A stretch of DNA of 54,829 nucleotides, the filler included, from Sluysia triapertura (taxonomy: Eukaryota): assembly GCA_046118255.1 (NCBI GenBank). It is 4 parts of 4 records of this genome, joined end to end, with 100 filler letters (N's around TTAATTAATTAA, not from the genome) between each part and the next. Parts side by side here need not be neighbours in the genome. Positions count along the whole stretch, not along the records: positions 13,625 to 27,117 come from JBJNIA010036816.1; positions 27,218 to 43,279 come from JBJNIA010211365.1; positions 43,380 to 54,829 come from JBJNIA010184601.1; 1 more part is not named here. One strand, written 5' to 3'. Made by a program: the position numbers and the translations under genes. The notes under the pieces were generated by a model, which was not told the DNA's origin, ran no database searches, and saw nothing but the letters and a program-made list of their open reading frames with translations. Of the stretch, positions 1-54,829 are shown one piece after another (the first letter of the stretch is position 1; each line of letters begins with the position of its first letter).

Positions 1-607
1 ATTCCTGTTGCATACGTGTGACATACAAGATTTTTTGTAATGCTATTTGTCAAAAATTCAATAACATAGTTAATTAATTTAATTTGTTTTGAAAATCAGT
101 TTCTAAACAGTTTACACTATTAAAATAATTAGCGTTGTGACCTTTATTTGGTATTATTAAAGAAAAATATTAATTTCTTGCTAAAAAAAATCGATGTCTC
201 ATGAAAAATGATCGATTTTAATTTATAAAATATAAAAGAATATTTTATTTTTATATAGGCACCCTGCACTCGCCCGGCTTTCTCGCCCCTTTATCCGGCG
301 TTGATCTCATCATGTAATTAAAAAATAGAGTGATGGTCGTACACTTTATTCACATGAAAAAGTGAATAAATTAGCTTCATTTTCTGATTGATTCATTCTA
401 TATCCAATGAAATTATAATTCTAATATGCTTTATCTGAATAATGAATAATCTTGCATCATTAGATCCTGAAATTAGCAATAAAGGTTTGTAAACATTGCG
501 AATGCAAACTCTTTAATCATTCATTTTTCAAGCAATCAAAAATGTGTTCAGTTTAATAAAAAGAGAATTCGAAAATAAAATGAGAAAACACAATAAAAAT
601 CATTAAC

Positions 608-3600
608 CTTGTTTGATACATAAGAATACCAGCGATATTCAACAAAAGAACTGGCGAATGCAAACAAGCTGGATCTTCTAATACTCGAAACTGCGATTCT
701 AATGCTTCCATAGTAACATGAGTGGATCGGAATGGTTCTGTAGTGAATTGGCGATATTTTTGACTTGCGCTAGCATTATTTTCACAACTAAATAAATTAT
801 CATTGTAATAAATATGCGATTTTGTATCCATAGATTTTGTAAGTAGAAAATAATACGCCCGTTGATTCAATTCGTCATTGTAACTTGGTTTCGTTGAATC
901 TGTTGATTGATAAGTTCCATTTGTCTTGGTTTTATATGAATTACTATAATTGGGTCGGTATAAAGAAATGGGTTCATGAGGCTCAGTGAAAATCCAATCG
1001 TTGGATGATTTTAACCAATCAAATATCAGCAAAATTTGCATTTTATTTAACTTGACTTCAAAAATATTCTTTTCATGAGTTGTTTCATAACGAATGCGTA
1101 CTTGACAAGAATTCTTAATAAATAAAATAAATATTTCCTGAAATAAATAACTAACGAAAATTATAATAACTCAAAATAAAGTGCAATAACAGAGTAGAAC
1201 AAACAAGATATCTTAAAGATTAATTATACGAAATGGATCGAGACACAGTCGGATAATAACAAGTTTTATTGAATCAATTAATGAGCACTTCTATACCGAA
1301 TAACTGGGACGAGTATTGGAATTATAAGATAAAAATAATATAGAGAGTATAGATATCACTTGTAAAACAATAATAATTTGGATTCTTGAATCTTGATTTA
1401 CATTTCCCAAATAAAGTATTAAAGATCAAATTCCATAAAGTATACGTAACTATTTACTAGCTATAAGACAGATAAGTCTCCACGAAGTACTACTAGAGAT
1501 TAAGAGTTTCTTTAAGCACATTTAAACTTTTATAATGCACAACTTTTAAATATAACATAATCAAACCATCTTTTAGTTCTAGTGCCATGCCAAATACAAG
1601 ATATTTATTTAGGATCATTGAATATTAAACTGGACTTCGATTGAGTATTGTATTATTCTTGCTGTGGTTTTCTTAAAGCTAAACCTGCGGCAAAAAAATT
1701 TAGCAAAGTTCGGTTACACTGAACGTCTTACAACTTGGAGTTGGTGCTTCTGCAACTTAAAAAATACGTTTAGTACGTTCCTAATAAATTTTTTGCGAGT
1801 GTCTTAACTTTAAATAACACAATAAAGAAAAACCAAATTATTTTTAATTAAATTAAACTAAATGCGAGGGTAGAATAAACTAGAACACAAAATTTATACA
1901 ATGGAAACAACAAAAAACAAAACTTGAATATTATTTTAAGATCAAAATCTTCTTGGAATATTTTAATATGTTTTCTTTTAAAATTTCCGTGGAAAGTTTC
2001 CCTCGGTATATCGGGGTTCTTACAATATTAGAATTAAATTTGATTTTACGCGCAGTTTACGACTTTTGACTTATGAAAAATCAAAATCACTTAAAACAAA
2101 ATAATTTACCCTCTCATGGAATAAAATAAAATCTTGTGATGATGTTATGAGTTCCAAGCCGATCTGACAGAATGTTAAAATGATGACCAAATTCAAGATG
2201 GAGCTGATTATTAATTGCACTTTCAAAAAGGTGCTGACTATTGACCAATTATATTTATAAAATGGCTGTTTTCAGTAAAGTGATGCTAGTTTATGTACTA
2301 GTCATCAGCCAATGAAAATCCATGAAATGTTCTCGAAAATTCTAGAAGCTTCTACTCTATTTTTAGAAGCGAATTTTCTTTTTTGGAAAATAACATTTTT
2401 AAAGTAATTTATGTGATTTTAAAGGGTCGTGATGATAACCTAACATTATTATCATTATCATTATTATTATCATCAGAATTTATCATAATTATCAACACAA
2501 TTATTATCATTATCATTATTATTATTGTAATAACTAACTGGTGAATTAGTTTCTAGCATTAAATCTGATAAAATAATAGGAAATTTATTCGCTCTCTGAT
2601 TGGCTGGATAATCATCAAATCGTAAATCTTTCAGAATAATATGATCCGAATTCAATTCAATAACTTTATTCGAATTTGAAAAGCTCGAATAGTTAATAAT
2701 AGTATGTAAGAAATTTATCTGACACAACGTCAATGACGAATGGTGCTGATTGGTTTTTGTCGATTTTGTCGATGACGCAATTGGCAGTTGCATGTTCACT
2801 TGAACATCCAATAAACAAAGTTGAAATTTCAGCAATGCCCATATTTGGCCCGATAAATTCGTAATCAATTTCGGGTTTGTTTGAAATGCTTGATACTGGT
2901 ATAATTTTAAAAAATCGATATTTTCGCCGAGATTATGATTTAAAACACCCCGAATTGTTTGATACTGATCTAAATCCAACCAAGCTCGAATACTGGATAT
3001 TTCTGCCGATATGTTCCAATCTTCGAGTCCATGCGACCGATTTGAGTCCAGATTACGAACCACGTCTACTAGAAGCGAGGGCTTTTCGTGTTGAAATGGT
3101 CGAGGTAGATGAATCATGAATTTAAGATGTGGGTATTCAACGATATTTGTTGTTGTGGGAATGGGAATATGACAATCTTGCAGTCTGTGTGCCGTGTAAA
3201 GATCCATGTCACGCAGGTGGATAGAAATGTGATCTAAAAGAAGTTGTGCAGCTTCTTCATTTTCATTATCAACAGATTGCAGTCGGAATTTGTTAGTAAC
3301 AGTCAAATGACCCATATCTGCGATCATTAAGTGGTCACTAAAGGCGCTAACAGGAAACACAATAACTGGTGCATAACATGAAACATCAAGAAGAATTCGT
3401 GAAGATCTAGGTGCACTTTTATCGACTACTCGACCGGACGATGTCACGCGAATTTCACAAAGGCGATCCTGGAACGATACACAAAATACATTCAAATGCA
3501 TTAAAAATAGTAAATAAATAAAATTAATAATCTAACTTGATATTGAAGAAAATTCTGAGTAAACTGAATAACTTCTTGCAGAAAACGTTGTGTGTGTATG

Positions 3601-4625
3601 TAAACAATCGGTGCTGAGATCTGAATACCGACTCGTATATCTTCATTTCTTAGCAATCCCGGATCTGGCATACCAAATTTAAAAAATTCAAATTCAAATA
3701 TTTTCGATTTTATTTCTGCAGGAAATACTCGATAGTGATAGAGCGACCCAGTTGGACTCGTGTCGCAAATATAAAAATCCGATACACTACCAGCCAGTTG
3801 CATATTACCGTCTTTAGTAGCCGAGTTTAGAAGCATATTGTGACACGTTAGTTGCAGCAAATTCGTCCAATCACTGGCAAGATCACCTTGACGACTGTAC
3901 TGTTTCATTGGATGATCGTATATAATTTGATTTTCACAAACAATAGTTAGTCTATTCATAGTCATTTTTAATTTTGTATTGATAATTTCTTCCATTTCTC
4001 CATCATACTTTCGATTAACATTCGGTATCACTTTGGATACATCGGTCACATTTACTAAATCAACTGGATCATAAAAGCGGGATCCCAATCCGAAAAAATC
4101 CAATAAAATCACCCATATTTCTAAGCTGATACTCAACGTTAATTCATTGAATTCCATGGTTACAAATCTATTGAAACAATTATATTCGGATTGAAAATTT
4201 CGAATCTTTTTGTCAATTAAGCACATCTGTACTGTCATTAAATTGGTTGTTTTCGTTTGACTTGTGATTGGTTGTTCCGATTTTCTGGTGGCTTTCTTTT
4301 TCAATTTTTTATCATTGATTTTTTTCTTGCGATCTGAAAAGTTAATTGCACCGAATGATGCTGACTTGGATAGCTTATTTTCGTATATTTCTCTGTCATT
4401 AAATTCCATATCTGGACACGAATTGTATTCATCGGTGCTGTTACCATGACGACGGCGTTGTCGGTTTTCAGAATCAGATGAATTTGTTTTAAAATAGATT
4501 GTTTCAGATGGCCAAGTGTTACTATAACAACCAGTAGTTGAATAAAGTAGTGGTCGATAGATTCGTCTACCCGTTCTATCTAGAACTTGATGCACCAACA
4601 GATGATTTATTATCAATTCGAAATT
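608..4625 (-). CDS. VPS13D: VPS13D-like lipid-transfer protein, internal exons (partial gene)
   Basis: Exons 4625-3537, 3468-2539 and 1113-608 have canonical AG/GT boundaries and join in frame (68-nt intron 3536-3469). Motifs resemble the VPS13D N-terminal/middle region as I recall it: WVILLDFFGLG, YIHTQRFLQEV, RILLDV..APVIVFP, ADMGHLTVTNKF, IRGVLNHNLGE, ILLIFDWL. Flanking exons not resolved. Confidence 0.85.
2268..2445 (-). mobile_element. Dispersed LTR-like repeat (begins TGTTAGG) with heat-shock element and CCAAT box
   Basis: Reverse complement aligns by eye with 30358-30550 (TGTTAGGTTRTCATCACRACCCT..., HSE, ATTGG, TA(C/T)ATA). Far end and TSD not resolved. Confidence 0.55.
2329..2353. 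promoter_or_regulatory. Perfect five-unit heat-shock element
   Basis: gTTCt cGAAa aTTCt aGAAg cTTCt = alternating nGAAn pentamers; CCAAT at 2309-2313. Confidence 0.6.
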
Positions 4626-6112
4626 CTAAATAAACAATAGTAATAATTTTTATAATTTCTTATCGAAATAAAATAATAATCAACTCTTATTTTTAATAAA
4701 TACAAGCGGAAATTTTCATGTTTTGCTTGAAAAATCGTCCACGTTTGCAGAAAAAGAATACAGTTGATTCCCGAAACTATCGCATTATAAGAATTCTAAC
4801 TGAATACGAAGCGAACATACACATACAAACACAGAACAATAAAAATAGACGTCAAACTCACCGTGGATTATAGTAATAAAATTAAATTTGCGCGTGTTAG
4901 TGGGGATCGTGTTATACGGCGATCCACTTTATTGGTTTTTTGGACGCATTTTTAAAACAGTTAAATTTCTGTCCAATCGTTTGACAAGTAATAGAATGAT
5001 TGGTTAGAGAAATTCTTAACATTAAAACACTGCGTGTGTTAGAGCTAATCATCATTGATCTATTATGCCCTCATTACGACCCTTTAAATGTAAATAAAAT
5101 CGTAAAATAAAATCGTATTATAATTAATGTAGCAACACAGCCACGATATCTAACAGGGCTTTCCACCGTTACTACAGGCGAACTCAATAAATATTTATTT
5201 TGCTGAGTGATAAGATTGAGCAGATTCAGTTCCGAAGTGCAAGACCTTGATGACTACATCCTTGAAATTAAGTTGGAATTAAGATCGTACTCTGAATCCG
5301 AAGGCATTTTGTTATTTTATAATGTTTATAATGTTCTGTCCATTAGAAAATGGACTTGTAAGGGAAGTCATCAATAACAACAATTACATCAATTTTCTTC
5401 AAAATCATTAATTACTTTAATATTTTTTAATTTACAAAATTCAGTTTGAGTTAATCCTGCTTCCCCATACCCACCTTGATGACAATGTTTAAATAGAATA
5501 TATAATGTATATGATAGATAAATATAATAGAATAAAAATAAAGATTAAAAGCGTGAGTTCACAAACGTACTGGGCTTACCAGCTAGGACCAGTCGTTGGA
5601 TTTTTTTGTAAAAGATTTCTTAAAAAGTAACTTAGGTAAGTTTTTTCTCTTTTCTACAAAAGCCTTCATAGATTAATCTGACTTGATTCTGGAGGATTAT
5701 TAAAGTGTTAACGTTTAATTAAATTAATTTGCACGAATGTCAAAAAATTCCTTTTAATTGTGCTTGTAGCGTCCTAAATCGTCACAGACTTTTGTGGAAG
5801 TTAGTTATGATTATTTTACACAAATCCCTTTAAAAGGATTTTTCAAAAAATCTTCTATTAAATAAAAGGAAAATTTATTATAACAAAAATGTAATAATCT
5901 CTTACAACTATTTAAGGTATAATATAGATATAATATTTCACTAAGGAATTATTTATAAATTCCTGGTTTTCTTTTGTATTTTACAAATATTATTTTACAA
6001 AGGATCTATGAAAAAATCCAAATTAATAATTAATAAATTTGCGTGGATTTTACAAGATATTATAATAATATCACCCTTAACAGAAATAAACTAACGTTAA
6101 CTAAAAAGATTC

Positions 6113-6257
6113 AAAATTTCAATTTGGTCCACTAGAGTATCTTCTTGGATTGATCATAGAACAGTAGATAGAAAACTTAGAAAATAAATTTGTTGTGCGA
6201 GTTTTGTAAAAATGTTTAGTGTATATATATTCTCTAGTGGACTGACCTTGAAATTTT
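6113..6257. repeat. Short inverted-repeat (MITE-like) element
   Basis: AAAATTTCAATTTGGTCCACTAGAG (6113-6137) vs CTCTAGTGGACTGACCTTGAAATTTT (6232-6257), imperfect inverted repeats. Confidence 0.5.
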
Positions 6258-9200
6258 AAAATTAGCAGAATTTAAAAACAAATTAGCAAAATTTAATATT
6301 TTAATAAATTAACAAAATAAAATTAATAAATTAATAATACTTACAATAATTTAAAAATCCAATTTACAGAAAAATAAAATCAACAATTACGTTCAATTAA
6401 TGTTATTATATTTAATCATAAAATTGATAATTTAAAATCATAATAATTTATGTATAATTAATGTCACTATATATTTGTTGTAATGTTATTATATTTCACA
6501 TTGACCTTTAACAAAACATGTAACAATTATTTAAATATTTAAAAATATCAATTTTATAATAATTTTTGCACAAATACTTTAAAATAATATTAATAACAGA
6601 ATACAATTTACAATGGATTATTTTTGATTCCAAGTATAATTTGACCGAAGTACTTTGAAATTTTAATTTAATTTTATAAGAGTATAGTGCAAATTATGTA
6701 AAGAAGAAATTGGAGCAATTTTAAACAAATATGAAATTTTTATTAAATTTTGATTGATCTAAAAACGATCAACCATAAATAATTTTTAATTAATTAGAGG
6801 AAAATAATATATTTTAGCAAAATCTAAACCGAAAATTAAAAGAATATATATATATTTGTAACAAAGGCACAGAAGTAATATGCGCTACTACAAGAAAATA
6901 AAGAGTAGTTAAAGAGACAAATTATAATGTTAAGCAATAAATTTAGAACACGCGGAACTTGATAATCAGTTATCAGTATCTTGAGTATTAGTTGGTATTA
7001 TCATATTGGCATCGCAGTCCATTAAAATTTTGATAAAATAATAAAGTTTTTAAAAATAAAATATAAAAAGTACTACTTCCTTTAGTAAGTAATACTTTTT
7101 TAAATATTTAAATGAGAATACTTGTTGAGAATTAGTATAAATACTTATTTTTTATTTTTATTTTACAACTAAAAAGTCTTGGGAATTAGATTTAATCGGT
7201 AGCCACATTTTTTAACGCCATATTGAAAAATTTTGAATCATTATCAAAAACATTACTAAGATAAATAATTAGAATAGATCTAATTTAAAATCAACTTAAA
7301 TCATTTGCTAATTATTTTACTCGATTTACTAAGGGATAAAATTTAATTCAAAAGAAAATTAAAGGCAATAACCATTTAATTGTAACATAAGTATTCTTGA
7401 TCATTTTTGTATTTTTATAATCCGTTCTATCAAAACTACTGTTTTCATTTTGTCTTAATTACAACGATGTTTGTAAATATTTTTATTGGGTTCAAAAATA
7501 TTAACTAAATCGAATAACTTGTTCACATTTATTGTGTTTTGAATAAGTTTGTTTCAAAAGAACAAGTAGTAAAATATATAAACGTGTTAAAAGATAGTTC
7601 ATATCTGACCTATGCAGTTTTAAAATAATACATATTTGTTGAATATGTATGCCACTCGATTAATTAGTATACAAGTTATGGCGTAATGCAATTACATTCA
7701 AGCACAGAATATTGGACGAATTTAATACTAATCGCGACAAAAAAGATAAGAATAGTGTTATTGTTATAGCTACAAACAAGCCTACCACAGGTTTTAAGTC
7801 AGAATTAAGTAAGAAAACTCAAGCAAAATGAATTAACCTTCATACACATAGTGGGAATAACTTATGTGACCATGTTACTTTTAGATAATTTTTATTTAAA
7901 TGTATTATACATTGAAGCCAATCAAAATTTTTTATTTTACACATTGTTATTTTCTATTTAAGAATTTTACTTTTATATTCCTTACTTCGTATTTGAGCGT
8001 TAATCACATTTACTTTACATAGACAAGAAACTTATTGGATGCACAAAATAAATTAAAAATAACTTCTTTAAAAAATTATCATTTGCTCAATTTAAAACTT
8101 ACAAATATTAAATTTCAAATAAATTAGTGTTACGATGTATTAAATTTCTTAAAAGATTTATGTTTCTGTAGCAAAGAAAACAGCAATTATAACAATAATA
8201 ATAAAAATAATCATAATAATAATATTGTGAATTAAATGTTATACTTTGAAAGATAAATTATAATTTAAATAATATAATCAAAATTCAGAATCATTATAAA
8301 TTAAAATAAATTGTGTACTAAAAACTTAATTACAGAATGAAATTCAAAATTATTGGCTGTCGTATAATATCAGTGAACAATATTATATAAAGTGAAGTTT
8401 TTCAGTGAAGTTATACAACTGAAAATTACTTCTGATTTGGCCTTAACCACATTTATTTTAAACAAAATTATAAATACAAATGTAAATTCAATTAAAATTC
8501 AATTGTACTTATTTCAATGATATTCGCTTTCAGTGTTATTTGGTTTCAATTATAATTGACATTATTGTGCGAATGTTTTATGCTAAAATGATATTATGCA
8601 AAATAGATTTAAATGAGTTTGCCTATGTTTGGTAACTTGTGACCTTGCTAGTTGGCATCTCTATAGGATTTTAAAATTATAACTTTATTATCTGATCACG
8701 TTAAATATTTATAGATGGTCTAAAAACTTACTACAGTAAAATATTATGATAAACATTATTTTAATAAACATTTTTATTACAACATTTATTTAATATTATG
8801 TCATATTATTTAGACATTATTATTATAATTATAATATTTATTAATATTATTTTATTAATGTTATTTAAGCGTGTGAACCTCAACAAATTATAAAGCAATT
8901 TATAAATTAAATGAATAATAAAAAAGATAACATTCATGGAAATTATGAAATTAATAATAAAAAACTAATAGATAAAATTAATAATTGAAAATGAAAAATT
9001 TATAATAACAATCATTAATGTAGTTATTGATAATATTATTAATATTAATAGAAATAATGATGATAAACGAATAAATATGTGTTATGTGTTGTTAAATAAA
9101 GAGTAAATGAATCTATGTGATTAGATTTTATTACATAAACGAGATGATTTCGTTTGTTATTTCACATAATTATTTGGATGTGAAGCAAGAATTATATTTC

Positions 9201-10599
9201 GTCTGTTATCATTGAGTGGATTGTATATTCGAGTTATTGGAGGATGTCGGTTTATTACTTCGTTTTACATTAATTATTTTTGTGGTTAATTCTTTTAAAT
9301 GAGTAATTTCCAAGTTATTAATTCTCTATAAGTTGATTACTGATTTAAGATTATTAGATTTATAATTTAACATTTCCTGATTATGATATTTGCTTCGGAT
9401 ATTTAAATTTTTTTCGAGATAATTGATATTTGTGATATTTGATAAATTGTATTAATTGTGATATAGAGAATATAATTGAAGTTAAATCTTAATTTGTTTT
9501 GAATATAAAGTTATTAAAGAGTTAAATTAAATTAGTTAAATAACTATTAATAATTATTATTATGCAAACAGTTATTATTATTAAATTATATTTAAAAATA
9601 TGTTTCATTTAAATAAGATAACGCCCTTAAATGTAGATAGCGTATCAAAAAACGCTTTTATGTTTGTGTAAAAAGAAAATATTTGCAAGGAAACAATTTT
9701 TTCAAAAATCAAATGTATCTCCAAATTATATAACTAAATAAAGTTGACGCATAATAACATTCATTGAATAATTTAATCGTGCATTTAAATAATATTTCTT
9801 AATGCATACGTGCAATATTATTAATTTTTCATTTTTAGAAAACAATATTTTCTGATTATTTTGCAAGTCATTTATGACATTTTAAATTTATGACAAGCAA
9901 AACTTCACTGGAAAACAAAATGGAACAAAAGTAAAATGTTAATTTTTATTTTGAGTAATCATAAATACAAAATTATAATTATTTAACGTGATCAAAATAT
10001 TCAAATAAACATATAATTTTCCCTTGGCGCATGGTCCAAGTAGGTACACCGTTTGTTTATCAAATATTAAAACAGTAATATTAATAAATATTAATAGATC
10101 ACAATGTTTGGGTTGCGAGATTGTGGTAATTTAATGATGATGGTGATGGAATACTTACAATTATACTTTGCTTTATGAACTGTGAATTCGTGTTTGTACA
10201 TTGTTAACTGTAACTCGAATGGTATATTGAATCACATAAAAGTGATATATTTAACAGCGAATGTATGAGAAATTTTACTAAGTACATGTTTCCAAAGTAC
10301 TATGAAGATGAATGTGATTTGGATGGTATTTGTTAGAAAGCATGTATTTTTTGCAATTTAAATGATACAGCAGATGTGAACTAAGGATTTCATACATAGT
10401 CTGTCGTAATTATATTTAATTCTACATTAGTATTATTCGGATAATTAGAATTAAGATGAATGTGTTGCGCTTCAAAACTTTCATTTAAAATTTCACTAAA
10501 TATTTCATAAATATTGTAAAGGTGTAAAAGTTTTAGTTTCATTTTGATTCAACTTTTTATGATCGATTTTATGATTTATCCTACTTTTCGTTTTATACT

Positions 10600-13300
10600 T
10601 AATCTTTTGTTATTTGAGGGATGCATTTGTAAAGGTTTAAAAATTTTAGTTTTATTTTATGTATTTACAAAAAAAATTGTAAAAATTAAAAATACTATAA
10701 AAATTATTATTCAAGTTATATTACAATTAAAATTATTACTAAACTGCTTTAAAAAATAATTCAAAAGGAACTTATTGAAATAAAATTGTTTAGTTAAATT
10801 AAAATTTAAAAGGATGTCTTTATGTGCATATAAAGACAAACATAAATAAAAAACACAAGAAATTATGATTTGCCATTTTGTATTACAAAGTTGATAAAGC
10901 TTATCACAAAAATCATCATCAATATTATTAGGTCCGTCATCATCAATCCATTAGGAATTTTCGTATTCCAGCAATTTTACAATTCATCCTTCAAGTTATT
11001 GTGTAAATCCCACCCATTCGATTAGAGGGATAACACTTACCAAGCATCAGCGGTACAGTCTATCAAGTCCAATTCGAACAATATTTCTGGAGACCGATTT
11101 ACGATTTTATTAATTAAATTAGTAAGTTCGTTACATATAGTTTGAATACTCATTTTTTACTTAAAATCTACACGTAAAATATTAAATTTTACGGTTGCTC
11201 TTTAAGGCCAATCACAAAATCAATTTAAAATATAAATTCTCTGATCTTTAGTTGGCCATTAAGGTCAATTATAAAATCATTATAACAAGGTAGAGTCTCT
11301 CGGTTAGACCTTTATTAAAGTTCAATTTTTATCGTTATTATAAATTTATTATTTATAAATTTTTGTGCTTATCGTTGATAATTGTTTTTTGAATTTTTAT
11401 AAACTAATAATATTTTTATTTTTTAAATTTTCTTTTGTTGTATAATAAAATTTAAATTGTGTTAAATATTGTTTTTTTATAATTTTAATATCGAATTTGT
11501 ACCATAAGTTTGCTTTATCTTCTGTAGATTGCAGATAATTTTGAATTAAATAAACTACTATAAAGCACACTCTAGTTATAATATAAGTTTACTAATTTCT
11601 TAGAACATCTAACAATTAGTTTAATTAGATGTAGTAAAGAGTGAAAGATAAAATAGTAATACATTTCTATACGAATATTGTTAACTTTATTTTTTCACAT
11701 AAACTTAATTATCCCACACGCCAGCGTTAGTCGTAATTATTTTTAAATCATTTAGCATAAGATGATTTTTTGCCCATTATTTTTAAGTTAAGGCAAAGGT
11801 TATTTTTTATATGATTAATCTTAATATTGATGCATAAAATTAAAGTTATTATCATGTGGATGAATGAAGTTAAAGCAAACGATATGACCATGTTAGTGAA
11901 TAAAGTCAGAGCTAAAGATATCACCATGTTAACTAATAAAGTTAATGCTAAAGTTATTATCATGTTAGTTAATAAAGTTAAAGTTACATTTATAATCATT
12001 TTGATAAATAAAGTAAAAGTTAAAGATATCGCCATCTTTAAGAATACAGTTTGCTGGGAGTTTTCTTAATAAAAGAGCATAACTTACAGCAAAATAATTT
12101 ATTATTATGAGTCCGTTTACAGTATACAACTTACTAATGGCGTACCTGTAAAAATTACGCAAAAGCAGTTCTAAAAAATCATTTGAATAAAAATACTCTT
12201 CGCCTTAACTTAAACAATAATGGACAAAATCGTCGTTTATATCAACTGATACTAAATAGGTTAAAAATAAGCAAGACCAACGCTGGCTTGTGTAATATTT
12301 GAGCTAATGTAAAAATCAAATTAAGAATAGAATACAAACGTGTCGTTTTTTAATATCTTCAACTTTTAATCAAATCTTAATTTATTGACCGTAATATGAA
12401 GAATATAAGTTCCACTTATGTTACAATATTCACGTAAAAAGAATTATAATAAAATAAGACTTAAAAGGTTTCAGTTTTATTATAAAACAAATATAATTAA
12501 TATAAAACTACGGTAAATTTATAAAATTCGGAAAAACAATTATTAATAGAGACAAAACTTTATAAATAATAAATTTTAATAATGATAAAAGTTGAAATAT
12601 AATAAAGGTCCAGCCGTTATAATGATTTTGTGATTGGCCTTAAGGACCAACCGTGAAAAACATTATTTTACGTTTAGATTTTAACTCAATGTGAGTTTAC
12701 AACTATGTGAAACAAACTTATGAATTAATCAATAATATTTTTAATTGGCCTCTAACTCTATTGTTCAAGTTTTTTATTTGATGGATTTGAGCTGCTAATA
12801 TTTGGAGAGTGCTATCCCTCTAATCGAATGTGCGGGATTATACACTATAACTCAGAAGATGAATTGATGGTGTGCAGCCGGATAATATCGATGATAAAGT
12901 TTTCGTGATGACTTCTTTTTCTTTGTGATATCAAAATGACAAGTTATAATTTTCTTATGATACCAAAATGGCAAATTTAGATTTTGTTCAGCTTTCTTTG
13001 TGTGATTAATTGATGGGTTCTTTATTTTTGTACGTCTTTGTATATACATAAAGACATCTTTTAAAATTTAATTTAGTCAAACAAATTTCTTTCTGGAAAT
13101 TTCTTTTGAGTTATTTTTTAAAGTAATTTACTAGTAATTTTAATTTTAATATAATTAGAATAATAATTTTTTAAATAATAATAATTTAAATAATTTTTAT
13201 AATATTTATAATTTTTACAATTTTTTGAAAATACATGAAAAATAAAACTAAAATTTTTTACAACTTTACAAGTTGAACGAGTTTATGTGAACAAATGCAA
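10600..13300. repeat. Large diverged inverted repeat (arms ~10600-11820 and ~12175-13300)
   Basis: Collinear inverted anchors: exact 18-mer 11015-11032/12813-12830, exact 21-mer 11202-11222/12623-12643, plus looser matches at ~10630/13250, ~10870/12970, ~11715/12285 and ~11785/12205. Confidence 0.85.
11841..12050. repeat. 36-bp tandem repeat, ~5.5 diverged units, open on both strands
   Basis: Units start at 11841, 11877, 11913, 11949, 11985 and 12021; the minus frame reads M(I/V)I(S/T)LALTLxxN repeats. Confidence 0.85.
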
Positions 13301-13524
13301 AGTAAAATATAAATTTAAGCACAATGCAATTAAATATATTTTGTTTTATTATTTTTGTGATTTTGTTTCTAAACCTTATGATCACTTGATAAATAACGAA
13401 GTTATTTGTTTTAAAATTAAATCTGTAAATAAAGAATTTATTCGTAACAAAGTTGATTATATAAAATAGATGTTCTTAATATTGAAGTTAATTTCATAAG
13501 TTTTATCAACCATAAATAACAAAT

Positions 13525-13624
13525 NNNNNNNNNNNNNNNNNNNNNNNNNNNNNNNNNNNNNNNNNNNNTTAATTAATTAANNNNNNNNNNNNNNNNNNNN
13601 NNNNNNNNNNNNNNNNNNNNNNNN
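13525..13624. other. Artificial contig join (N44-TTAATTAATTAA-N44)
   Basis: Identical 100-nt spacer with stops in all six frames, also at 27118-27217 and 43280-43379. Confidence 0.97.
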
Positions 13625-14474
13625 AGCATACATAATAAAAGTATATATCAAATTGATGCTCATTAAGAAACCATTCTAAATATGTTATTGATATTGACGT
13701 GTGGTGTACCGTAAACATGTTGTATTATTGAAAACAAGTTTTATAATTTATTAATTTTTATTCAATTTAAGTTAATCTATTGTTATATTGATAAGTATTA
13801 TTATAACTAAGATATTAAATTTTAATTTTATTATGTCCAAAAGATAAGAGTTTGTTTGCCATAAAACTCATTATCTTTGGTTAATTGCTAGATAATACTA
13901 AGAGGGAAATTTATGTTCAAATTTGATTAATAAAATTGGTCGGCATAAAACCGACTCTAATAAGTAAGTATGTCTTTGTCGACATGCACAATAATTAAGT
14001 CGAATTGCGGACTTCCTAACAATTATCCAAACACTATATATAGAACCACATTTTTCTATAATAAAAGAAAGCTGATTCAATACAGTAGTGGCAAACATTG
14101 ATTGAATCTTCAAATTCTTTAGAAATCGAACTAAATTTTATTAATAAAGCCAACTTATTTGTGGACTAACATATTTGTGGTTAGTTGAGTCTTGAGCTTT
14201 TATTATTTATTTATTGTATTCTGGTACTAACAATTATTTGAGTTGTGTAACCCCTGAGATCGAGTATTATAATTGAGATTGAGACTCATTTAATTGTCTT
14301 TTATAATTTAAAGAATAATATTAAAAAGATAAAAACACAACATTATTAATTATATATTAAAGAAATACAGCGACGGGCAATTTTAGCTGAAGTTTAGAAG
14401 GTTACACTTGTGATATTTCCAGAAAATGCGTCAAATAGAATTTGAATAAACTCTTTAAATATACATTCTAACTT

Positions 14475-14673
14475 TATAATAATAATAATTATATTACTTA
14501 TTATTATTATCACTATTATAATGGTTATTATTATTATCATTATTATTATTTTTATTATTATCGTTATTATAATGATTATCATTATTATGATTATTATTAT
14601 ATTTATTAATATTATTATTATTATTATCACAATTATTATCATTATTTTTATCATTATTATTATTATTGTTATT
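14475..14673 (+). repeat. Degenerate (AAT)n/(ATT)n microsatellite in intron
   Basis: Trinucleotide run directly upstream of the RGS exon acceptor; generates the spurious poly-Ile and poly-Asn ORFs. Confidence 0.95.
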
Positions 14674-14679
14674 ACACAG

Positions 14680-15120
14680 GTAAATCTTGATTCCAAAAGC
14701 CGTCAAATAACCCTCGATCGAGCTTCCCAACCGAGCTCAGACATGTTCGACATAGCTCAGAAACGAATTCAGACTTTAATGGAAATTGACTCATACCAAC
14801 GATTTCTGCGCAGTGATATGCTTCAACAAATGCTGATCGATTCTACCATTTCGACTCCGCGATCGTCCATTATGAGGATAAGTTCCCTGCGCAGTTCCAC
14901 AACGAGCAGTAGTGCTACTAACAGTACTCATTACACTGGAGGTGTTTGTAAAACCAGTATTGATAAGTCTGGTACGCCCTGTTCGAATGAATCTGGGTCT
15001 AGCAACAACAACAATAATAATAATAATAATAATAACAATAATCCTAGTACCAGAAGGATGCATGCCAGTACTTCAGACAATTGTATACCGCATCACGCAT
15101 ACTCACGATCTGCAAACTAA
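14680..15120 (+). CDS. Regulator of G-protein signalling (RGS) protein, terminal exon
   Basis: Acceptor ...ttacacag|GTAAATCTTGAT. VNLDSKSRQIT...MFDIAQKRIQTLMEIDSYQRFLRSD is the C-terminal RGS box, followed by a Ser/Asn-rich tail and TAA. Confidence 0.9.
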   Translation, partial: VNLDSKSRQITLDRASQPSSDMFDIAQKRIQTLMEIDSYQRFLRSDMLQQMLIDSTISTPRSSIMRISSLRSSTTSSSATNSTHYTGGVCKTSIDKSGTPCSNESGSSNNNNNNNNNNNNNPSTRRMHASTSDNCIPHHAYSRSAN

Positions 15121-16217
15121 CAAGATAACACACACACATACACACATATACATACAGAGACGGACACAATAATAATAATAACAAGACAACATGTAAACAT
15201 AAATTTTATTTATTAAGATTCAATCAGCCAATCATATCAAACAGAACAGTAGACCAAACATAACAAGAGATGGTTGCTATTTTTAGTAATATGCATATAT
15301 GATACATTTATTTCAAAGTATTTTCAGTTTTATTTATAGACGACAATTGAAATCTCAAGGGTTAATGTGTTGTTGTTGTTATTGTAGTTGTAGTTGTAGT
15401 TGTTATACATATTGTTGTTATTGTTGTTATTATTATCTTTTTGAAAAATTTATTTACAAAATCAAATATAATGCAGAACAGATAATAAAATATAAATTAA
15501 TTAATATTATTTGTTTGTCTAAATAAGAAACATTTGCTCATTTAAAAATAAGTTTATTTATAAAATATTTTCTAGTTTTATTAATTTTTATAAACATTTT
15601 CAATAATTTCGTTAATTATTGGTTAATTTCGTTTGTGGTGATAAATTGGAAATGTCAAGACCTACATGGATTATTTGTGAAGTTGATATTGGTTTGAAAT
15701 TGTTGTCGACCAATTAAAATTGATCAATAATTTGCTAAGACGATGAGATCCAAAACGGATGGCTTCGTTGTTAAAAGTACTTCTTTATTTCTTCATTTCT
15801 TGAAGAATACTGCCAGAACAATTTATTTAGTAAATTAATACTCATTCAAAGTATTTTTAATATTTATTAGATCTTTGTAGTTTGAAGGTTGATAAATAAT
15901 TGTAATGTTTTTATTTAACGTAGTAACATTGGTTTTCGTTTACGTTTTACATCATCCCCATATATAAATGTGATTTTGTTGGTTGATTTTTATTGGATAA
16001 TTGTGTTTCTCCAATCAAATTGCAAATACTTTCTGATTTTATTTTTATTAGTCTACGAATACTAGTTATTATTACTATCATTATTATAATAATTATTATT
16101 ATTATCATTATCATTATTATTATTACCGAGACTCAAAGGTCTTGTAGATTGCACTTGTTTGATGAGGATAATTTGAAGTTTTTTAAATTAGATATTTTAT
16201 TAGAAGATTTTTTGAAA

Positions 16218-16301
16218 TCTAAAACAGTGCCATTTAGAATAATGATAAAATAAGACATTGTTTGACGGGGATGATAGCATCGAATCCCGATCAGTCCATT
16301 T
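16218..16301 (+). mobile_element. Degenerate, internally deleted copy of the tRNA-containing LTR-like element
   Basis: AGTGCCATTT...TGTTTGACGGGGATGATAGC-ATCGAATCCCGATCAGTCCATTT matches the family consensus; 3' end replaced by the L2 tail. Confidence 0.65.
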
Positions 16302-16881
16302 AATAATAATAATATATTAATTTACATTGCGCTTATATCTACTGCAAAGTAAGTACTCAGAAACTCTTAAAATAATAATAATAATAATAATATTTCTTAA
16401 ATATTTCATAATCTTCCAGTAATTTGACATTGTCTGGTAGTACTGGTTGTATATTATTGAAACATAAACGGTATACAACCTATCACCTATGGATTCTGTA
16501 TAGATCATCGTGCCTCAATGAAATATTCATCATGGTTTCCAAATTTTTTATTATTTCTAAGAGATATTCAGGACTTCCGTAATGTAAGCATTTGTAAATT
16601 ATTGTCATGATTTTGAATTCTATTCTTGCTTTTATTGGCAACCAGTGTTACATGAGATCTTCTTCCCACTTGGAGAATTAGCCTTGCTGCTTGATTAATT
16701 TTAATTGTAATTCTTTCACTTTTCTATCTGAAATTGAGTTCAATAAACCATTGATAAAATCTATGTTGTTAGTTATCAATGAATGAACAATAAGTTTAGC
16801 AGCTTTTTTATTAATAAATTTTCGAATATGTGATATTTTATTTAATTGATATTTGCAATTAATATTTTCTTCCATGTACAT
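16301..16881 (-). mobile_element. 5'-truncated L2/CR1-clade LINE remnant
   Basis: LNKISHIRKFI...AKLIVHSLITNNIDFINGLL...LQ and HWLPIKARIEFKIMTIIYKCLH..PEYL match the L2 ORF2 C-terminus; ends in an AAGCGC..(TTA)n tail. Confidence 0.85.
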
Positions 16882-17411
16882 TTTTGATAAAAGAATTCAT
16901 GTCGAAACTTATAAATGGTTCCGATAAAATGTTAAACAGTATACTTTAATTAGTACTTGAAAACGTACCAACGACTAAATAAATACGAACTAACGATGAC
17001 ATACATTGTGGAAAACAATGCCGGGGTTGATCCAAAGAAATGGCATATATTTTCGAAAATCAAATATAGAATTATGTTTGGCTAATGTGTGTTTTGATTT
17101 CTTCATCGTTTATTTGTACTATTCATAAGGTCTGACCTTTGTATTTTCAATTTGTTGAACTTAAAGAAATTTGAAAATTATTAATTAAATTATAATAATA
17201 TTTAATATTTACATTTACAAATATCTTTTAATGTTTTACGATTCGTCATTTATAAATTCTTTTAATTAAATACTTATGTTAATTATGTTAAAGAAATATG
17301 TTCTAAGTTTTCTTCAAGCCGTATTTAAAATTATATTATTTTTTCTGATAAATATTCATCTACAATTGAAATCCCGTAGTACACAAATAATAAATTAATT
17401 AATATATAGTA

Positions 17412-17835
17412 TTGGATTAGTGCATAAATTTGTGTGGTTTATGCACGACGCACACCAACTTCATTCAGCTGAATTATCTATTTAAATCATTTTAGACTAA
17501 CTTTCACTTTCATTAAAACGGAGTGTCAGGTAGATAAAAATGAACATTTCCGGCATCTACTTCTTTTCTATTTCCGCTTCATGTCGAACCATCTTTCTGG
17601 TCTCACATTTGAAAATGAAAAGCAATAACAATGTGCATTTAAGAATTTTTCGACCAAACTGCCAGAACGATGAAATGAAGATATCGATTGTGGCGAAGAG
17701 ACTAAGAGCTATTTGTTTTTCTAATGATTGAATAAATTCAATGTGCTATCTGAAATTTTTTGCACGGTTTTTATTCTTGATCAGTATGCATTTGTCACAG
17801 TTGTACAAAACTCACGAACTTATGCACCAACCCAA
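17412..17835 (+). mobile_element. Internally deleted mariner DNA transposon
   Basis: TA on both flanks; TIRs TTGGATTAGTGCATAAATT / AACTTATGCACCAACCCAA. Transposase start (M>T)ECQVDKNEHFRHLLLFYFR at ~17518 and C-terminal KLPER*NEDID remnant at ~17656. Confidence 0.88.
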
Positions 17836-17876
17836 TAAGTATATTATACTAAATACATCTATAAATTATTACTTAA

Positions 17877-18098
17877 CCCCTTCCCTGTTTATGCCGTATA
17901 TTTACGGGGTAACTAAAACTGACCAGAGCATAAAATGCTGCATATATATACGGCACCGAAACAATCAAACGAAAAATAAGTGTAATCTTCGTAATATTTA
18001 TAAAACGACGTAGAGAATATCTACTTTTGTTTTTTTGTCAATAAAAAAATAGCCAGTTTTCGACCATAAACTTGAAAAATAAATAAACCGGGAAGGGG
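17877..18098. mobile_element. piggyBac-type MITE
   Basis: TTAA on both sides; TIRs CCCCTTCCCTGTTTAT / ATAAACCGGGAAGGGG (15/16 match); subterminal CCGTATATTTACGG-like palindromes. Confidence 0.85.
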
Positions 18099-18915
18099 TT
18101 AAATAATATATATAAGTCCTTTTTTAAACTGGGACTACAACAGATAGATTCTATTGAATTAAAACTGTATAATATACACCTTTCTATTGTGGTACTAGAC
18201 CCTGATACCGTTTATTTGGGGGTATAATACTTTGATACCGAGTGTTTATAATATTGTGATTATCTTTAACTCGTATAACATTATTTACTGTTGCATTAAG
18301 GAACTTATAAAAATTATTGAAAAGAAAATTAAAATATCGTCGAAAACTTTTATTGCTTATAATTAAATATATATCCAAATTTCGCCTACACTTTCTTGAA
18401 TATACTACTGCCATCTCTTCATATACATTTATAAAAAATTACTAAAACATAATCATCTTTAACAAAGGTTTAAAAAGAGATTAACAACATTAAAGTTCAC
18501 TTTATAAAAGCTTTGTTGTTTCAGTAATTCTGAGTTGTTACATCGAATTCGTTTTTTGCAATTTGTGACTGAAGAAGACTAATTTCAATGATTCCGGTAA
18601 TTGACACCAATTCGTATAATTTATGTGCATATTATGGACAGAATTTTTCATTATTGATACGTTGGCCTGTTATTGAGATTCGTATAGACATAATGCTGAT
18701 TTGAAGAAACGTTATTTATCATAGTCTTGTATTACATGAAGCTTTGCATTATCATGACTTGTAACATTACACGATCTAATTGGTCTGATCAAAGTATTAG
18801 GCGGTTGCATTACATTAGAAATTGACTGGTTAGTTTGTGACATGTTTAGAACGACACCGTGAGTGTTAATGGGACTAAAAACATCTGCTAAAACCGCTGC
18901 TTACAAATATCAAAG

Positions 18916-19230
18916 TTACAAATATTGTATATCTTGCTCAATTAGGCGACACTTATTTTCTAAATCAACATCTTTATTTGTTTCACTTAAAGCATCTAGA
19001 TTTTCGACAGCATTTTGTAAAATAACTGAAGGGGATGCCCCAATAACTCTGAAAGTTTGAATAGTCTCATGTAATTCTGTATAACTACTTTTAATACTAC
19101 GTATATGCTTTCTCTCTAATTCACCATAATGATTTTTTCTAAATCTACTATCACTTGAGGATCATCATCGTTATAATAATTTTCATAATCATAATCATCA
19201 TTATCATAATCGTCATCAAAAATGTTCACA
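18916..19230 (-). pseudogene. Decayed intronless Max/Myc-network bHLH-leucine zipper
   Basis: Manual translation: acidic DDYDYENYYNDDD, a frameshift, then RKNHYGELERKHIRSIKSSYTELHETIQTFRVIGASPSVILQNAVENLDALSETNKDVDLENKCRLIEQDIQYL*. Aligns with Max (HHNALERKRRDHIKDSF..L...ASRAQILDKATEYI...LLEQQV). Confidence 0.65.
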
Positions 19231-19750
19231 TCTTTAAATTTCTCGTGACATTATCATATTGCTTTAAATCAGATTGTGTATTATTTCTATTAAAAATTTA
19301 AAAGTTTTAAATCGAATTCTTCTTTACTAAGATTTTTGATTAATTAATTGAGCATATATCGTTTTTATCAAATTCCGTTTGCCAAAAATTTATACTGTGA
19401 CTAATTGCTTAATTATCTCAAAAAATTTTTGGCGTTTATGATTTTATTATTTTTTTACTACAAGTTAATCGGGTGCGTATAATTTTCTTGCGTCTAAAAT
19501 AGTTGGACAAGACTTTTAACAAATGCTACACGCCACTCGTAACTGCATTGGCTGGCCAGTAAAATGGAAACTGTTAGTTTCTATGTGAAATTTATCTATA
19601 ACTAACTGTCTAATGATGACAGAAATAAATGGAAATGTGACTCGCGTGTCAAAATTGACATGTTAAATAATTAGATTTATCAAAATAATAATGCTAAAAC
19701 TTAATGATGATGATGATAATAAAAGTACTAATGATAATAAGAATAAAATA

Positions 19751-19753
<3 letters not shown>

Positions 19754-19802
<49 letters not shown>
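19754..19802 (+). repeat. (AAT)n microsatellite
   Basis: Perfect AAT run. Confidence 0.95.
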
Positions 19803-19804
<2 letters not shown>

Positions 19805-22475
19805 TGAAATAAAATAATAAAAATAAAAATAACACAAAACGCATATATTGTTTACATATATTTCTTTTAGTTTTTTAATTCTTCTTATCTTTCTATCTTT
19901 TCTTAACGGACTTCTTTAAAATATAAACTCATATATCTTTTAACACTAGTTCTTTTTCTTGAATATAATTTATTTTATGTCAAATTTGTGAATGTCTTGT
20001 CTATTCATGAATTTTGCGATTTTTGCTTAAATCTTATTAAATAAGTAAGTTTCTTGAAGTTTCTGATTCTGTGAATTTTTTAATGACTTTAGGAATCTTT
20101 AAACTATTGTATAATCTTAGAGTAGTTAACTTGAAGTTGTCAACTTTGAAATCTGTGTTGCGAATTGTTTGTTGAAATAAAATAAAATATCATAGAATGA
20201 GAAAAAGGAAGAATAATAATAAAATGAGAAAAGAGAAATTGTAGGAAAGATATGGTGACGTTAAAAGTGTTAGAAAAAATTCCATTTAAATTATTATCAT
20301 GATTAAATTTAAATTACAATTTTAATGATTTTTTGATGTAATAAAAGTTGAAATATTATGAAATGTGGTTTTAGTGTGATGTGTTGAATTTAAAATTTTA
20401 AGTGATAAAGTTGGCCACCACACTTTCAATTTATATGGTCAATTAAAAAAGATCTGTAAAATTGGCCCAAAAATATTTAATCATTCGGTGGTTTAAAAAT
20501 CAAACAGTTCTTCTAGTCGTGAGAAAAGATATATTACTTTAATAACAAATTCGGTTATGTAAATAACTTAATTTAATGTGTAATGTTTTGTAATGTAAAT
20601 AATTTAATTTAATTTATTATATAAATTAGTGTAAATAAAAAGTTTCAGAAAATTCAATAATTTTTAATTTTATAAATCTAAGTGGTTTTAATTAAAAGAT
20701 TAATTAAATCAGTTCTTAGAAAATCTTTATCAAAAATTATTTATAAAATTTAATCATAGAAAATTATTTTATCTTATTTATCACATAAATATTTATTGTC
20801 AATCTTTAATAAAATATTTTTTCGGCATCAAATACTTAGAAATCCAAATTGTTTATGTTTTGTTGGCGGCATAAAAAAGAAAATAAAAGTTATATAAAAA
20901 CATTAAGTTCACACTATAATAACATTACGTTCTCTGGTTATCGACTTCGTGAAAAGCTTTAACGAATAGTATCAGCGCAGTGTTACTAAGTCCGATTCTT
21001 CGAAAAATCAATTGGAACCTTTTTATTGAACAATATTTCTGGAAACAATTTCATATTCGCCAATCCATGAAAACCTAAGATGGTTTTTGTTAAGTTCAGC
21101 CCTAATCATTAGCTTTAAAATCGACATAAAATTTATTTGATCATATCCAAGCATTCGCCTGGATTAAAATCTTTTTTTAAAAATCTTTGAAGTTATTGAA
21201 TCAGTAGAAATCCTATATCATTTTATTATTATTTTTTATTATAACTGATTTAAATTGTGTAAATTAACTTATTATTTTAATAATAAATATTTGGTTTTTA
21301 GTTCGTTATATTTATTAATATCAATTAAAAGGAACTTTAATATAAGTAAATTAGAACATATAATTTTTAATAATGTCGGTGTAATTTTTAAAGTTTAATC
21401 TTGTTCATTAAAATCTGGAAATTGCTGTAAGAGTAAGGACGTTTTCGAAGGTTATTGTCATTTAGATCCTGTGAATACAAATCGTAAATCACAGGCGAAC
21501 CCGTTTCTATTATCATAATTGTTGGTGATAAAAATTAGAACAGTTATAATATAATATAAAGATTTTCATTAGCATTAATAAAAAGGTTTGAATATTTTAG
21601 ACTTAAAGTCTATTCACTTTAAAAGTTACTGATTACGACGTTTAAAAATTTCACTAAAATTTTTGTAACATTTTCCGTAGTAAATTTTGGTCTAATTATA
21701 CGAAAAAAATAACGTCTAGTAATTCTGATAAATATTAATTGATTTGATTATATTTATCCTGGTAATTTCGGCAAATGTTATTTCGTTATTGTTTCAAAAT
21801 ACAAACTTTGTAAGTTCGAAAGATAATTGTGTGAAAATAATAGTCTTTTGTTAACCAAAATAATTTAAGATATAACTTGTGTTTTTAACTCGTTATCTAA
21901 AAATAATCGTACAATAATATTTCTAAAATTCGTTAACTGAAGAATACAAGAAATAAATATTGCCACTCTTAACACAAATATTTTATATTGTTCTTTAGAA
22001 AATATAATTTTTGTTAAACAACAAAATCCTAAATAGTTTCTTTTTGATGTTAATTTTGTTTGTATCTACGAACTGATTTTATTTATTGCTTAACAATGCA
22101 GATGCTAAAAACTGTTCCGAGAATAATAAAAAATAATTTCTCGAAAATTTAATTTATAAGAAAAAAAAGTAATCGCACTAACGTTTTTAAACATTTATGG
22201 ATTTAATATTGAAAATTTATATTTAATATGAAATGCAAACATATCCAAAAAAAGTATCAAAATTTGTATTTAAATAAATATAAAATTTTATATGCATATT
22301 CTTTGTTGATAAATAAAACTTGATATTTCACTTTTTTTATATTCGCTTTAATAACCAAAATAAATTTTATTGATTATTACATATATAAGTAAATTCTTTG
22401 TTTAATTCAGTCAATAAAGTGCACTTAAAAACGAACGATTTTTAATTAACATATTATTTATTCTCGCCAAACTTA

Positions 22476-23088
22476 ATGGGTATGGTAAAATCTAAGAGCA
22501 GACGAAAAAAGAACAATACTCTTCGACCGACTTCTGGTCCTCAAAATGTTTATGAGCAGCCAAATATGGATGATTATGATGAAGTGACAACATCGCCAAA
22601 TTTAAATAATAAAGAAAAATGTATATGTTTTTTTCCTTTTGTAGAAAATCAAGAAAATGAAATTAGTATTCATAAAAATGACACTGTTTATATATTGGAA
22701 GATCCTTTAAATGAATGGGTTAAAGTGTATAATAAAAATAGTGAAAAGTCTGGTTTTGTACCATTAAAATGTTTGGAAAGATTTACCGGAAATGTGACGG
22801 ATAAGCATTATTTTTATGATATTAATAAAATATCAGCAGAAAAAAAGCTTCAACGAGCTGGAATTAAAGCTGGAACTTTTCTTGTAAGACCTAGTTTTTC
22901 AAGTAATATTTTAACTATATTTGTGTTATTTACTTCAGGACCAAATTGTTATGCTTTAAGTGTTAGAGAAAACTCAAATAACTCATGGTGTATAAGACAC
23001 TACTTAATTATTAATGAAAATAACAAGTATAAATTGAATAATGGTGTCTCTTTTAATAGTTTGGAAGAGCTTATAGTAAAGTTGAAAA
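22476..23088 (+). CDS. Src-family tyrosine kinase-like protein, N-terminal exons (SH4-SH3-SH2); kinase exons not seen
   Basis: MGxxxSK myristoylation motif plus basic patch; SH3 (ENEISIHKND..WVKV..SGFVP); SH2 (AEKKL...GTFLVRPS...YALSVR...IRHYLI...FNSLEELI). 36-nt intron 22903-22938; donor GTTAGT at 23089. Confidence 0.88.
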
Positions 23089-24224
23089 GTTAGTTCGGTA
23101 TTATAATTGATGATAATATTAAAATTTGTATTATTATTAATACAGTTATTTTCTAATTAATTAATTTTTAAAAATTCTTTTCTTGTTTCTTGTAAGTTTT
23201 CGTATTATTAATTATTATTATTATTAATTAATTATTATTATTAATTAATTAGCACAATTAATAAAAAATAGCATAGAAAAGCTGGAACGTTTCCTTTCCA
23301 TCGAAATAATTCGATTATTTTATTTTTATAAGTATAATTTTAAAAGGAAATAAAATTACACCTTATAATTAAAGTTTGATAGAATAATTTTGGAGTTGTG
23401 AACACATCATGCGTAAATGCTAAAGGATATATGAAAGTGATCCCAAGTAGGACCTATTATTGAAGAAGTAGTGCTTTGAGGACTCATTATTTATAGCGAT
23501 GAATGGAGGGCTATGAGAACGTAATAGTTACATAATACTGTATTATAGAATTAAAATTTGGAGTGCAACTTTTGATTCAAGTACCAAACTGTAGATTTTT
23601 AGTACATGAGAGTGTATATAGTATGTTTGAGTGTCCATTAATGCATCTAGAAAGTACAATGTTTAATCAAATAAAATTGACATTACCTAAATTAAACAGA
23701 TCATTTAAAGATCTACATGAAAATATTGAAGTTACACAGATTACTGTTTAACGTAATGAATGTAGCCTCATTCCTTGGAAAGTTTACATCTCACAAAAGA
23801 ATAAATCTTATCCATACGTCGAAACGACTAATAATATCGAGCAACTTATTTTTTACATACCATAATAATTTTAATAACCTTGTCTCTCTTCACAATTATA
23901 ATGTGCATCTATTCACTAAAAACACACTAAATAACAATTTACATAAATAATTACACAGATTTATCACTACGAGATTACTTCAATGTTAGTTAATTTCAAA
24001 CAATTACGACCTAATCGTGAATAGTAAGAATCTTAAAACTTTTAAGAGGAAACACAAGTCAACAATTATTTGTACATTCAAACCACGCACATAACTCTTT
24101 TTCTTAGGTTCTTATGGCCTTCACATATTAAATATTGGAATTCAAAGATAAATTGTTTGAGGAAATCATCCTGCTTTTTGCAAACAATTATCATCAGAAT
24201 ACCAGTCTGAATTCCTACTATTAT

Positions 24225-24372
24225 TAGTGGTATGCCGAGGTCCTGTCCCAGAGAGGGGCAAGACCTCTAACTGGCGCCTCCAAACATCATCACCAATTGT
24301 CAAAAAGCATTATACATTGACTATACATTTATTTCGTATTCTATTTTTCTAGAAGCCTTTATTCCGCCACTG
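24225..24372. mobile_element. Possible small hAT/Harbinger-type MITE
   Basis: Imperfect termini TAGTGGTATG / TTCCGCCACTG around a GC-rich core; TSD imperfect. Confidence 0.35.
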
Positions 24373-25055
24373 ATTATGATGAAATAGCGTAACTTTAGAT
24401 TCTGACCAGGATAGATAAGATATTTTGAAGACCTCAACTGACATTATGAAAAAGAAGACCATGATACAGACATGACGTCACTGCAGACTCATTTGGAGGA
24501 CGAAGATAAAGAAATAATTCAGTATCTTTGAAACCAATAGTCCAAGTGTTTACGAATATCTCCATTTTGTCATTTAATAACCTTTATAATTCAACCCTAT
24601 TGCAATTCTACATCTATTTGATCAAAGTATTAAATATAGCCATAAGTACACAACTTATTTGGACCAACATTGTAATGGTCAAAACCCAAATCCCGACATT
24701 AAGATATAAAACTTAATGGTATTCCATTTCATGCACTTATTCTAACATTTATATCAAACTTCTGGTATTATTAGATTGGATACTTCTTGCTTTACTTAAT
24801 GTAGTTATTATTGTTATTGTTTTTTTTCTTTCTGCCACTCAGTCTGTGCTTTTACTGAAGTTTCTTATCAAATTAAATTAGATTGTATCATTTATTCACA
24901 TTCACAATTTTCTAATAAAAAATGTTTTACAGTTTTTATTTTCAAACAAACCCTGTTTTAAATTATTCTTACTCATACAAATCATCCTATATTTGGTTCT
25001 AAATTTAACAATATTAAGGTATTAACAATTAATATTTGATTTTGTTCAATATTAA

Positions 25056-25289
25056 CCTCTTGTCGCCCGAATTAATTTTCAAATCTAATAAAAAATTTTC
25101 GAAATTACTACTTTCGAAATTACTTCCGGTAAATTGTTGTAATGAAAAGCTATTCAGTACCAGCTAAATATGTAGTATTAAATGAGTCGTAAACGCTACA
25201 GTGGGCTATAAGGGAATAAGTAAAGACATTTGTTCAATAAATTATAGTTTTCAGTTTGAGTCGTATACGACTCACCGGGCGACAAGAGG
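25056..25289. mobile_element. piggyBac-type MITE
   Basis: TTAA on both sides; perfect 14-bp TIR CCTCTTGTCGCCCG / CGGGCGACAAGAGG; subterminal palindrome TGAGTCGTATACGACTCA (25257-25274) with a degenerate second copy at ~25183. Confidence 0.9.
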
Positions 25290-27000
25290 TTAAGGTAAAT
25301 CACATTTCTTTCAAAAGATCTAACTAAAACGAACTCTGGACACAGTCATAGCATAGTTTTTCTTAATTAAGATTTTAATTACTTAATCTATTTTTAGAAT
25401 GTGTGTCCTAGTTTTATGTTTAAAGTTCTTAGTGTTTTACTACTCTAGCTTCTTTTTCCACTTATTTATGCTAATTATTAACGTATCAAATTTGTTGTTA
25501 TTATTAAAAGTAATTTTATTTCACAAATATTTTAAATATTTTAAATATTATATGCTTATTAAATGACAAAAAGCCTATAATGTCTTCAATGATTTTAAGG
25601 GCTTACAAATTCAAAGGTACCTTAAGATTACAAGTAAAGGTTTAAGGCAATCTTCAAATATGTCAAAATGTCCTTGTAATTTCTAAAATATTCTTTAATA
25701 TCTAAAACAATTCTAAATATATTTCTATGTTTTATTAAATATTTACATTAAATCTTTATATATTTATCTACTTTTAGTGATATTCTATTACTCTGAACGG
25801 TTATTTTGATTGGTTTAAATAAGTATTTTTGATTACAATAGATAATGAAAGAGATTTAATTTAAAAGACAGTTCCGAAGAATATTCATCAGTTAGGACTT
25901 TTAATTATGTAATACTAAGTATGTTAATTGAAATATGCTCATTATTAAATCACCTAATTACTTAATTGCTATTAATTTAAAAATGATTGTTCATATCACT
26001 TTAGATTGATATGTTTTATATTGCGTAGCTTTAGTTTCTTGAATACTTAAATTATTGTTATATTTAATGTTTTATTTGACTAATTATTAGTTAATTTAAT
26101 TAATTATTAAATTAATTATTTAAATTGTTACATTATCTAAACCCAAGGGGACGAGCTTCCGGATGGGGGCGCTAAAAATTTTAAAATTGTTAGATTTTAC
26201 AAACAAAGTTTTGTTTTTTCTTTGAATATTTTTTGTTGTTCATTTACCAATTGAAGTAATTCTATCATTTAATTCCATAATTTACGTTCTTGATGTAGAA
26301 CAATCATCAATAATAAAATTTCATAAATTAATTATACATGTGCACTAAAGATGTTATACTATTTGGTATTCTGCTATTTTTTAGCTGTTAATTAAAATAA
26401 AGGTAACAGACACTGCTATCACAATCGCGAAATAGCAGCTATTAGATAACAGCAACGTGTTGAAAAAAATATTAATATTTCATAGATATAATAATTGCAT
26501 TTTTGGTATATAAAGAATTAAAATTTAATTTTGTTAATTTTTCTTTATTTTAGAACTGTTGTTTTTATAATAACAGAAAAAGGTGTTATTAAAAAGGTGT
26601 TTATTTTAATTATGCAGTTTTTTTTATAGTGGCGTTATAGTGGCGTTGTTGAAGGCAAAATGATTCAGGAAGGAAGCCAAGGAATAACTTCATCTTAGAA
26701 TTTTATTAATTTAATTGATTTTAAAAAGAAATTTAGATACAGTACTTACTGTCAATCGATCAATGTGTTGAATCAAAATTAATAACTGAAATATCATTAT
26801 AATTCTAATGTTATTCCATTCCCTATGTGGGTGTGTGTATGTACTTATTAGTTTGTCATTTCTAGTCTTTGTTTTAATAAAAGTATTGGTTTTTCCTTTT
26901 TTCCCTAATCCACGATCACTACTACTACCCCAGAATATACAGTGATGGCCAAATTATTAGACTAGAACAGGAAAAATATGTTTCTCGATGATCGTGGTTT

Positions 27001-27117
27001 TGTTGGGGTAAAAGGCCTATAAAGTGCCAAGTAGTATAACTGAATATATTGAAAATGAAATTGTTAGACGGGGCTGATAGCTCAGTGGTAGAGCAGTCGG
27101 ACTGCGCAGACGATGGT
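27001..27117 (+). mobile_element. tRNA-containing LTR-like element, best-preserved 5' part, cut by contig end
   Basis: Starts TGTTGGGGTAA like the copies at 37284-37391 and 51071-51214; contains GGGCTGA-TAGCTCAGTGGTAGAGC (box A, D-arm). Confidence 0.85.
27071..27117 (+). tRNA. tRNA-Ala-like sequence (element-borne, truncated by the gap; probably not a canonical tRNA gene)
   Basis: D-arm GCTC-AGTGGTA-GAGC. Using the 3' half from the 51071 copy, the acceptor stem GGGCTGA/TCAGTCC-A has G3:U70 and A73. Anticodon arm is irregular. Confidence 0.55.
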
Positions 27118-27217
27118 NNNNNNNNNNNNNNNNNNNNNNNNNNNNNNNNNNNNNNNNNNNNTTAATTAATTAANNNNNNNNNNNNNNNNNNNNNNNNNNN
27201 NNNNNNNNNNNNNNNNN
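27118..27217. other. Artificial contig join
   Basis: N44-TTAATTAATTAA-N44. Confidence 0.97.
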
Positions 27218-27254
27218 TATTAATATTAATATTAATATTAATATTAATATTAAT

Positions 27255-27301
<47 letters not shown>
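27218..27301 (+). repeat. Compound (TATTAA)n(AAT)n microsatellite at contig start
   Basis: Direct observation. Confidence 0.95.
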
Positions 27302-27302
<1 letters not shown>

Positions 27303-28596
27303 TTTATTGACATTATAGTAGTTTATTAATGTTGATAATTATGGTCGTCATGTATACTTATTCCGTTTTATCACCTAGTTTATAGAAAAAATATTGATAA
27401 ATAAATTAATACATTAAAGCAGTTATTGATATTATTATTATTATTGTTAGTGTTAGTGTTAGTTTTAGTTTTAGTATTTTCGGTCTTTCTAAAACTCGGC
27501 ATGTACTTCAATTCAATTACATTTGAAGTTCATTTTATATATTAATCAATTTTATCATGTGTAATTTGTTAATGGGAGGTTGACATTTGTATTAAAAAAG
27601 GCAAAGTTGGTTGATAATTTACAAATGTAAGGAAATGTTTTGTTCATAAAAGTATGCGTCTATATTGTCTATGGTCAATTGAGCGGTGGGTGAGAATCAA
27701 TGAATTTCTGGAAGGCCAGTTTGGAGAATTGTCGGAATTAAATTGTTTTTCCATCAAATTTCGTCCAAAAGGTGGAAGAAGCGGTAGTCAGTGGGGGCTG
27801 GGCTGGTTACTATGTAGGATGATTATGAAGTTTGTGCAGTTGGGGCATTTTTCTTTATTTTTTGCATCATTTTGTCCAGCTGGTTGCAATATATTTCTGC
27901 TTGCTTGTTTATTTATCCTTGACCAAGCACTGCGATTATCATCAGAAGTAGCAATTCCATTCATAAATGGATAAGATTTATGACAAGAAAGCAACATTCC
28001 AAACACGTTTGTTTCTTTATTTCATTCAGTTCATGTTGAACTCATTTAATCAAAGTTTTCACTTTACCGATTTGACCTAAATGAGTTAATATTGTTTGTT
28101 TAATAATAATAATGTATAGGCACCTTTAGTTCATCATTATTGACCTTTGATTCTGGGAGAAATATAGCGAAATAATAGTAACACTATTGCCAAACGTATT
28201 ATTAATGACTTTCCGACCGTTTTGTTTTCAACAAAATTAAGTTTTAAAAAAGTTTTTAATATTTTTTCTAACTTACAATGATTTCTTTAAATAGGTGAAA
28301 TATGTAAATTTCCAACAAAAAGAAACAACAATAAAATGTTAAGCTAATGTCAAATTATAAGCTGTTAAATTTGGCATATTGTTAGCTACAAATTTCATAC
28401 TTATCAAATTGGTAGATAAATAATGCATAAAAGAAGTATGATTATATGCATTAGGAAGTTATTATTTATGTATTGTTTAAAATTTAACAAACATTTTTAT
28501 ATATTTTGTGAGTTGTTTTTTTCACTTAAAATTTTACATTTTATCTACCAATCATTAAAAACTTGTAAACCAATTAATTTATTGCCTTTTTCAAAG

Positions 28597-29211
28597 GATT
28601 TTTGCTATGAAAATGAAAGCGACACATGGTCAATATTAGAAGCAGTTACTTTATGTGTAACTGTGATAGTGTATGCACCAGAAAGTGCACGTGCACGGCA
28701 AATGATGATTATTCTTCAAGCAATTCTTCCTCTTATACTTCAAGATCTCTCGACAGCATCTGGTCATTTACAATTGCAGCATCATCATCATCATCATAGT
28801 AGTGGTAGTGGAAACTTATTGAATAGTAGTGGAGGTGGTGCTGGTATTGGTTCTGCTGGCACTGCTGGTGGTATAAGTGGTCCAAGTGGTGCTGGATTTC
28901 TTCATCATCCACTTCATCACCCACATCATCCTATACAACAAAGTCAATCTGCAGAAGTTATTCTAGGAAGTAGTGGCATGCTATTGAGTTCAGCAGGGGC
29001 TCCAGGCTCAAGTTCAGGAACAACTCCAGTCATTGGTCCAGGTAGTTTAATTCATCCTCATTCTGCTCCACCGATGGGATCAGGAATAGGTGGAGTAGGA
29101 GCCGTTGCTGAGACTCCTCTTCCGCATAGAGCTGAGACACAGGCAATACAACAGCTAGCTGTCTCTATTAAACAACTAATTTGTACATGTGACTATTTAA
29201 CAAGGTATGTT

Positions 29212-29289
<78 letters not shown>

Positions 29290-32200
29290 ATCACTGAGAT
29301 TAAATTCTAATAATTGCATTTTTCACTTTTATATTAGTCAAATTTTAAAGTACTATTTTTCTTCGTGAATTACAGAGTTTCTGATAGACCATTCGGAAGT
29401 GGTGGAACTGGTACAGGAGGTGGACGAGAAGGTAAAGCTGGTGACGAAAAATGCAGTTTTCGAAGAGGTGGAGGAGGAACTAATTATTCGCAAACTCAAA
29501 ATTCGGTAATATTAGATGAGCAAGATGAATCTCCATTTCGAATTATTGAGGAGTCGCAAACACAACAGCAACAACAGTCACAACAAATTGGAGTACAACA
29601 AGCACAAGGAGGTTTGATTGGACGATTTAGAAAGAACACTTTAGCTTCTGCAAATAACCTCATTGCAGATGAAGAGAAAATAATCGGACAACAACAAGGT
29701 GTTACAACAACAGGTGGCCGTGGTCCGAGTTCAATCTTATTAGCTCCTCATGAAGCAGTGCTGCAGGTTGCCTGTGACTTTTACACGACTTGCCATAATA
29801 GATTAGGTGAATTAGGCGAGAGACATAAAGCAGCTGTGGAATTATTGGATCAAAAATCAATTACAGTTTGTTTATTTAGTTTATATAATGAATAATAGTA
29901 AATATATTATAATATTAATGAGAGTCATAATTATTCAACGAAGTTTGTTGAGAACTTATTTAATCTTTTGCCTATTAAACGTAACTGACACATGAATGTT
30001 GATTGTGTAATCGTAAAATAAATAACTCCATTGTTAAATTTAAATTTTTAACTACAATTTTAATTATTCAGCGTTTATCAGAACTGGCTCAAATAATAAT
30101 CAAGCAAATACCGACTGATATGTTAGCTTTAAAAAGTGAAGCTTTGCAACGATTTTTTCTGGAAATTCCACCGTTTATAGATTGGAATCATGAATCACTG
30201 AAATCTTGTAAAGCCTTAGAAAATTTGATTTATCGACTTAATCGTACAATAACAAAGATTTTGAAAGATGGTTTTGGAAGAGTTAGTTTGAAACATATTG
30301 ATCATATTATAATTCACAGCGCGTTTTATGTTATTATTAAGAAATATAATAAAATATTGTTAGGTTGTCATCACAACCCTCCAAAATCATTAAATTACAT
30401 TAAAGAAATTGTTTAAAATAATTAATTTCTATAAAAGAAAATATTTCTCGAAAAAAGAAATCAAAAATTCTAGAGCATTCCAGAAATTCCATTGATTTTG
30501 ATTGGTTGATGATTAGTATATATCTGGTATCAGTTTATTTTAAAACACAATTTAATGACATTTTTAACACGGTTCTAAACTGATTACACTTGTGAGTTCT
30601 TCTGATTCATCTCTCTTTGGTAGAGATGGAGTGCTATATTTAGTATAAATTCAAGTTGTCATGTAATAAATATAACTGAAAACTGTAAACTAAATTTAAA
30701 ATTAGGAGCCACACTAAGAACTTTTTTAATTTTAAAATGTTTATCTCTGAAAAGCCTTTTGAATTATTAATTAAAAATAATTGGATTTTTAAAATAATGC
30801 ACTTAAATATTGATAAAAATTCGAATATTTTCATAAAAATATTATCATATGTCCAACAAATATGTTTTATTCCTTATGTTTTTTGGATGCTAACATAGTC
30901 TGACAGATTCTTGCCTTCTTTCTTCTTGTTTGTTTGCTAATTTCCAACTTCTACTTTGATTAAGTGTTTTTGATGCTTCTGAAAATAGTATAAAAAATTT
31001 TCGAGAGTTTTGAACATTTTAATGTTGTAAAGCAAACGAAGGGTAATTTTGTATGTTTTTATTTAATGTGTTTTTAATTTTTAATAATTTTTACAATCTT
31101 TATAAATTTATAAATGGAGTTTTTGTAAAAATTATTAATCTATTTATATTGTAAATCTAAAACAAAGATTTAATTTATAATGGTCATATTTTTAGAGATT
31201 TGTTAATTGGGACAGTCTTACAAATTTGATACAAGCTGTCTTTTTAATTGTCAAACACAACAAAAGTGTGGCTTATATGAAAGACGTTCGAGTAAGTCTA
31301 AAATTATTTGAAAATTTAATATCAAATCAAAAAATATTACATAAATAATAAATAAATATTTGCTTGTTTTATGTTATGTACTTTGTATTCGGTTAATTTT
31401 AGTAGAAGTTTGAATTTGTGCTGTATTTCTAAGTTTAATCTAAAATCCTTATGATTATCCAAGAAATATATTAATAAGTACTCTAAAAATAGATTCAATA
31501 TTTCAATATACGAATACGGTGTTCTACCAAAGTTTTTAAATGTTTTTTTGAAAAATTTCGACATAGTTTTCTTATAATTTATTTTCAAATGTAATGTCTT
31601 TAAAAAAAATCCATCTTGAAAACATTTATATGTTACCTGATACTAAATTTGTATTGTATAATAGTAAGATAATCTTGCATGACCATTGGGGATCATTTGT
31701 TCTTGGTTTTTTTTATTTTTATGAATTAGACAATTATCAATAAATAAAAATAATTCATTTTCGTTATCAGTAAAACTTATCGAAACGCACTTTGTCGCCG
31801 CTTATCGCACGTATAACATATATAACTTACAATATATTGTGTCAAGGCACTAAGTGTTGATAAATGAATAATAAAATCTGAATAACAATATATTTTGTGG
31901 TTCTTAGTGCTCAACTTTATATAAAAAACATAACATAACATAGTGTTTAAAGCATTGATATTTTACAAAACGACAACTGGCAATGATTATGCTCATTGAG
32001 GATATACGAATATTGAATAATCCGACTTCAAACCATATTTTATTTTGTAAGATAGTTTATAAAGTAAACATTTGCCATTGTGAGTGATGATAGTGCTGCA
32101 TGAATCATTGAGTTATTACTTAATTTCAAGACTAAACTACAAATTTCATTACATTGTTATATTCCATTTATATCATTGCGTTTATTAACTTTTTACTAAC

Positions 32201-35200
32201 ATGTTTAATTATGCTACTGTCTGACGAATGTAGGGACTCTCATACACAAAAACTCCAGTTCGTAGGTCTAAGGATTTCTTTTGTTCTAGAGTTCTTACAT
32301 CTTTCATCGACTTGTGGATGAATATTTTTGATGCTAAGTGAATATAGAAAAAGTATTAGTGCCATTGTATTCATGAAATAGATGTATGAGTGCATGCGTG
32401 TATAAAATCTTATAATCCAATCAGGACCATAGCATACTTATTGCAAAAATAAGATAATTTTGAAATTCGGCTTGGAATTTTTTAAATTATTTGAAGCAGA
32501 ATATCGCGTGGAGTTGGTTGTGGGCTTTTTTAAGGATTATTAAATATGTCGTAATAAGTATAATTTTTATCTCAACAAAAGCTTTGCTTCAGCCGTGACA
32601 CCTCAATGAAATTTTGACAAACAATTACTTCTTGTCGCGTCGTAAGTTCCATAAATTATAATTTATGCATTAAATATTAAAGCTCTGATATAGCTGTGAT
32701 TTGTTAGTGTGCATATTATAATAATTAATAATCCTAAACTTTAACTAAAATGTTATCTTTCACCCAATCAAATCAAAACTACATACAAAAACATAGATTA
32801 TCTATAATTTATTATAGATTATCTTCATACCTTAACCTTCAACCACCATCTCACCCCTAAGCACACATTTCGTTAAATCAATGTCATTAATCACATATTT
32901 CTCTATCCATTTACATTCACGCACTTACCTCAATAAAATATGTAAGGTTTCTATAATGACAAATTTTTACGCATGTCTACTGCTATTCTTTGTATATCTA
33001 ATATTTTACATACATCTTTAAACGTAATATTAATGTATTACTTTTTAATAATATTAAGATCTTTTGATTACATTTCGTACGCAGATTCTTTATTAAGAAA
33101 TCTTGACACATTTTTAATGTACTTTAACAAATTTAGGCATTAAAACCATTTCTGAATCATATTTATTCAACTAACATTATAAACTGTTATTATTTTTAGA
33201 ACTTAATGGATTATCTTAAAAGATTGATTTTATTGGAAAATATAGAATCTGTACATCAACCAATGGTAGCAATGAATGACAGTCTTAGTAGTATTCAATT
33301 TAGTGGACGACATGAAACATGTATGTTTAAAATGTTTATTCTAATTGGTTTATTTAAGTATTATAGGAAATTATGCAAAGATTTAATTTAATTTTGTTTT
33401 TTGTGATTGGTTAGTGTAAATTTAATTATTGTTTATCATTTACGTTACAGAAAATGATTTCATTAAGTGGTGAACTAATTGCGGAAACCCATATAAACAA
33501 CACTTGAAGAGAGAATTTTCTCACTATAAAGCCCGTATTACGATGTTGTGCATTAAGTGTGATTGACAAATTTCATAGTACCACACAAAATGGAAAACAA
33601 GCTCAACCCACCAATGCACACAATGCACGGATAATTTGTCGCAAGAAAAGCTAAGATGTTCTGGACATATGGTTTCATTTAAGTAGTAATGTTAATAGTC
33701 AGTACTGTTTAGCAGATGTTAATCATCAGTATCACGAGCCTCCATGTGCCTTGTAGCAAAAGAGAATTATCGGTCCAAAATCAATGGCTATCAATACACA
33801 GTTTCTCTTGAAACTGAAAATACTTAGTACACCATGTAAATATTTTCAACAAAATTATTTGGAAGCTGATAATTTCCCATAAAATTTGACCTTCCATGAC
33901 ACCTGCAAATTTTTACCCATGGGTTGATTTAAAGCACGAGTTTATCGTTATAATCTGCAGCCTAATGATGATTTTAAAATGGCAAGTGTCAATTTTATTG
34001 ACACGAGCTTAATCATTTTCTACTATCCCGGTGTTTGCTCATCAACCAATTGAAAACATTTCTAACATTTACTGTAGAAATAGAGTAATTATACGAACAG
34101 TTACTTTTGGTTCATCCAGTATTTTATTCATGTTTATGTTTGTCGAAGTTTATTTAAATATCAATTTTTATTTTGTAAAACTTGTTTTTTCGGTAATTAG
34201 AAGATTTTCATTCAATATAATTTGATAGCAGAACAAAATATGTTTAAATTGTCATTTGTACTTATAATTACATATATCTAGTTAATCTACATAATTAGGA
34301 AACTGAATAATATAAGTTTTAAAGTATTTTATTTATTATATTTTCACGAAATTTGAAAATCTGTGTTTTGATTATTATCGTCAAATTTAATAAATTAATA
34401 CATTTCAGGCCAATTAGGTTGAGATAAATGTTTCAAAATTCAGATATTTATTGTTTAGGTTCTGGGCAAAATACTGGTAGCCCTAATCATGTACCACTGC
34501 AATCTCCAGAAGGTTTATCTTCCGATAACATGGTCCCAGCTGCCCAGCAACAACAACAAGATGCATATATGTACCCTACAGCAATTAATACTAATTCTAA
34601 TGCTATTCCTGCTAAATTTTCTGCAATGGCTATTAAATTCTTTGCTTTGATGTTACAGTGTCTTGAAGTTAGACATTTTATATAGTATTACCATGAAATC
34701 GAATCAGATTAACATTTTAAATTAACTAGTTTTTCCAAATATGCAAATTCTATTTAATTTTTTGTCATGAAAAGTTAAAATAAAAAAATCGATTTTAATT
34801 GTTTTGTAATAAATTCAAAATAAAGCACACAAATATTATATAATAATTCAATAAACATTTTATTTTGAAATATGAAAATGTTGCAGCTTTGGTTTGCAGG
34901 ATAAACTTTAANNNNNNNNNNNNNNNNNNNNNNNNNNNNNNNNNNNNNNNNNNNNNNNNNNNNNNNNNNNNNNNNNNNNNNNNNNNNNNNNNNNNNNNNN
35001 NNNNNNNNNNNNNNNNNNNNNNNNNNNNNNNNNNNNNNNNNNNNNNNNNNNNNNAAAATTCTCCTATAATAATGATAATAATTTAAATAATGTAATAAAA
35101 AATAAAATATAAAAATATTTTCAATTAAATTGTTTCCCAAAATAAAGAATAATATATACTTAATAATTCTATTCAGCATAAGGAATGCGTGTGTACTCAT

Positions 35201-36025
35201 TTTTCAATCAATTACAAAGAGTACAATACTCATAAGTACAAGTATATAAACATTTCTCAATTTAATATTGAAATATTTGATAATTTTTAAAAAATAAAAA
35301 ATATTTTTAAAAATTTGTAAACGAATATTTTTTAACAATATTATTTTAAATCACGATTATTGTTAAATCAGATATCATGCCATTCTAAAACAAGAGTGGA
35401 CTGTGAATATCGTCAAAAAATTAATTTAATACCAGACATTATCTGAATTTAATTCAAATCTAAAATATACGTAAATTATACTATGTAAATTTTAAATTTA
35501 CAGTTTATTTATCTATTTAATTTATAATATTGATACTTAATGCACAATTATACGTGTACACTTATAATTTTCATTATCACATAATATACATCAATTTCAT
35601 AAGTTATTGTATATAATTGCTACAGATTCTCCCATTTTCGTAAATCCTGTTTAATTGGATCTAAATTATATAGTTTTATATAGTCTTTGGTTTAAATACG
35701 ACGATAAATTAATATTTTTCGTTTTATTTGAAAAGAGAATTCAAATATTTCATTTAATTTAAACTATCTGAGACTGATAAATAAATCTTAAAGAGATGAT
35801 AGAACTCCAATAGAATCCATATAATAACACCATAACAATTTCAAAGTTTATTGCATTTTGTATATTCTATCTTACTTGATACGGAGAACTATACACCATC
35901 TTTAGAATGTCATAAGAATTCTGCATTTAAGTATTCGACCTCCATTTATATTTAAAATCCTGAATTATATATTTAACTCATAAATTGTTACAAATAATGG
36001 TGATTGTAGGCTTTCGTTAGGAAAC

Positions 36026-36080
<55 letters not shown>

Positions 36081-39000
36081 GCATACAATTCTTTACTATA
36101 TTATTATATATTGTCCATTTAATGCAGACATTTTTACTTGTTGGCTAATTAAAAATTAAATTAATTTCTAGAATTCTAATTTTGTCAAATTAATTGTTAT
36201 TTTGTGCATTTCTATTTTTCAAGAATTTCAATTTTATGATAAAGAGTTTGTCTAATTCATTCTGTAACTACATAATAATCGAATAATACAACATAATCTT
36301 GCAATCTCAATCAATTTCGAATACAAATAAAATGAAAAATTCCTGGTAAACAAATATAAATATTTCTTGATAGATATCATAGAGTTTTTTTATTTTTCTG
36401 CTAATCTGTTTTACAAGTGCTCGAATGGAACTCTAGTTTTCATTGAAACGATTCAAAATATGTTGGTCGGCGCTTAATTTTAAAGTAAGTAGAAATAAGA
36501 GTTTCAACTTCTTATTTGCTGAAAATAACAATGCTTTTCCGAGATGTAACCATAATGTCTATATGAATATTGATTAACTCAAAGAATAGTGTGGACGATA
36601 ACTTAAGCTTAATTTCAATTTTACTATTATCGAAATTTATGAATGTCTCTTTCTTTAAATTAATAGAATATTCGAGTGAATATTTTAACAAAAATTTAAC
36701 TACTAAACTCTTTCTGTAATTATTATATTTGAATCTATAACTTAGTTAAGTTTGTTAGAATTTGAGTGTTTAATTTATAACTCTCTTTTGTCTTTATTTA
36801 AATGAGGGATTGTAAATAATTCGTGAAAACGTGTTTTTTACTACAGTTAAAACCCTGTAATTTATTTTTTAAATGATACCATTTGCCTATTTAAAATGGC
36901 TTTTGAAAGAGCGCTCATAATTAAGATTTGATAAGTTGATATTAAATAAATAAATAAATAAATTTATCAAAAAAGGCTATATATAATGTTACTAAAATAA
37001 GGTCTCTTAAAGGTTAACTGAAATTTTTTGAAAGTCTCAAGTGACGGGACAAAACATTTATTATTAATTTACGTAGAGTTTAGATGTTTCTTAGGAACAT
37101 TCTAACGTTTTCCAAGTAGTTAAAATAATTTCGTTTTCAATAATCTCTGTCAATATGAATGTATTATAAGAATCACTAATTTCTTTTCCATAATATATAA
37201 ATTTCTTCAATGAAAACGAAAAGTTGTGCTTTTAATCGATATTAATTTTTTGAGAATTAAGTACTTTTTAATGTTGTATTATATGTTAGACTTCGTAAAA
37301 TTGACTGATCAGGGATCGAACCCGGGACCATCGCTGCCCCGTCTAACGATTTTTTACCAAATGGCACCTTAGGTCTTTTCTTACCCCAACATATAATTGA
37401 AACTCAAATTTTTGTAAAAAGATTTTGTTATGACAAAATTGTAAGTCAAACTTTTGTAAAAAAATCAACTTATCAGTTGAATTTATGCGTGGCCACTATT
37501 TGTGATGCTATTAATCAAATGAAAATTTTGACCTTAAAGATCTTTCTTTGTACAAAAGTTTATTTTGTAAACGTGTAATAAGTAGCTCTGTACCTACTGC
37601 GATGAAAAATCTAGGCCTTTGGCTACTTTTTAAAATAATTATTTTTATTTACTAATATGACTAGTTATAATTTTTAGCAAACTATTATTAGTTAATATCT
37701 TTAACATTATTTAACATTATTTAACATTATTTAATTATTATCAATTATTATTATTTTACAGGCATATTTATAGATTATTATTCTATTGTTATCTACATTA
37801 TTATTATAATTTATAATCGTCGTCACTTAATGATGAATGAGTGAAACATATTCGTTCAGTGTTTTTTGAAAATCGAATTGGATATTGTTCGGTGCACGAA
37901 AGGGTTATTGATGACAAAAATGAATGAATCAAATGATATTCTAACTTTAACATCATCAATATTTTCACCAAAGTATTCCAATATCATCTAGAATCATTTA
38001 GAAGCATCATTTCTTGAATTACCGAACATATCTTTAACCAACTTCAAGTTCTCAACATCTTCACACCCTCTAATCATCTAGAATTCTTCAGAAATATATT
38101 TTTTAATCAAAATCGAATTAAAATTTACTATTAGTTTTATTTTTAATAAGATAAAATCAAGCTTTTTGGCTTTGGATATGTATTTTACTTTCTGACACTT
38201 ATTACTGTGGTCTGGAGGTTACTATTCACTCGTCTCTGGTGTTAGGGATTTTATTACAAAATGTATTCAAGATTCGAACTTTCTCTTTTGCTTCCTTTAT
38301 AACAACAAAAATAAACGAGTTAAAATTTATTTACAAATCTGAATAACCGAACACATAAGTTTCTGTACGTATAAAAATTGCTTTGAAATAAATTACTAAA
38401 GTACCACAACATGTAATTTTTGAATGTAATTGTTTTATTCCTTATTTTAAGTAAACGTTATTCGAATTTAATATTTATATCTTTAAATATTATTCTACTA
38501 ATAAAAAATTTATCAGAATTATCGTTAATAAAGAAAAACTTCTCTGTTTTCTTTTCCTTAAACGTATCACTTCTTCCGAATAAAGCTTTCTTAAGCTGCC
38601 GAATTTCATATCTTTTATCTTATTCGAAAATTAATTATCTTCTTTAAATCAAATATGGCTATTTCCAAATTTGCACCGCCTAGATATTATATATTATTAT
38701 ATTTTGGCTGGTAAATTGTTATTGTTTTTTAATTATTTTATAGTAATCTTCTATATATATTATTTTTTACAATTGTTTTATAGAATAATTATTTCATGCA
38801 CAATAGAGAGAGTCATTTAATCATACTTTTGTAGGTTGTTAATAATAAAATAATAGTTGTTTTATAAATAATAGAGTCAATTGTTACTGTTTTTCAATTA
38901 TTTTGAGATTATTTATTTACTATAAGAATAATTCTGCACAATTTGTATAAATAATTAAAAACAATTTTATAAACAACAGAGAATTACCTAAAATTAATAT

Positions 39001-40267
39001 TTGTCTATAATAGTGATACATTAGTGCTTTTAATAATGTATTAAATTTTTAAAATTTTAAAATAATATTTACATTTTCGTAGTACATTTTTTAAAACATT
39101 TTATAATACAACATTTACAACATTGTGCTTTTATAATATTTTCGCAATATATTTTTTATAATATTTAGAACACTATAATTAATTATCATATCTAAGTAAT
39201 ATTTCTTACAAAATTATAAATCATAACTGGCATTCTTCTTGAAAATAATGCTGATAAAGAATATCGATATAATTTTTTAAAATTCTCATACATAAAGTTT
39301 AAATTTTTTATAAAGTAAATTAAATCACAAAACGACCTAGATCAACTGCATCTGATGATTTAATCATAATAGACAACTTATTTTTAATTAAATTCAAATT
39401 AAATGTGTAACGAACTAATAACATCAAAAATGATCATAAATAGGGAATATTTTCTAAATAAATCTTTATAAGTCTTTGAGTGCTCTTTTGTTTCAATGAA
39501 TTCTATATGAATCAATGTAAGTCTCTTTATGAATCCTTATTAGTACTATTCTAGATCTTTCGTCAATATGCTCACTTTATTCTAATTTTAATTACAATTT
39601 AAACTCTTTAATGCAAACTTTATAAAACGTTACTACATTTCAATGCTTCGAATTATTTTACAACAAATTCTTAATTCTTGGTGATGAGTACTCTCAGTCT
39701 TCTACAATAGTCTAAATATATTCACTTATCAATTATTATTCGTCAATAACAACTTAAATTATTTCACCTTATACCGTATCGCCTCACTTCGCAAGTAATG
39801 CTTATATATTAGTCTTATTATACCTAGAAACTTGAGATCGGATACCCGTTTCGATGACCTGAAATGGAAACGCAAAGTAAGTTTTAGTTTTATTTAATTT
39901 TTTTGATTCAATGAGAATATTCAAGTTTAATTTTTACTTAAAATCAATATTATCTTAACAATGATATGAATTTATTCTTTATCGTTTTATTTCTTCCTGG
40001 CGATTCAATTTTCAATTGGTTTCAATAATAAAAAAAAATAAAATAGAACAAATGATGTTAATTTATAACGATTATAAAATTCAAAACTAATACGTCTAAC
40101 TTTAGTTTATATAATAAAAAAAAAATCACAAAAATTTATAAATTTTATCAAAATATTTATTCATTTGATTATTCAGATAAAAGTTATTCTTACTTTGAGG
40201 TATTTCCAGATTAATTGTTAAATCTCTGCAATAATGTTTTTCCAAATATTCTAACAATTTTCTTTCA

Positions 40268-40308
<41 letters not shown>

Positions 40309-42475
40309 AATAATCTTTCTTCAAAGTATTATTTCCCTCTAAATATCCAAATAGCCTCTATAAAAATATCAAATCTTAAATAGTCTCCTTTTTGTGAGCT
40401 TAGTTGTTGTAATAATACTGCTTATTATTGGTTAATTTATTTATTTTATCTGGGTAATCAGTACAATGTATACATAATAGTTATAGTAGTAAACCACATT
40501 ATAATAATAGAGTAATAATAGTAGTTAATGATAATAGTCAGACCCCAAACAGTAGAAATAATATTAATATTAATATTAATAAACCGTAATACTAATTTTT
40601 ATCTGAGTAATTTTTGTTAATAAATTTTAATTATATGCAATTTATATTCATTCATATTTTAAAATGATTTTTGTCGGTTATAATGTTTTCAAATTTGATA
40701 TGGCATTATTAATCGAGAATAATGTTACTAATTTTTAATTACTCACAAGTTTTATTCAATCTCTATTTAATTTAATTTTAACTTACGTTTTAAACTAATT
40801 TTATTTTTAAAGTTAGATTTTACATTCTCTTTATAGAATCTCATTTTAAGATGACTATTTATTTAATTTCAATTTAAAATTAGTTACTATTTGTTATTAA
40901 ATTTTGAATTTATATTAACCCTTAAATTTTATTTTAGATTGGTATAAAGCATTATAATCTTAATAGTAATTATTTAATTGAATTTAAGTTAAATGGATTT
41001 TAAATTTGATTTAAATTTTTTTGAAAATTGAAAATAAAAATGTGAAAAATGAAAAATTGAAAGTTGGTTGAATATTATGTTATATTACTATTATGAGATT
41101 ACCTGATTCTTCAAACACAATGTAATGGTAATTATAAATTTATTTGTTTTTACAAAACTTTGTTTTATTCAGGGTTCATATAAATTGAAAGATTTTTGTG
41201 AAAGATATGACCAACAATACGGCAATACTGAATCAATTTTAGTCAATTATCTAGCAAATATAATTATTCCTCTTTTACTTCGATGTGGTGCTGGTAGAAG
41301 TGGTTAGTGAAACAATAAAAATTTCATTTTCGTTACTCAAAATCAATTCAATAATTAAAGGATTAATTTATCAGTATTAATTTCAATATAAAATGATATT
41401 ACTTTTATATTACTTCTATTATGATATTACTTCTTGTTCGTACTGCGTGCTAGCAAACTAATTAAACAAATAAATATTACAAATATGTTACTTACCATAG
41501 AAAATTAAGGTAAGTCTTATGTTAAAAATAAAAAAAATATTACGCTATTATTTTTATTCTGTATGAAAAATTTTGTTGGAACTTCCCCCTCCTTCAGAGT
41601 TGTCCCGCTGTCACCTTAGTCAATACAGAAAGAGGAAATTTAACTTTATTAAAATTAAATTTTATTATTTATAAAATTTGCTTTCTTATATAATTATTAT
41701 TATTATTATTTATTTTATGTTTTATTTATGTACTTTTGTCTTATTTATCTAAATTTTATTCATGTAATTGTCACAAATATTATTTATAAATTATATTTTA
41801 AATATTAAATTAATAATAAACTAATAATTTTAAAAGTTTAAGCATATTAATCATCAGTAATTTATAAATCAACAATACCTTTTCAGGTCAACAATAACAA
41901 AAGCGTATATGCATGATCCTAATTTAACAAAATGCATTCATTCAGAAAAGATTTTTAAATAATTGTGACGTTAAATTTATTTGGATAAAAATCTTATTTG
42001 ATACTCCGTTAACACATAAATGTTATTACAAGTTAACATTATTATAGAAGTTGAAAAACGCTTCTAGAAAATTATTGAGTTTATTTGATTTGGTCTACTT
42101 ACATAAGCTATTTGATTATTAGTCCACGTATATTGACAATATATCATGTATTACATTTGTTTACGCCGTCTTATTTCTTTCCATAGGGACTTATTGATGC
42201 ATTGAATGTCAGTCTTTCGGTATATTTTAGATTAAGTATTATTATTGATAAACATTTAATATTTTAACTATTTTAATATAGAGTCTTTGCGGTTATCTGA
42301 TGAGAATATTTACTTTATATTCGATTTGGTACTATCTTCGCTTAACCCATTACTTCATTCAAGTTCTAATATCCCAATAGTACATTCAGGATCTATAGCC
42401 CCACAACATCATCTAAATCATTTGCATCATCATCACTATCATCAGCATCACAGTCAACAACAGTCCAGTCAACAT
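28597..42475 (+). CDS. UNC80: UNC-80 (NALCN channelosome subunit), eight internal exons
   Basis: Exons 28597-29204, 29376-29865, 30072-30281, 31196-31291, 33200-33320, 34459-34667, 41173-41302 and 42282-42475 have AG/GT ends and compatible phases. DFCYENESDTWSILEAVTLCVTVIVYAPESARARQMMIILQAILP matches the UNC80 motif I recall (DFCY....EA..LCVTVVAYAPES.R..QML); also ELLDQKS..RLSELAQ and IIIPLLLRCGAGR. Confidence 0.88.
29212..29289 (+). repeat. (TAC)n microsatellite in intron
   Basis: Begins a few nt after the splice donor at 29205; explains the poly-Tyr in the ORF track. Confidence 0.95.
30358..30550 (+). mobile_element. Second copy of the HSE/CCAAT-bearing LTR-like repeat
   Basis: TGTTAGGTTGTCATCACAACCCT...; TTCtaGAGcaTTCcaGAA at 30468-30485; ATTGG at 30501. 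Confidence 0.55.
31940..32270 (+). mobile_element. Possible Penelope-like 3' remnant with decayed hammerhead ribozyme
   Basis: MLIEDIRILNNPTSN is weakly like a GIY-YIG endonuclease tail; CTGACGA-stem-(g>a)AAAC-TCCA-GT(c>t) at 32221-32260. Confidence 0.3.
33500..34030 (+). mobile_element. Degenerate Tc1/mariner-superfamily (maT/rosa-like) transposase remnant in a UNC80 intron
   Basis: Ordered motif fragments WFHLSSNVNSQ (33670-33702), KRIIGP (33760-33777) and W..KARVYR (~33920-33950). Confidence 0.7.
36031..36080 (+). repeat. (AAT)n microsatellite
   Basis: Direct observation. Confidence 0.95.
37284..37391 (-). mobile_element. tRNA-containing solo-LTR-like element with TATA target-site duplication
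   Basis: TGTT...AACA termini with TATA on both flanks; retains box B (GGTTCGATCCC) and TTTT; box A/D-arm deleted. Confidence 0.88.
40269..40306. repeat. (TA)n microsatellite
   Basis: Direct observation. Confidence 0.95.
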
Positions 42476-43204
42476 GTAAGTGTATATTTATCTTTGTTTA
42501 CTAAATCAAATAAAATATTCTTCTATGACTTTGATGTGTAGCAGTTATCAATGTTTAATACCTTTTTGCATTGTAAGTATTTTAGATATTGAAAGTTTTT
42601 TAGGGAATAAGTTCATGTTTTTGATAAATGAAGTATTCATGAGTCGAGTGATTGTTATGGAACTATTTGGAATTTGTCATATGTATTTATTAGTGCATGG
42701 ACTTTTATATCTAAAAGGCAATGAATCTGAAGATAGGATAACAAGAGCACATATCATTAAGTCGTCGAGTGAAATACCTTGTATTTGAAGCATTATTGTC
42801 AAAATGTACTCATTTTACATTTGATATTTTGTTTAGTTAGTAGAATAGATACACTCATAAGTATTTTTATAAATTTCACTCATGAATCTTATTTAACCAT
42901 GGTACCGTAGTTATAATATTTTAACTCTTTGTTTAATATTATCAGGTTTCTTTCAACCTGAGTCTTAATATCACTAGAACTTTATGTGAACGATGGACAC
43001 TCCATTTTAAATGTTTCCCTAAAATATAAATCAAATACATATAAATATAAATTTAATATCATAATATTTCTGAGTCTTCTATTGTCTATGTTCTAATGTG
43101 TATTAATTATGTACGGATATTAACTTTATTCAAAATTTTAATGTAAAAATTATTTTAGTGTTATGAGTTATGAATAATTGAATGTGCTTAAACGTACTCT
43201 ATAT

Positions 43205-43279
43205 CAGTGATTCTCAGCCTTTTTTTGTTGCGGCACTATTTTAAAGATTTCAAAATTTGGCGGCACAGTTTAAAAATTA
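43205..43279 (+). mobile_element. hAT (Charlie-like) terminus cut by contig end
   Basis: CAGTGATTCTCAGCCTTTTTT followed by two GCGGCAC subterminal repeats. Confidence 0.6.
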
Positions 43280-43379
43280 NNNNNNNNNNNNNNNNNNNNN
43301 NNNNNNNNNNNNNNNNNNNNNNNTTAATTAATTAANNNNNNNNNNNNNNNNNNNNNNNNNNNNNNNNNNNNNNNNNNNN
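43280..43379. other. Artificial contig join
   Basis: N44-TTAATTAATTAA-N44. Confidence 0.97.
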
Positions 43380-44621
43380 TTGTACTTTTTTACTTTTAAA
43401 TTAAGCATTTTAATTTAATTAATTTTTTATTTGAATTAACTTTTATTAGATTATTAGTTTTATAATTATTTTTCTATTTAAACAAATAATTAATAATTTA
43501 ATTATTATGATCCAAAATTTTCAGAATTTCTTTAAAAATATTGATATTTACACTTCATTTATATACACTTCTCACAGTAATCTTAAAAAATTTTATTTAT
43601 TCTTTATTTGGACCCACACATCAATTTTAAAAATTTTTCGATTTCTTTATCTGGTTCACTTGGAATTCAATTGACACATCAATCTTAAAATTTTCTAATT
43701 CCGTGGATTTTGATTGATTACACAGATAAACATTTGGTTTACTCGTTAATTTTTTTATATTAAGTTCGCAAAATCAACTTTAAATCGCTAATTTTATTTT
43801 GATCGCCTTTTTAATTTGGGAGACGAAAAAATTAAACTAAATCTTTAAATTTGATTATATTAATCTGGTAATATATTATATTATACTTAATATTTTATAT
43901 AAATTTTCGCTATTTTTTACTTGAAAATTATACGTAGGGTGCGCCGATTTTACTCGGTCGTAAAATCCACTAAAAATATTAAAAGACGATTTAAAACACC
44001 GTATTTTCTATATGGTAGTAAACCTCGACGTAAATTCTCATCTATTAAATTCTAACTGATTATTGACTTTGCACTGCATAAAATAGTTGACCATTTAAAA
44101 ATCATTACTTACCTCCATTTACTGTTTTCTTTTGTTTGCTACTTACAACTTAGCCCTTAAGTGAGTAAGACTAAGATTGTAAGGGACTCACCACATAAAT
44201 TAAGAAAACAATAACACAAAACTTTTCTGCACTGAAATTATAATGCTTTTATATTAATTTAAAATGAAAAAGCATAGAATTAATATAAATTTAGTAATAA
44301 TCAATTTTAAATTGAAATTATATAAACAATCATTTTAAAATGAGATTCTACGAAGACAATATGAAATTAAAATTTATAAACGTCAAACTTTACTATTATA
44401 ATCAATAAATCATTTTAAAATAAGAATCAATAATATGAAATCAAACTTTAAGAAGATAAAATTCGACTAAAATTATCTTACAAACATGATTTAGAATATT
44501 ATATGGAAGATAAAGTCATACTAGATTGAGATTAAATAGAACTAGTATATAATCAAAAATTAATAATAAAATTAACTTAAATTAAAAATTTGATATAATA
44601 AACAAAAGTTATGCAAAAGCG

Positions 44622-44692
44622 TTAATAATAATAATAAATTAATTTATATTGCGCTCATATCTACTGCAAAGTACTCAAAAGCGCTTGAGGTA
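44622..44692 (-). mobile_element. Short L2 3'-tail fragment
   Basis: TTGCGCT(C/T)ATATCTACTGCAAAGTA shared with ~16328-16352, next to an AAT-repeat tail. Confidence 0.7.
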
Positions 44693-45148
44693 AATCATTC
44701 ACCATATTTCTGAAAAAGAAATAATTTTGCCTTTTTCTTAAACTCTAAATAAACAATTTTTACTAAAAATGTTTTAATTTTAAACACTTTTACAATCAAA
44801 TGGTTCTAATTAAAATTATAAAAAAGTTTCTTCATCAATATTTAAAACATTTACTTGATTGCAACATTTATTTAATAAATCGAAATGCAAAATACTGAAT
44901 TATCTTTAAGGCCATGCATGCCAAATAAGTTGATGAATGAAAGATCAAAATCATACGCAATTAATTTTTTCCAAAACATTAAAGATCCAAGTTTTTTAAT
45001 TAATTATTTTATTATCAAGAATCAATTTTAGCAGTTATTGTTTTAGTCAAGATATTAATAGCATCTTATTTACTATGAGAATCAATATTATTATTTGATA
45101 TGCAGACAAAATTCAACAAAGAAATTTAGATAACTATTAATATCTAAC

Positions 45149-45873
45149 TTGATTTTGCCAGATAATCAATTGAAGGTTTGGGATTATCACGAGATGTTGT
45201 TTTGATTATGTGGACTTTACCAAGCTCATTGCTTCGTAAAACATTATAAACTTTCATAATGGAAGGGTCGAAACGGCTAAATAATAAAATATCAAAATAA
45301 CTACAGTGTCGCAAAATTCTATATTCCGTTTAAACAAAATAAAAAATCGTGAAATTAATAGTTAAAAGCAATAGATATTATTCAAATAAAAGGCTTCGGG
45401 TTTATAATATTAAAACTGCATTAAATTAATTAAAATTTTCATATATCGAATTAAAAATTACCGATTTAGGGAGCAATGTAACGGTAAATTAAGTTTTGCT
45501 GCTACATCATAACATTTGATTGTGCCTTCCACTGATGAAGATATTGGTTTTTCACAAAATACAGCCTTTCCTGTAAAAATTAATGACACTACTAATACTA
45601 ACCATAATTTAACGATTGGATTATCAACTTTTCGTGAGAATCTGTATAAGTGCATATGATTACACCATCTAATTCGGGATCCTGTAAAATTCTGTCTAAT
45701 TCATCAGCAGTTAAAAATTTTATGTTATTAAATGTTTTTTGTAATTCTATAAGTTTTTCTTTATCTATATCAATAGCATAAGCCAAAGTTGCTCTTGCTG
45801 AATTAAGAATATTCTTCAGGTGTATTGTTCCAGCCCTTCCTATTCCAACTAAAGCTAATTTATAAAGTTTCAT
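45149..45873 (-). CDS. Gfo/Idh/MocA oxidoreductase, myo-inositol 2-dehydrogenase-like, first three exons
   Basis: Exons 45873-45603, 45570-45462 and 45276-45149. Rossmann LVGIGRAGTIH, GKAVFCEKP, LNRRFDP, IIKTTSRDNPKP. Later exons not identified. Confidence 0.9.
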
Positions 45874-46189
45874 AATTAATTACAAATGGTGGTTATGTTT
45901 CTTAAATTGAAAATAAAAGCTTATATACTCTTACTGTAACCTTGAAATTATATTTACTAATGTATTACTAATCAGCATTATTTTAAGAATAAAGTAACTT
46001 ATGTTATGAAATACTTAAGATTTAAAAATCAACAGATGATATATACATAATTTAAATTTCATCTTTAACTGCAAAATAACAAGATTTTGACTTAAAAATT
46101 TTATAATTAATTTTAAATAAATCTTCAGTTCTATTAATTTTTTAAACAAATCTTCAAGTATTTTACCTTAAATTATAGCGATTATATCA

Positions 46190-47345
46190 GAAGCAACGAA
46201 CCCATGGCACGGGAAAATTTTTTGACGCGAGAAAAATATAAATTATAATATGAAATAATATTAAAATTGAGGATGAATTTAACATATATTCATGAATTTT
46301 GTTTTTATTTTTGACCTTCAAATACGCATCCAAGAAAAAACAAGTTATTCGTTGATCAAAAAGTATGAAATGTTACTTAAAGAAGATAATATTCTAAGTG
46401 CTTCATTTCCAGTTCTTTAATATGCAGACATATTGAAACCAACATGCAGTCTTAGAAAAAGCAATGAAAAACAGTTAATTTCAAAGTAACTCTATAATTC
46501 TACAGAAATATTATGGATTTAACAAAAATTAATCATGAAAACGAAGATGAAACAATTGAATTTGACATTAAAAATATAACTTATTATTATCTAATAAGTT
46601 TACTAATTTCAAGAAATACAAGATGTTATCTAAGTTAAAATATTATAAAACTTGTATAACAAAAATAATGAAACAATTAAAAGCAAAATATAAAGATATT
46701 AATGATTGAGTAGATAGTGGTCAATATAAATTAATTATAAACAAACAGATCAGTAGGGCTGCAGATAAAGAAGAATTTAAAATAATTGTGGTTTACATTA
46801 TATTTCAATCTGACAAAGTAAAATACTGACCACAATCAAGATAGATAAGATTATAGATTTTGTCAATAAGTAAATTAAACTTATTGTAAAAATATAATAA
46901 GAAGAAAAGAAAATCAGAATCCTAATAAACCATATAATATATTGGAAATTTATTTGACAATATTAAAATACTGAGTATAGCCATACCTAAAATATGTAAT
47001 TCCACAAATAATATGCTTTTTGTAGTAATATTGTTGGCCATGTTCGGCATAAATAAAAATAGTGCAAAAAAAGCGTTAGATTGTAAGCAACAAAAATAGG
47101 AAGAAAATTTTCTTTATTAGATACTTAAAATCGTCCAGTATCAAAACTTAAACGAATTAAGACAAAAGACACAAAAATTTAAAATCTTTATCTTAGTGAC
47201 GGCATCAGTGAGAGAGTATATTGTACTGTAGTCATTACAGTCGCTTTTCAATAACTGAATTGTTAAACGTTTTAAAAATCTTTCAAGATATTGTCCGACC
47301 AATGTTGAGATGCTTTTGAAACTGGATATATAAGTTTAAATAAAA
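46190..47345 (+). mobile_element. Heavily decayed hAT transposase remnant
   Basis: SERVY (~47207) and PTNVEMLLKL (~47295) resemble the hAT C-terminal dimerisation domain; left boundary uncertain. Confidence 0.4.
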
Positions 47346-47406
47346 TAGATAAATTAAGAATAAAGAATAATGAGAAAATGTTTTATAATATTAGAACTGC
47401 AGGTAT

Positions 47407-48000
47407 TGTATTGTCAAGGTGTTGCAGGAGTTTCTATTGAAAGCTTAAAAATTCTTATTCTTAACTGCAAGTTATCTGAGGAGTCGGTTTGCCTCTATAT
47501 TGAAGACGTACTATTGGGATTTTTATGACTTAACTTAATTATAACTTAACTTAATTAACTTTAGATAAAACTCTTTACTTATAACTTACGTCTTATCTGA
47601 CGATGTCTAATTAATTTATGATACAACCTTTTACGAGGTGTTGTCTAATTGAAATTATACATTTTATAATTGCGCAATCCGTATTAAGGAATTTCTCGCA
47701 AGAGACATTAGTATTTTAGAAGATTAAGCAACCCTTGTTAAGGTGTTGCTTGACAAAACGAATTTTAAAAGTTTATTAAATTAAAAACTCTAATATTCTT
47801 AAAGTATATTATCCACAAAGACTAATCAAAAATTCGTGAAAGATTAAGACTATAATAATGATAATAATTTAGTTAACTACTGAACCTCTGTTAGCAGTTT
47901 TAGAAAATTTTAAATAAGTTTCGCAATCCGTATTAAAGTGTTGCATGAAATAAAAAAGATTTTAAGTCAAAGTTATGTTTCCTATTAAAGTGAAACAAAA
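47407..48000 (-). repeat. Candidate 3' LTR of the Gypsy-like element
   Basis: Minus-strand end reads ...ACAATACA; minus-strand TATA-like at ~47495; internal repeats CGCAATCCGTATTAA (x2) and GTGTTG (x4). No partner LTR in the window. Confidence 0.35.
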
Positions 48001-48618
48001 GCCTTATATAAAAATTAATTACTTGTATTGCATGGAATAAATAAATAATAAATAAAGAAATTATTTTAAATAATTAACTTGCTTTAAACAATAATTTATA
48101 TTTTAAACAATAATTAAAAATTTTGATTTTTTTAAATAAATTTTTTAATTTTTTAATTTTATAATTTTTACTTTAATTTTCTTAAATAAATTTTTAATTT
48201 TTGATTTTATTTTTTAATAATTTTTTACTATTATTTAATTTTCTTTTTTTAATAATATTAATTTTTTATTTCTGGGATTCCATGTTAATTTAATATTTAA
48301 TAATTAATTTATATTCTAAAATAATTACATTCTGACACTAAAACAATTTATTCTGACATTACAAAACTTTATAATTTAAATTAATACAAATTATAATCCA
48401 CATTAATAATCATTAATAATATTTACAAAATTTAATAATCATTAATAGTATATCAACAATCATTAATCATTAATATTATTTACAATTTACTTCACTGTTA
48501 GGGAAAATTCGTCCCGAATCATAAAAGCATTGCTGTAAAAATATAATAAGATATAAGGATCATAATAAATCATAAAATGTAAGGATCACGTAAAAAAGTT
48601 ACTAGTTAGATGTAAGTG

Positions 48619-50519
48619 TTAGTTTGAATCGTATATGTCGATATCGGATGCGTCACTACAGGACGTTGGATCTGCTGGGCTGCTCATAGATTGATAACGA
48701 TACTTCTTGTAAGTTTTGAATGTCGTATTATGCCCAAATGGGACGTTAGTAGGTTTGGGAGAATGTTAGTAGTCTGGTACTGCTTTTATGAGTTTAGACG
48801 GTATTGTTGTCAATGATGACGACGACGATGATGATGTTAGCGCGGCATTGCGTAGCGTACTTTTTTGTTGTGACGATGTTGATAATGGCATTGACATTGA
48901 TTCTGATGGAGCCACGAAAGTATCTTTAGACTTAGAAGGCGTAGAGAAAAGTAGGGGAGGAGGAAGAGAGAAGTTCGGTATAAAAGTTAGATCTTTCTCA
49001 CGGATTAGATCCAGTAAAGACATCCACGAGCAGATCATACGAGGCGGTATCGGATATAGCAGTCTAAAAGTTAGTCTTCCCCTTAAAATAGCATTATCGG
49101 TTGTATAAAACAAAAGATTATTATTTGTAAGATTAATTAACGCTTTAAGCCAACTGAACGGTAGATTAAGATCTTTAATAATAAGACACGGGTTCAAAGA
49201 CACCGTGATCTTATCGTGCAGATGTCCTAACAGAAAGTGGCGGACATCATCAATATCTTTAGTGTCGGAGATATCTGAGTCTTTGATCTCCTGAATGTAT
49301 CTTACGAAGTTTTTGATACGTAATTGAGGTTTTATATTTATGTCGGTGTGATATTGTTTAGAATATGGGACGCAAGATATTTTTGTAATATGAGGACGGT
49401 TCAAGAAATCAAAAACGTATGAATAAGCTATGAAAACTAATCGGTCCTCATCATAAGCAGACATAGGCGGAACATGTGTAAAAGAAGTTTCGTTCTGCCA
49501 ACACGCCGTATTAGCAACATCGTCCTTATAAAGATTAGGGAAGAAGGATTGAAAGGAAGAAGGTGGCAAGGGATAAAGAAAAGCAATTGATGTGGGGCTT
49601 CTACTACTATATTACATTTTTTATAGATATTAGTGACATTCAATGAAGAAAAACTGTGGAAACTGGTTGTAAAAGGTACCCCGCTGTTTATTACGACACC
49701 TCGTGCCACAACTAAATATAAGGAGTTTATGGATTCAGGAACTTGAGAAAGGCCGTCTAGTCACACAAAAAGAGAGTTGGAAGTTAACGCGAAGATATGC
49801 GTGGCTAAATTGATATCTAATTCTGATTTAAGACTATTGGGGGTTTCAACAGAACAAGAAAAGAAGGCAGGGATGATACTTTCGTGGCAATACTTGTCCA
49901 TATATACATAAAAAGTTTTTTGTTGGTTGACTAACTTCGCTTGAATATGGCTATAAAGGAAGAAGGAAACGTAAAACCATACATGAAAATTTTAAATAAG
50001 TAAGCTATTAATTTATTATATTATTTTATTCTTAAATAATAAATATAATTAGGTAATTTTAGAACACCCTATCTTTTCTTCAAAAAAGGATTAATAGGCT
50101 ATGAGGATGTTGGCAATTGCGTCTCTTTTTCCTTATAAAAGTGTTTTAATTGACGCCTTCTTTTATTGCGTCTTTGTGATTTAGACAAGTTTTTTGGAAA
50201 ATTTGGGGGAGGTCTTACCTACCCTTTCCTACTAAAGTTTTTTCTTTTAATAATTGACGCCGGTTGATAAATATCAATTCCGGGCCCCTCGGAAGCATCC
50301 GTTATATACTTAACGGTAAAGGCATAAGAACGTGCGTTTATAGTAGATATCGCACTCAATGATGGTTGTTCCGCATAGTGGGCAAACAGGTAAATGTGAA
50401 GGCGAAGATTCAAAAAGGCTGTATAGACAGAAAAAATGGAAGCGGTGAAAACATGGAGAAGTTTTTGCAAAATACTTTGGAATGGAGCGGAGATAAACAG
50501 CGCAGGTAGAATATGACAC
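48619..50519 (-). pseudogene. Two-exon orphan gene, decayed, probably cargo of the Gypsy-like element
   Basis: Intron 50222-49951 (GTAGGT...ttccttcttcctttatag) joins FSRKG|HIQAKLVNQQKTFYVYMDKYCHE in frame. Two frameshifts and two premature stops; Ser/Pro-rich tail ending DIDIYDSN*. Confidence 0.6.
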
Positions 50520-50800
50520 TGTCTAACCGCAAAGAAAATATGTAATAAGATGATAAATGAGTATTAATAAAAATATTAAAAATCCTAAACCTAAATAAAA
50601 GTTAAATAATATTTTAGTTTGTGAATGACTCGAGATGGATGGTACACTATCACATACAGTCATTTACACGATCATTACTATTTCTAATAACAAATTTAAT
50701 ATTTATCCTTATGATTTTTATATTACACATGACCCAAGTTGAATGGGAGTACCATTACAAATGGCCAATTGTGTAATGTGTATTAAATTTTACATAAAAT

Positions 50801-53328
50801 CTAAATGAAAAAATGGGCCCTATACCTAATGAATAAGTAGAATTTTGGGATAATAAAGTTAATCATTAATGTTATTAAGGAAATTGTTATTAAAATGTAA
50901 TTAAAAGTTATGATGAAATTATTGATGGATTTCATTAGAGCTGGGAACTCAATATTATTTTTACTTATACTCATACTTATATTTGTAGCATTCGAACTCA
51001 TATTCATATTCCTGTTATAAGACATTCGTAAAATTGTTATTGATTTTTAGCGTTTTCTCTGATTTCGTATTGTTAGACTTCGTAAAATGGACTGACCGTG
51101 GATCGAACCCGGAACCTCTCGCTGCGCTATCACTGAGCTATCAGCCCCGTCTAACGATTTTATTTTATTATAGTCAATTTTACCAAATGGCACTTTAGGC
51201 CTATTACCCCAACAGTATACGAATCGTTTTCGTACTTATCAATAACTGGTACTTGCACATCATGATGTCTGATCGTTGGCCAAAATCATTCCATATTTCT
51301 TAATATCCAAAACTTGATAAACATGAGTTTATTATTCGGAATATGATATAAGCGAATAGTATCGTTAGGCAATATCATTCCGTAACGTAAACCGACAGAC
51401 AATTCATATGCAATTATTAATGTATTACTATATAATGGATTATTGATACGTACGATATTTTCTAGATAACGATAGATACCCATTGGAAATTCAATTGATG
51501 TCGATGATTGTTGAACAACAAATGACTTAGTTCTAATATTATATGTCGGTGATTATTGAAAAGTAAATAGTTTAGTCCTTATTTTATAGTATCGTATTAA
51601 AATAGTCTTTGAGTCACTTTGAGAATCATATTCTCATTCTATAGTTATCGTTACACTAATTAATTGATATTCAGCAAGATCAATGCAAGATATAAACCAG
51701 TAGAAATCTTGTTTACTTGCTCTTATTTCGGTTTCACATCAATCCATTATACAACATTTTATTTGGACAGAAAATAAATTAATCTGATCTATTAATATTC
51801 TAGCGTAAATGTCTTTTTGAGTAGATACCAAAATTATCTTAAGCGAAGTATTTCTTGAGAAGTAATTCGTGCTTGATATACAAGATAGATAGGTGCATAT
51901 TAAGATGGTTGATTTTACTTGAGTCATTTGCCAATTTCCATATATAAGTGGAACTTGATTATTTGTAGCGTATTCATAAATTGGAGGTAGAAGTATCGTC
52001 ATATCCGGTGGAGTGTAATTATTTCGATGTGGTATTGTATATGCATCGTCGTCATCATTGTAATTGTTATACGGTATTTATTTGATACAAACATAATAAT
52101 CGTTAATAATACTATAGCAAGAGCAATTCCGAACAATATTACTGATATTATTAGTATTACCAATGCTGGATTATTCCGTAGTGTTTCTAATATTGTTAAG
52201 TGTTTCCTGGTTCCTTTAAATGCAAAATGCAAATATTTTGATGAATGCCGAATTTTCACAATAATATGTCTATCCTCGATAGGTAGTATGTTTGAACATA
52301 CTGTGGCTGGATATCTCAAGTCATTATCAATATAGTTTTCGTATATGGTCCATGAACTAAAATTAAGTCTGGCAAGTTTTAAACAGGCAACTTTGGCATG
52401 AATATTTTGATTCAATATTCTAACCCTTATTTCATTATCTCTATTATAAAAGTCAAAATGTTCTATTTTAAAAGAATGCTCATGGCATGGAATTACCGTA
52501 TCTATTGTAATTAAAATCAACGGTATAAGATTTTTATTATTTGTAGGAACTCGTACTGCCCTATTAATTTGAAACAAATAAAGTATGGTCCAAAGTGTAT
52601 ACAGTACCATGAAGATTAATAACATTATAAAGAATTTATAAGAGTGTTCCATGGTATCTTTGGTAGTCGAAATTTTTGAAGTGCATATCTGTTTCTTAGC
52701 TGTATTATAATTAAGCAATGTTGTTGGTACCTCTGTTGTTTTTCTATGTTCCAATTGTTTTACGTTTTCGATAAATTTCCAAATATCTGTGTATTTCTTT
52801 TGGTATTTAGAGAAAAGGTTATTAACATGGGTATGTAACCATAATGCAAAAAATGCGAAAAACCGTTTATATGATGTGGTAATGACTTTAAATAAATACA
52901 GTAGATTTCGAATTCATGTCTTAGTTTCATTTTCTTGGAAATAAATTCGAATTTCCAGTGTTGATTGTAGATATCAGTAATCATTATCAGTAGCCATGAT
53001 TTATAGCAATATTTATATTTTTGTATTCTTCATCCGTCTCCGTTGCCATAGCGTTAGTTACTAGTGATAGAATAATCATAATTAATACATATATCCAATA
53101 AGTTAGTTTCTTAAAACAATTTCTATTGAAACCATTTCTATTCTTTATATTGGTCATTATCATTATTGTGTCTTGAGCTTCAGAGCCAATACTTGATGAG
53201 TCCGGACTTTCCTCTGATGTAACTGTTGATGGTGATCCCCATGATACATCCGACATTTGAAGTTTAGATACAACGACATCGGGTAATGGTAAATCTGGAA
53301 ATTGTAATAGTGGATTCAAATTTGGCAT
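50801..53328 (-). pseudogene. Env-position multi-transmembrane polyprotein, disrupted by frameshifts, stops and an insertion
   Basis: Contiguous same-strand ORF pieces with repeated hydrophobic segments (YWIYVLIMIILSLV; FFIMLLIFMVLYTLW; LVILIISVILFGIALAIVLL; ILITISLITLMINFII) separated by hydrophilic domains with NxS/T sequons. Confidence 0.7.
51071..51214 (-). mobile_element. tRNA-containing solo-LTR-like element with GTAT target-site duplication
   Basis: TGTT...AACA termini with GTAT on both flanks; tRNA-like 51147-51088 with box A, box B and TTTT; inserted in the membrane-protein ORF. Confidence 0.9.
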
Positions 53329-53379
53329 TTAATGTAAGGTTAGTTCATCACCGACTGTGAAACTAGTAGTTGAGGTATA

Positions 53380-53700
53380 ATCATATTTGACCCTGGTTAT
53401 AAAACCATATTTAATGTGAATGACCATATCTTTTAATTTATTAATGACATCCATACCTAATATTAATTCGTACGGGCTACTATCCCAAACGTTTACTAAA
53501 ACTTGTACATATTGTCCTACTACTTATATATAGCACAATATAGTTCCGTTGATATTTATGGGTGTTTGATTAACATTATATGTTATTGTTCTTGATCCAT
53601 TTATAAATACTAAATCCCAACTAGTCAAAAAATTTTTATGAACTACTGATATAGTACCGCCGGTATCAACAATTGAGCTAACCCATCGCCTAGGTTATCT
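53380..53700 (-). pseudogene. Retropepsin-like aspartic protease downstream of integrase
   Basis: SSIVDTGGTISVV (DTG at 53667-53659), flap-like TYNVNQTPINING, and PYELILGMDVI (ILGMD 53463-53449); one internal stop. Confidence 0.85.
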
Positions 53701-53759
53701 CTATGAAGATGTATCATAAATATTACTTGTTTATGTCGTAGTGCATGAATTGAAGGCGG

Positions 53760-54590
53760 TTTGTCTCGATCTTTAAGTCTGGATTTAATTTTCAAGTTTG
53801 ATTTTTGTACTTTCCTATTTCTCAGATTATATTCTTCTTTTGGTGCACTCTTACACCTATTGATGTGTACTACAAATTAATTTTATTAGGATCTTTAACG
53901 AACACATTTGTATCAGTAACTTTTGTTATAAAATAAGGCCCTTTAAAAGGTTTATGTAACTTAGGTGATTGACCAGGTTTAGTTATTGGATAATCTATCA
54001 ATAATTCGTCACCTATTTTAAAAGTATGTTTTTGGCTGTCCTATAGTATATTTCTTGAGAATACTTAATTTGAAGACCTGCTCGTTTCCATGCGTCATGT
54101 AATGATTCCACCATTGTAGTCACATACTCTGGAATCTCTAAGTATTGTGAAGTTGGAGGAACCCATTCTAAATCTACTGTCATATTAGAGTGTCTACCAT
54201 ACTAAATAAAATGGAGTAAAATTAGTAGATTGATGTACGGAACTTCTCTACGCAAAAAGACATGGTGGGATGTATAAATCCCAATCAGATTGTCCATCGT
54301 TTACGTAAGATTGAATCATATTTATGAGAGTCCTACTAAAACTTTCCAATAATCCGTCAGTTTGTAAATGGTAAGGTGATATATAAATTCTAAGGATGTT
54401 AAAAATCTTTGCTACAGGTTTAATCACGTCGCTAGTAAAATTAGTACCTTGATCTGTCAGTAATTTTCTAGGAGTTCCATATCCATATATTATCTTTTCT
54501 ACGAGTACCTGTGCTACTGTTTCAGCCTTCTGATTGGGCATCGGATAAGCCTCGGGCCATTTTGTCAAATAATCAGCGAATACAATTGTT
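53760..54590 (-). mobile_element. Ty3/Gypsy integrase (rve core + GPY/F module), decayed
   Basis: DYLTKWPEAYP...LLTDQGTNFTS...PYHLQTDGLLES...WD....LFA, then PKLHKPFKGPYFI and VVHINRCK; stops and frameshifts present. Confidence 0.93.
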
Positions 54591-54829
54591 TGGATTAGTG
54601 AAGGATAAGGGTTGATATAAGGATCAAAACTTAAGATAACAGAATAAGGTGAAAGTTATTAAAAAACTAAGATAAGGCATTATGATGAACTGTAATAGTA
54701 GGATAAGCATATAAAATATTTAAATCAAGATAAAATAATGAGAAATACGAAAAAATAACCCTTTACAAGGTTTTATCTGTTAAAATATTAAAGTACATTT
54801 GTTAATTAATTTAATTATAATTTGTTTAA

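Follow-up and report, generated by a model that had tools for sequence, protein, structure and literature searches.

The window analysed here is a 54,829-nt stretch of Sluysia triapertura DNA in which parts of four contigs are joined by N spacers; the genome is animal and AT-rich. BLAST and the positions of the spacers confirm a repeat family with four copies in three of the four contigs, and these copies are listed below with their parts.

About 16225 to 16300, plus strand: decayed remnant without either terminus (BLAST)
27001 to 27117, plus strand: copy cut by a contig end, the cut falling within the T-arm
27001 to 27070 and 27071 to 27117, plus strand: 5' part of that copy and 5' half of its tRNA-like unit, with an intact A box
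37284 to 37391, minus strand: complete solo-LTR-like copy, 108 bp, TG..CA ends, no tail
37280 to 37283 and 37392 to 37395: target-site duplication (TSD) TATA of that copy, exact over 4 bp
51071 to 51214, minus strand: complete solo-LTR-like copy, 144 bp, TG..CA ends, no tail
51067 to 51070, partner 51215 to 51218, no strand assigned: TSD GTAT of that copy, exact over 4 bp
51084 to 51087, minus strand: T4 run right after the tRNA-like unit, a weak Pol III stop as predicted from the sequence
51088 to 51147, minus strand: tRNA-like unit (fold; Rfam RF00005, 29.1 bits, cut-off 29)
51149 to 51156, minus strand: inner 8-bp inverted partner of the last eight bases of the element (51071 to 51078), 7/8 paired
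51172 to 51186, minus strand: 15 nt within the 5' part that can pair at 13/15 positions with the tRNA 3' end and T-run of the same copy (51079 to 51093)

All of the copies that an earlier note on this DNA had claimed, the remnant at ~16225–16300 included, were located in the sequence and by BLAST, which aligns this remnant with two other copies at an E value of 2.6e-4 and gives identities between copies of 84% (96 bp aligned) and 87% (55 bp aligned). A profile search of the window found no fifth copy (next matches at E 2.4 and 8), and exact-pattern scans returned no match in metagenome contigs (two patterns) or in viral contigs. The order of the unit is a short 5' part, a tRNA-like unit with A and B boxes, a T-run, ~13 bp and the terminal CA; copy 37284 has lost ~20 nt of the 5' part. 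The TG..CA ends, the TATA and GTAT duplications and the absence of a tail stand in both of the complete copies, and the chance of two exact 4-bp duplications is ~8e-5 at the composition of the window.

Copy 37284 sits between unc-80-like exons, and the tail of a LINE fragment adjoins the T-run of the remnant at 16225. A candidate for a displaced 3' end of this remnant past the LINE (16984–16994) was rejected, as 80 of 522 control windows score equally. Homology searches meant to place the host had no match, and protein clusters matched were generic SH3/SH2 ones below 0.9.

The tRNA-like unit is preserved to different degrees among the copies. In copy 51071 the fold and the Rfam match show an acceptor stem with all 7 bp paired and with both G3:U70 and A73, the former pair being a hallmark of tRNA-Ala (PMC8583063, in part). 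Of the window copies, copy 51071 alone shows the complete G3:U70/A73 stem that the earlier note ascribed to the family. This copy has an intact B box, a damaged A box (its GG changed) and no anticodon arm, which was lost in a 13-nt deletion relative to copy 27001. Copy 37284 keeps an intact B box, has no A box and has lost its D and anticodon arms in a 34-nt deletion relative to copy 27001. Both boxes are seen intact in no single window copy. Within the window, an anticodon arm survives only in the truncated copy 27001 (Rfam tRNA, 17.6 bits); by eye, the stem of this arm is paired at 3 of 5 positions and the U33 register reads GCG, in an arm that is Cys-like. None of the window copies has an unbroken cloverleaf that includes an anticodon for alanine (NGC). 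When compared with a planarian tRNA table, the T-arm and 3' end resemble the tRNA-Ala rows, and the D-arm and anticodon arm resemble the tRNA-Cys rows. The earlier label of tRNA-Ala is thus half right, because an Ala-like acceptor end and T-arm are combined with Cys-like D and anticodon arms, the latter missing from both complete copies. In the proposed check against tRNA models, Rfam matches a tRNA at 51088–51147; ARAGORN calls no tRNA, and the unit probably does not function as one. Taken together, the copies contain all of the box motifs of Helenus (TRGCY, YGG and GGTTC).

Reads and contigs of a public sequencing run extend these observations to many copies; this run is not an independent sample, because it may be the source of the window itself. 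In line with the earlier claim of abundance, 9,589 of its 6.25 million contigs fall on the element, pointing to many dispersed copies, and a rough copy number lies in the tens of thousands, for which summed contig depth gives the order of magnitude only. The element has sharp ends with unrelated AT-rich flanks at the 3' side (153 contigs, agreement 0.44) and near the 5' side (211–216 contigs, agreement 0.49–0.50). One contig carries an empty site, in which the element and 4 bp are missing at a joint of 51066 to 51215 (148 positions skipped, four shared letters). Depth peaks at 51086–51095 and 51146–51155, making the tRNA unit the best-covered part of the element; 97% of the depth at 51130 carries the canonical A-box base, G3 shows no variation of at least 3%, and U70, which falls outside the range of that variant table, does not appear among the variants listed in a second one (40 of 147). 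In each of four contigs, two pieces of the element share an orientation and could be adjacent independent insertions; another two contigs contain tandem pieces at short spacing. By comparison, opposite-strand joints number zero in one survey and one in the other.

Within the element, the last eight bases of copy 51071 that pair at 7 of 8 positions with their inner partner pair at 8 of 8 with positions 27062–27069 of copy 27001, and 89% of the public-run depth at 51156 carries the pairing base. The 15-nt match of copy 51071 was equalled in 1 of 2000 shuffles of the middle part and in 9 of 2000 of the whole 5' part, in a test picked after the fold had been seen; in none of the other three copies does it reach significance. 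This 15-nt match, which is offset, is the longest internal inverted one; at the outer ends, pairing extends over 4–6 bases only. Folding energies of five stretches were no better than those of shuffled sequences (z −0.07 to −1.63), and the whole copy folds like its shuffles (z −0.07). Oyster Helenus LTRs, which have normal two-LTR forms, contain by eye a similar complement between 5' part and 3' end (PMC10886601 supplement, in part). Such internal complementarity is not described in the main text of PMC10886601, because neither ‘inverted’ nor ‘hairpin’ occurs there.

Evidence for a parent with two LTRs was sought around these copies. Beside the window copies there is no two-LTR copy, primer-binding site (PBS) or polypurine tract (PPT), no polypurine tract lies upstream of copy 27001, and a Trp-type PBS motif has five weak matches in the window against 5.6 expected. 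In the pooled flanks of the public run, no two-LTR copy, PBS or PPT was seen among the 6 of 245 and 6 of 159 loose ends listed, a view in which a two-LTR minority below an estimated one-fifth or so would escape detection. Copy 51071 is inserted in a decayed Gypsy element, and Gypsy-type polyprotein remains in the window belong to a remnant that has no 5' end. That the copy lies within this element does not show the element to be its partner. One integrase only is present in the window, and its nearest relatives are PR-RT-RH-IN polyproteins; the best six matches are 60–70% identical, and each of them carries an RT or RNase H domain.

Taken together, these repeats are likely to be the solo LTRs left by a miniature LTR retrotransposon (TRIM) that is non-coding and of the Helenus type; most likely, then, the family is new but the kind of element, described in 2024, is not. 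The Helenus-like reading of the earlier note is upheld in layout, size, 4-bp TSD and TG..CA ends, which match those in PMC10886601, but not by a two-LTR copy with PBS and PPT, none having been found in the window or in the flanks listed. Its proposal of integrase-type insertion is supported by the fixed 4-bp TSD, the TG..CA ends and the contig with an empty site. The parent would have carried two LTRs around ~100 bp with the PBS and PPT. Transcription by Pol III is predicted to begin in the 5' LTR, at its tRNA unit, and would read past the weak T4 run there and stop at the T4 of the 3' LTR; the tRNA unit would therefore act as both promoter and R region. For packaging, reverse transcription and integration, the RNA would depend on an autonomous Gypsy partner; recombination between LTRs would leave solo copies, and these would then decay through short deletions. 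More speculatively, the two ends of the RNA might pair through the matches of 8 and 15 bp that the 5' part has with the 3' end, which could aid strand transfer.

Four other readings were weighed against a Helenus-type TRIM. In one, a descendant of a Helenus LTR also moves alone, with one-LTR or hairpin DNA taken up by integrase, which would explain the large excess of single copies. Every copy and pooled flank seen is indeed solo, internal inverted matches exist, and the rough copy number of tens of thousands can be set against 5,575 LTRs in the largest published Helenus family (PMC10886601 supplement, in part). However, published Helenus families are likewise rich in solo LTRs, as far as this supplement shows, the 15-bp match is significant in one of four copies only, the whole copy folds like shuffled sequence, and the oyster LTRs combine a like complement with ordinary two-LTR forms. 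We know of no mechanism for such single-unit movement, and we consider it improbable. Equally improbable is the proposal that the tRNA-bearing unit is itself mobile, with no two-LTR parent behind it: an integrase would insert it, aided by the inverted matches, so as to bridge LTR retrotransposons and MITEs, and tens of thousands of copies would keep the G3:U70 stem and could be charged with alanine.

Also improbable is a non-autonomous MITE with a captured tRNA gene, moved by a Ginger transposase related to Gypsy integrases. According to the part of PMC2836005 considered here, Ginger elements make 4-bp TSDs, and Ginger2, for which a non-autonomous family of 252 bp is described, inserts preferentially where the DNA is AT-rich; both ends of the repeat fit TGTNR, all complete copies seen are single, and the inner 8-bp pair and 15-bp match are inverted. 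This reading fits poorly because Ginger inverted ends of 40–270 bp are absent, the outer ends of the repeat pairing over 4–6 bases. In addition, neither of the two 6-bp target contexts (n = 2) is centred on CCGG/CCGT, as for Ginger1, or on RTATAY, as for Ginger2, one overlapping such a hexamer with a shift of one base (PMC2836005, in part), the window's only integrase is, by its best six matches, closest to PR-RT-RH-IN polyproteins, and the layout is that of a Helenus LTR.

It is highly unlikely that the copies are solo LTRs derived from a TRIM driven by Pol II, or from an ordinary Gypsy element that is autonomous, whose LTR harbours an old tRNA-SINE without any role. An origin by SINE insertion into an LTR is what Kojima proposes for Helenus (PMC10886601), and the inner inverted 8-mers flank the tRNA unit as they would a nested insert, but this unit is the best-covered part in the public run, makes up half of the 150-bp element and is missing as a whole from no copy in the window. 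The last alternative, a family of tRNA-derived SINEs or of processed tRNA pseudogenes, suggested by the A/B-box unit and the SINE-like size and abundance, has almost no probability and, as the earlier note argued, does not fit, because there is no tail and the TSD is fixed at 4 bp in both complete copies and the empty-site contig, both ends are fixed and the tRNA unit lies in the 3' half after a fixed 50–70-bp leader.

If the reading as Helenus-type solo LTRs is confirmed, a very high-copy family is added to a kind already published; counts of tRNA genes would be too high because of its copies, which would also spread Pol III promoter motifs over introns. The matches between 5' part and 3' end, visible also in oyster Helenus LTRs (PMC10886601 supplement, in part), might give an idea of how the RNA ends of Pol III-driven TRIMs pair.

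Comparison with known systems places this repeat nearest to Helenus. No literature pairing Helenus with a flatworm was found in a search that covered journals outside subscription, and flatworms are absent from Table 1 of PMC10886601, the only paper on TRIMp3 among the matches listed; no tRNA-derived MITE appeared, by title or start of abstract, among those listed for such elements. In the part of the PMC10886601 supplement searched, five specific motifs gave no link to a published family (of six motifs, four were without a match and two had single unrelated matches). Cassandra and Ajax TRIMs share with this repeat a Pol III promoter derived from a small RNA within the LTR of a non-coding element, but theirs is 5S rRNA sequence and the Ajax TSD is 5 bp (PMC10886601). 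Ginger1 and Ginger2 have the same TGTNR ends and 4-bp TSDs, but this repeat has neither their long TIRs (40–270 bp) nor their CCGG or RTATAY targets (PMC2836005, in part). The ta-TRIM of taeniid cestodes, for which a Gypsy-type partner, ‘lennie’, has been proposed, is alike in its many solo LTRs with mostly 4-bp TSDs, but the portion of PMC4558846 considered describes no tRNA-like cassette in its LTR, and its transcripts are spliced and fused to genes.

Helenus, the animal TRIMp3 described by Kojima (2024; PMC10886601), differs from the window repeat in that the latter has no visible two-LTR form, PBS or PPT, and a rough estimate puts its copy number at perhaps ~10 times that of the largest published family (PMC10886601 supplement, in part). 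Solo excess is normal in Helenus, with LTR:internal ratios of up to ~20:1 (PMC10886601 Table S3, in part), and Pol III transcription is likewise not demonstrated for its published families. The two share a TG..CA unit of 110–160 bp with an A/B-box cassette in its 3' half, a T-run and 10–20 bp to the end, as well as 4-bp TSDs, solo LTRs and disagreement of isotype, the last reported for most Helenus families (PMC10886601). At 108 and 144 bp, both with deletions, the complete copies fall within the 104–323 bp of animal Helenus LTRs (PMC10886601 Table S1, in part), and the LTRs of bivalve, brachiopod and nemertean Helenus (104–193 bp, 4-bp TSDs), as far as these sources show them, are by eye alike in layout, length and terminal inverted letters.

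Inspection of the sequence, together with profile and BLAST comparison, bore out the four places at which an earlier note had put a short repeat with a tRNA-like unit, and a profile built from these copies found no fifth within the window. The copies (named by their start positions), an adjoining LINE fragment and a decayed host element are as follows:

51071-51214, minus strand, complete copy: TG start, CA end, exact 4-bp duplication, no tail
37284-37391, minus strand, complete copy: TG start, CA end, exact 4-bp duplication, no tail
27001-27117, plus strand, incomplete copy cut by the contig end
~16225-16300, plus strand, remnant with both ends lost, adjoining a LINE tail
16300-16930, minus strand, LINE fragment, its AAT-rich tail directly adjoining the T-run of the remnant
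50900-54655, minus strand, decayed multi-copy Gypsy-type element hosting copy 51071

Insertion of this element is of the integrase type, with fixed ends, and both exact 4-bp duplications would be expected by chance with a probability of ~8e-5. No polypurine tract was found upstream of copy 27001. Without its insert, the target site of copy 51071 (51058-51070 with 51215-51226) is a near-perfect palindrome of ~16 bp, and the duplication sits one base off its centre. The LINE fragment, which we take to be CR1/L2-like, has no Pfam match, and a second copy of its tail lies at 44622-44673 (94% identical over 52 bp).

The four contigs of the window (1-13524, 13625-27117, 27218-43279, which is gapped, and 43380-54829) have a GC content of 20-34% and carry exons of divergent host genes, whose matches point to an animal host:

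556-4625, minus strand, VPS13-like exons
14446-15117, plus strand, RGS-domain exons
22446-23090, plus strand, SH3-SH2 exons
28420-42538, plus strand, UNC80-like exons
45461-45879, minus strand, Gfo/Idh/MocA oxidoreductase exons

A 281-codon frame free of stops at 48769-49611 (minus strand) has no Pfam match. In addition, 10627-11228 and 12617-13271 form an inverted pair of ~600 bp (69% over 668 columns). Between its arms lie a further, nested inverted pair (130 bp) and, at 11841-12051, a 36-bp tandem repeat, and the whole resembles a foldback or DNA transposon in decay.

Each unit of the element consists, in order, of a 50-70-bp 5' part, the tRNA-like unit with promoter-box motifs, four T, and a closing stretch of 13 bases. 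The Rfam tRNA model scores 29.1 bits on the unit of copy 51071 and 17.6 bits on the truncated unit of copy 27001, and ARAGORN called no tRNA in the window. Decay has proceeded by short deletions: compared with copy 27001, 13 nt (the anticodon arm) are missing from copy 51071 and 34 nt, the A box among them, from copy 37284.

The earlier description of the unit as tRNA-Ala-like holds for part of it. Copy 51071 carries A73 and G3:U70, the latter an AlaRS identity element (PMC8583063, in part), and in the accessible part of a Schmidtea tRNA table, another species' tRNAs compared here by eye, the T-arm motif occurs in seven rows, six of them Ala and one Gln-labelled with an Ala-like body (PMC7962491). 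The D-arm motif, however, occurs there in three Cys rows, three Cys-like bodies otherwise labelled, which the table flags as isotype disagreements, and one true Ala row, and the poorly paired anticodon arm of copy 27001 also follows the Cys rows (PMC7962491). Judged from its sequence, the unit is a mixed tRNA derivative of non-functional appearance, an isotype signal like that reported for most Helenus families (Kojima 2024, PMC10886601).

An 8-bp inverted partner of the element's 3' end directly precedes the tRNA unit, and its fully pairing base is read by 89% of the depth in run X1, the contigs of one public sequencing run. In copy 51071, a 15-nt stretch is further complementary, at 13/15 positions, to the tRNA end and T-run of the same copy, a match equalled by 1/2000 shuffles of the middle part and 9/2000 of the whole 5' part in a test chosen post hoc, after the fold was known. 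This type of match is absent from the other three copies (309, 1466 and 506 of 2000 shuffles as good), and the whole of copy 51071 folds no better than shuffles. The order of the 8-bp and 15-bp matches makes them alternatives rather than one nested helix. Speculatively, such matches might pair both RNA ends, as CYC5/CYC3 do in Ty1, where pairing is needed for reverse transcription (PMC3592414, in part).

The element is widely dispersed. Among the 6,252,256 contigs of run X1, possibly the window's own source data, 11,215 match 50900-51400 and 9,589 match the element alone, 2,078 of the latter extending beyond its ends. Summed depth, which by the tool's own warning is not a copy number and gives an order of magnitude only, peaks at 1.97 million on the element vs 11-27 for single contigs among those listed; combined with the density in the window, it points to a copy number in the tens of thousands. 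Pooled flanks are unrelated AT-rich sequence (153 contigs at the 3' end; 211 and 216 near the 5' end), and the majority of them, with 6 of 245 and 6 of 159 loose-end rows listed, shows no PBS or PPT. Subfamilies exist, since loose ends also match 5' parts of a different kind, namely those of copy 27001 (45 contigs) and of the remnant (96 contigs). In one contig, 51066 is followed directly by 51215, so that 148 bases are missing and 4 are shared; this is the empty site, which, because the flank is multi-copy, may be a paralogue rather than an allele. Same-orientation pairs of pieces occur in four contigs and short-spaced tandem pieces in two; opposite-strand joints number 0 on the element alone and at least one on 50900-51400 (among 15 of 23 joints listed). 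This orientation pattern fits two-LTR copies without demonstrating them.

The Gypsy-type element around copy 51071 contains an integrase core and a GPY/F-like motif, and its integrase fragment (54251-54592; 21 matches among 72 candidates, the best six 60-70% identical) most resembles Gypsy-type polyproteins that carry RT or RNase H. A retropepsin-like stretch (~53450-53680) lies downstream of the integrase, followed by membrane-rich open frames (52002-52913) with a weak 7tm_1 match under the cut-off, an unusual order that may reflect nesting or extra cargo. The location of copy 51071 inside it proves only that Gypsy is present in the genome. By analogy with Helenus and Cassandra, Pol III transcription of a two-LTR parent would begin at the tRNA unit, a Gypsy partner, as proposed for Helenus (PMC10886601), would reverse-transcribe and integrate the RNA, and recombination would then reduce two-LTR copies to solo LTRs.

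A MITE of the Ginger group of DNA transposons would share the TGTNR ends and 4-bp TSDs, but Ginger, in the accessible part of its description, has inverted ends of 40-270 bp and prefers other targets, unlike the present element (PMC2836005). The Helenus-like reading of the earlier note is supported in part, agreeing with the integrase-type insertion, fixed ends and dispersal, and the element probably represents a new and highly abundant family of this published kind, membership becoming complete with a two-LTR copy. Its specific motifs are common to no Helenus family listed in the supplement of PMC10886601, and the open literature, Repbase being outside its scope, yielded no link between Helenus and flatworms. 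By eye, a 5' stretch complementary to the 3' end is also present in four oyster LTRs of that supplement, as far as accessible (Helenus-3_CGi, -3_CVi, -4_SaGl and -4B_SaGl), a complementarity unmentioned in the main text, where the words 'inverted' and 'hairpin' are absent. Animal Helenus LTRs, 104-193 bp long in the bivalve, brachiopod and nemertean families, have 4-bp TSDs and are up to ~20 times as numerous as their internal parts (PMC10886601, in part), and they share with the present element its order of parts, sizes and 4-bp TSDs.

What the first reader, a model, noticed from the sequence alone, without database searches (positions are those of the whole stretch)
47407..54590. Gypsy-like element with an unusual 3' module: integrase, second protease, serial membrane polyprotein, spliced orphan gene, candidate LTR
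Seen: about 6 kb of same-strand coding sequence follows a GPY/F-type integrase, with comparable decay throughout and no obvious internal TSD or junction apart from the small tRNA-LTR insertion. Established: Ty3/Gypsy pol order is PR-RT-RH-IN, with at most an env-like ORF downstream in most families; giant cargo-carrying planarian Gypsy elements (Burro) are the precedent to compare against. Inference: this is the 3' half of a large virus-like retroelement with its own processing protease, a set of membrane proteins and an intron-containing accessory gene. This is the best candidate in the window for an undescribed system.
Basis: partly seen in the sequence, partly recalled or inferred. Interest (0 to 1): 0.9.

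Follow-up and report, generated by a model that had tools for sequence, protein, structure and literature searches.

The report
Decayed tail of Burro-like retroelement
This is a broken, front-truncated remnant of a giant Gypsy-type virus-like element of the already described "Burro-like" kind, and its one fresh detail is an extra protease domain plus a membrane tail after the integrase, which its closest relatives also have.

Summary
All the coding sequence is on the minus strand. A Gypsy-type integrase remnant (core plus GPY/F) lies at 53,870-54,655. It is followed, at conserved spacing, by a real retropepsin-like domain (53,332-53,694). Both are broken. Homology to relatives stops at the start of the integrase core, 174 nt inside the piece, so the copy is truncated at its 5' end.

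The closest relatives share 55-72% identity in the integrase core. They are single giant ORFs on metagenome contigs, with a mononegavirus-type fusion glycoprotein in frame upstream of PR-RT-RH-IN. That layout is published for planarian Burro elements and for GAG-ENV-POL errantiviruses. Four relatives carry the same protease-after-integrase. All six with long tails after the integrase have strong transmembrane segments, and one has ankyrin repeats.

The window's membrane ORFs (51,739-53,328) fit that tail in position, frame and layout, but not in sequence. Further downstream lie a tRNA relic, a broken TM-RING-H2 finger and an intact 267-codon orphan ORF. Whether these belong to the element could not be tested. 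No LTR could be shown and splicing was not tested.

Verdict: a known kind, a dead copy, one modestly new domain arrangement.

The parts
53870..54655 (-). Integrase remnant: DDE (rve) core plus C-terminal GPY/F module. It is broken: about 4 frameshifts and 1-2 in-frame stops. It is also truncated at its 5' side: no H2C2 zinc finger and nothing of RT/RH upstream.
   Evidence: Pfam rve E 7.3e-7. phmmer gives 72% identity, E 4.8e-46, to P0001. A frameshift-aware alignment to P0001, P0003, P0013 and P0018 gives 44-50% identity, with outer bounds 53,407-54,655 for the whole IN-to-protease span, starting at the relatives' rve start. The zinc-finger profile finds nothing in 54,656-54,829.
53332..53694 (-). 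Retropepsin-like aspartic protease domain after the integrase ('PR2'). It begins about 186 codons after the open integrase-core piece. It is broken by at least one in-frame stop.
   Evidence: D-T-G and the late G-x-D motif are visible in translation. Profiles of relatives' protease domains rank its two pieces first among all fragments of the piece, colinearly (E 1.2e-7 and 8.9e-5). BLASTP of the first piece to P0013 gives E 1e-5. The same domain sits 175-185 aa after the core in P0001, P0003, P0013 and P0018 and is recognised by Pfam there. The pieces alone get no Pfam or PDB hit.
51739..53328 (-). Post-protease 'tail': four head-to-tail ORFs in three frames. It includes one uninterrupted 251-codon ORF with the layout TM, about 130 aa, TM. 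There are three TM-like segments in all. The first ORF is in the same frame as PR2 and starts directly after the stop that ends the PR2 frame.
   Evidence: ORF list and translations. ORF excess: 0 of 200 shuffles reach it; TM-like count: 3 of 200 shuffles reach it. The AF2 model has two long helices but mean pLDDT 52. No homologue was found. Analogy: 6 of 6 long tails after the integrase in relatives have 1-2 strong TM-like segments, and four of them have two segments flanking 220-390 aa.
49570..51738 (-). Middle stretch with a clear minus-strand ORF excess but many interruptions. It holds the tRNA-like relic and the TM-RING relic. Its origin is unassigned.
   Evidence: 617 aa lie in open stretches of 60 codons or more, against a mean of 124 in shuffles; 0 of 200 shuffles reach the observed value. 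Apart from the RING match, its listed minus-strand ORFs of 45 codons or more gave only weak Pfam matches (E above 0.1).
51088..51147 (-). tRNA-like relic: acceptor, D and T arms are present, the anticodon arm is replaced by 5 nt, and a CCA end is encoded.
   Evidence: Rfam tRNA 29.1 bits against a gathering score of 29. ARAGORN finds no tRNA. No flanking LTR-like repeats were found.
50310..50663 (-). Relic of a small TM plus RING-H2 finger protein (RNF24-like layout). A TM-like ORF and a RING ORF lie in the same frame, interrupted once, and one of the eight zinc-ligand positions is not Cys or His.
   Evidence: Pfam zf-RING_2 E 5.2e-5 (23.9 bits, cut-off 27.3) and zf-C3HC4 21.7 bits (cut-off 21). 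The best PDB match is RING finger protein 24, E 0.02. No close homologue was found.
48766..49569 (-). Intact 267-codon orphan ORF with a Ser-rich C-terminus. It has the highest G+C (32-38%) and the strongest GC skew of the piece.
   Evidence: ORF list. For the longest open frame, 0 of 200 shuffles reach it. No homologue, not on record, no Pfam hit. AF2 pLDDT 38. Composition.
47407..48765 (.). AT-rich, low-complexity stretch with tandem repeats and a short repeated hairpin-like motif.
   Evidence: G+C falls to 14%. Tandem repeats. Repeated motif; only one copy folds well. There is no partner repeat in the piece.
54656..54829 (.). Stretch upstream of the integrase core that is not homologous to the relatives. 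The zinc finger would be expected here. Its last 150 nt have 18% G+C.
45144..45873 (-). Neighbour: the first exons of a Gfo/Idh/MocA oxidoreductase gene with GT-AG introns, one of them about 32 nt. This is taken as host DNA.
   Evidence: Pfam GFO_IDH_MocA E 2e-11 and 3e-4 on two exons. Sequence read.

Best explanation
The stretch is the dead 3' portion of a provirus-like Ty3/Gypsy element. Its lineage encodes one giant polyprotein: gag, then a mononegavirus-type (class III) fusion glycoprotein in frame, then PR-RT-RH-IN. This is the 'Burro-like' or GAG-ENV-POL errantivirus-like kind.

In a sub-group of that lineage, the integrase's GPY/F module is followed at fixed spacing by one more retropepsin-like domain. 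After that comes a fast-evolving tail that carries transmembrane segments, and in one relative ankyrin repeats.

Shown: the integrase, the extra protease, their conserved spacing, and the architecture of the relatives.

Inferred:
- The window's membrane ORFs at 51.7-53.3 kb are this tail.
- In intact relatives the whole is translated as one polyprotein.
- The protease after the integrase either frees the membrane tail from the integrase or supplies a partner for the dimeric viral protease.
- The tail sits in the ER or plasma membrane as an anchor or a small second membrane protein.

The window's copy cannot work. It lacks everything upstream of the integrase core. The integrase has about 4 frameshifts and 1-2 stops. 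The protease has at least one stop. The tail is split over three frames.

The further 3 kb holds the tRNA relic, the TM-RING-H2 relic and the 267-codon ORF. It is either accessory cargo of the element, as Burro and Cer1 have, or flanking DNA. This is unresolved.
For: - Identity of the integrase.
- Colinear alignment from the start of the integrase core through the protease domain to four relatives, with outer bounds 53,407-54,655.
- The protease domain.
- A protease 175-186 aa after the core in P0001, P0003, P0013, P0018 and the window. These are single uninterrupted ORFs on separate metagenome contigs. Pfam recognises the domain in P0013, P0018 and P0003.
- The fusion glycoprotein (Pfam Monjiviricetes_fusion, E 1e-77 to 3e-95; E 2.5e-11 in P0025) lies in frame upstream of PR-RT-RH-IN in P0001, P0022, P0025 and P0087. 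P0025 also has a CCHC knuckle before it.
- Published parallels: Burro has env in frame between gag and pol, with hits to mononegavirus glycoproteins, ankyrin and other cargo domains, accessory ORFs, and decaying fragments in one planarian species (PMC6431247). GAG-ENV-POL errantiviruses occur in Nematoda, Bryozoa and Platyhelminthes (PMC13524379). Cer1 has a lineage-specific ORF after pol (PMC10309623).
- Tails of relatives: 6 of 6 have strong TM-like segments, and P0018 has ankyrin repeats.
- In the window: frame continuity from PR2 into the next ORF, and ORF and TM excess over shuffles.
Against: - The window's tail ORFs, the RING relic and the 267-codon ORF share no detectable sequence similarity with any of the 150 closest relatives or with anything else searched.
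- The relatives' tails are not alike among themselves either, apart from the protease. The 'tail' argument therefore rests on analogy alone.
- No LTR, TSD, PBS or PPT was shown.
- Four close relatives (P0007, P0009, P0010, P0022) have long tails with no detectable protease after the integrase.
- The 48.4-49.9 kb region differs in G+C and GC skew from the integrase region.
- None of the scanned relatives has a RING finger.
- Burro-specific domains (BIR, BCL2, MATH, dUTPase-like) were not seen in the relatives. Membership of Burro proper is therefore not shown.
- The host organism is unknown.
Confidence: 0.6

Rival explanations
1. Only the integrase-protease remnant (53.3-54.66 kb) comes from the element. 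Everything downstream is host or other DNA that merely lies next to a truncated relic: lineage-specific membrane genes or pseudogenes, a TM-RING-H2 pseudogene, a tRNA relic and an orphan gene.
For: - No homology between the downstream ORFs and any relative.
- TM-RING-H2 proteins of the RNF24 type are ordinary host genes.
- A host gene with introns lies on the same strand 3 kb further on.
- Composition shifts at 48.4-49.9 kb.
- No LTR closes the element.
- The 251- and 267-codon ORFs are intact while the integrase is broken about six times.
Against: - The first downstream ORF is in the PR2 frame and starts directly after its stop.
- In relatives that carry the protease after the integrase, the ORF goes on beyond it wherever more is recorded: 100 to over 1,000 aa in P0001, P0013 and P0018; P0003 ends 15-20 aa after its second protease.
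- The TM-loop-TM layout matches the relatives' tails.
- Burro-like elements and Cer1 are known to carry lineage-specific ORFs after pol.
- A protein library of 5.8 billion clusters returned no homologue for the three ORFs searched, within each query's 0.55-1.75-fold length range and given shared 5-residue words.
Confidence: 0.25
2. The membrane ORFs after the protease are the element's env gene, in the canonical gag-pol-env order.
For: The ORFs stand where errantivirus env stands. One has a signal-peptide-like segment, and another has two TM segments flanking a loop. The eLife paper reports gB-type env ectodomains flanked by two TM domains.
Against: - The closest relatives carry their glycoprotein upstream of PR, not after IN.
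- The ORFs match no glycoprotein family in Pfam.
- They show no similarity to the relatives' glycoprotein regions.
- The loop of about 130 aa is far smaller than the roughly 650-position glycoprotein domain.
- The structure model is of low confidence.
Confidence: 0.06
3. The integrase-to-protease junction is an accident of two elements joined by nesting, tandem recombination or deletion.
For: PR2 scores higher with the profile of proteases that stand upstream of RT than with the profile of proteases after the integrase. In P0003, the stretch after the integrase aligns to the PR-PR region that precedes RT in P0001.
Against: The same junction at the same spacing (175-186 aa) occurs in four separate relatives as uninterrupted ORFs. 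There is no room for an LTR or gag between the GPY/F module and the protease. No RT remnant follows the protease.
Confidence: 0.05
4. The downstream ORFs are chance open frames in AT-rich DNA.
For: AT-rich sequence yields Ile/Leu/Phe-rich, TM-looking peptides. The weak 7tm_1 Pfam hit is of that kind.
Against: In each sub-region, 0 of 200 dinucleotide shuffles reach the minus-strand total in open stretches of 60 codons or more. For the longest open frame, none reach it in the tail and orphan sub-regions, but 3 of 200 do in the middle stretch. The plus strand has far less open frame.
Confidence: 0.04

Closest known systems
Burro / GYPSM1 giant Gypsy-like LTR retroelements of planarians (Grohme et al. 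2018; Jurka 2007; reviewed in Arkhipova & Yushenova 2019, PMC6431247)
   Same: The pol is Gypsy-type. The nearest relatives of the window's integrase have a mononegavirus-type env in frame between gag and PR. They encode giant single ORFs, carry cargo domains (ankyrin in P0018), and have long coding regions after the integrase. Decaying fragments with stops and frameshifts are reported in one planarian species. The AT-rich genome with very short introns is compatible with a flatworm (inference).
   Different: The relatives recovered here are 2,300-3,250 aa, not about 4,900 aa. They showed no BIR, BCL2, MATH, SMC or dUTPase-like Pfam hits. A protease domain after the integrase, a TM tail and a TM-RING-H2 unit are not mentioned in the text I could read. 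The window holds only the part from the integrase core onwards. The host is unknown.
GAG-ENV-POL errantivirus-like Ty3/Gypsy elements of Nematoda, Bryozoa and Platyhelminthes (eLife 2026, PMC13524379; Sacco et al. 2022 as cited there)
   Same: In the relatives, the env gene (class III fusogen) stands between gag and pol. In P0001 two TM-like segments bracket most of the glycoprotein match (131-149 and 697-715), in line with that paper's two-TM env layout.
   Different: That paper describes separate ORFs, calls the env gB-type, and does not mention domains after the integrase. Here Pfam's best match is the Monjiviricetes fusion glycoprotein, and the whole is one ORF in the relatives.
Cer1 of Caenorhabditis and its post-pol ORF (CERV C-terminal half; PMC10309623)
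   Same: Cer1 is a Gypsy element with a large, lineage-specific ORF between the integrase and the 3' LTR. That ORF has no homologues elsewhere and is expressed through a spliced mRNA. This is the best functional precedent for an 'orphan, possibly spliced' gene after the integrase.
   Different: There is no sequence similarity. CERV is a nuclear RNA-export factor with no TM segments reported. Cer1 has no protease after the integrase in that description. Splicing in the window is untested.
Retropepsins (Pfam RVP / gag-asp_proteas / Asp_protease_2)
   Same: PR2 has the D-T-G motif and the late G-x-D motif, and it is colinear with profiles of the relatives' protease domains.
   Different: It stands after the integrase instead of before RT. 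It is interrupted in this copy. Its pieces are too short for a Pfam hit on their own.
Small TM + RING-H2 E3 ligases (RNF24/RNF122 type)
   Same: A TM segment is followed by a RING-H2 finger. The best solved-structure match is RNF24.
   Different: The frame is interrupted, one zinc ligand is missing, and the linker is very short. The scores are weak (Pfam at or just below the cut-offs). No close homologue was found.

Membership tests
Ty3/Gypsy (Metaviridae) LTR retroelement | Integrase with a DDE (rve) core | tested here: met
   Pfam rve E 7.3e-7; the 29.8 bits are below the 32.6 cut-off because only two thirds of the domain lie in the open piece. 72% identity to polyproteins that carry RT-RH-IN.
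Ty3/Gypsy (Metaviridae) LTR retroelement | GPY/F module C-terminal to the integrase core | tested here: met
   The motif is visible in translation. The stretch is colinear with the region that Pfam calls Integrase_p58_C or MLVIN_C in relatives. The 43-aa piece itself gets no Pfam hit.
Ty3/Gypsy (Metaviridae) LTR retroelement | pol order PR-RT-RH-IN | not testable with these tools
   Nothing upstream of the integrase core is present in the piece. The order is met in the closest relatives.
Ty3/Gypsy (Metaviridae) LTR retroelement | Paired LTRs with a target-site duplication | tested here: inconclusive
   No long direct repeat was found in 43,380-54,829. Only one end of the element could lie in the piece.
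Burro-like / GAG-ENV-POL errantivirus-like lineage | Viral fusion glycoprotein between gag and PR (in frame in Burro) | not testable with these tools
   That part is absent from the window. It is present in P0001, P0022, P0025 and P0087, which share 46-72% identity in the integrase core.
Burro-like / GAG-ENV-POL errantivirus-like lineage | Giant polyprotein with host-like cargo domains and accessory ORFs | tested here: inconclusive
   The window has about 4.6 kb of ORF-rich sequence after the protease, with a RING-H2 relic. P0018 has ankyrin repeats. No BIR, BCL2, MATH or dUTPase hits were seen in the relatives scanned.
Burro-like / GAG-ENV-POL errantivirus-like lineage | Host is a planarian or other flatworm (or a nematode or bryozoan) | not testable with these tools
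   The relatives come from unnamed metagenome contigs. The piece has 14-38% G+C and a host intron of about 32 nt. These are compatible with such a host but not diagnostic.
Retropepsin | D-T/S-G catalytic motif, late G-x-D motif, and domain-length colinearity with family profiles | tested here: met
Retropepsin | Uninterrupted reading frame | tested here: not met
   There is at least one in-frame stop.
RING-H2 membrane E3 ligase (RNF24-like) | RING finger with all eight zinc ligands | tested here: not met
   Pfam zf-C3HC4 reaches its cut-off (21.7 against 21) but zf-RING_2 does not (23.9 against 27.3). Seven of the eight ligand positions are Cys or His.
RING-H2 membrane E3 ligase (RNF24-like) | TM segment N-terminal to the RING in one open frame | tested here: not met
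   A TM-like ORF lies directly upstream in the same frame but is separated by an interruption.
Viral envelope fusion protein (for the downstream membrane ORFs) | Sequence or fold match to a known fusogen family | tested here: not met
   No Pfam hit. No similarity to the relatives' glycoproteins. AF2 pLDDT is 52, so no meaningful fold search was possible.
Cer1-type post-pol accessory gene | ORF between the integrase and the 3' LTR, expressed from a spliced mRNA | not testable with these tools
   Position: the ORF lies downstream of the integrase, but no 3' LTR was shown, so the 'between' is unproven. Neither expression data nor a gene predictor was available. There is no sequence similarity.

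The most novel reading that the evidence does not exclude
Burro-like proviruses may carry a conserved cassette after the integrase: an extra retropepsin domain, followed by a rapidly evolving membrane-inserted protein (TM-loop-TM). In this copy a TM-RING-H2 ubiquitin-ligase-like unit and an orphan gene would belong to it as well. That would make it a protease-released set of membrane and host-manipulating proteins, distinct from the env that lies upstream of pol.
Probability: 0.2. Interest if true: 0.6.

Novelty: new member of a known kind. Interest (0 to 1): 0.35.

Why it matters
Giant virus-like Gypsy elements that fuse an env and host-like domains into one polyprotein are a rare known case of retroelements collecting cargo. 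The protease domain placed after the integrase is shared by this copy and four metagenomic relatives. So is a membrane tail of conserved layout but unconserved sequence. I found neither described in the papers I could search. If confirmed on full-length copies, they would add a processing-and-membrane module to the picture of how these elements are built. This particular locus is a dead fragment and has no functional weight of its own.

Tried and rejected
- **Homologue searches.** The 267-codon ORF, the 251-codon ORF and the RING ORF gave no hits.
- **Exact look-ups.** Two window ORFs are not on record.
- **Pfam on the protease pieces and the GPY/F piece alone.** No hits.
- **PDB sequence search with the protease pieces.** Only chance-level hits.
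- **AF2 models.** Single-sequence models of the 251- and 267-codon ORFs had pLDDT 52 and 38. Fold searches would be meaningless at that confidence, so none were run.
- **7tm_1 (GPCR) Pfam hit on the 251-codon ORF.** E 7e-4 and below the cut-off. I rejected it as hydrophobic bias, because the ORF has only two TM segments.
- **tRNA.** ARAGORN finds no tRNA. Only Rfam's borderline relic remains.
- **LTR, TSD and inverted-repeat search.** It found only short AT-rich chance matches.
- **Similarity to relatives.** tblastn and phmmer of 150 relatives against the downstream region found nothing below E 0.04, which is chance level given the number of comparisons.
- **Taxon of the relatives.** None carries a usable name. 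One is filed under a Flavobacteriaceae MAG.
- **Literature.** A search for a protease after the integrase in retrotransposons found nothing relevant. Grohme et al. 2018 is not held in the library.
- **Script machine lost.** A count of catalytic motifs across the relatives' protease domains and exact TM coordinates in the window ORFs were not completed.
- **Not built.** No splice model was made. ORFs were searched one by one by reference, and the joined step was left out.

Full report
**Where the coding is.** The piece (43,380-54,829) has no N and is AT-rich, with 14-38% G+C. Almost every long open frame lies on the minus strand. The element therefore reads from high to low coordinates. The finding's coordinates are right, but the orientation has to be stated.

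**Integrase.**
- The open piece of the integrase core matches Pfam rve at E 7e-7.
- In an exhaustive search of 1.84 billion representative proteins, it hits long polyproteins at up to 72% identity (E 5e-46).
- A GPY/F stretch follows in another frame.
- A frameshift-aware alignment, for which I kept only score, counts and outer bounds, is colinear with four relatives. It runs from the first residues of their rve domain through the end of a protease domain. Window bounds are 53,407-54,655 and identity is 44-50%.
- The integrase part has about four frameshifts and one or two in-frame stops.
- A profile covering the H2C2 zinc finger and linker of eight relatives finds nothing in the 174 nt upstream. 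The last 150 of those nt have 18% G+C.
- The copy is therefore cut at the start of the integrase core inside the piece, not by the piece's edge. No RT, RNase H, canonical PR or gag remnant lies anywhere in the piece.

**The second protease is real and is a family trait.**
- The stretch 53,332-53,694 shows D-T-G and the late G-x-D motif.
- Its two pieces get no Pfam or PDB hit on their own.
- However, profiles made from the relatives' protease domains rank them first among all translated fragments of the piece, in colinear order (E 1.2e-7 and 8.9e-5).
- The first piece aligns to P0013's protease across the catalytic motif.
- In P0001, P0003, P0013 and P0018 a protease-like domain begins 175-185 residues after the integrase-core piece. 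In the window the distance is about 186 codons.
- Pfam recognises that domain in P0013 and P0018, and the second of P0003's two post-integrase protease domains.
- These relatives are single uninterrupted ORFs on different metagenome contigs. A local rearrangement therefore does not explain the junction.
- Four other close relatives (P0007, P0009, P0010, P0022) have long tails with no detectable protease. The trait belongs to a sub-group.
- In the window the domain carries at least one in-frame stop.

**What the lineage is.**
- P0001, P0022, P0025 and P0087 carry Pfam's Monjiviricetes fusion glycoprotein in the same ORF, upstream of PR-RT-RH-IN (E 1e-77 to 3e-95; E 2.5e-11 in P0025). P0025 has a CCHC knuckle before it.
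- P0001 and P0009 have two protease domains before RT. P0001 has a third after the integrase.
- P0018 has ankyrin repeats after the integrase and protease.
- This is the published description of planarian Burro/GYPSM1 elements: a giant polyprotein; env in frame between gag and pol, with hits to mononegavirus glycoproteins; ankyrin and other cargo domains; accessory ORFs; and decaying fragments in one species (PMC6431247).
- GAG-ENV-POL errantivirus-like elements are also reported in Nematoda, Bryozoa and Platyhelminthes, with Cer1 sister to a flatworm element (PMC13524379).
- I could not show membership of Burro proper. The relatives are shorter, none of the Burro-specific domains appeared in Pfam scans, and none of the relatives carries a usable organism name.

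**The membrane ORFs.**
- Directly after the stop that ends the PR2 frame, and in the same frame, a 113-codon ORF begins. Three more ORFs follow head to tail in other frames. One of them is an uninterrupted 251-codon ORF with two long hydrophobic helices flanking about 130 residues.
- For ORF content, 0 of 200 dinucleotide shuffles reach the observed value. For TM-like segments, 3 of 200 do.
- None of these ORFs has a homologue anywhere I searched, including the 150 relatives.
- The relatives' tails are also unlike one another, apart from the protease.
- Yet all six tails that extend 450 aa or more beyond the integrase core have one or two strong TM-like segments. In four of them, two segments flank 220-390 residues.
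- I therefore read 51,739-53,328 as the decayed counterpart of that tail. This rests on position, frame and layout, not on homology.
- If it was once a single frame, it is now interrupted at least three times. That is the same order of decay as the integrase.

**Further downstream.**
- From 49,570 to 51,738 the minus strand still has far more open frame than shuffles (0 of 200 reach it).
- This stretch contains a 60-nt tRNA-like relic that lacks the anticodon arm and ends in CCA. No LTR-like repeats lie around it.
The Pfam RING families score at or just below their cut-offs, and RNF24 is the best solved-structure match. The frame is interrupted once and one zinc-ligand position is lost. No close homologue was found.
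- The 267-codon ORF (48,766-49,569) is intact and real. It has no homologue, no Pfam hit and no usable structure model. It lies in the region with the highest G+C and the strongest GC skew of the piece.
- Burro's accessory ORFs and Cer1's post-pol gene show that such cargo is possible. Cer1's gene is lineage-specific and is expressed from a spliced mRNA.
- Nothing I could run ties these three features to the element, however. A TM-RING-H2 gene is also an ordinary host gene type.
- I made no splice model. ORFs were searched one by one, and the joined step was left out.
- The 'candidate LTR' (47,407-48,765) is AT-rich, low-complexity DNA with tandem repeats and a short repeated motif. With no partner in the piece, it cannot be called an LTR.
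- A Gfo/Idh/MocA gene with GT-AG introns starts at 45,873 on the same strand. This bounds the element's possible 3' end.

**Mechanism.** This is inferred from intact relatives, not from this copy. One giant polyprotein is made, and the canonical protease processes it. The protease after the integrase either separates the membrane tail from the integrase or provides an extra partner for the dimeric enzyme. The tail inserts into a membrane through its two hydrophobic segments. The window's copy can do none of this.

- I did not fetch genomic DNA of the relatives by look-up, pattern or locus scan. This was the decisive test of co-occurrence, and it is referred.
- The short domain profiles (about 100-127 positions) that I made in scratch were used only to score fragments. 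Nothing was extracted from them.
- The script machine was lost.

**Verdict.** The kind is known, the copy is dead, and the protease after the integrase with its membrane tail is a modest new detail. It is worth checking on full-length natural copies.

Noticed in passing
window 51088-51147 (-): A tRNA-like relic sits on the element's coding strand. It scores 29.1 bits in Rfam, lacks the anticodon arm, and has an encoded CCA end, which hints at a retro-copied tRNA or a SINE head. ARAGORN does not call it, and no repeats flank it.
   Followed up: partly
It is interrupted and lacks one zinc ligand.
   Followed up: partly
window 47411-47967: A short motif of roughly 22 nt, partly palindromic, recurs four to five times. 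Only the copy at 47,722-47,754 folds into a clearly stable hairpin (z -5.4).
   Followed up: partly
window 45144-45873 (-): First exons of a Gfo/Idh/MocA oxidoreductase gene with GT-AG introns, one of about 32 nt. Such very short introns, together with the AT-richness, would fit a flatworm-like host, but this is inference only.
   Followed up: partly
window 51498-51588 and 48402-48485: Two short tandem repeats: two copies of 45 nt, and about three copies of 29 nt. They lie inside and just after the ORF-rich region.
   Followed up: no
window 48380-49880: G+C rises to 32-38% and the GC skew to +0.21 to +0.23. This is unlike the integrase region (skew near 0) and may mark a unit of different origin.
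   Followed up: no
relative P0022 (NCBI HBK71150.1): A 2,627-aa glycoprotein-PR-RT-RH-IN polyprotein is deposited as a hypothetical protein of a Flavobacteriaceae MAG. It is evidently a eukaryotic retroelement contig binned into a bacterial genome.
   Followed up: no
relatives P0001, P0009, P0003: These relatives have multiple retropepsin-like domains in one ORF: two in tandem before RT in P0001 and P0009, a third after the integrase in P0001, and two after the integrase in P0003. In P0003 that stretch aligns to the PR-PR region that precedes RT in P0001.
   Followed up: partly
relatives P0002, P0015, P0017, P0020, P0039, P0046 and others: More distant hits (31-39% identity) contain two or three integrase cores and repeated pol units in one protein. 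They are probably gene models or ORFs that run through tandem or nested elements.
   Followed up: no

Follow-up and report, generated by a model that had tools for sequence, protein, structure and literature searches.

The minus strand between positions 53328 and 50801 raises the question of what occupies the env slot of a gypsy-type element: a classical Env, or a polyprotein of serial type-I-like membrane proteins, as a first-pass annotation of this DNA had proposed. The window, i.e. the whole stretch of DNA that was analyzed, comprises 54,829 nucleotides of AT-rich animal DNA from Sluysia triapertura (17-37% GC per kb); it is present in one sequencing run, and no RNA data set is listed for it.

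The element and its coding path

Along the minus strand, from about 54590 down to 48620, runs an intronless, decayed mobile element, a Ty3/gypsy (Metaviridae-like) retrotransposon with 53328-50801 as its env slot. An rve integrase with a GPY/F module, akin to gypsy Pol, places it among the Ty3/gypsy elements. The parts from the integrase to the end of the env slot are, in minus-strand order:

54248..54590, minus strand: Ty3/gypsy integrase core (rve), 5' part missing; Pfam rve E 5.6e-8, 35-51% identity to the integrase in all 16 gypsy loci selected by motif
53700..54247, minus strand: C-terminal part of the integrase with several frame changes, comprising the GPY/F module and a basic linker; by tblastn the GPY/F piece matches 8 of the 16 loci at E<0.2, best 1e-5
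53329..53694, minus strand: predicted retropepsin-type aspartic protease (DTG ... ILGMD), one in-frame stop at 53526; Pfam gag-asp_proteas E 0.0017
53101..53328, minus strand: leader rich in Pro and Ser, ~76 codons, predicted to lie in the cytosol, with a Met that adjoins the stop at 53331
53041..53100, minus strand: signal-like stretch 1 after a basic n-region; KD19 1.96, 22 uncharged residues
52635..53040, minus strand: ectodomain 1 with Thr/Ser-rich stalk, about 135 codons, frame ambiguous from about 53000 to 52790
52563..52634, minus strand: TM1; KD19 2.37
52488..52562, minus strand: basic loop of 11 codons, then the short signal-like stretch 2 (LIPLILITIDTVIP); 9-mer KD 3.0, stop-free frame shared with TM1 and TM2
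52176..52487, minus strand: ectodomain 2, 104 aa, 3 Cys, 1 sequon, beta-rich
52080..52175, minus strand: TM2, frame change just after; KD19 3.36, helix pLDDT >90
51928..52077, minus strand: cytoplasmic tail, 50 aa, 7 Tyr and 7 Pro; PPxY, two YxxP, two YxN
51871..51927, minus strand: signal-like stretch 3, beginning at Met (MTQVKSTILICTYLSCISS)
51215..51870, minus strand: main body of ectodomain 3, some 219 codons with 4 Cys and 3 sequons, probably folded as two beta domains
51071..51214, no strand assigned: secondary insertion of a TGTT...AACA repeat, 144 bp long, that has a 4-bp target duplication and a tRNA-like core; Rfam tRNA 29.1 bits, E 0.007
50801..51066, minus strand: Asn/Ser-rich stalk (3 sequons), TM3 at 50929-50846, 14-aa tail and stop at 50803; further frame change near the insertion

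The window contains no gag, PR, RT or RNase H, with the integrase cut at about 54590 and the window ending at 54829, and no long direct repeat that would represent paired LTRs was found within it, the 5' end of the element being absent there. By eye, the minus strand at about 48520-48470 shows a TTCGGGACGAA stretch, next a purine-rich run and after it TG, a succession that we take to resemble the passage from the internal 3' end to the LTR in gypsy elements, with a possible boundary near 48480. The copy is dead, with at least four stops, at least three frame changes and one insertion, and the whole reading rests on this one broken, 5'-truncated copy.

Chance hydrophobic ORFs in AT-rich DNA were considered as an artefact and ruled out by the cost of the minimal-break path in comparison with shuffled sequence. 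The minimal cost of stops and frame changes over 53328-50801 is 14 on the minus strand, against 43.6 +/- 3.9 (lowest 34) in 100 dinucleotide shuffles and 40 on the opposite strand, while a host control at 48000-44200 cost 67 against 71.7 in its shuffles, i.e. chance level. Extended from the integrase to 50803, the coding path is continuous at a cost of 25 versus 67.3 +/- 4.6, and integrase, retropepsin, leader and three signal-ectodomain-TM modules succeed one another on this single path. The segment at 53876-53700, between integrase and protease, scored as coding in a frame model with a training set that did not include it. Frame changes fall near 53000, near 52080 and beside the insertion in domain 3, and in-frame stops of the module 3 path at 51741, 51636, 51555 and 51288.

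Further copies of the inserted repeat are present at 37284-37391 (internally shorter, 108 bp) and 27001-27096, with 4-bp target duplications (GTAT, TATA); it looks like a solo LTR, TRIM or MITE with a Pol III-type cassette, not a plain SINE. Elsewhere in the window, intron-split host genes are represented by VPS13-like exons at 2473-4625 (-) and UNC80 exons at 28420-30416 (+), and an SH3-SH2 exon of a Src-like gene at 22446-23093 (+) looks intronless and starts with MG. A short ORF at 45598-45879 (-) resembles, judged by eye, the N-terminus of a Gfo/Idh/MocA oxidoreductase, and a four-copy tandem array of 36-bp period at 11841-12051 overlaps a hydrophobic repeat ORF at 11748-12065 (-).

A retropepsin-like region behind the integrase

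The most unusual well-supported feature of the element is its post-integrase protease, which the first-pass annotation had missed, together with the 144-bp tRNA-bearing insertion and the 50-aa Tyr/Pro-motif tail of module 2. By its motifs, 53329..53694 is a predicted A2-type retropepsin: a D-T/S-G motif and a distal hydrophobic-G-x-D motif stand at the right spacing, and a profile built from three upstream gypsy proteases recovered the region at E 1e-5, as the sole good match among 414 targets. The only two PDB sequence matches were both Ddi1-like proteases (E 1.1), and none of 86 candidates matched among longer proteins (up to 2000 aa). No protease was found after the integrase in any of 16 related gypsy loci, 10 of which have at least 1.3 kb downstream. 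In loci L002 and L010 a protease-like region is closely followed by the integrase, and a Gmr1-like order is suspected there. That the protease of our element is a 'second' one we can only infer, because the RT and the usual protease site fall outside the window.

The stop at 53331 directly adjoins the Met of the leader. The protease may thus end Pol, with the membrane chain as an ORF of its own, or the stop may reflect decay, and we consider the two equally probable. In the literature covered, mostly open-access texts apart from supplements and Repbase entries, we found no description of a post-integrase protease or of a signal-peptidase-cut chain in a gypsy element; the supplements of PMC13524379 could list such elements.

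Layout of the membrane chain

All parts were recovered on the minus strand in the order originally proposed, from the Ser-rich linker through three domains to the C-terminal TM, and the three-module signalled chain amounts to about 790 codons. Its cytosolic pieces are 11, 50 and 14 residues long and its ectodomains about 135, 104 and 265 codons, the last split by the repeat at 51071-51214; modules 2 and 3 have seven sequons in the parts predicted to be luminal. No stop interrupts the frame that TM1, loop, signal 2, domain 2 and TM2 share (51999-52913), nor is there one where the module-2 tail passes into signal 3; both joins are as expected of an internally signalled polyprotein. A frame model, trained partly on these segments, placed no spacer between the modules.

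The layout as such is real, with weak internal signals. LIPLILITI forms a short core (9-mer KD 3.0) below the 11- and 19-mer thresholds, and the STILICTYLSCISS stretch, preceded by Met-Thr-Gln-Val-Lys and within a 19-residue uncharged run, peaks at 2.09 (9-mer), under one ectodomain 9-mer (2.14). Their roles as signals 2 and 3 are plausible but unproven. At a KD-19 threshold of at least 1.6, signal 1 (53097-53041, 1.96), TM1 (52631-52575, 2.37), TM2 (52163-52107, 3.36) and TM3 (50917-50861, 2.25) pass on the path. Off-path frames of this AT-rich DNA give comparable peaks, 11 in one frame, 2 of those on the path, and hydrophobicity alone is therefore not diagnostic.

Domain 1 can be read in either of two frames from about 53000 to 52790. 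The favoured one is stop-free for 89 codons, the longest of 296 off-frame runs elsewhere being 57, while the other needs two in-frame stops and carries KR followed by FFAFFALWL, which could pass for a cleavage site with a fusion peptide. Stop statistics favour the stop-free frame by a rough 76:1 and an order-2 frame model gives it about 0.55-0.87 against 0.2-0.45, with order-0 and order-1 models undecided or leaning to the alternative. Congruent with the original view that a clear pair of furin site and fusion peptide is missing, R-x-K/R-R had no match in the six pieces scanned of this decayed copy, the KR-hydrophobic stretch lying in the disfavoured frame; R-x-x-R occurs once in the 11-codon cytosolic loop, once at an X upstream of the protease and once across the insertion edge.

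The tail of module 2 is enriched in Pro (P 2.5e-4) and Tyr (P 0.027) relative to the rest of the chain. PPxY, YxxP and YxN motifs bind WW and SH2 domains, and signalling tails of poxviruses and herpesviruses offer a parallel. Among 20000 shuffles PPxY alone arose in 12% and PPxY with hydrophobic-YxN in 2.3%, for motifs that were picked after seeing the sequence.

Searches with the membrane pieces returned no relatives, a known Env included, and no intact copy of the chain turned up either. The longest, of 304 aa, had no match at E<=0.001 among 1,835,955,588 representative proteins and none among 1172 candidates from longer proteins (up to 2000 aa), and the domain-3 piece none among 229; proteins above 2000 aa lie outside the longer-protein searches with the 304-aa piece and the protease, so that these could overlook a complete Gag-Pol-membrane chain. 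In the ESM Atlas, no usable match was obtained for residues 60-285 of the 304-aa piece, and no homologue of the membrane pieces was detected in PDB sequences or in metagenome and viral contigs, nor any similarity to host receptors in Pfam, PDB or the representative proteins. A Pfam 7tm_1 match in the 304-aa piece, which at E 2e-5 stays below the cut-off of the family, was rejected because it joins two distant TMs. Single-sequence models of the ectodomains reach pLDDT 36-48 and only hint at beta-sandwiches; fold searches from these low-confidence models, BFVD included, found no fusogen of any of the three classes (I-III), and no match reached E<=0.001. The top structural rows for domain 3a, again from a low-confidence model, are Ig-like, FN3 and cytokine-receptor sandwiches, and the last ~18 residues of the domain-3 model derive from the inserted repeat. 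Comparison of the domains did not show them to be paralogous, with the best pair at z 3.2 (5 of 1000 shuffles) as one of 18 tests.

Two further ORFs lie downstream:

50310..50522, minus strand: RING-H2-like finger, degraded; Pfam zf-RING_2 E 5.4e-5
48619..49991, minus strand: broken ORF of about 450 codons with Ser-rich tail; break cost 5 vs 17.2 +/- 2.5

Both are probably carried by the same element, the finger as cargo. ESM features of the longer ORF point to arenavirus nucleoprotein (0.90), DEDDh_C (0.87) and RNase_T (0.86) with only 117 shared features, so that a DEDDh-type exonuclease is just a lead, for which Pfam, PHROG and PDB gave no support. Possibly, it is a putative RNA-degrading, anti-silencing cargo.

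A possible envelope of another kind, and its alternatives

By architecture, with three TMs and short, Cys-poor ectodomains, the chain is no classical Env, in agreement with the original claim, and by the features tested it falls outside the F, gB, Gn-Gc and sORF2 families. F-type Envs have one long Cys-bridged ectodomain and a single C-terminal TM; in locus L011 (44% integrase identity) such an Env follows the integrase directly in frame, with a 505-aa, 10-Cys ectodomain. Neither Pfam nor tblastn of the large pieces against L011 revealed F-type similarity, with Pfam missing the L011 Env too. In that metagenomic gypsy (3061-5466, +) Pol runs into the F-like Env, which has a signal, a furin site, a fusion-peptide-like hydrophobic stretch and a TM and is unrecognized by Pfam. 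gB ectodomains have conserved disulfides and gB measures several hundred residues, and here the longest ectodomain is some 265 codons long and its main part has 4 Cys. Module sizes fit neither a phlebovirus-like Gn-Gc pair (about 420 + 500 residues) nor the sORF2/FAST-like pattern of a 63-107 aa ORF with an N-myristoylation motif and a ~30-aa ectodomain.

In the available part of PMC13524379, Ty3/gypsy Envs across metazoans are of F or gB type, the HSV/gB type has a five-domain ectodomain, and flatworm, nematode and bryozoan elements carry a gB-type Env between gag and pol; the survey found its types by homology, hence an unrelated protein in the env slot would be invisible to it. For Tor, the accessible text of PMC4402516 describes an Env glycoprotein that is cut by furin and has its TM at the C-terminus. 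Like errantivirus-type gypsy elements with F or gB Env, including L011, our element has a GPY/F integrase with a signal- and TM-bearing ORF straight after; unlike them, it has three short Cys-poor ectodomains, no furin site with fusion peptide, and a protease post-integrase. The portion of PMC9094657 at hand describes Atlas virus, with Gn (421 residues) and Gc (498 residues) of class II fold in one Gag-Pol-Env chain; what it and Cer13 share with our element is an envelope region that runs on from Pol and is cut, in our element by prediction, into more than one type-I glycoprotein, whereas they are Belpaoviridae, with no post-integrase protease reported in that portion and far larger glycoproteins than the ~135, 104 and 265 residues here.

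Taken together, we put at roughly 45% the probability that what occupies the env slot is a non-classical envelope, or an apparatus for spread from cell to cell, that is cut by signal peptidase. We favour this reading because the chain sits directly after the integrase, where L011 has its F-like Env and Atlas its Gn-Gc, because of the continuous coding path, the stop-free joins, the retropepsin match and the luminal sequons, and because of the Pro/Tyr-enriched motif tail and the precedent of sORF2 for non-Env membrane proteins in spread. This MDG1-group protein, myristoylated and with a ~30-aa ectodomain, spreads elements that lack Env, in the available text of PMC11952523.

Alpha-, flavi-, pesti- and bunyavirus structural polyproteins alternate signals and stop-transfers, are processed by signal peptidase and have Cys-rich ectodomains, and the alphavirus capsid is the upstream cytosolic protease of its structural polyprotein. 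Judged by analogy of layout, with its signal/stop-transfer alternation and upstream cytosolic protease and no sequence or fold match, the element would work like such an RNA-virus polyprotein set in the gypsy env slot. The chain would be threaded through the ER membrane by its alternating signals and stop-transfers, and three type-I glycoproteins, each with a small beta-sandwich ectodomain poor in Cys, would be freed by signal peptidase. The cytosolic protease would end Pol or cut the membrane chain off it, with separate initiation at the leader Met as the alternative to such release. The ectodomains might serve for attachment to adjacent cells, and the tail of module 2, via PPxY, YxxP and YxN, might recruit Nedd4-type ligases and SH2 adaptors towards budding or actin protrusions.

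The main alternative, though unlikely, retains the polyprotein and takes its products for host-modulating receptor mimics, with Ig/FN3-like ectodomains and a signalling tail, without an entry role and within an anti-defence cargo block along with the RING and exonuclease-like ORFs. The ectodomains have the size of single Ig/FN3 domains, and the structural rows of domain 3a, the Tyr/Pro-motif tail, the RING finger (E 5e-5) and the DEDDh lead are consistent with it. Cargo of this kind has precedents. In the part of PMC6431247 at hand, the planarian Burro carries RING-type, BIR and BCL2 domains, regulators of apoptosis and ubiquitin, as well as an Env of F-like type placed between gag and pol; this giant gypsy resembles our element in its long polyprotein, accessory regulators and decayed copies in AT-rich genomes, and differs in that its domains were not detected here and in the type and place of its Env. 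Rotifer ORF3s that had been called env turned out to be enzymes, the rotifer ORF3s comprise small TM proteins and DEDDy exonucleases among others, and TM or sequon features alone make no env, as stated in the accessible text of PMC5408684. These Juno/Vesta ORF3s, with sORF2, compare with our element as non-Env TM proteins and DEDD exonucleases carried by LTR elements and in Env-free spread, yet in the same partial sources (PMC5408684, PMC11952523) they are single small ORFs (63-230 aa) and not a ~790-codon three-module chain. Against receptor mimics stand the exact env slot, a polyprotein layout reminiscent of the precursors of viral envelopes, the low confidence of the folds and the lack of host-receptor similarity in the searches above.

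Rather improbable are two or three tandem genes, or captured fragments of host membrane proteins, seemingly fused by decay. Module 3 has its own Met at 51927 and a textbook Met-basic-hydrophobic N-terminus, the leader Met at 53328 adjoins a stop, and the joins at about 53000 and 52080 require frame changes; neither stop nor non-coding gap, however, interrupts the tail-signal 3 or TM1-TM2 stretches, the partly self-trained frame model saw no spacer, and introns are absent, as is a host homologue among the representative proteins. A small class I-like fusogen hidden in module 1, with the dibasic KR, the aromatic hydrophobic peptide FFAFFALWL and a following helix-like stretch, is very improbable, since its frame, though the upstream part of the 304-codon ORF, with 18 uncharged residues around FFAFFALWL (9-mer KD 2.39) and unrejected by the order-0 and order-1 models, faces the stop statistics and order-2 posterior given above, has no furin consensus, an alpha-moment z of only 0.8, and no room for a second heptad before TM1.

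The non-classical envelope or spread apparatus admits a bolder form, which we regard as speculative and doubtful: a gypsy lineage that has an envelope of a fourth type, in which three small beta-sandwich glycoproteins unrelated to F, gB and Gn-Gc, freed by a dedicated post-integrase retropepsin and signal peptidase, would couple attachment, recruitment of actin and ubiquitin ligases and a new fusion mechanism, and would travel with an arenavirus-like exonuclease and a RING ligase.

Surface receptor mimics are better known from large DNA viruses, and on the duller reading the element would be a retroelement that carries them. Integrase, retropepsin and serial signal-TM modules constitute a signature that can be searched for. 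The three-module chain may represent an undescribed route of spread between cells for gypsy elements; if so, a post-integrase protease and a three-protein membrane chain would extend the known ways in which retroelements leave cells, and should one of the products fuse membranes, it would be a fusogen candidate outside classes I-III.

Follow-up and report, generated by a model that had tools for sequence, protein, structure and literature searches.

A candidate retropepsin downstream of the integrase in a decayed Burro-like Gypsy element and its relatives, possibly separating Pol from a membrane-anchored tail

Introduction

In descriptions of LTR retrotransposons and retroviruses a single protease stands ahead of the reverse transcriptase (RT), and the order of their domains is used in classification. 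Gmr1-type Gypsy elements and Copia have the order PR-IN-RT. Viral leader proteases, such as L of aphthoviruses and L-Pro of closteroviruses, are papain-like, N-terminal and monomeric, and act in cis.

Burro (GYPSM1), a giant Gypsy element of planarians, is described in the cited passages as one giant frame of 4,900-5,100 aa with a Gag bearing CCHC knuckles, a ubiquitin-like domain, an Env between Gag and Pol, ankyrin repeats, accessory ORFs and one protease in the order PR-RT-RH-IN (PMC6431247). Errantiviruses of GAG-ENV-POL order with an Env of the HSV-gB type have been reported from Platyhelminthes, Bryozoa and Nematoda (Chary and Hayashi 2026; PMC13524379, in the text cited), and the LTR retrotransposons Juno and Vesta of bdelloid rotifers carry a DEDD exonuclease or a small membrane protein as ORF3 (PMC5408684, in the text cited).

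Here we analyse a stretch of 54,829 nucleotides, filler included, from Sluysia triapertura (hereafter the window). We read the element in it as the decayed 3' half of a Burro-like Gag-Env-Pol Gypsy, from a lineage whose extra, post-integrase retropepsin would cut Pol from a membrane-anchored tail; taken whole, this reading seems to us marginally better than even.

Results

The window has exons that we take to resemble VPS13, RGS, Src-family SH3-SH2, UNC-80 and inositol dehydrogenase (553-4625, 14446-15120, 22446-23093, 28420-30416 and 45598-45879), the picture of an AT-rich, gene-dense animal genome. The element lies on the minus strand (Table 1). A sequence-only reading had called it Gypsy from its GPY/F integrase, and this assignment holds: the window contains the Ty3/Gypsy feature of a DDE integrase with a GPY/F module, which reads GPYF at 53941. 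A search with this integrase returned four close proteins (P0007-P0010), to which the core is 40-48% identical, with six stops in its 237 codons. In a quick tree, from which L001 and L002 were omitted as near-identical to P0009 and P0153, the window integrase falls on a long branch inside the lineage described below (26-row branch, SH-aLRT 98), with P0007, P0142, P0143 and P0144 at 94. The integrase end motif, HINRCK (53867-53850), lies in another frame than the core, and 65 codons without a stop run through it and the linker up to the protease, between frame breaks near 53875 and 53690. The Y-x-L/I/F-R motif that follows is present in 25 of 29 lineage tails. At the other end, integrase homology stops at 54586, with none across 54587-54829, so this copy has lost RT and all that lay upstream. 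That no canonical upstream protease is visible, as had been stated, is consequently not merely an effect of the window edge, since the element is truncated inside the window. An AT-rich segment (54587-54829) occupies the place of its 5' part. Broken as it is, this copy would not yield an intact polyprotein.

The domain that follows the integrase is clearly a retropepsin by motifs, profile and fold, a candidate enzyme in a copy with an internal stop. The complete signature first noticed by eye is confirmed by all three kinds of evidence: IVDTGG (DTG at 53667-53659) and ILGMD (53463-53449) share one frame, and the stop and frameshift said to hide the domain are found as an in-frame TAA (53526-53524) and the break near 53690. 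The distance given for it, about 100 nt past the integrase, is right for the start of the interval then proposed and wrong for the catalytic Asp, which lies 182 nt, or about 61 codons, past HINRCK. A Pfam search, suggested as a check, did match gag-asp_proteas (E 3.8e-4), yet at 21.4 bits against a cut-off of 28.2. A profile of 24 retropepsin domains from relatives, some of them post-integrase and none from the window, scored the domain at 54.7 bits; of 1000 shuffles, 976 gave a score, 8.9 at best. Across all six reading frames of the window that profile has no other strong match (iE 4.9e-15, against 0.045 for the runner-up). D10, G12 and G80 are invariant across 20 aligned protease rows, and both D-[ST]-G and hydrophobic-G-x-D are present in the window. 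The AlphaFold2 model (pLDDT 81, pTM 0.72) finds Ddi1 RVP (Foldseek E 5.7e-4, prob 1.0, TM 0.53) and retroviral proteases as its best structural matches, and every listed match is a retropepsin. As a query on its own, the protease matched none of 215 candidates among longer proteins; a library of 1.84 billion gave three matches, one a retropepsin (P0127) and two low-complexity or unrelated. No RT was found after the protease in 46000-54829.

Past the protease, the frame runs through a TAA into the first membrane ORF (TLH*MPNL, 53340-53317), as previously proposed. The signal-like hydrophobic segment of this ORF (53100-53044) sits at a point equivalent to that of the signal-like segment in relatives' tails. 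Six tail profiles of relatives found no match in the window's membrane ORFs, and an Atlas search with the window ectodomain gave only matches under 0.9. A 7tm_1 hit to the 303-aa ORF (E 2e-5, below the cut-off) was dismissed as two hydrophobic stretches, and the broken frame beyond it matched no Pfam family. A PPxY motif after the tail's membrane segment occurs both in this frame and in the tails of P0151, P0152 and P0155, a likeness at the level of the motif; such motifs resemble viral late domains or Nedd4-binding sites. The tRNA-derived, SINE-like repeat has further copies (84-87%) at 27001-27096 and 37284-37337, and ARAGORN found no tRNA gene. The exonuclease-like ORF was recognised by a profile of seven relatives' ORFs, of which it is the lone match in six frames (49506-49117, iE 1.3e-8). 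Four of those seven match Pfam RNase_T; an ORF of this kind lies 3' of the polyprotein in six loci (L001-L005 and L007), twice in L001, and several, including that of the window, miss the first catalytic motif. Neither the window nor six loci, on contigs that are short or cut, showed the paired long repeats of LTRs.

Table 1 Features of the element in the window
Feature	Position	Strand	Evidence or remarks
Integrase core and GPY/F module, decayed	53876..54589	-	Pfam rve, E 2e-7
Integrase end motif HINRCK, YNLR motif and linker	53682..53876	-	Frame other than that of the core
Retropepsin (aspartic protease) domain after the integrase	53407..53685	-	Motifs, Pfam, relatives' profile, fold
TAA (53331-53329), then in-frame ORF of 113 aa (53328-52987)	52987..53331	-	Ser/acidic linker and hydrophobic, signal-like segment
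Open frame of 303 aa, membrane protein, no family matched	52002..52910	-	Hydrophobic segments 52634-52572 and 52166-52086 flanking a beta-rich stretch
Broken frame with 4 stops, likely a further membrane protein	51190..52077	-	PPxY 51987-51976, signal-like 51912-51871, beta-rich remainder
Short repeat of tRNA origin, probably inserted later than the element itself	51071..51214	-	Rfam tRNA, 29.1 bits at 51088-51147
ORF of 281 aa homologous to the DEDD exonuclease-like ORF of relatives	48769..49611	-	Profile of 7 relatives' ORFs

Two of the four close proteins (P0007 and P0009) have an in-frame protease after the integrase, and a profile search widened the set to a lineage of giant polyproteins. 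Their single frame, of up to 3,700 aa, encodes Gag, a gB-type Env with its membrane anchor, optional extra protease(s), the canonical protease, RT, RNase H and integrase, followed by optional extra protease(s), a signal-like segment, an ectodomain and a membrane anchor; the exonuclease-like ORF comes next. The Ty3/Gypsy order PR-RT-RH-IN is thus present in the relatives, in a part that the window copy lacks. A chuvirus/gB-type fusion glycoprotein (PF24664) precedes Pol in 10 of 19 scanned lineage proteins, with Env profile matches in L002-L004; this feature, like zf-CCHC (L002, L003 and P0153) and Retrotrans_gag (P0151), is seen in relatives only. With a fusion Env upstream of Pol in the lineage, the tail is a separate membrane protein, and its identification as Env is rejected. 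In L003 the tail (10072-10743) has the fold of two FN3 domains in tandem (best seen against LAR FN3, Foldseek E 8.8e-8; VIA Z 9.7, rmsd 3.5, 94 aligned), a fold shown for L003 only, since the tail profiles miss the membrane ORFs of the window. An Ig-like domain takes this position in P0159, and mutual matches link four of the six tail groups. Weak ubiquitin-like or UBX matches were noted between Gag and Env (L002:403-3087 and L003:97-3729) and in a downstream ORF (L001:10906-11517). Among viral contigs, P0007 as query found no relative and an alignment query found two ordinary Gypsy loci; among sequencing runs there was one match (X1, 0.55 of words), with no RNA run among the matches listed. 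L042 (P0008), P0154 and L043-L062 are animal retroelements filed in bacterial metagenome-assembled genomes, likely through host contamination of the bins.

A protease after the last integrase occurs in eight of 256 mapped proteins, and all eight belong to the lineage. Among long-tailed lineage proteins, meaning those with 260 aa or more past the integrase core, 8 of 20 show the arrangement in one open frame, versus none of 212 other integrase proteins, 112 of which have that much sequence there, and none of 33 non-lineage loci. Its catalytic Asp stands 47-74 residues past the integrase end motif in the eight proteins, a range that includes the window's spacing. The canonical protease before RT is kept beside the post-integrase one in all five relatives that reach far enough (P0142, P0143, P0144, P0151 and L001), bearing out the suggestion that intact copies would carry two proteases; P0007, P0009, P0141 and P0156 begin too far downstream to show it. 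L001, nearly identical to P0009, has the canonical domain and two after the integrase. A continuous frame of integrase, protease and membrane segment, likewise put forward as a check on intact copies, exists in six of the eight, the exceptions being P0007 and P0144, where no membrane segment was found after the protease. The tail is present without the post-integrase protease in 12 of the 20 long-tailed proteins, the integrase tree calls for four or more changes between presence and absence of that domain, and close sisters differ (P0151 has it; P0152 and P0155 do not). The post-integrase protease is a real and recurrent arrangement, not a local accident, and the architecture is very probably that of a Burro-like lineage in which an extra retropepsin often stands right after the integrase.

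Extra proteases are not confined to this position, since they also lie between Env and the canonical protease (P0142-P0145, L003 and L004). Trees separate them from the canonical domains with support of 87/87 in a 47-row tree whose bootstrap had not settled and from which matches shorter than 70 residues were left out, 92 in the tree used for the AU test and 69 in a third, the latter two built without near-duplicates and dead domains. Leave-one-out profiles sorted 38 of 38 domains correctly (17 canonical, 21 extra), and the extra domains have a distinct C-terminal end. As judged from these alignments, one frame of this lineage appears to hold two separable retropepsin classes, of which the extra one seems to be an old and separate group. 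The proposed tree of first against second proteases resolves in the relatives, the window domain being assigned to neither class. Of 21 distinct extra domains, 19 retain D-[ST]-G; the other two, both dead, come second after the integrase, one in P0009 (repeated in L001) and one in P0141. Between P0142 and P0143 the canonical protease is 97% identical and the post-integrase one 72%, so the extra domain diverges faster, and identity is 52% in the linker that follows and 35% in the tail. For P0009 and P0141 the post-integrase protease stands at 35% versus 38-46% for one linker, with the others at 18-20%.

The post-integrase domain of P0156, folded without an alignment as a homodimer, scored 0.39 against 0.03 for the best of three controls, a prediction for this relative's domain only and one that may echo the solved retropepsin dimers. 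In the predicted dimer Asp614 faces Asp614, at least 80% of contacts agree between runs and pLDDT is at least 77. Among solved pairs, 21 of 30 from microbes and 17 of 29 from eukaryotes came up to the mark used for a dimer; among single chains none of 23 and none of 30, respectively, did so.

Two further arrangements were observed. In L001 (3756-4418), P0009 and P0141 a catalytically dead protease domain comes immediately after an intact one, with ankyrin repeats next; such a pair may possibly form an in-chain pseudo-dimer or act as a regulator. In L004 (3620-5815) three consecutive protease domains, all with DTG, lie between Env and RT.

Discussion

Based on the above data, we propose that the extra protease releases Pol from its membrane anchors, a role for which we see about as much reason for as against. 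The active form of a retropepsin is a dimer, and the site at which signal peptidase cuts is lumenal. In the proposed scheme, two tethers would hold Pol at the ER membrane, the Env anchor upstream and the internal signal sequence of the tail downstream; signal peptidase would free the tail ectodomain, whereupon integrase would still carry the signal. The extra proteases, placed in the two cytoplasmic junctions, would then dimerise where polyproteins are crowded together at the membrane, and would cleave a hydrophobic site just upstream of themselves. By eye, the extra domains are preceded by a few hydrophobic residues such as retropepsins typically cut at, and tails without these domains have such a stretch too. 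Relatives without an extra protease may rely on the canonical one as a fallback, which would make the extra protease a helper rather than a requirement. The earlier proposal of a second protease dedicated to releasing the membrane polyprotein survives as to the second protease; dedication is disfavoured by the majority of relatives that do without it, by its faster evolution and by its occurrence between Env and Pol as well. A more elaborate version, in which a second retropepsin class, apart from the Pol protease, has been duplicated and moved between two membrane junctions, with up to four protease domains per frame, staged, membrane-triggered processing as in multi-protease RNA viruses, dead copies as regulators and the window as a further independent recruitment, is conceivable and rather doubtful.

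The main rival holds that the extra proteases are cargo whose targets are host proteins or other accessory domains, and that they are only excised from the polyprotein and act elsewhere. Their patchy and mobile distribution, from 0 to 3 in an element and both before and after Pol, speaks for it, as do their fast evolution and distinct C-terminal end, the grouping of the first post-integrase domain of P0007 with the pre-Pol domains of P0142 and P0143 (100/96), the ankyrin repeats that stand between the extra proteases of P0141, and the likeness to the ankyrin, ubiquitin-like and exonuclease modules that these elements carry. We nevertheless regard it as unlikely: the junctions on the two sides of Pol account for all the extra domains seen, Gag and the separate downstream ORFs having none, and we know of no host substrate for these proteases. 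Neutral redundancy is less probable still. Recombination between repeated junction motifs would duplicate proteases, and the copies would drift until lost, consistent with the dead second domains of P0009 and P0141, with the post-integrase motif of P0142 repeated (by eye) on both sides of its protease and with frequent loss on the integrase tree; drift would not, however, have spared the catalytic motif in 19 of 21 domains at about 30-35% pairwise identity, nor does it fit an old and separate group.

Two other explanations concern the window copy itself. Its protease may derive from the canonical domain separately and more recently, by copying or relocation, and be perhaps the only protease of its family (RT-RH-IN-PR), in which case the post-integrase position would have been reached more than once. 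The domain scores 57.2 bits with the canonical profile and 52.6 with the extra one, pairwise it agrees best with a canonical domain (P0146), its C-terminal strand has a canonical look, a grouping with canonical domains is not rejected by the AU test (p 0.46), and the upstream part of the copy is missing. The best trees nevertheless set it, on a long branch, beside the extra group (87/87 in the 47-row tree and 87 in the AU-test tree), and the five informative relatives all keep a canonical protease as well; we rate this explanation as low as that of cargo. Far less credible is a nested or rearranged second element that supplies the protease, which is largely refuted. The copy is truncated and decayed, its protease is partly canonical-looking, and in P0161 and P0168 the concatenation of elements has indeed brought a protease behind an integrase; in both of these RT follows, and in the window none does. 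With a stop-free linker of the length usual in the lineage, an exonuclease-like ORF downstream in the expected order and no RT after the protease, this is one element, not two. Both observations named beforehand as fatal, a nested element and an arrangement peculiar to this locus, thus failed to appear. A Gmr1-type Gypsy or Copia element is rejected because no RT lies in 46000-54829 and the relatives have RT upstream of integrase, and a Ginger DNA transposon because the closest integrases belong to RT-containing polyproteins and no matching inverted repeats are among those listed.

Release of Pol by the extra protease thus stays our preferred reading. The lineage keeps several retropepsins that are catalytically intact by motif, in two separable classes and one frame, also after the integrase, which suggests how an element that fuses both Env and a second membrane protein to Pol regains soluble RT and integrase. 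Natural pairs with and without the extra protease are at hand in P0151 versus P0152 and P0155. For annotation, a protease after an integrase need not signal a nested element, and a membrane ORF after Pol need not be an Env.

The post-integrase extra protease is apparently undescribed within this known kind of element. Among the papers listed by searches of the running text of the open literature, none concerns a protease after the integrase, and the consulted text on Troyka (PMC12440569) offers no link to the lineage. The layout of Burro, its CCHC knuckles, ubiquitin-like domain, in-frame Env, ankyrin repeats and accessory ORFs all recur among the relatives, which are no longer than 3,700 aa, and the passages cited on Burro make no mention of a post-integrase protease, an FN3 membrane tail or a DEDD ORF (PMC6431247). 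"Burro-like" here denotes layout and a by-eye match of Env motifs and is no statement of common descent. The relatives share gene order and Env class with the errantiviruses of Chary and Hayashi, and the start of Env resembles, by eye, a Schmidtea errantivirus row in their supplement; "protease" appears once in the main text, for the canonical one, and not in the searchable text of seven supplements (cells of up to 400 characters), so that no extra proteases are described there (PMC13524379). Juno and Vesta likewise have exonuclease and membrane ORFs downstream of integrase, and differ from the lineage in that these are separate ORF3s, that no in-frame Env precedes Pol and that the text cited mentions no extra protease (PMC5408684).

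The order PR-IN-RT was also seen here, in L043-L062. Gmr1-type elements and Copia resemble the lineage in a non-standard position of the integrase relative to the other Pol domains, but there the protease precedes integrase and RT follows, whereas here RT comes before integrase and the protease after it. The likening to viral leader proteases made in the sequence-only reading is a loose one, the common ground being an extra protease in the polyprotein beside the main one: the protease of this lineage is an aspartic one that needs a dimer and occupies an internal junction, unlike N-terminal monomers acting in cis.
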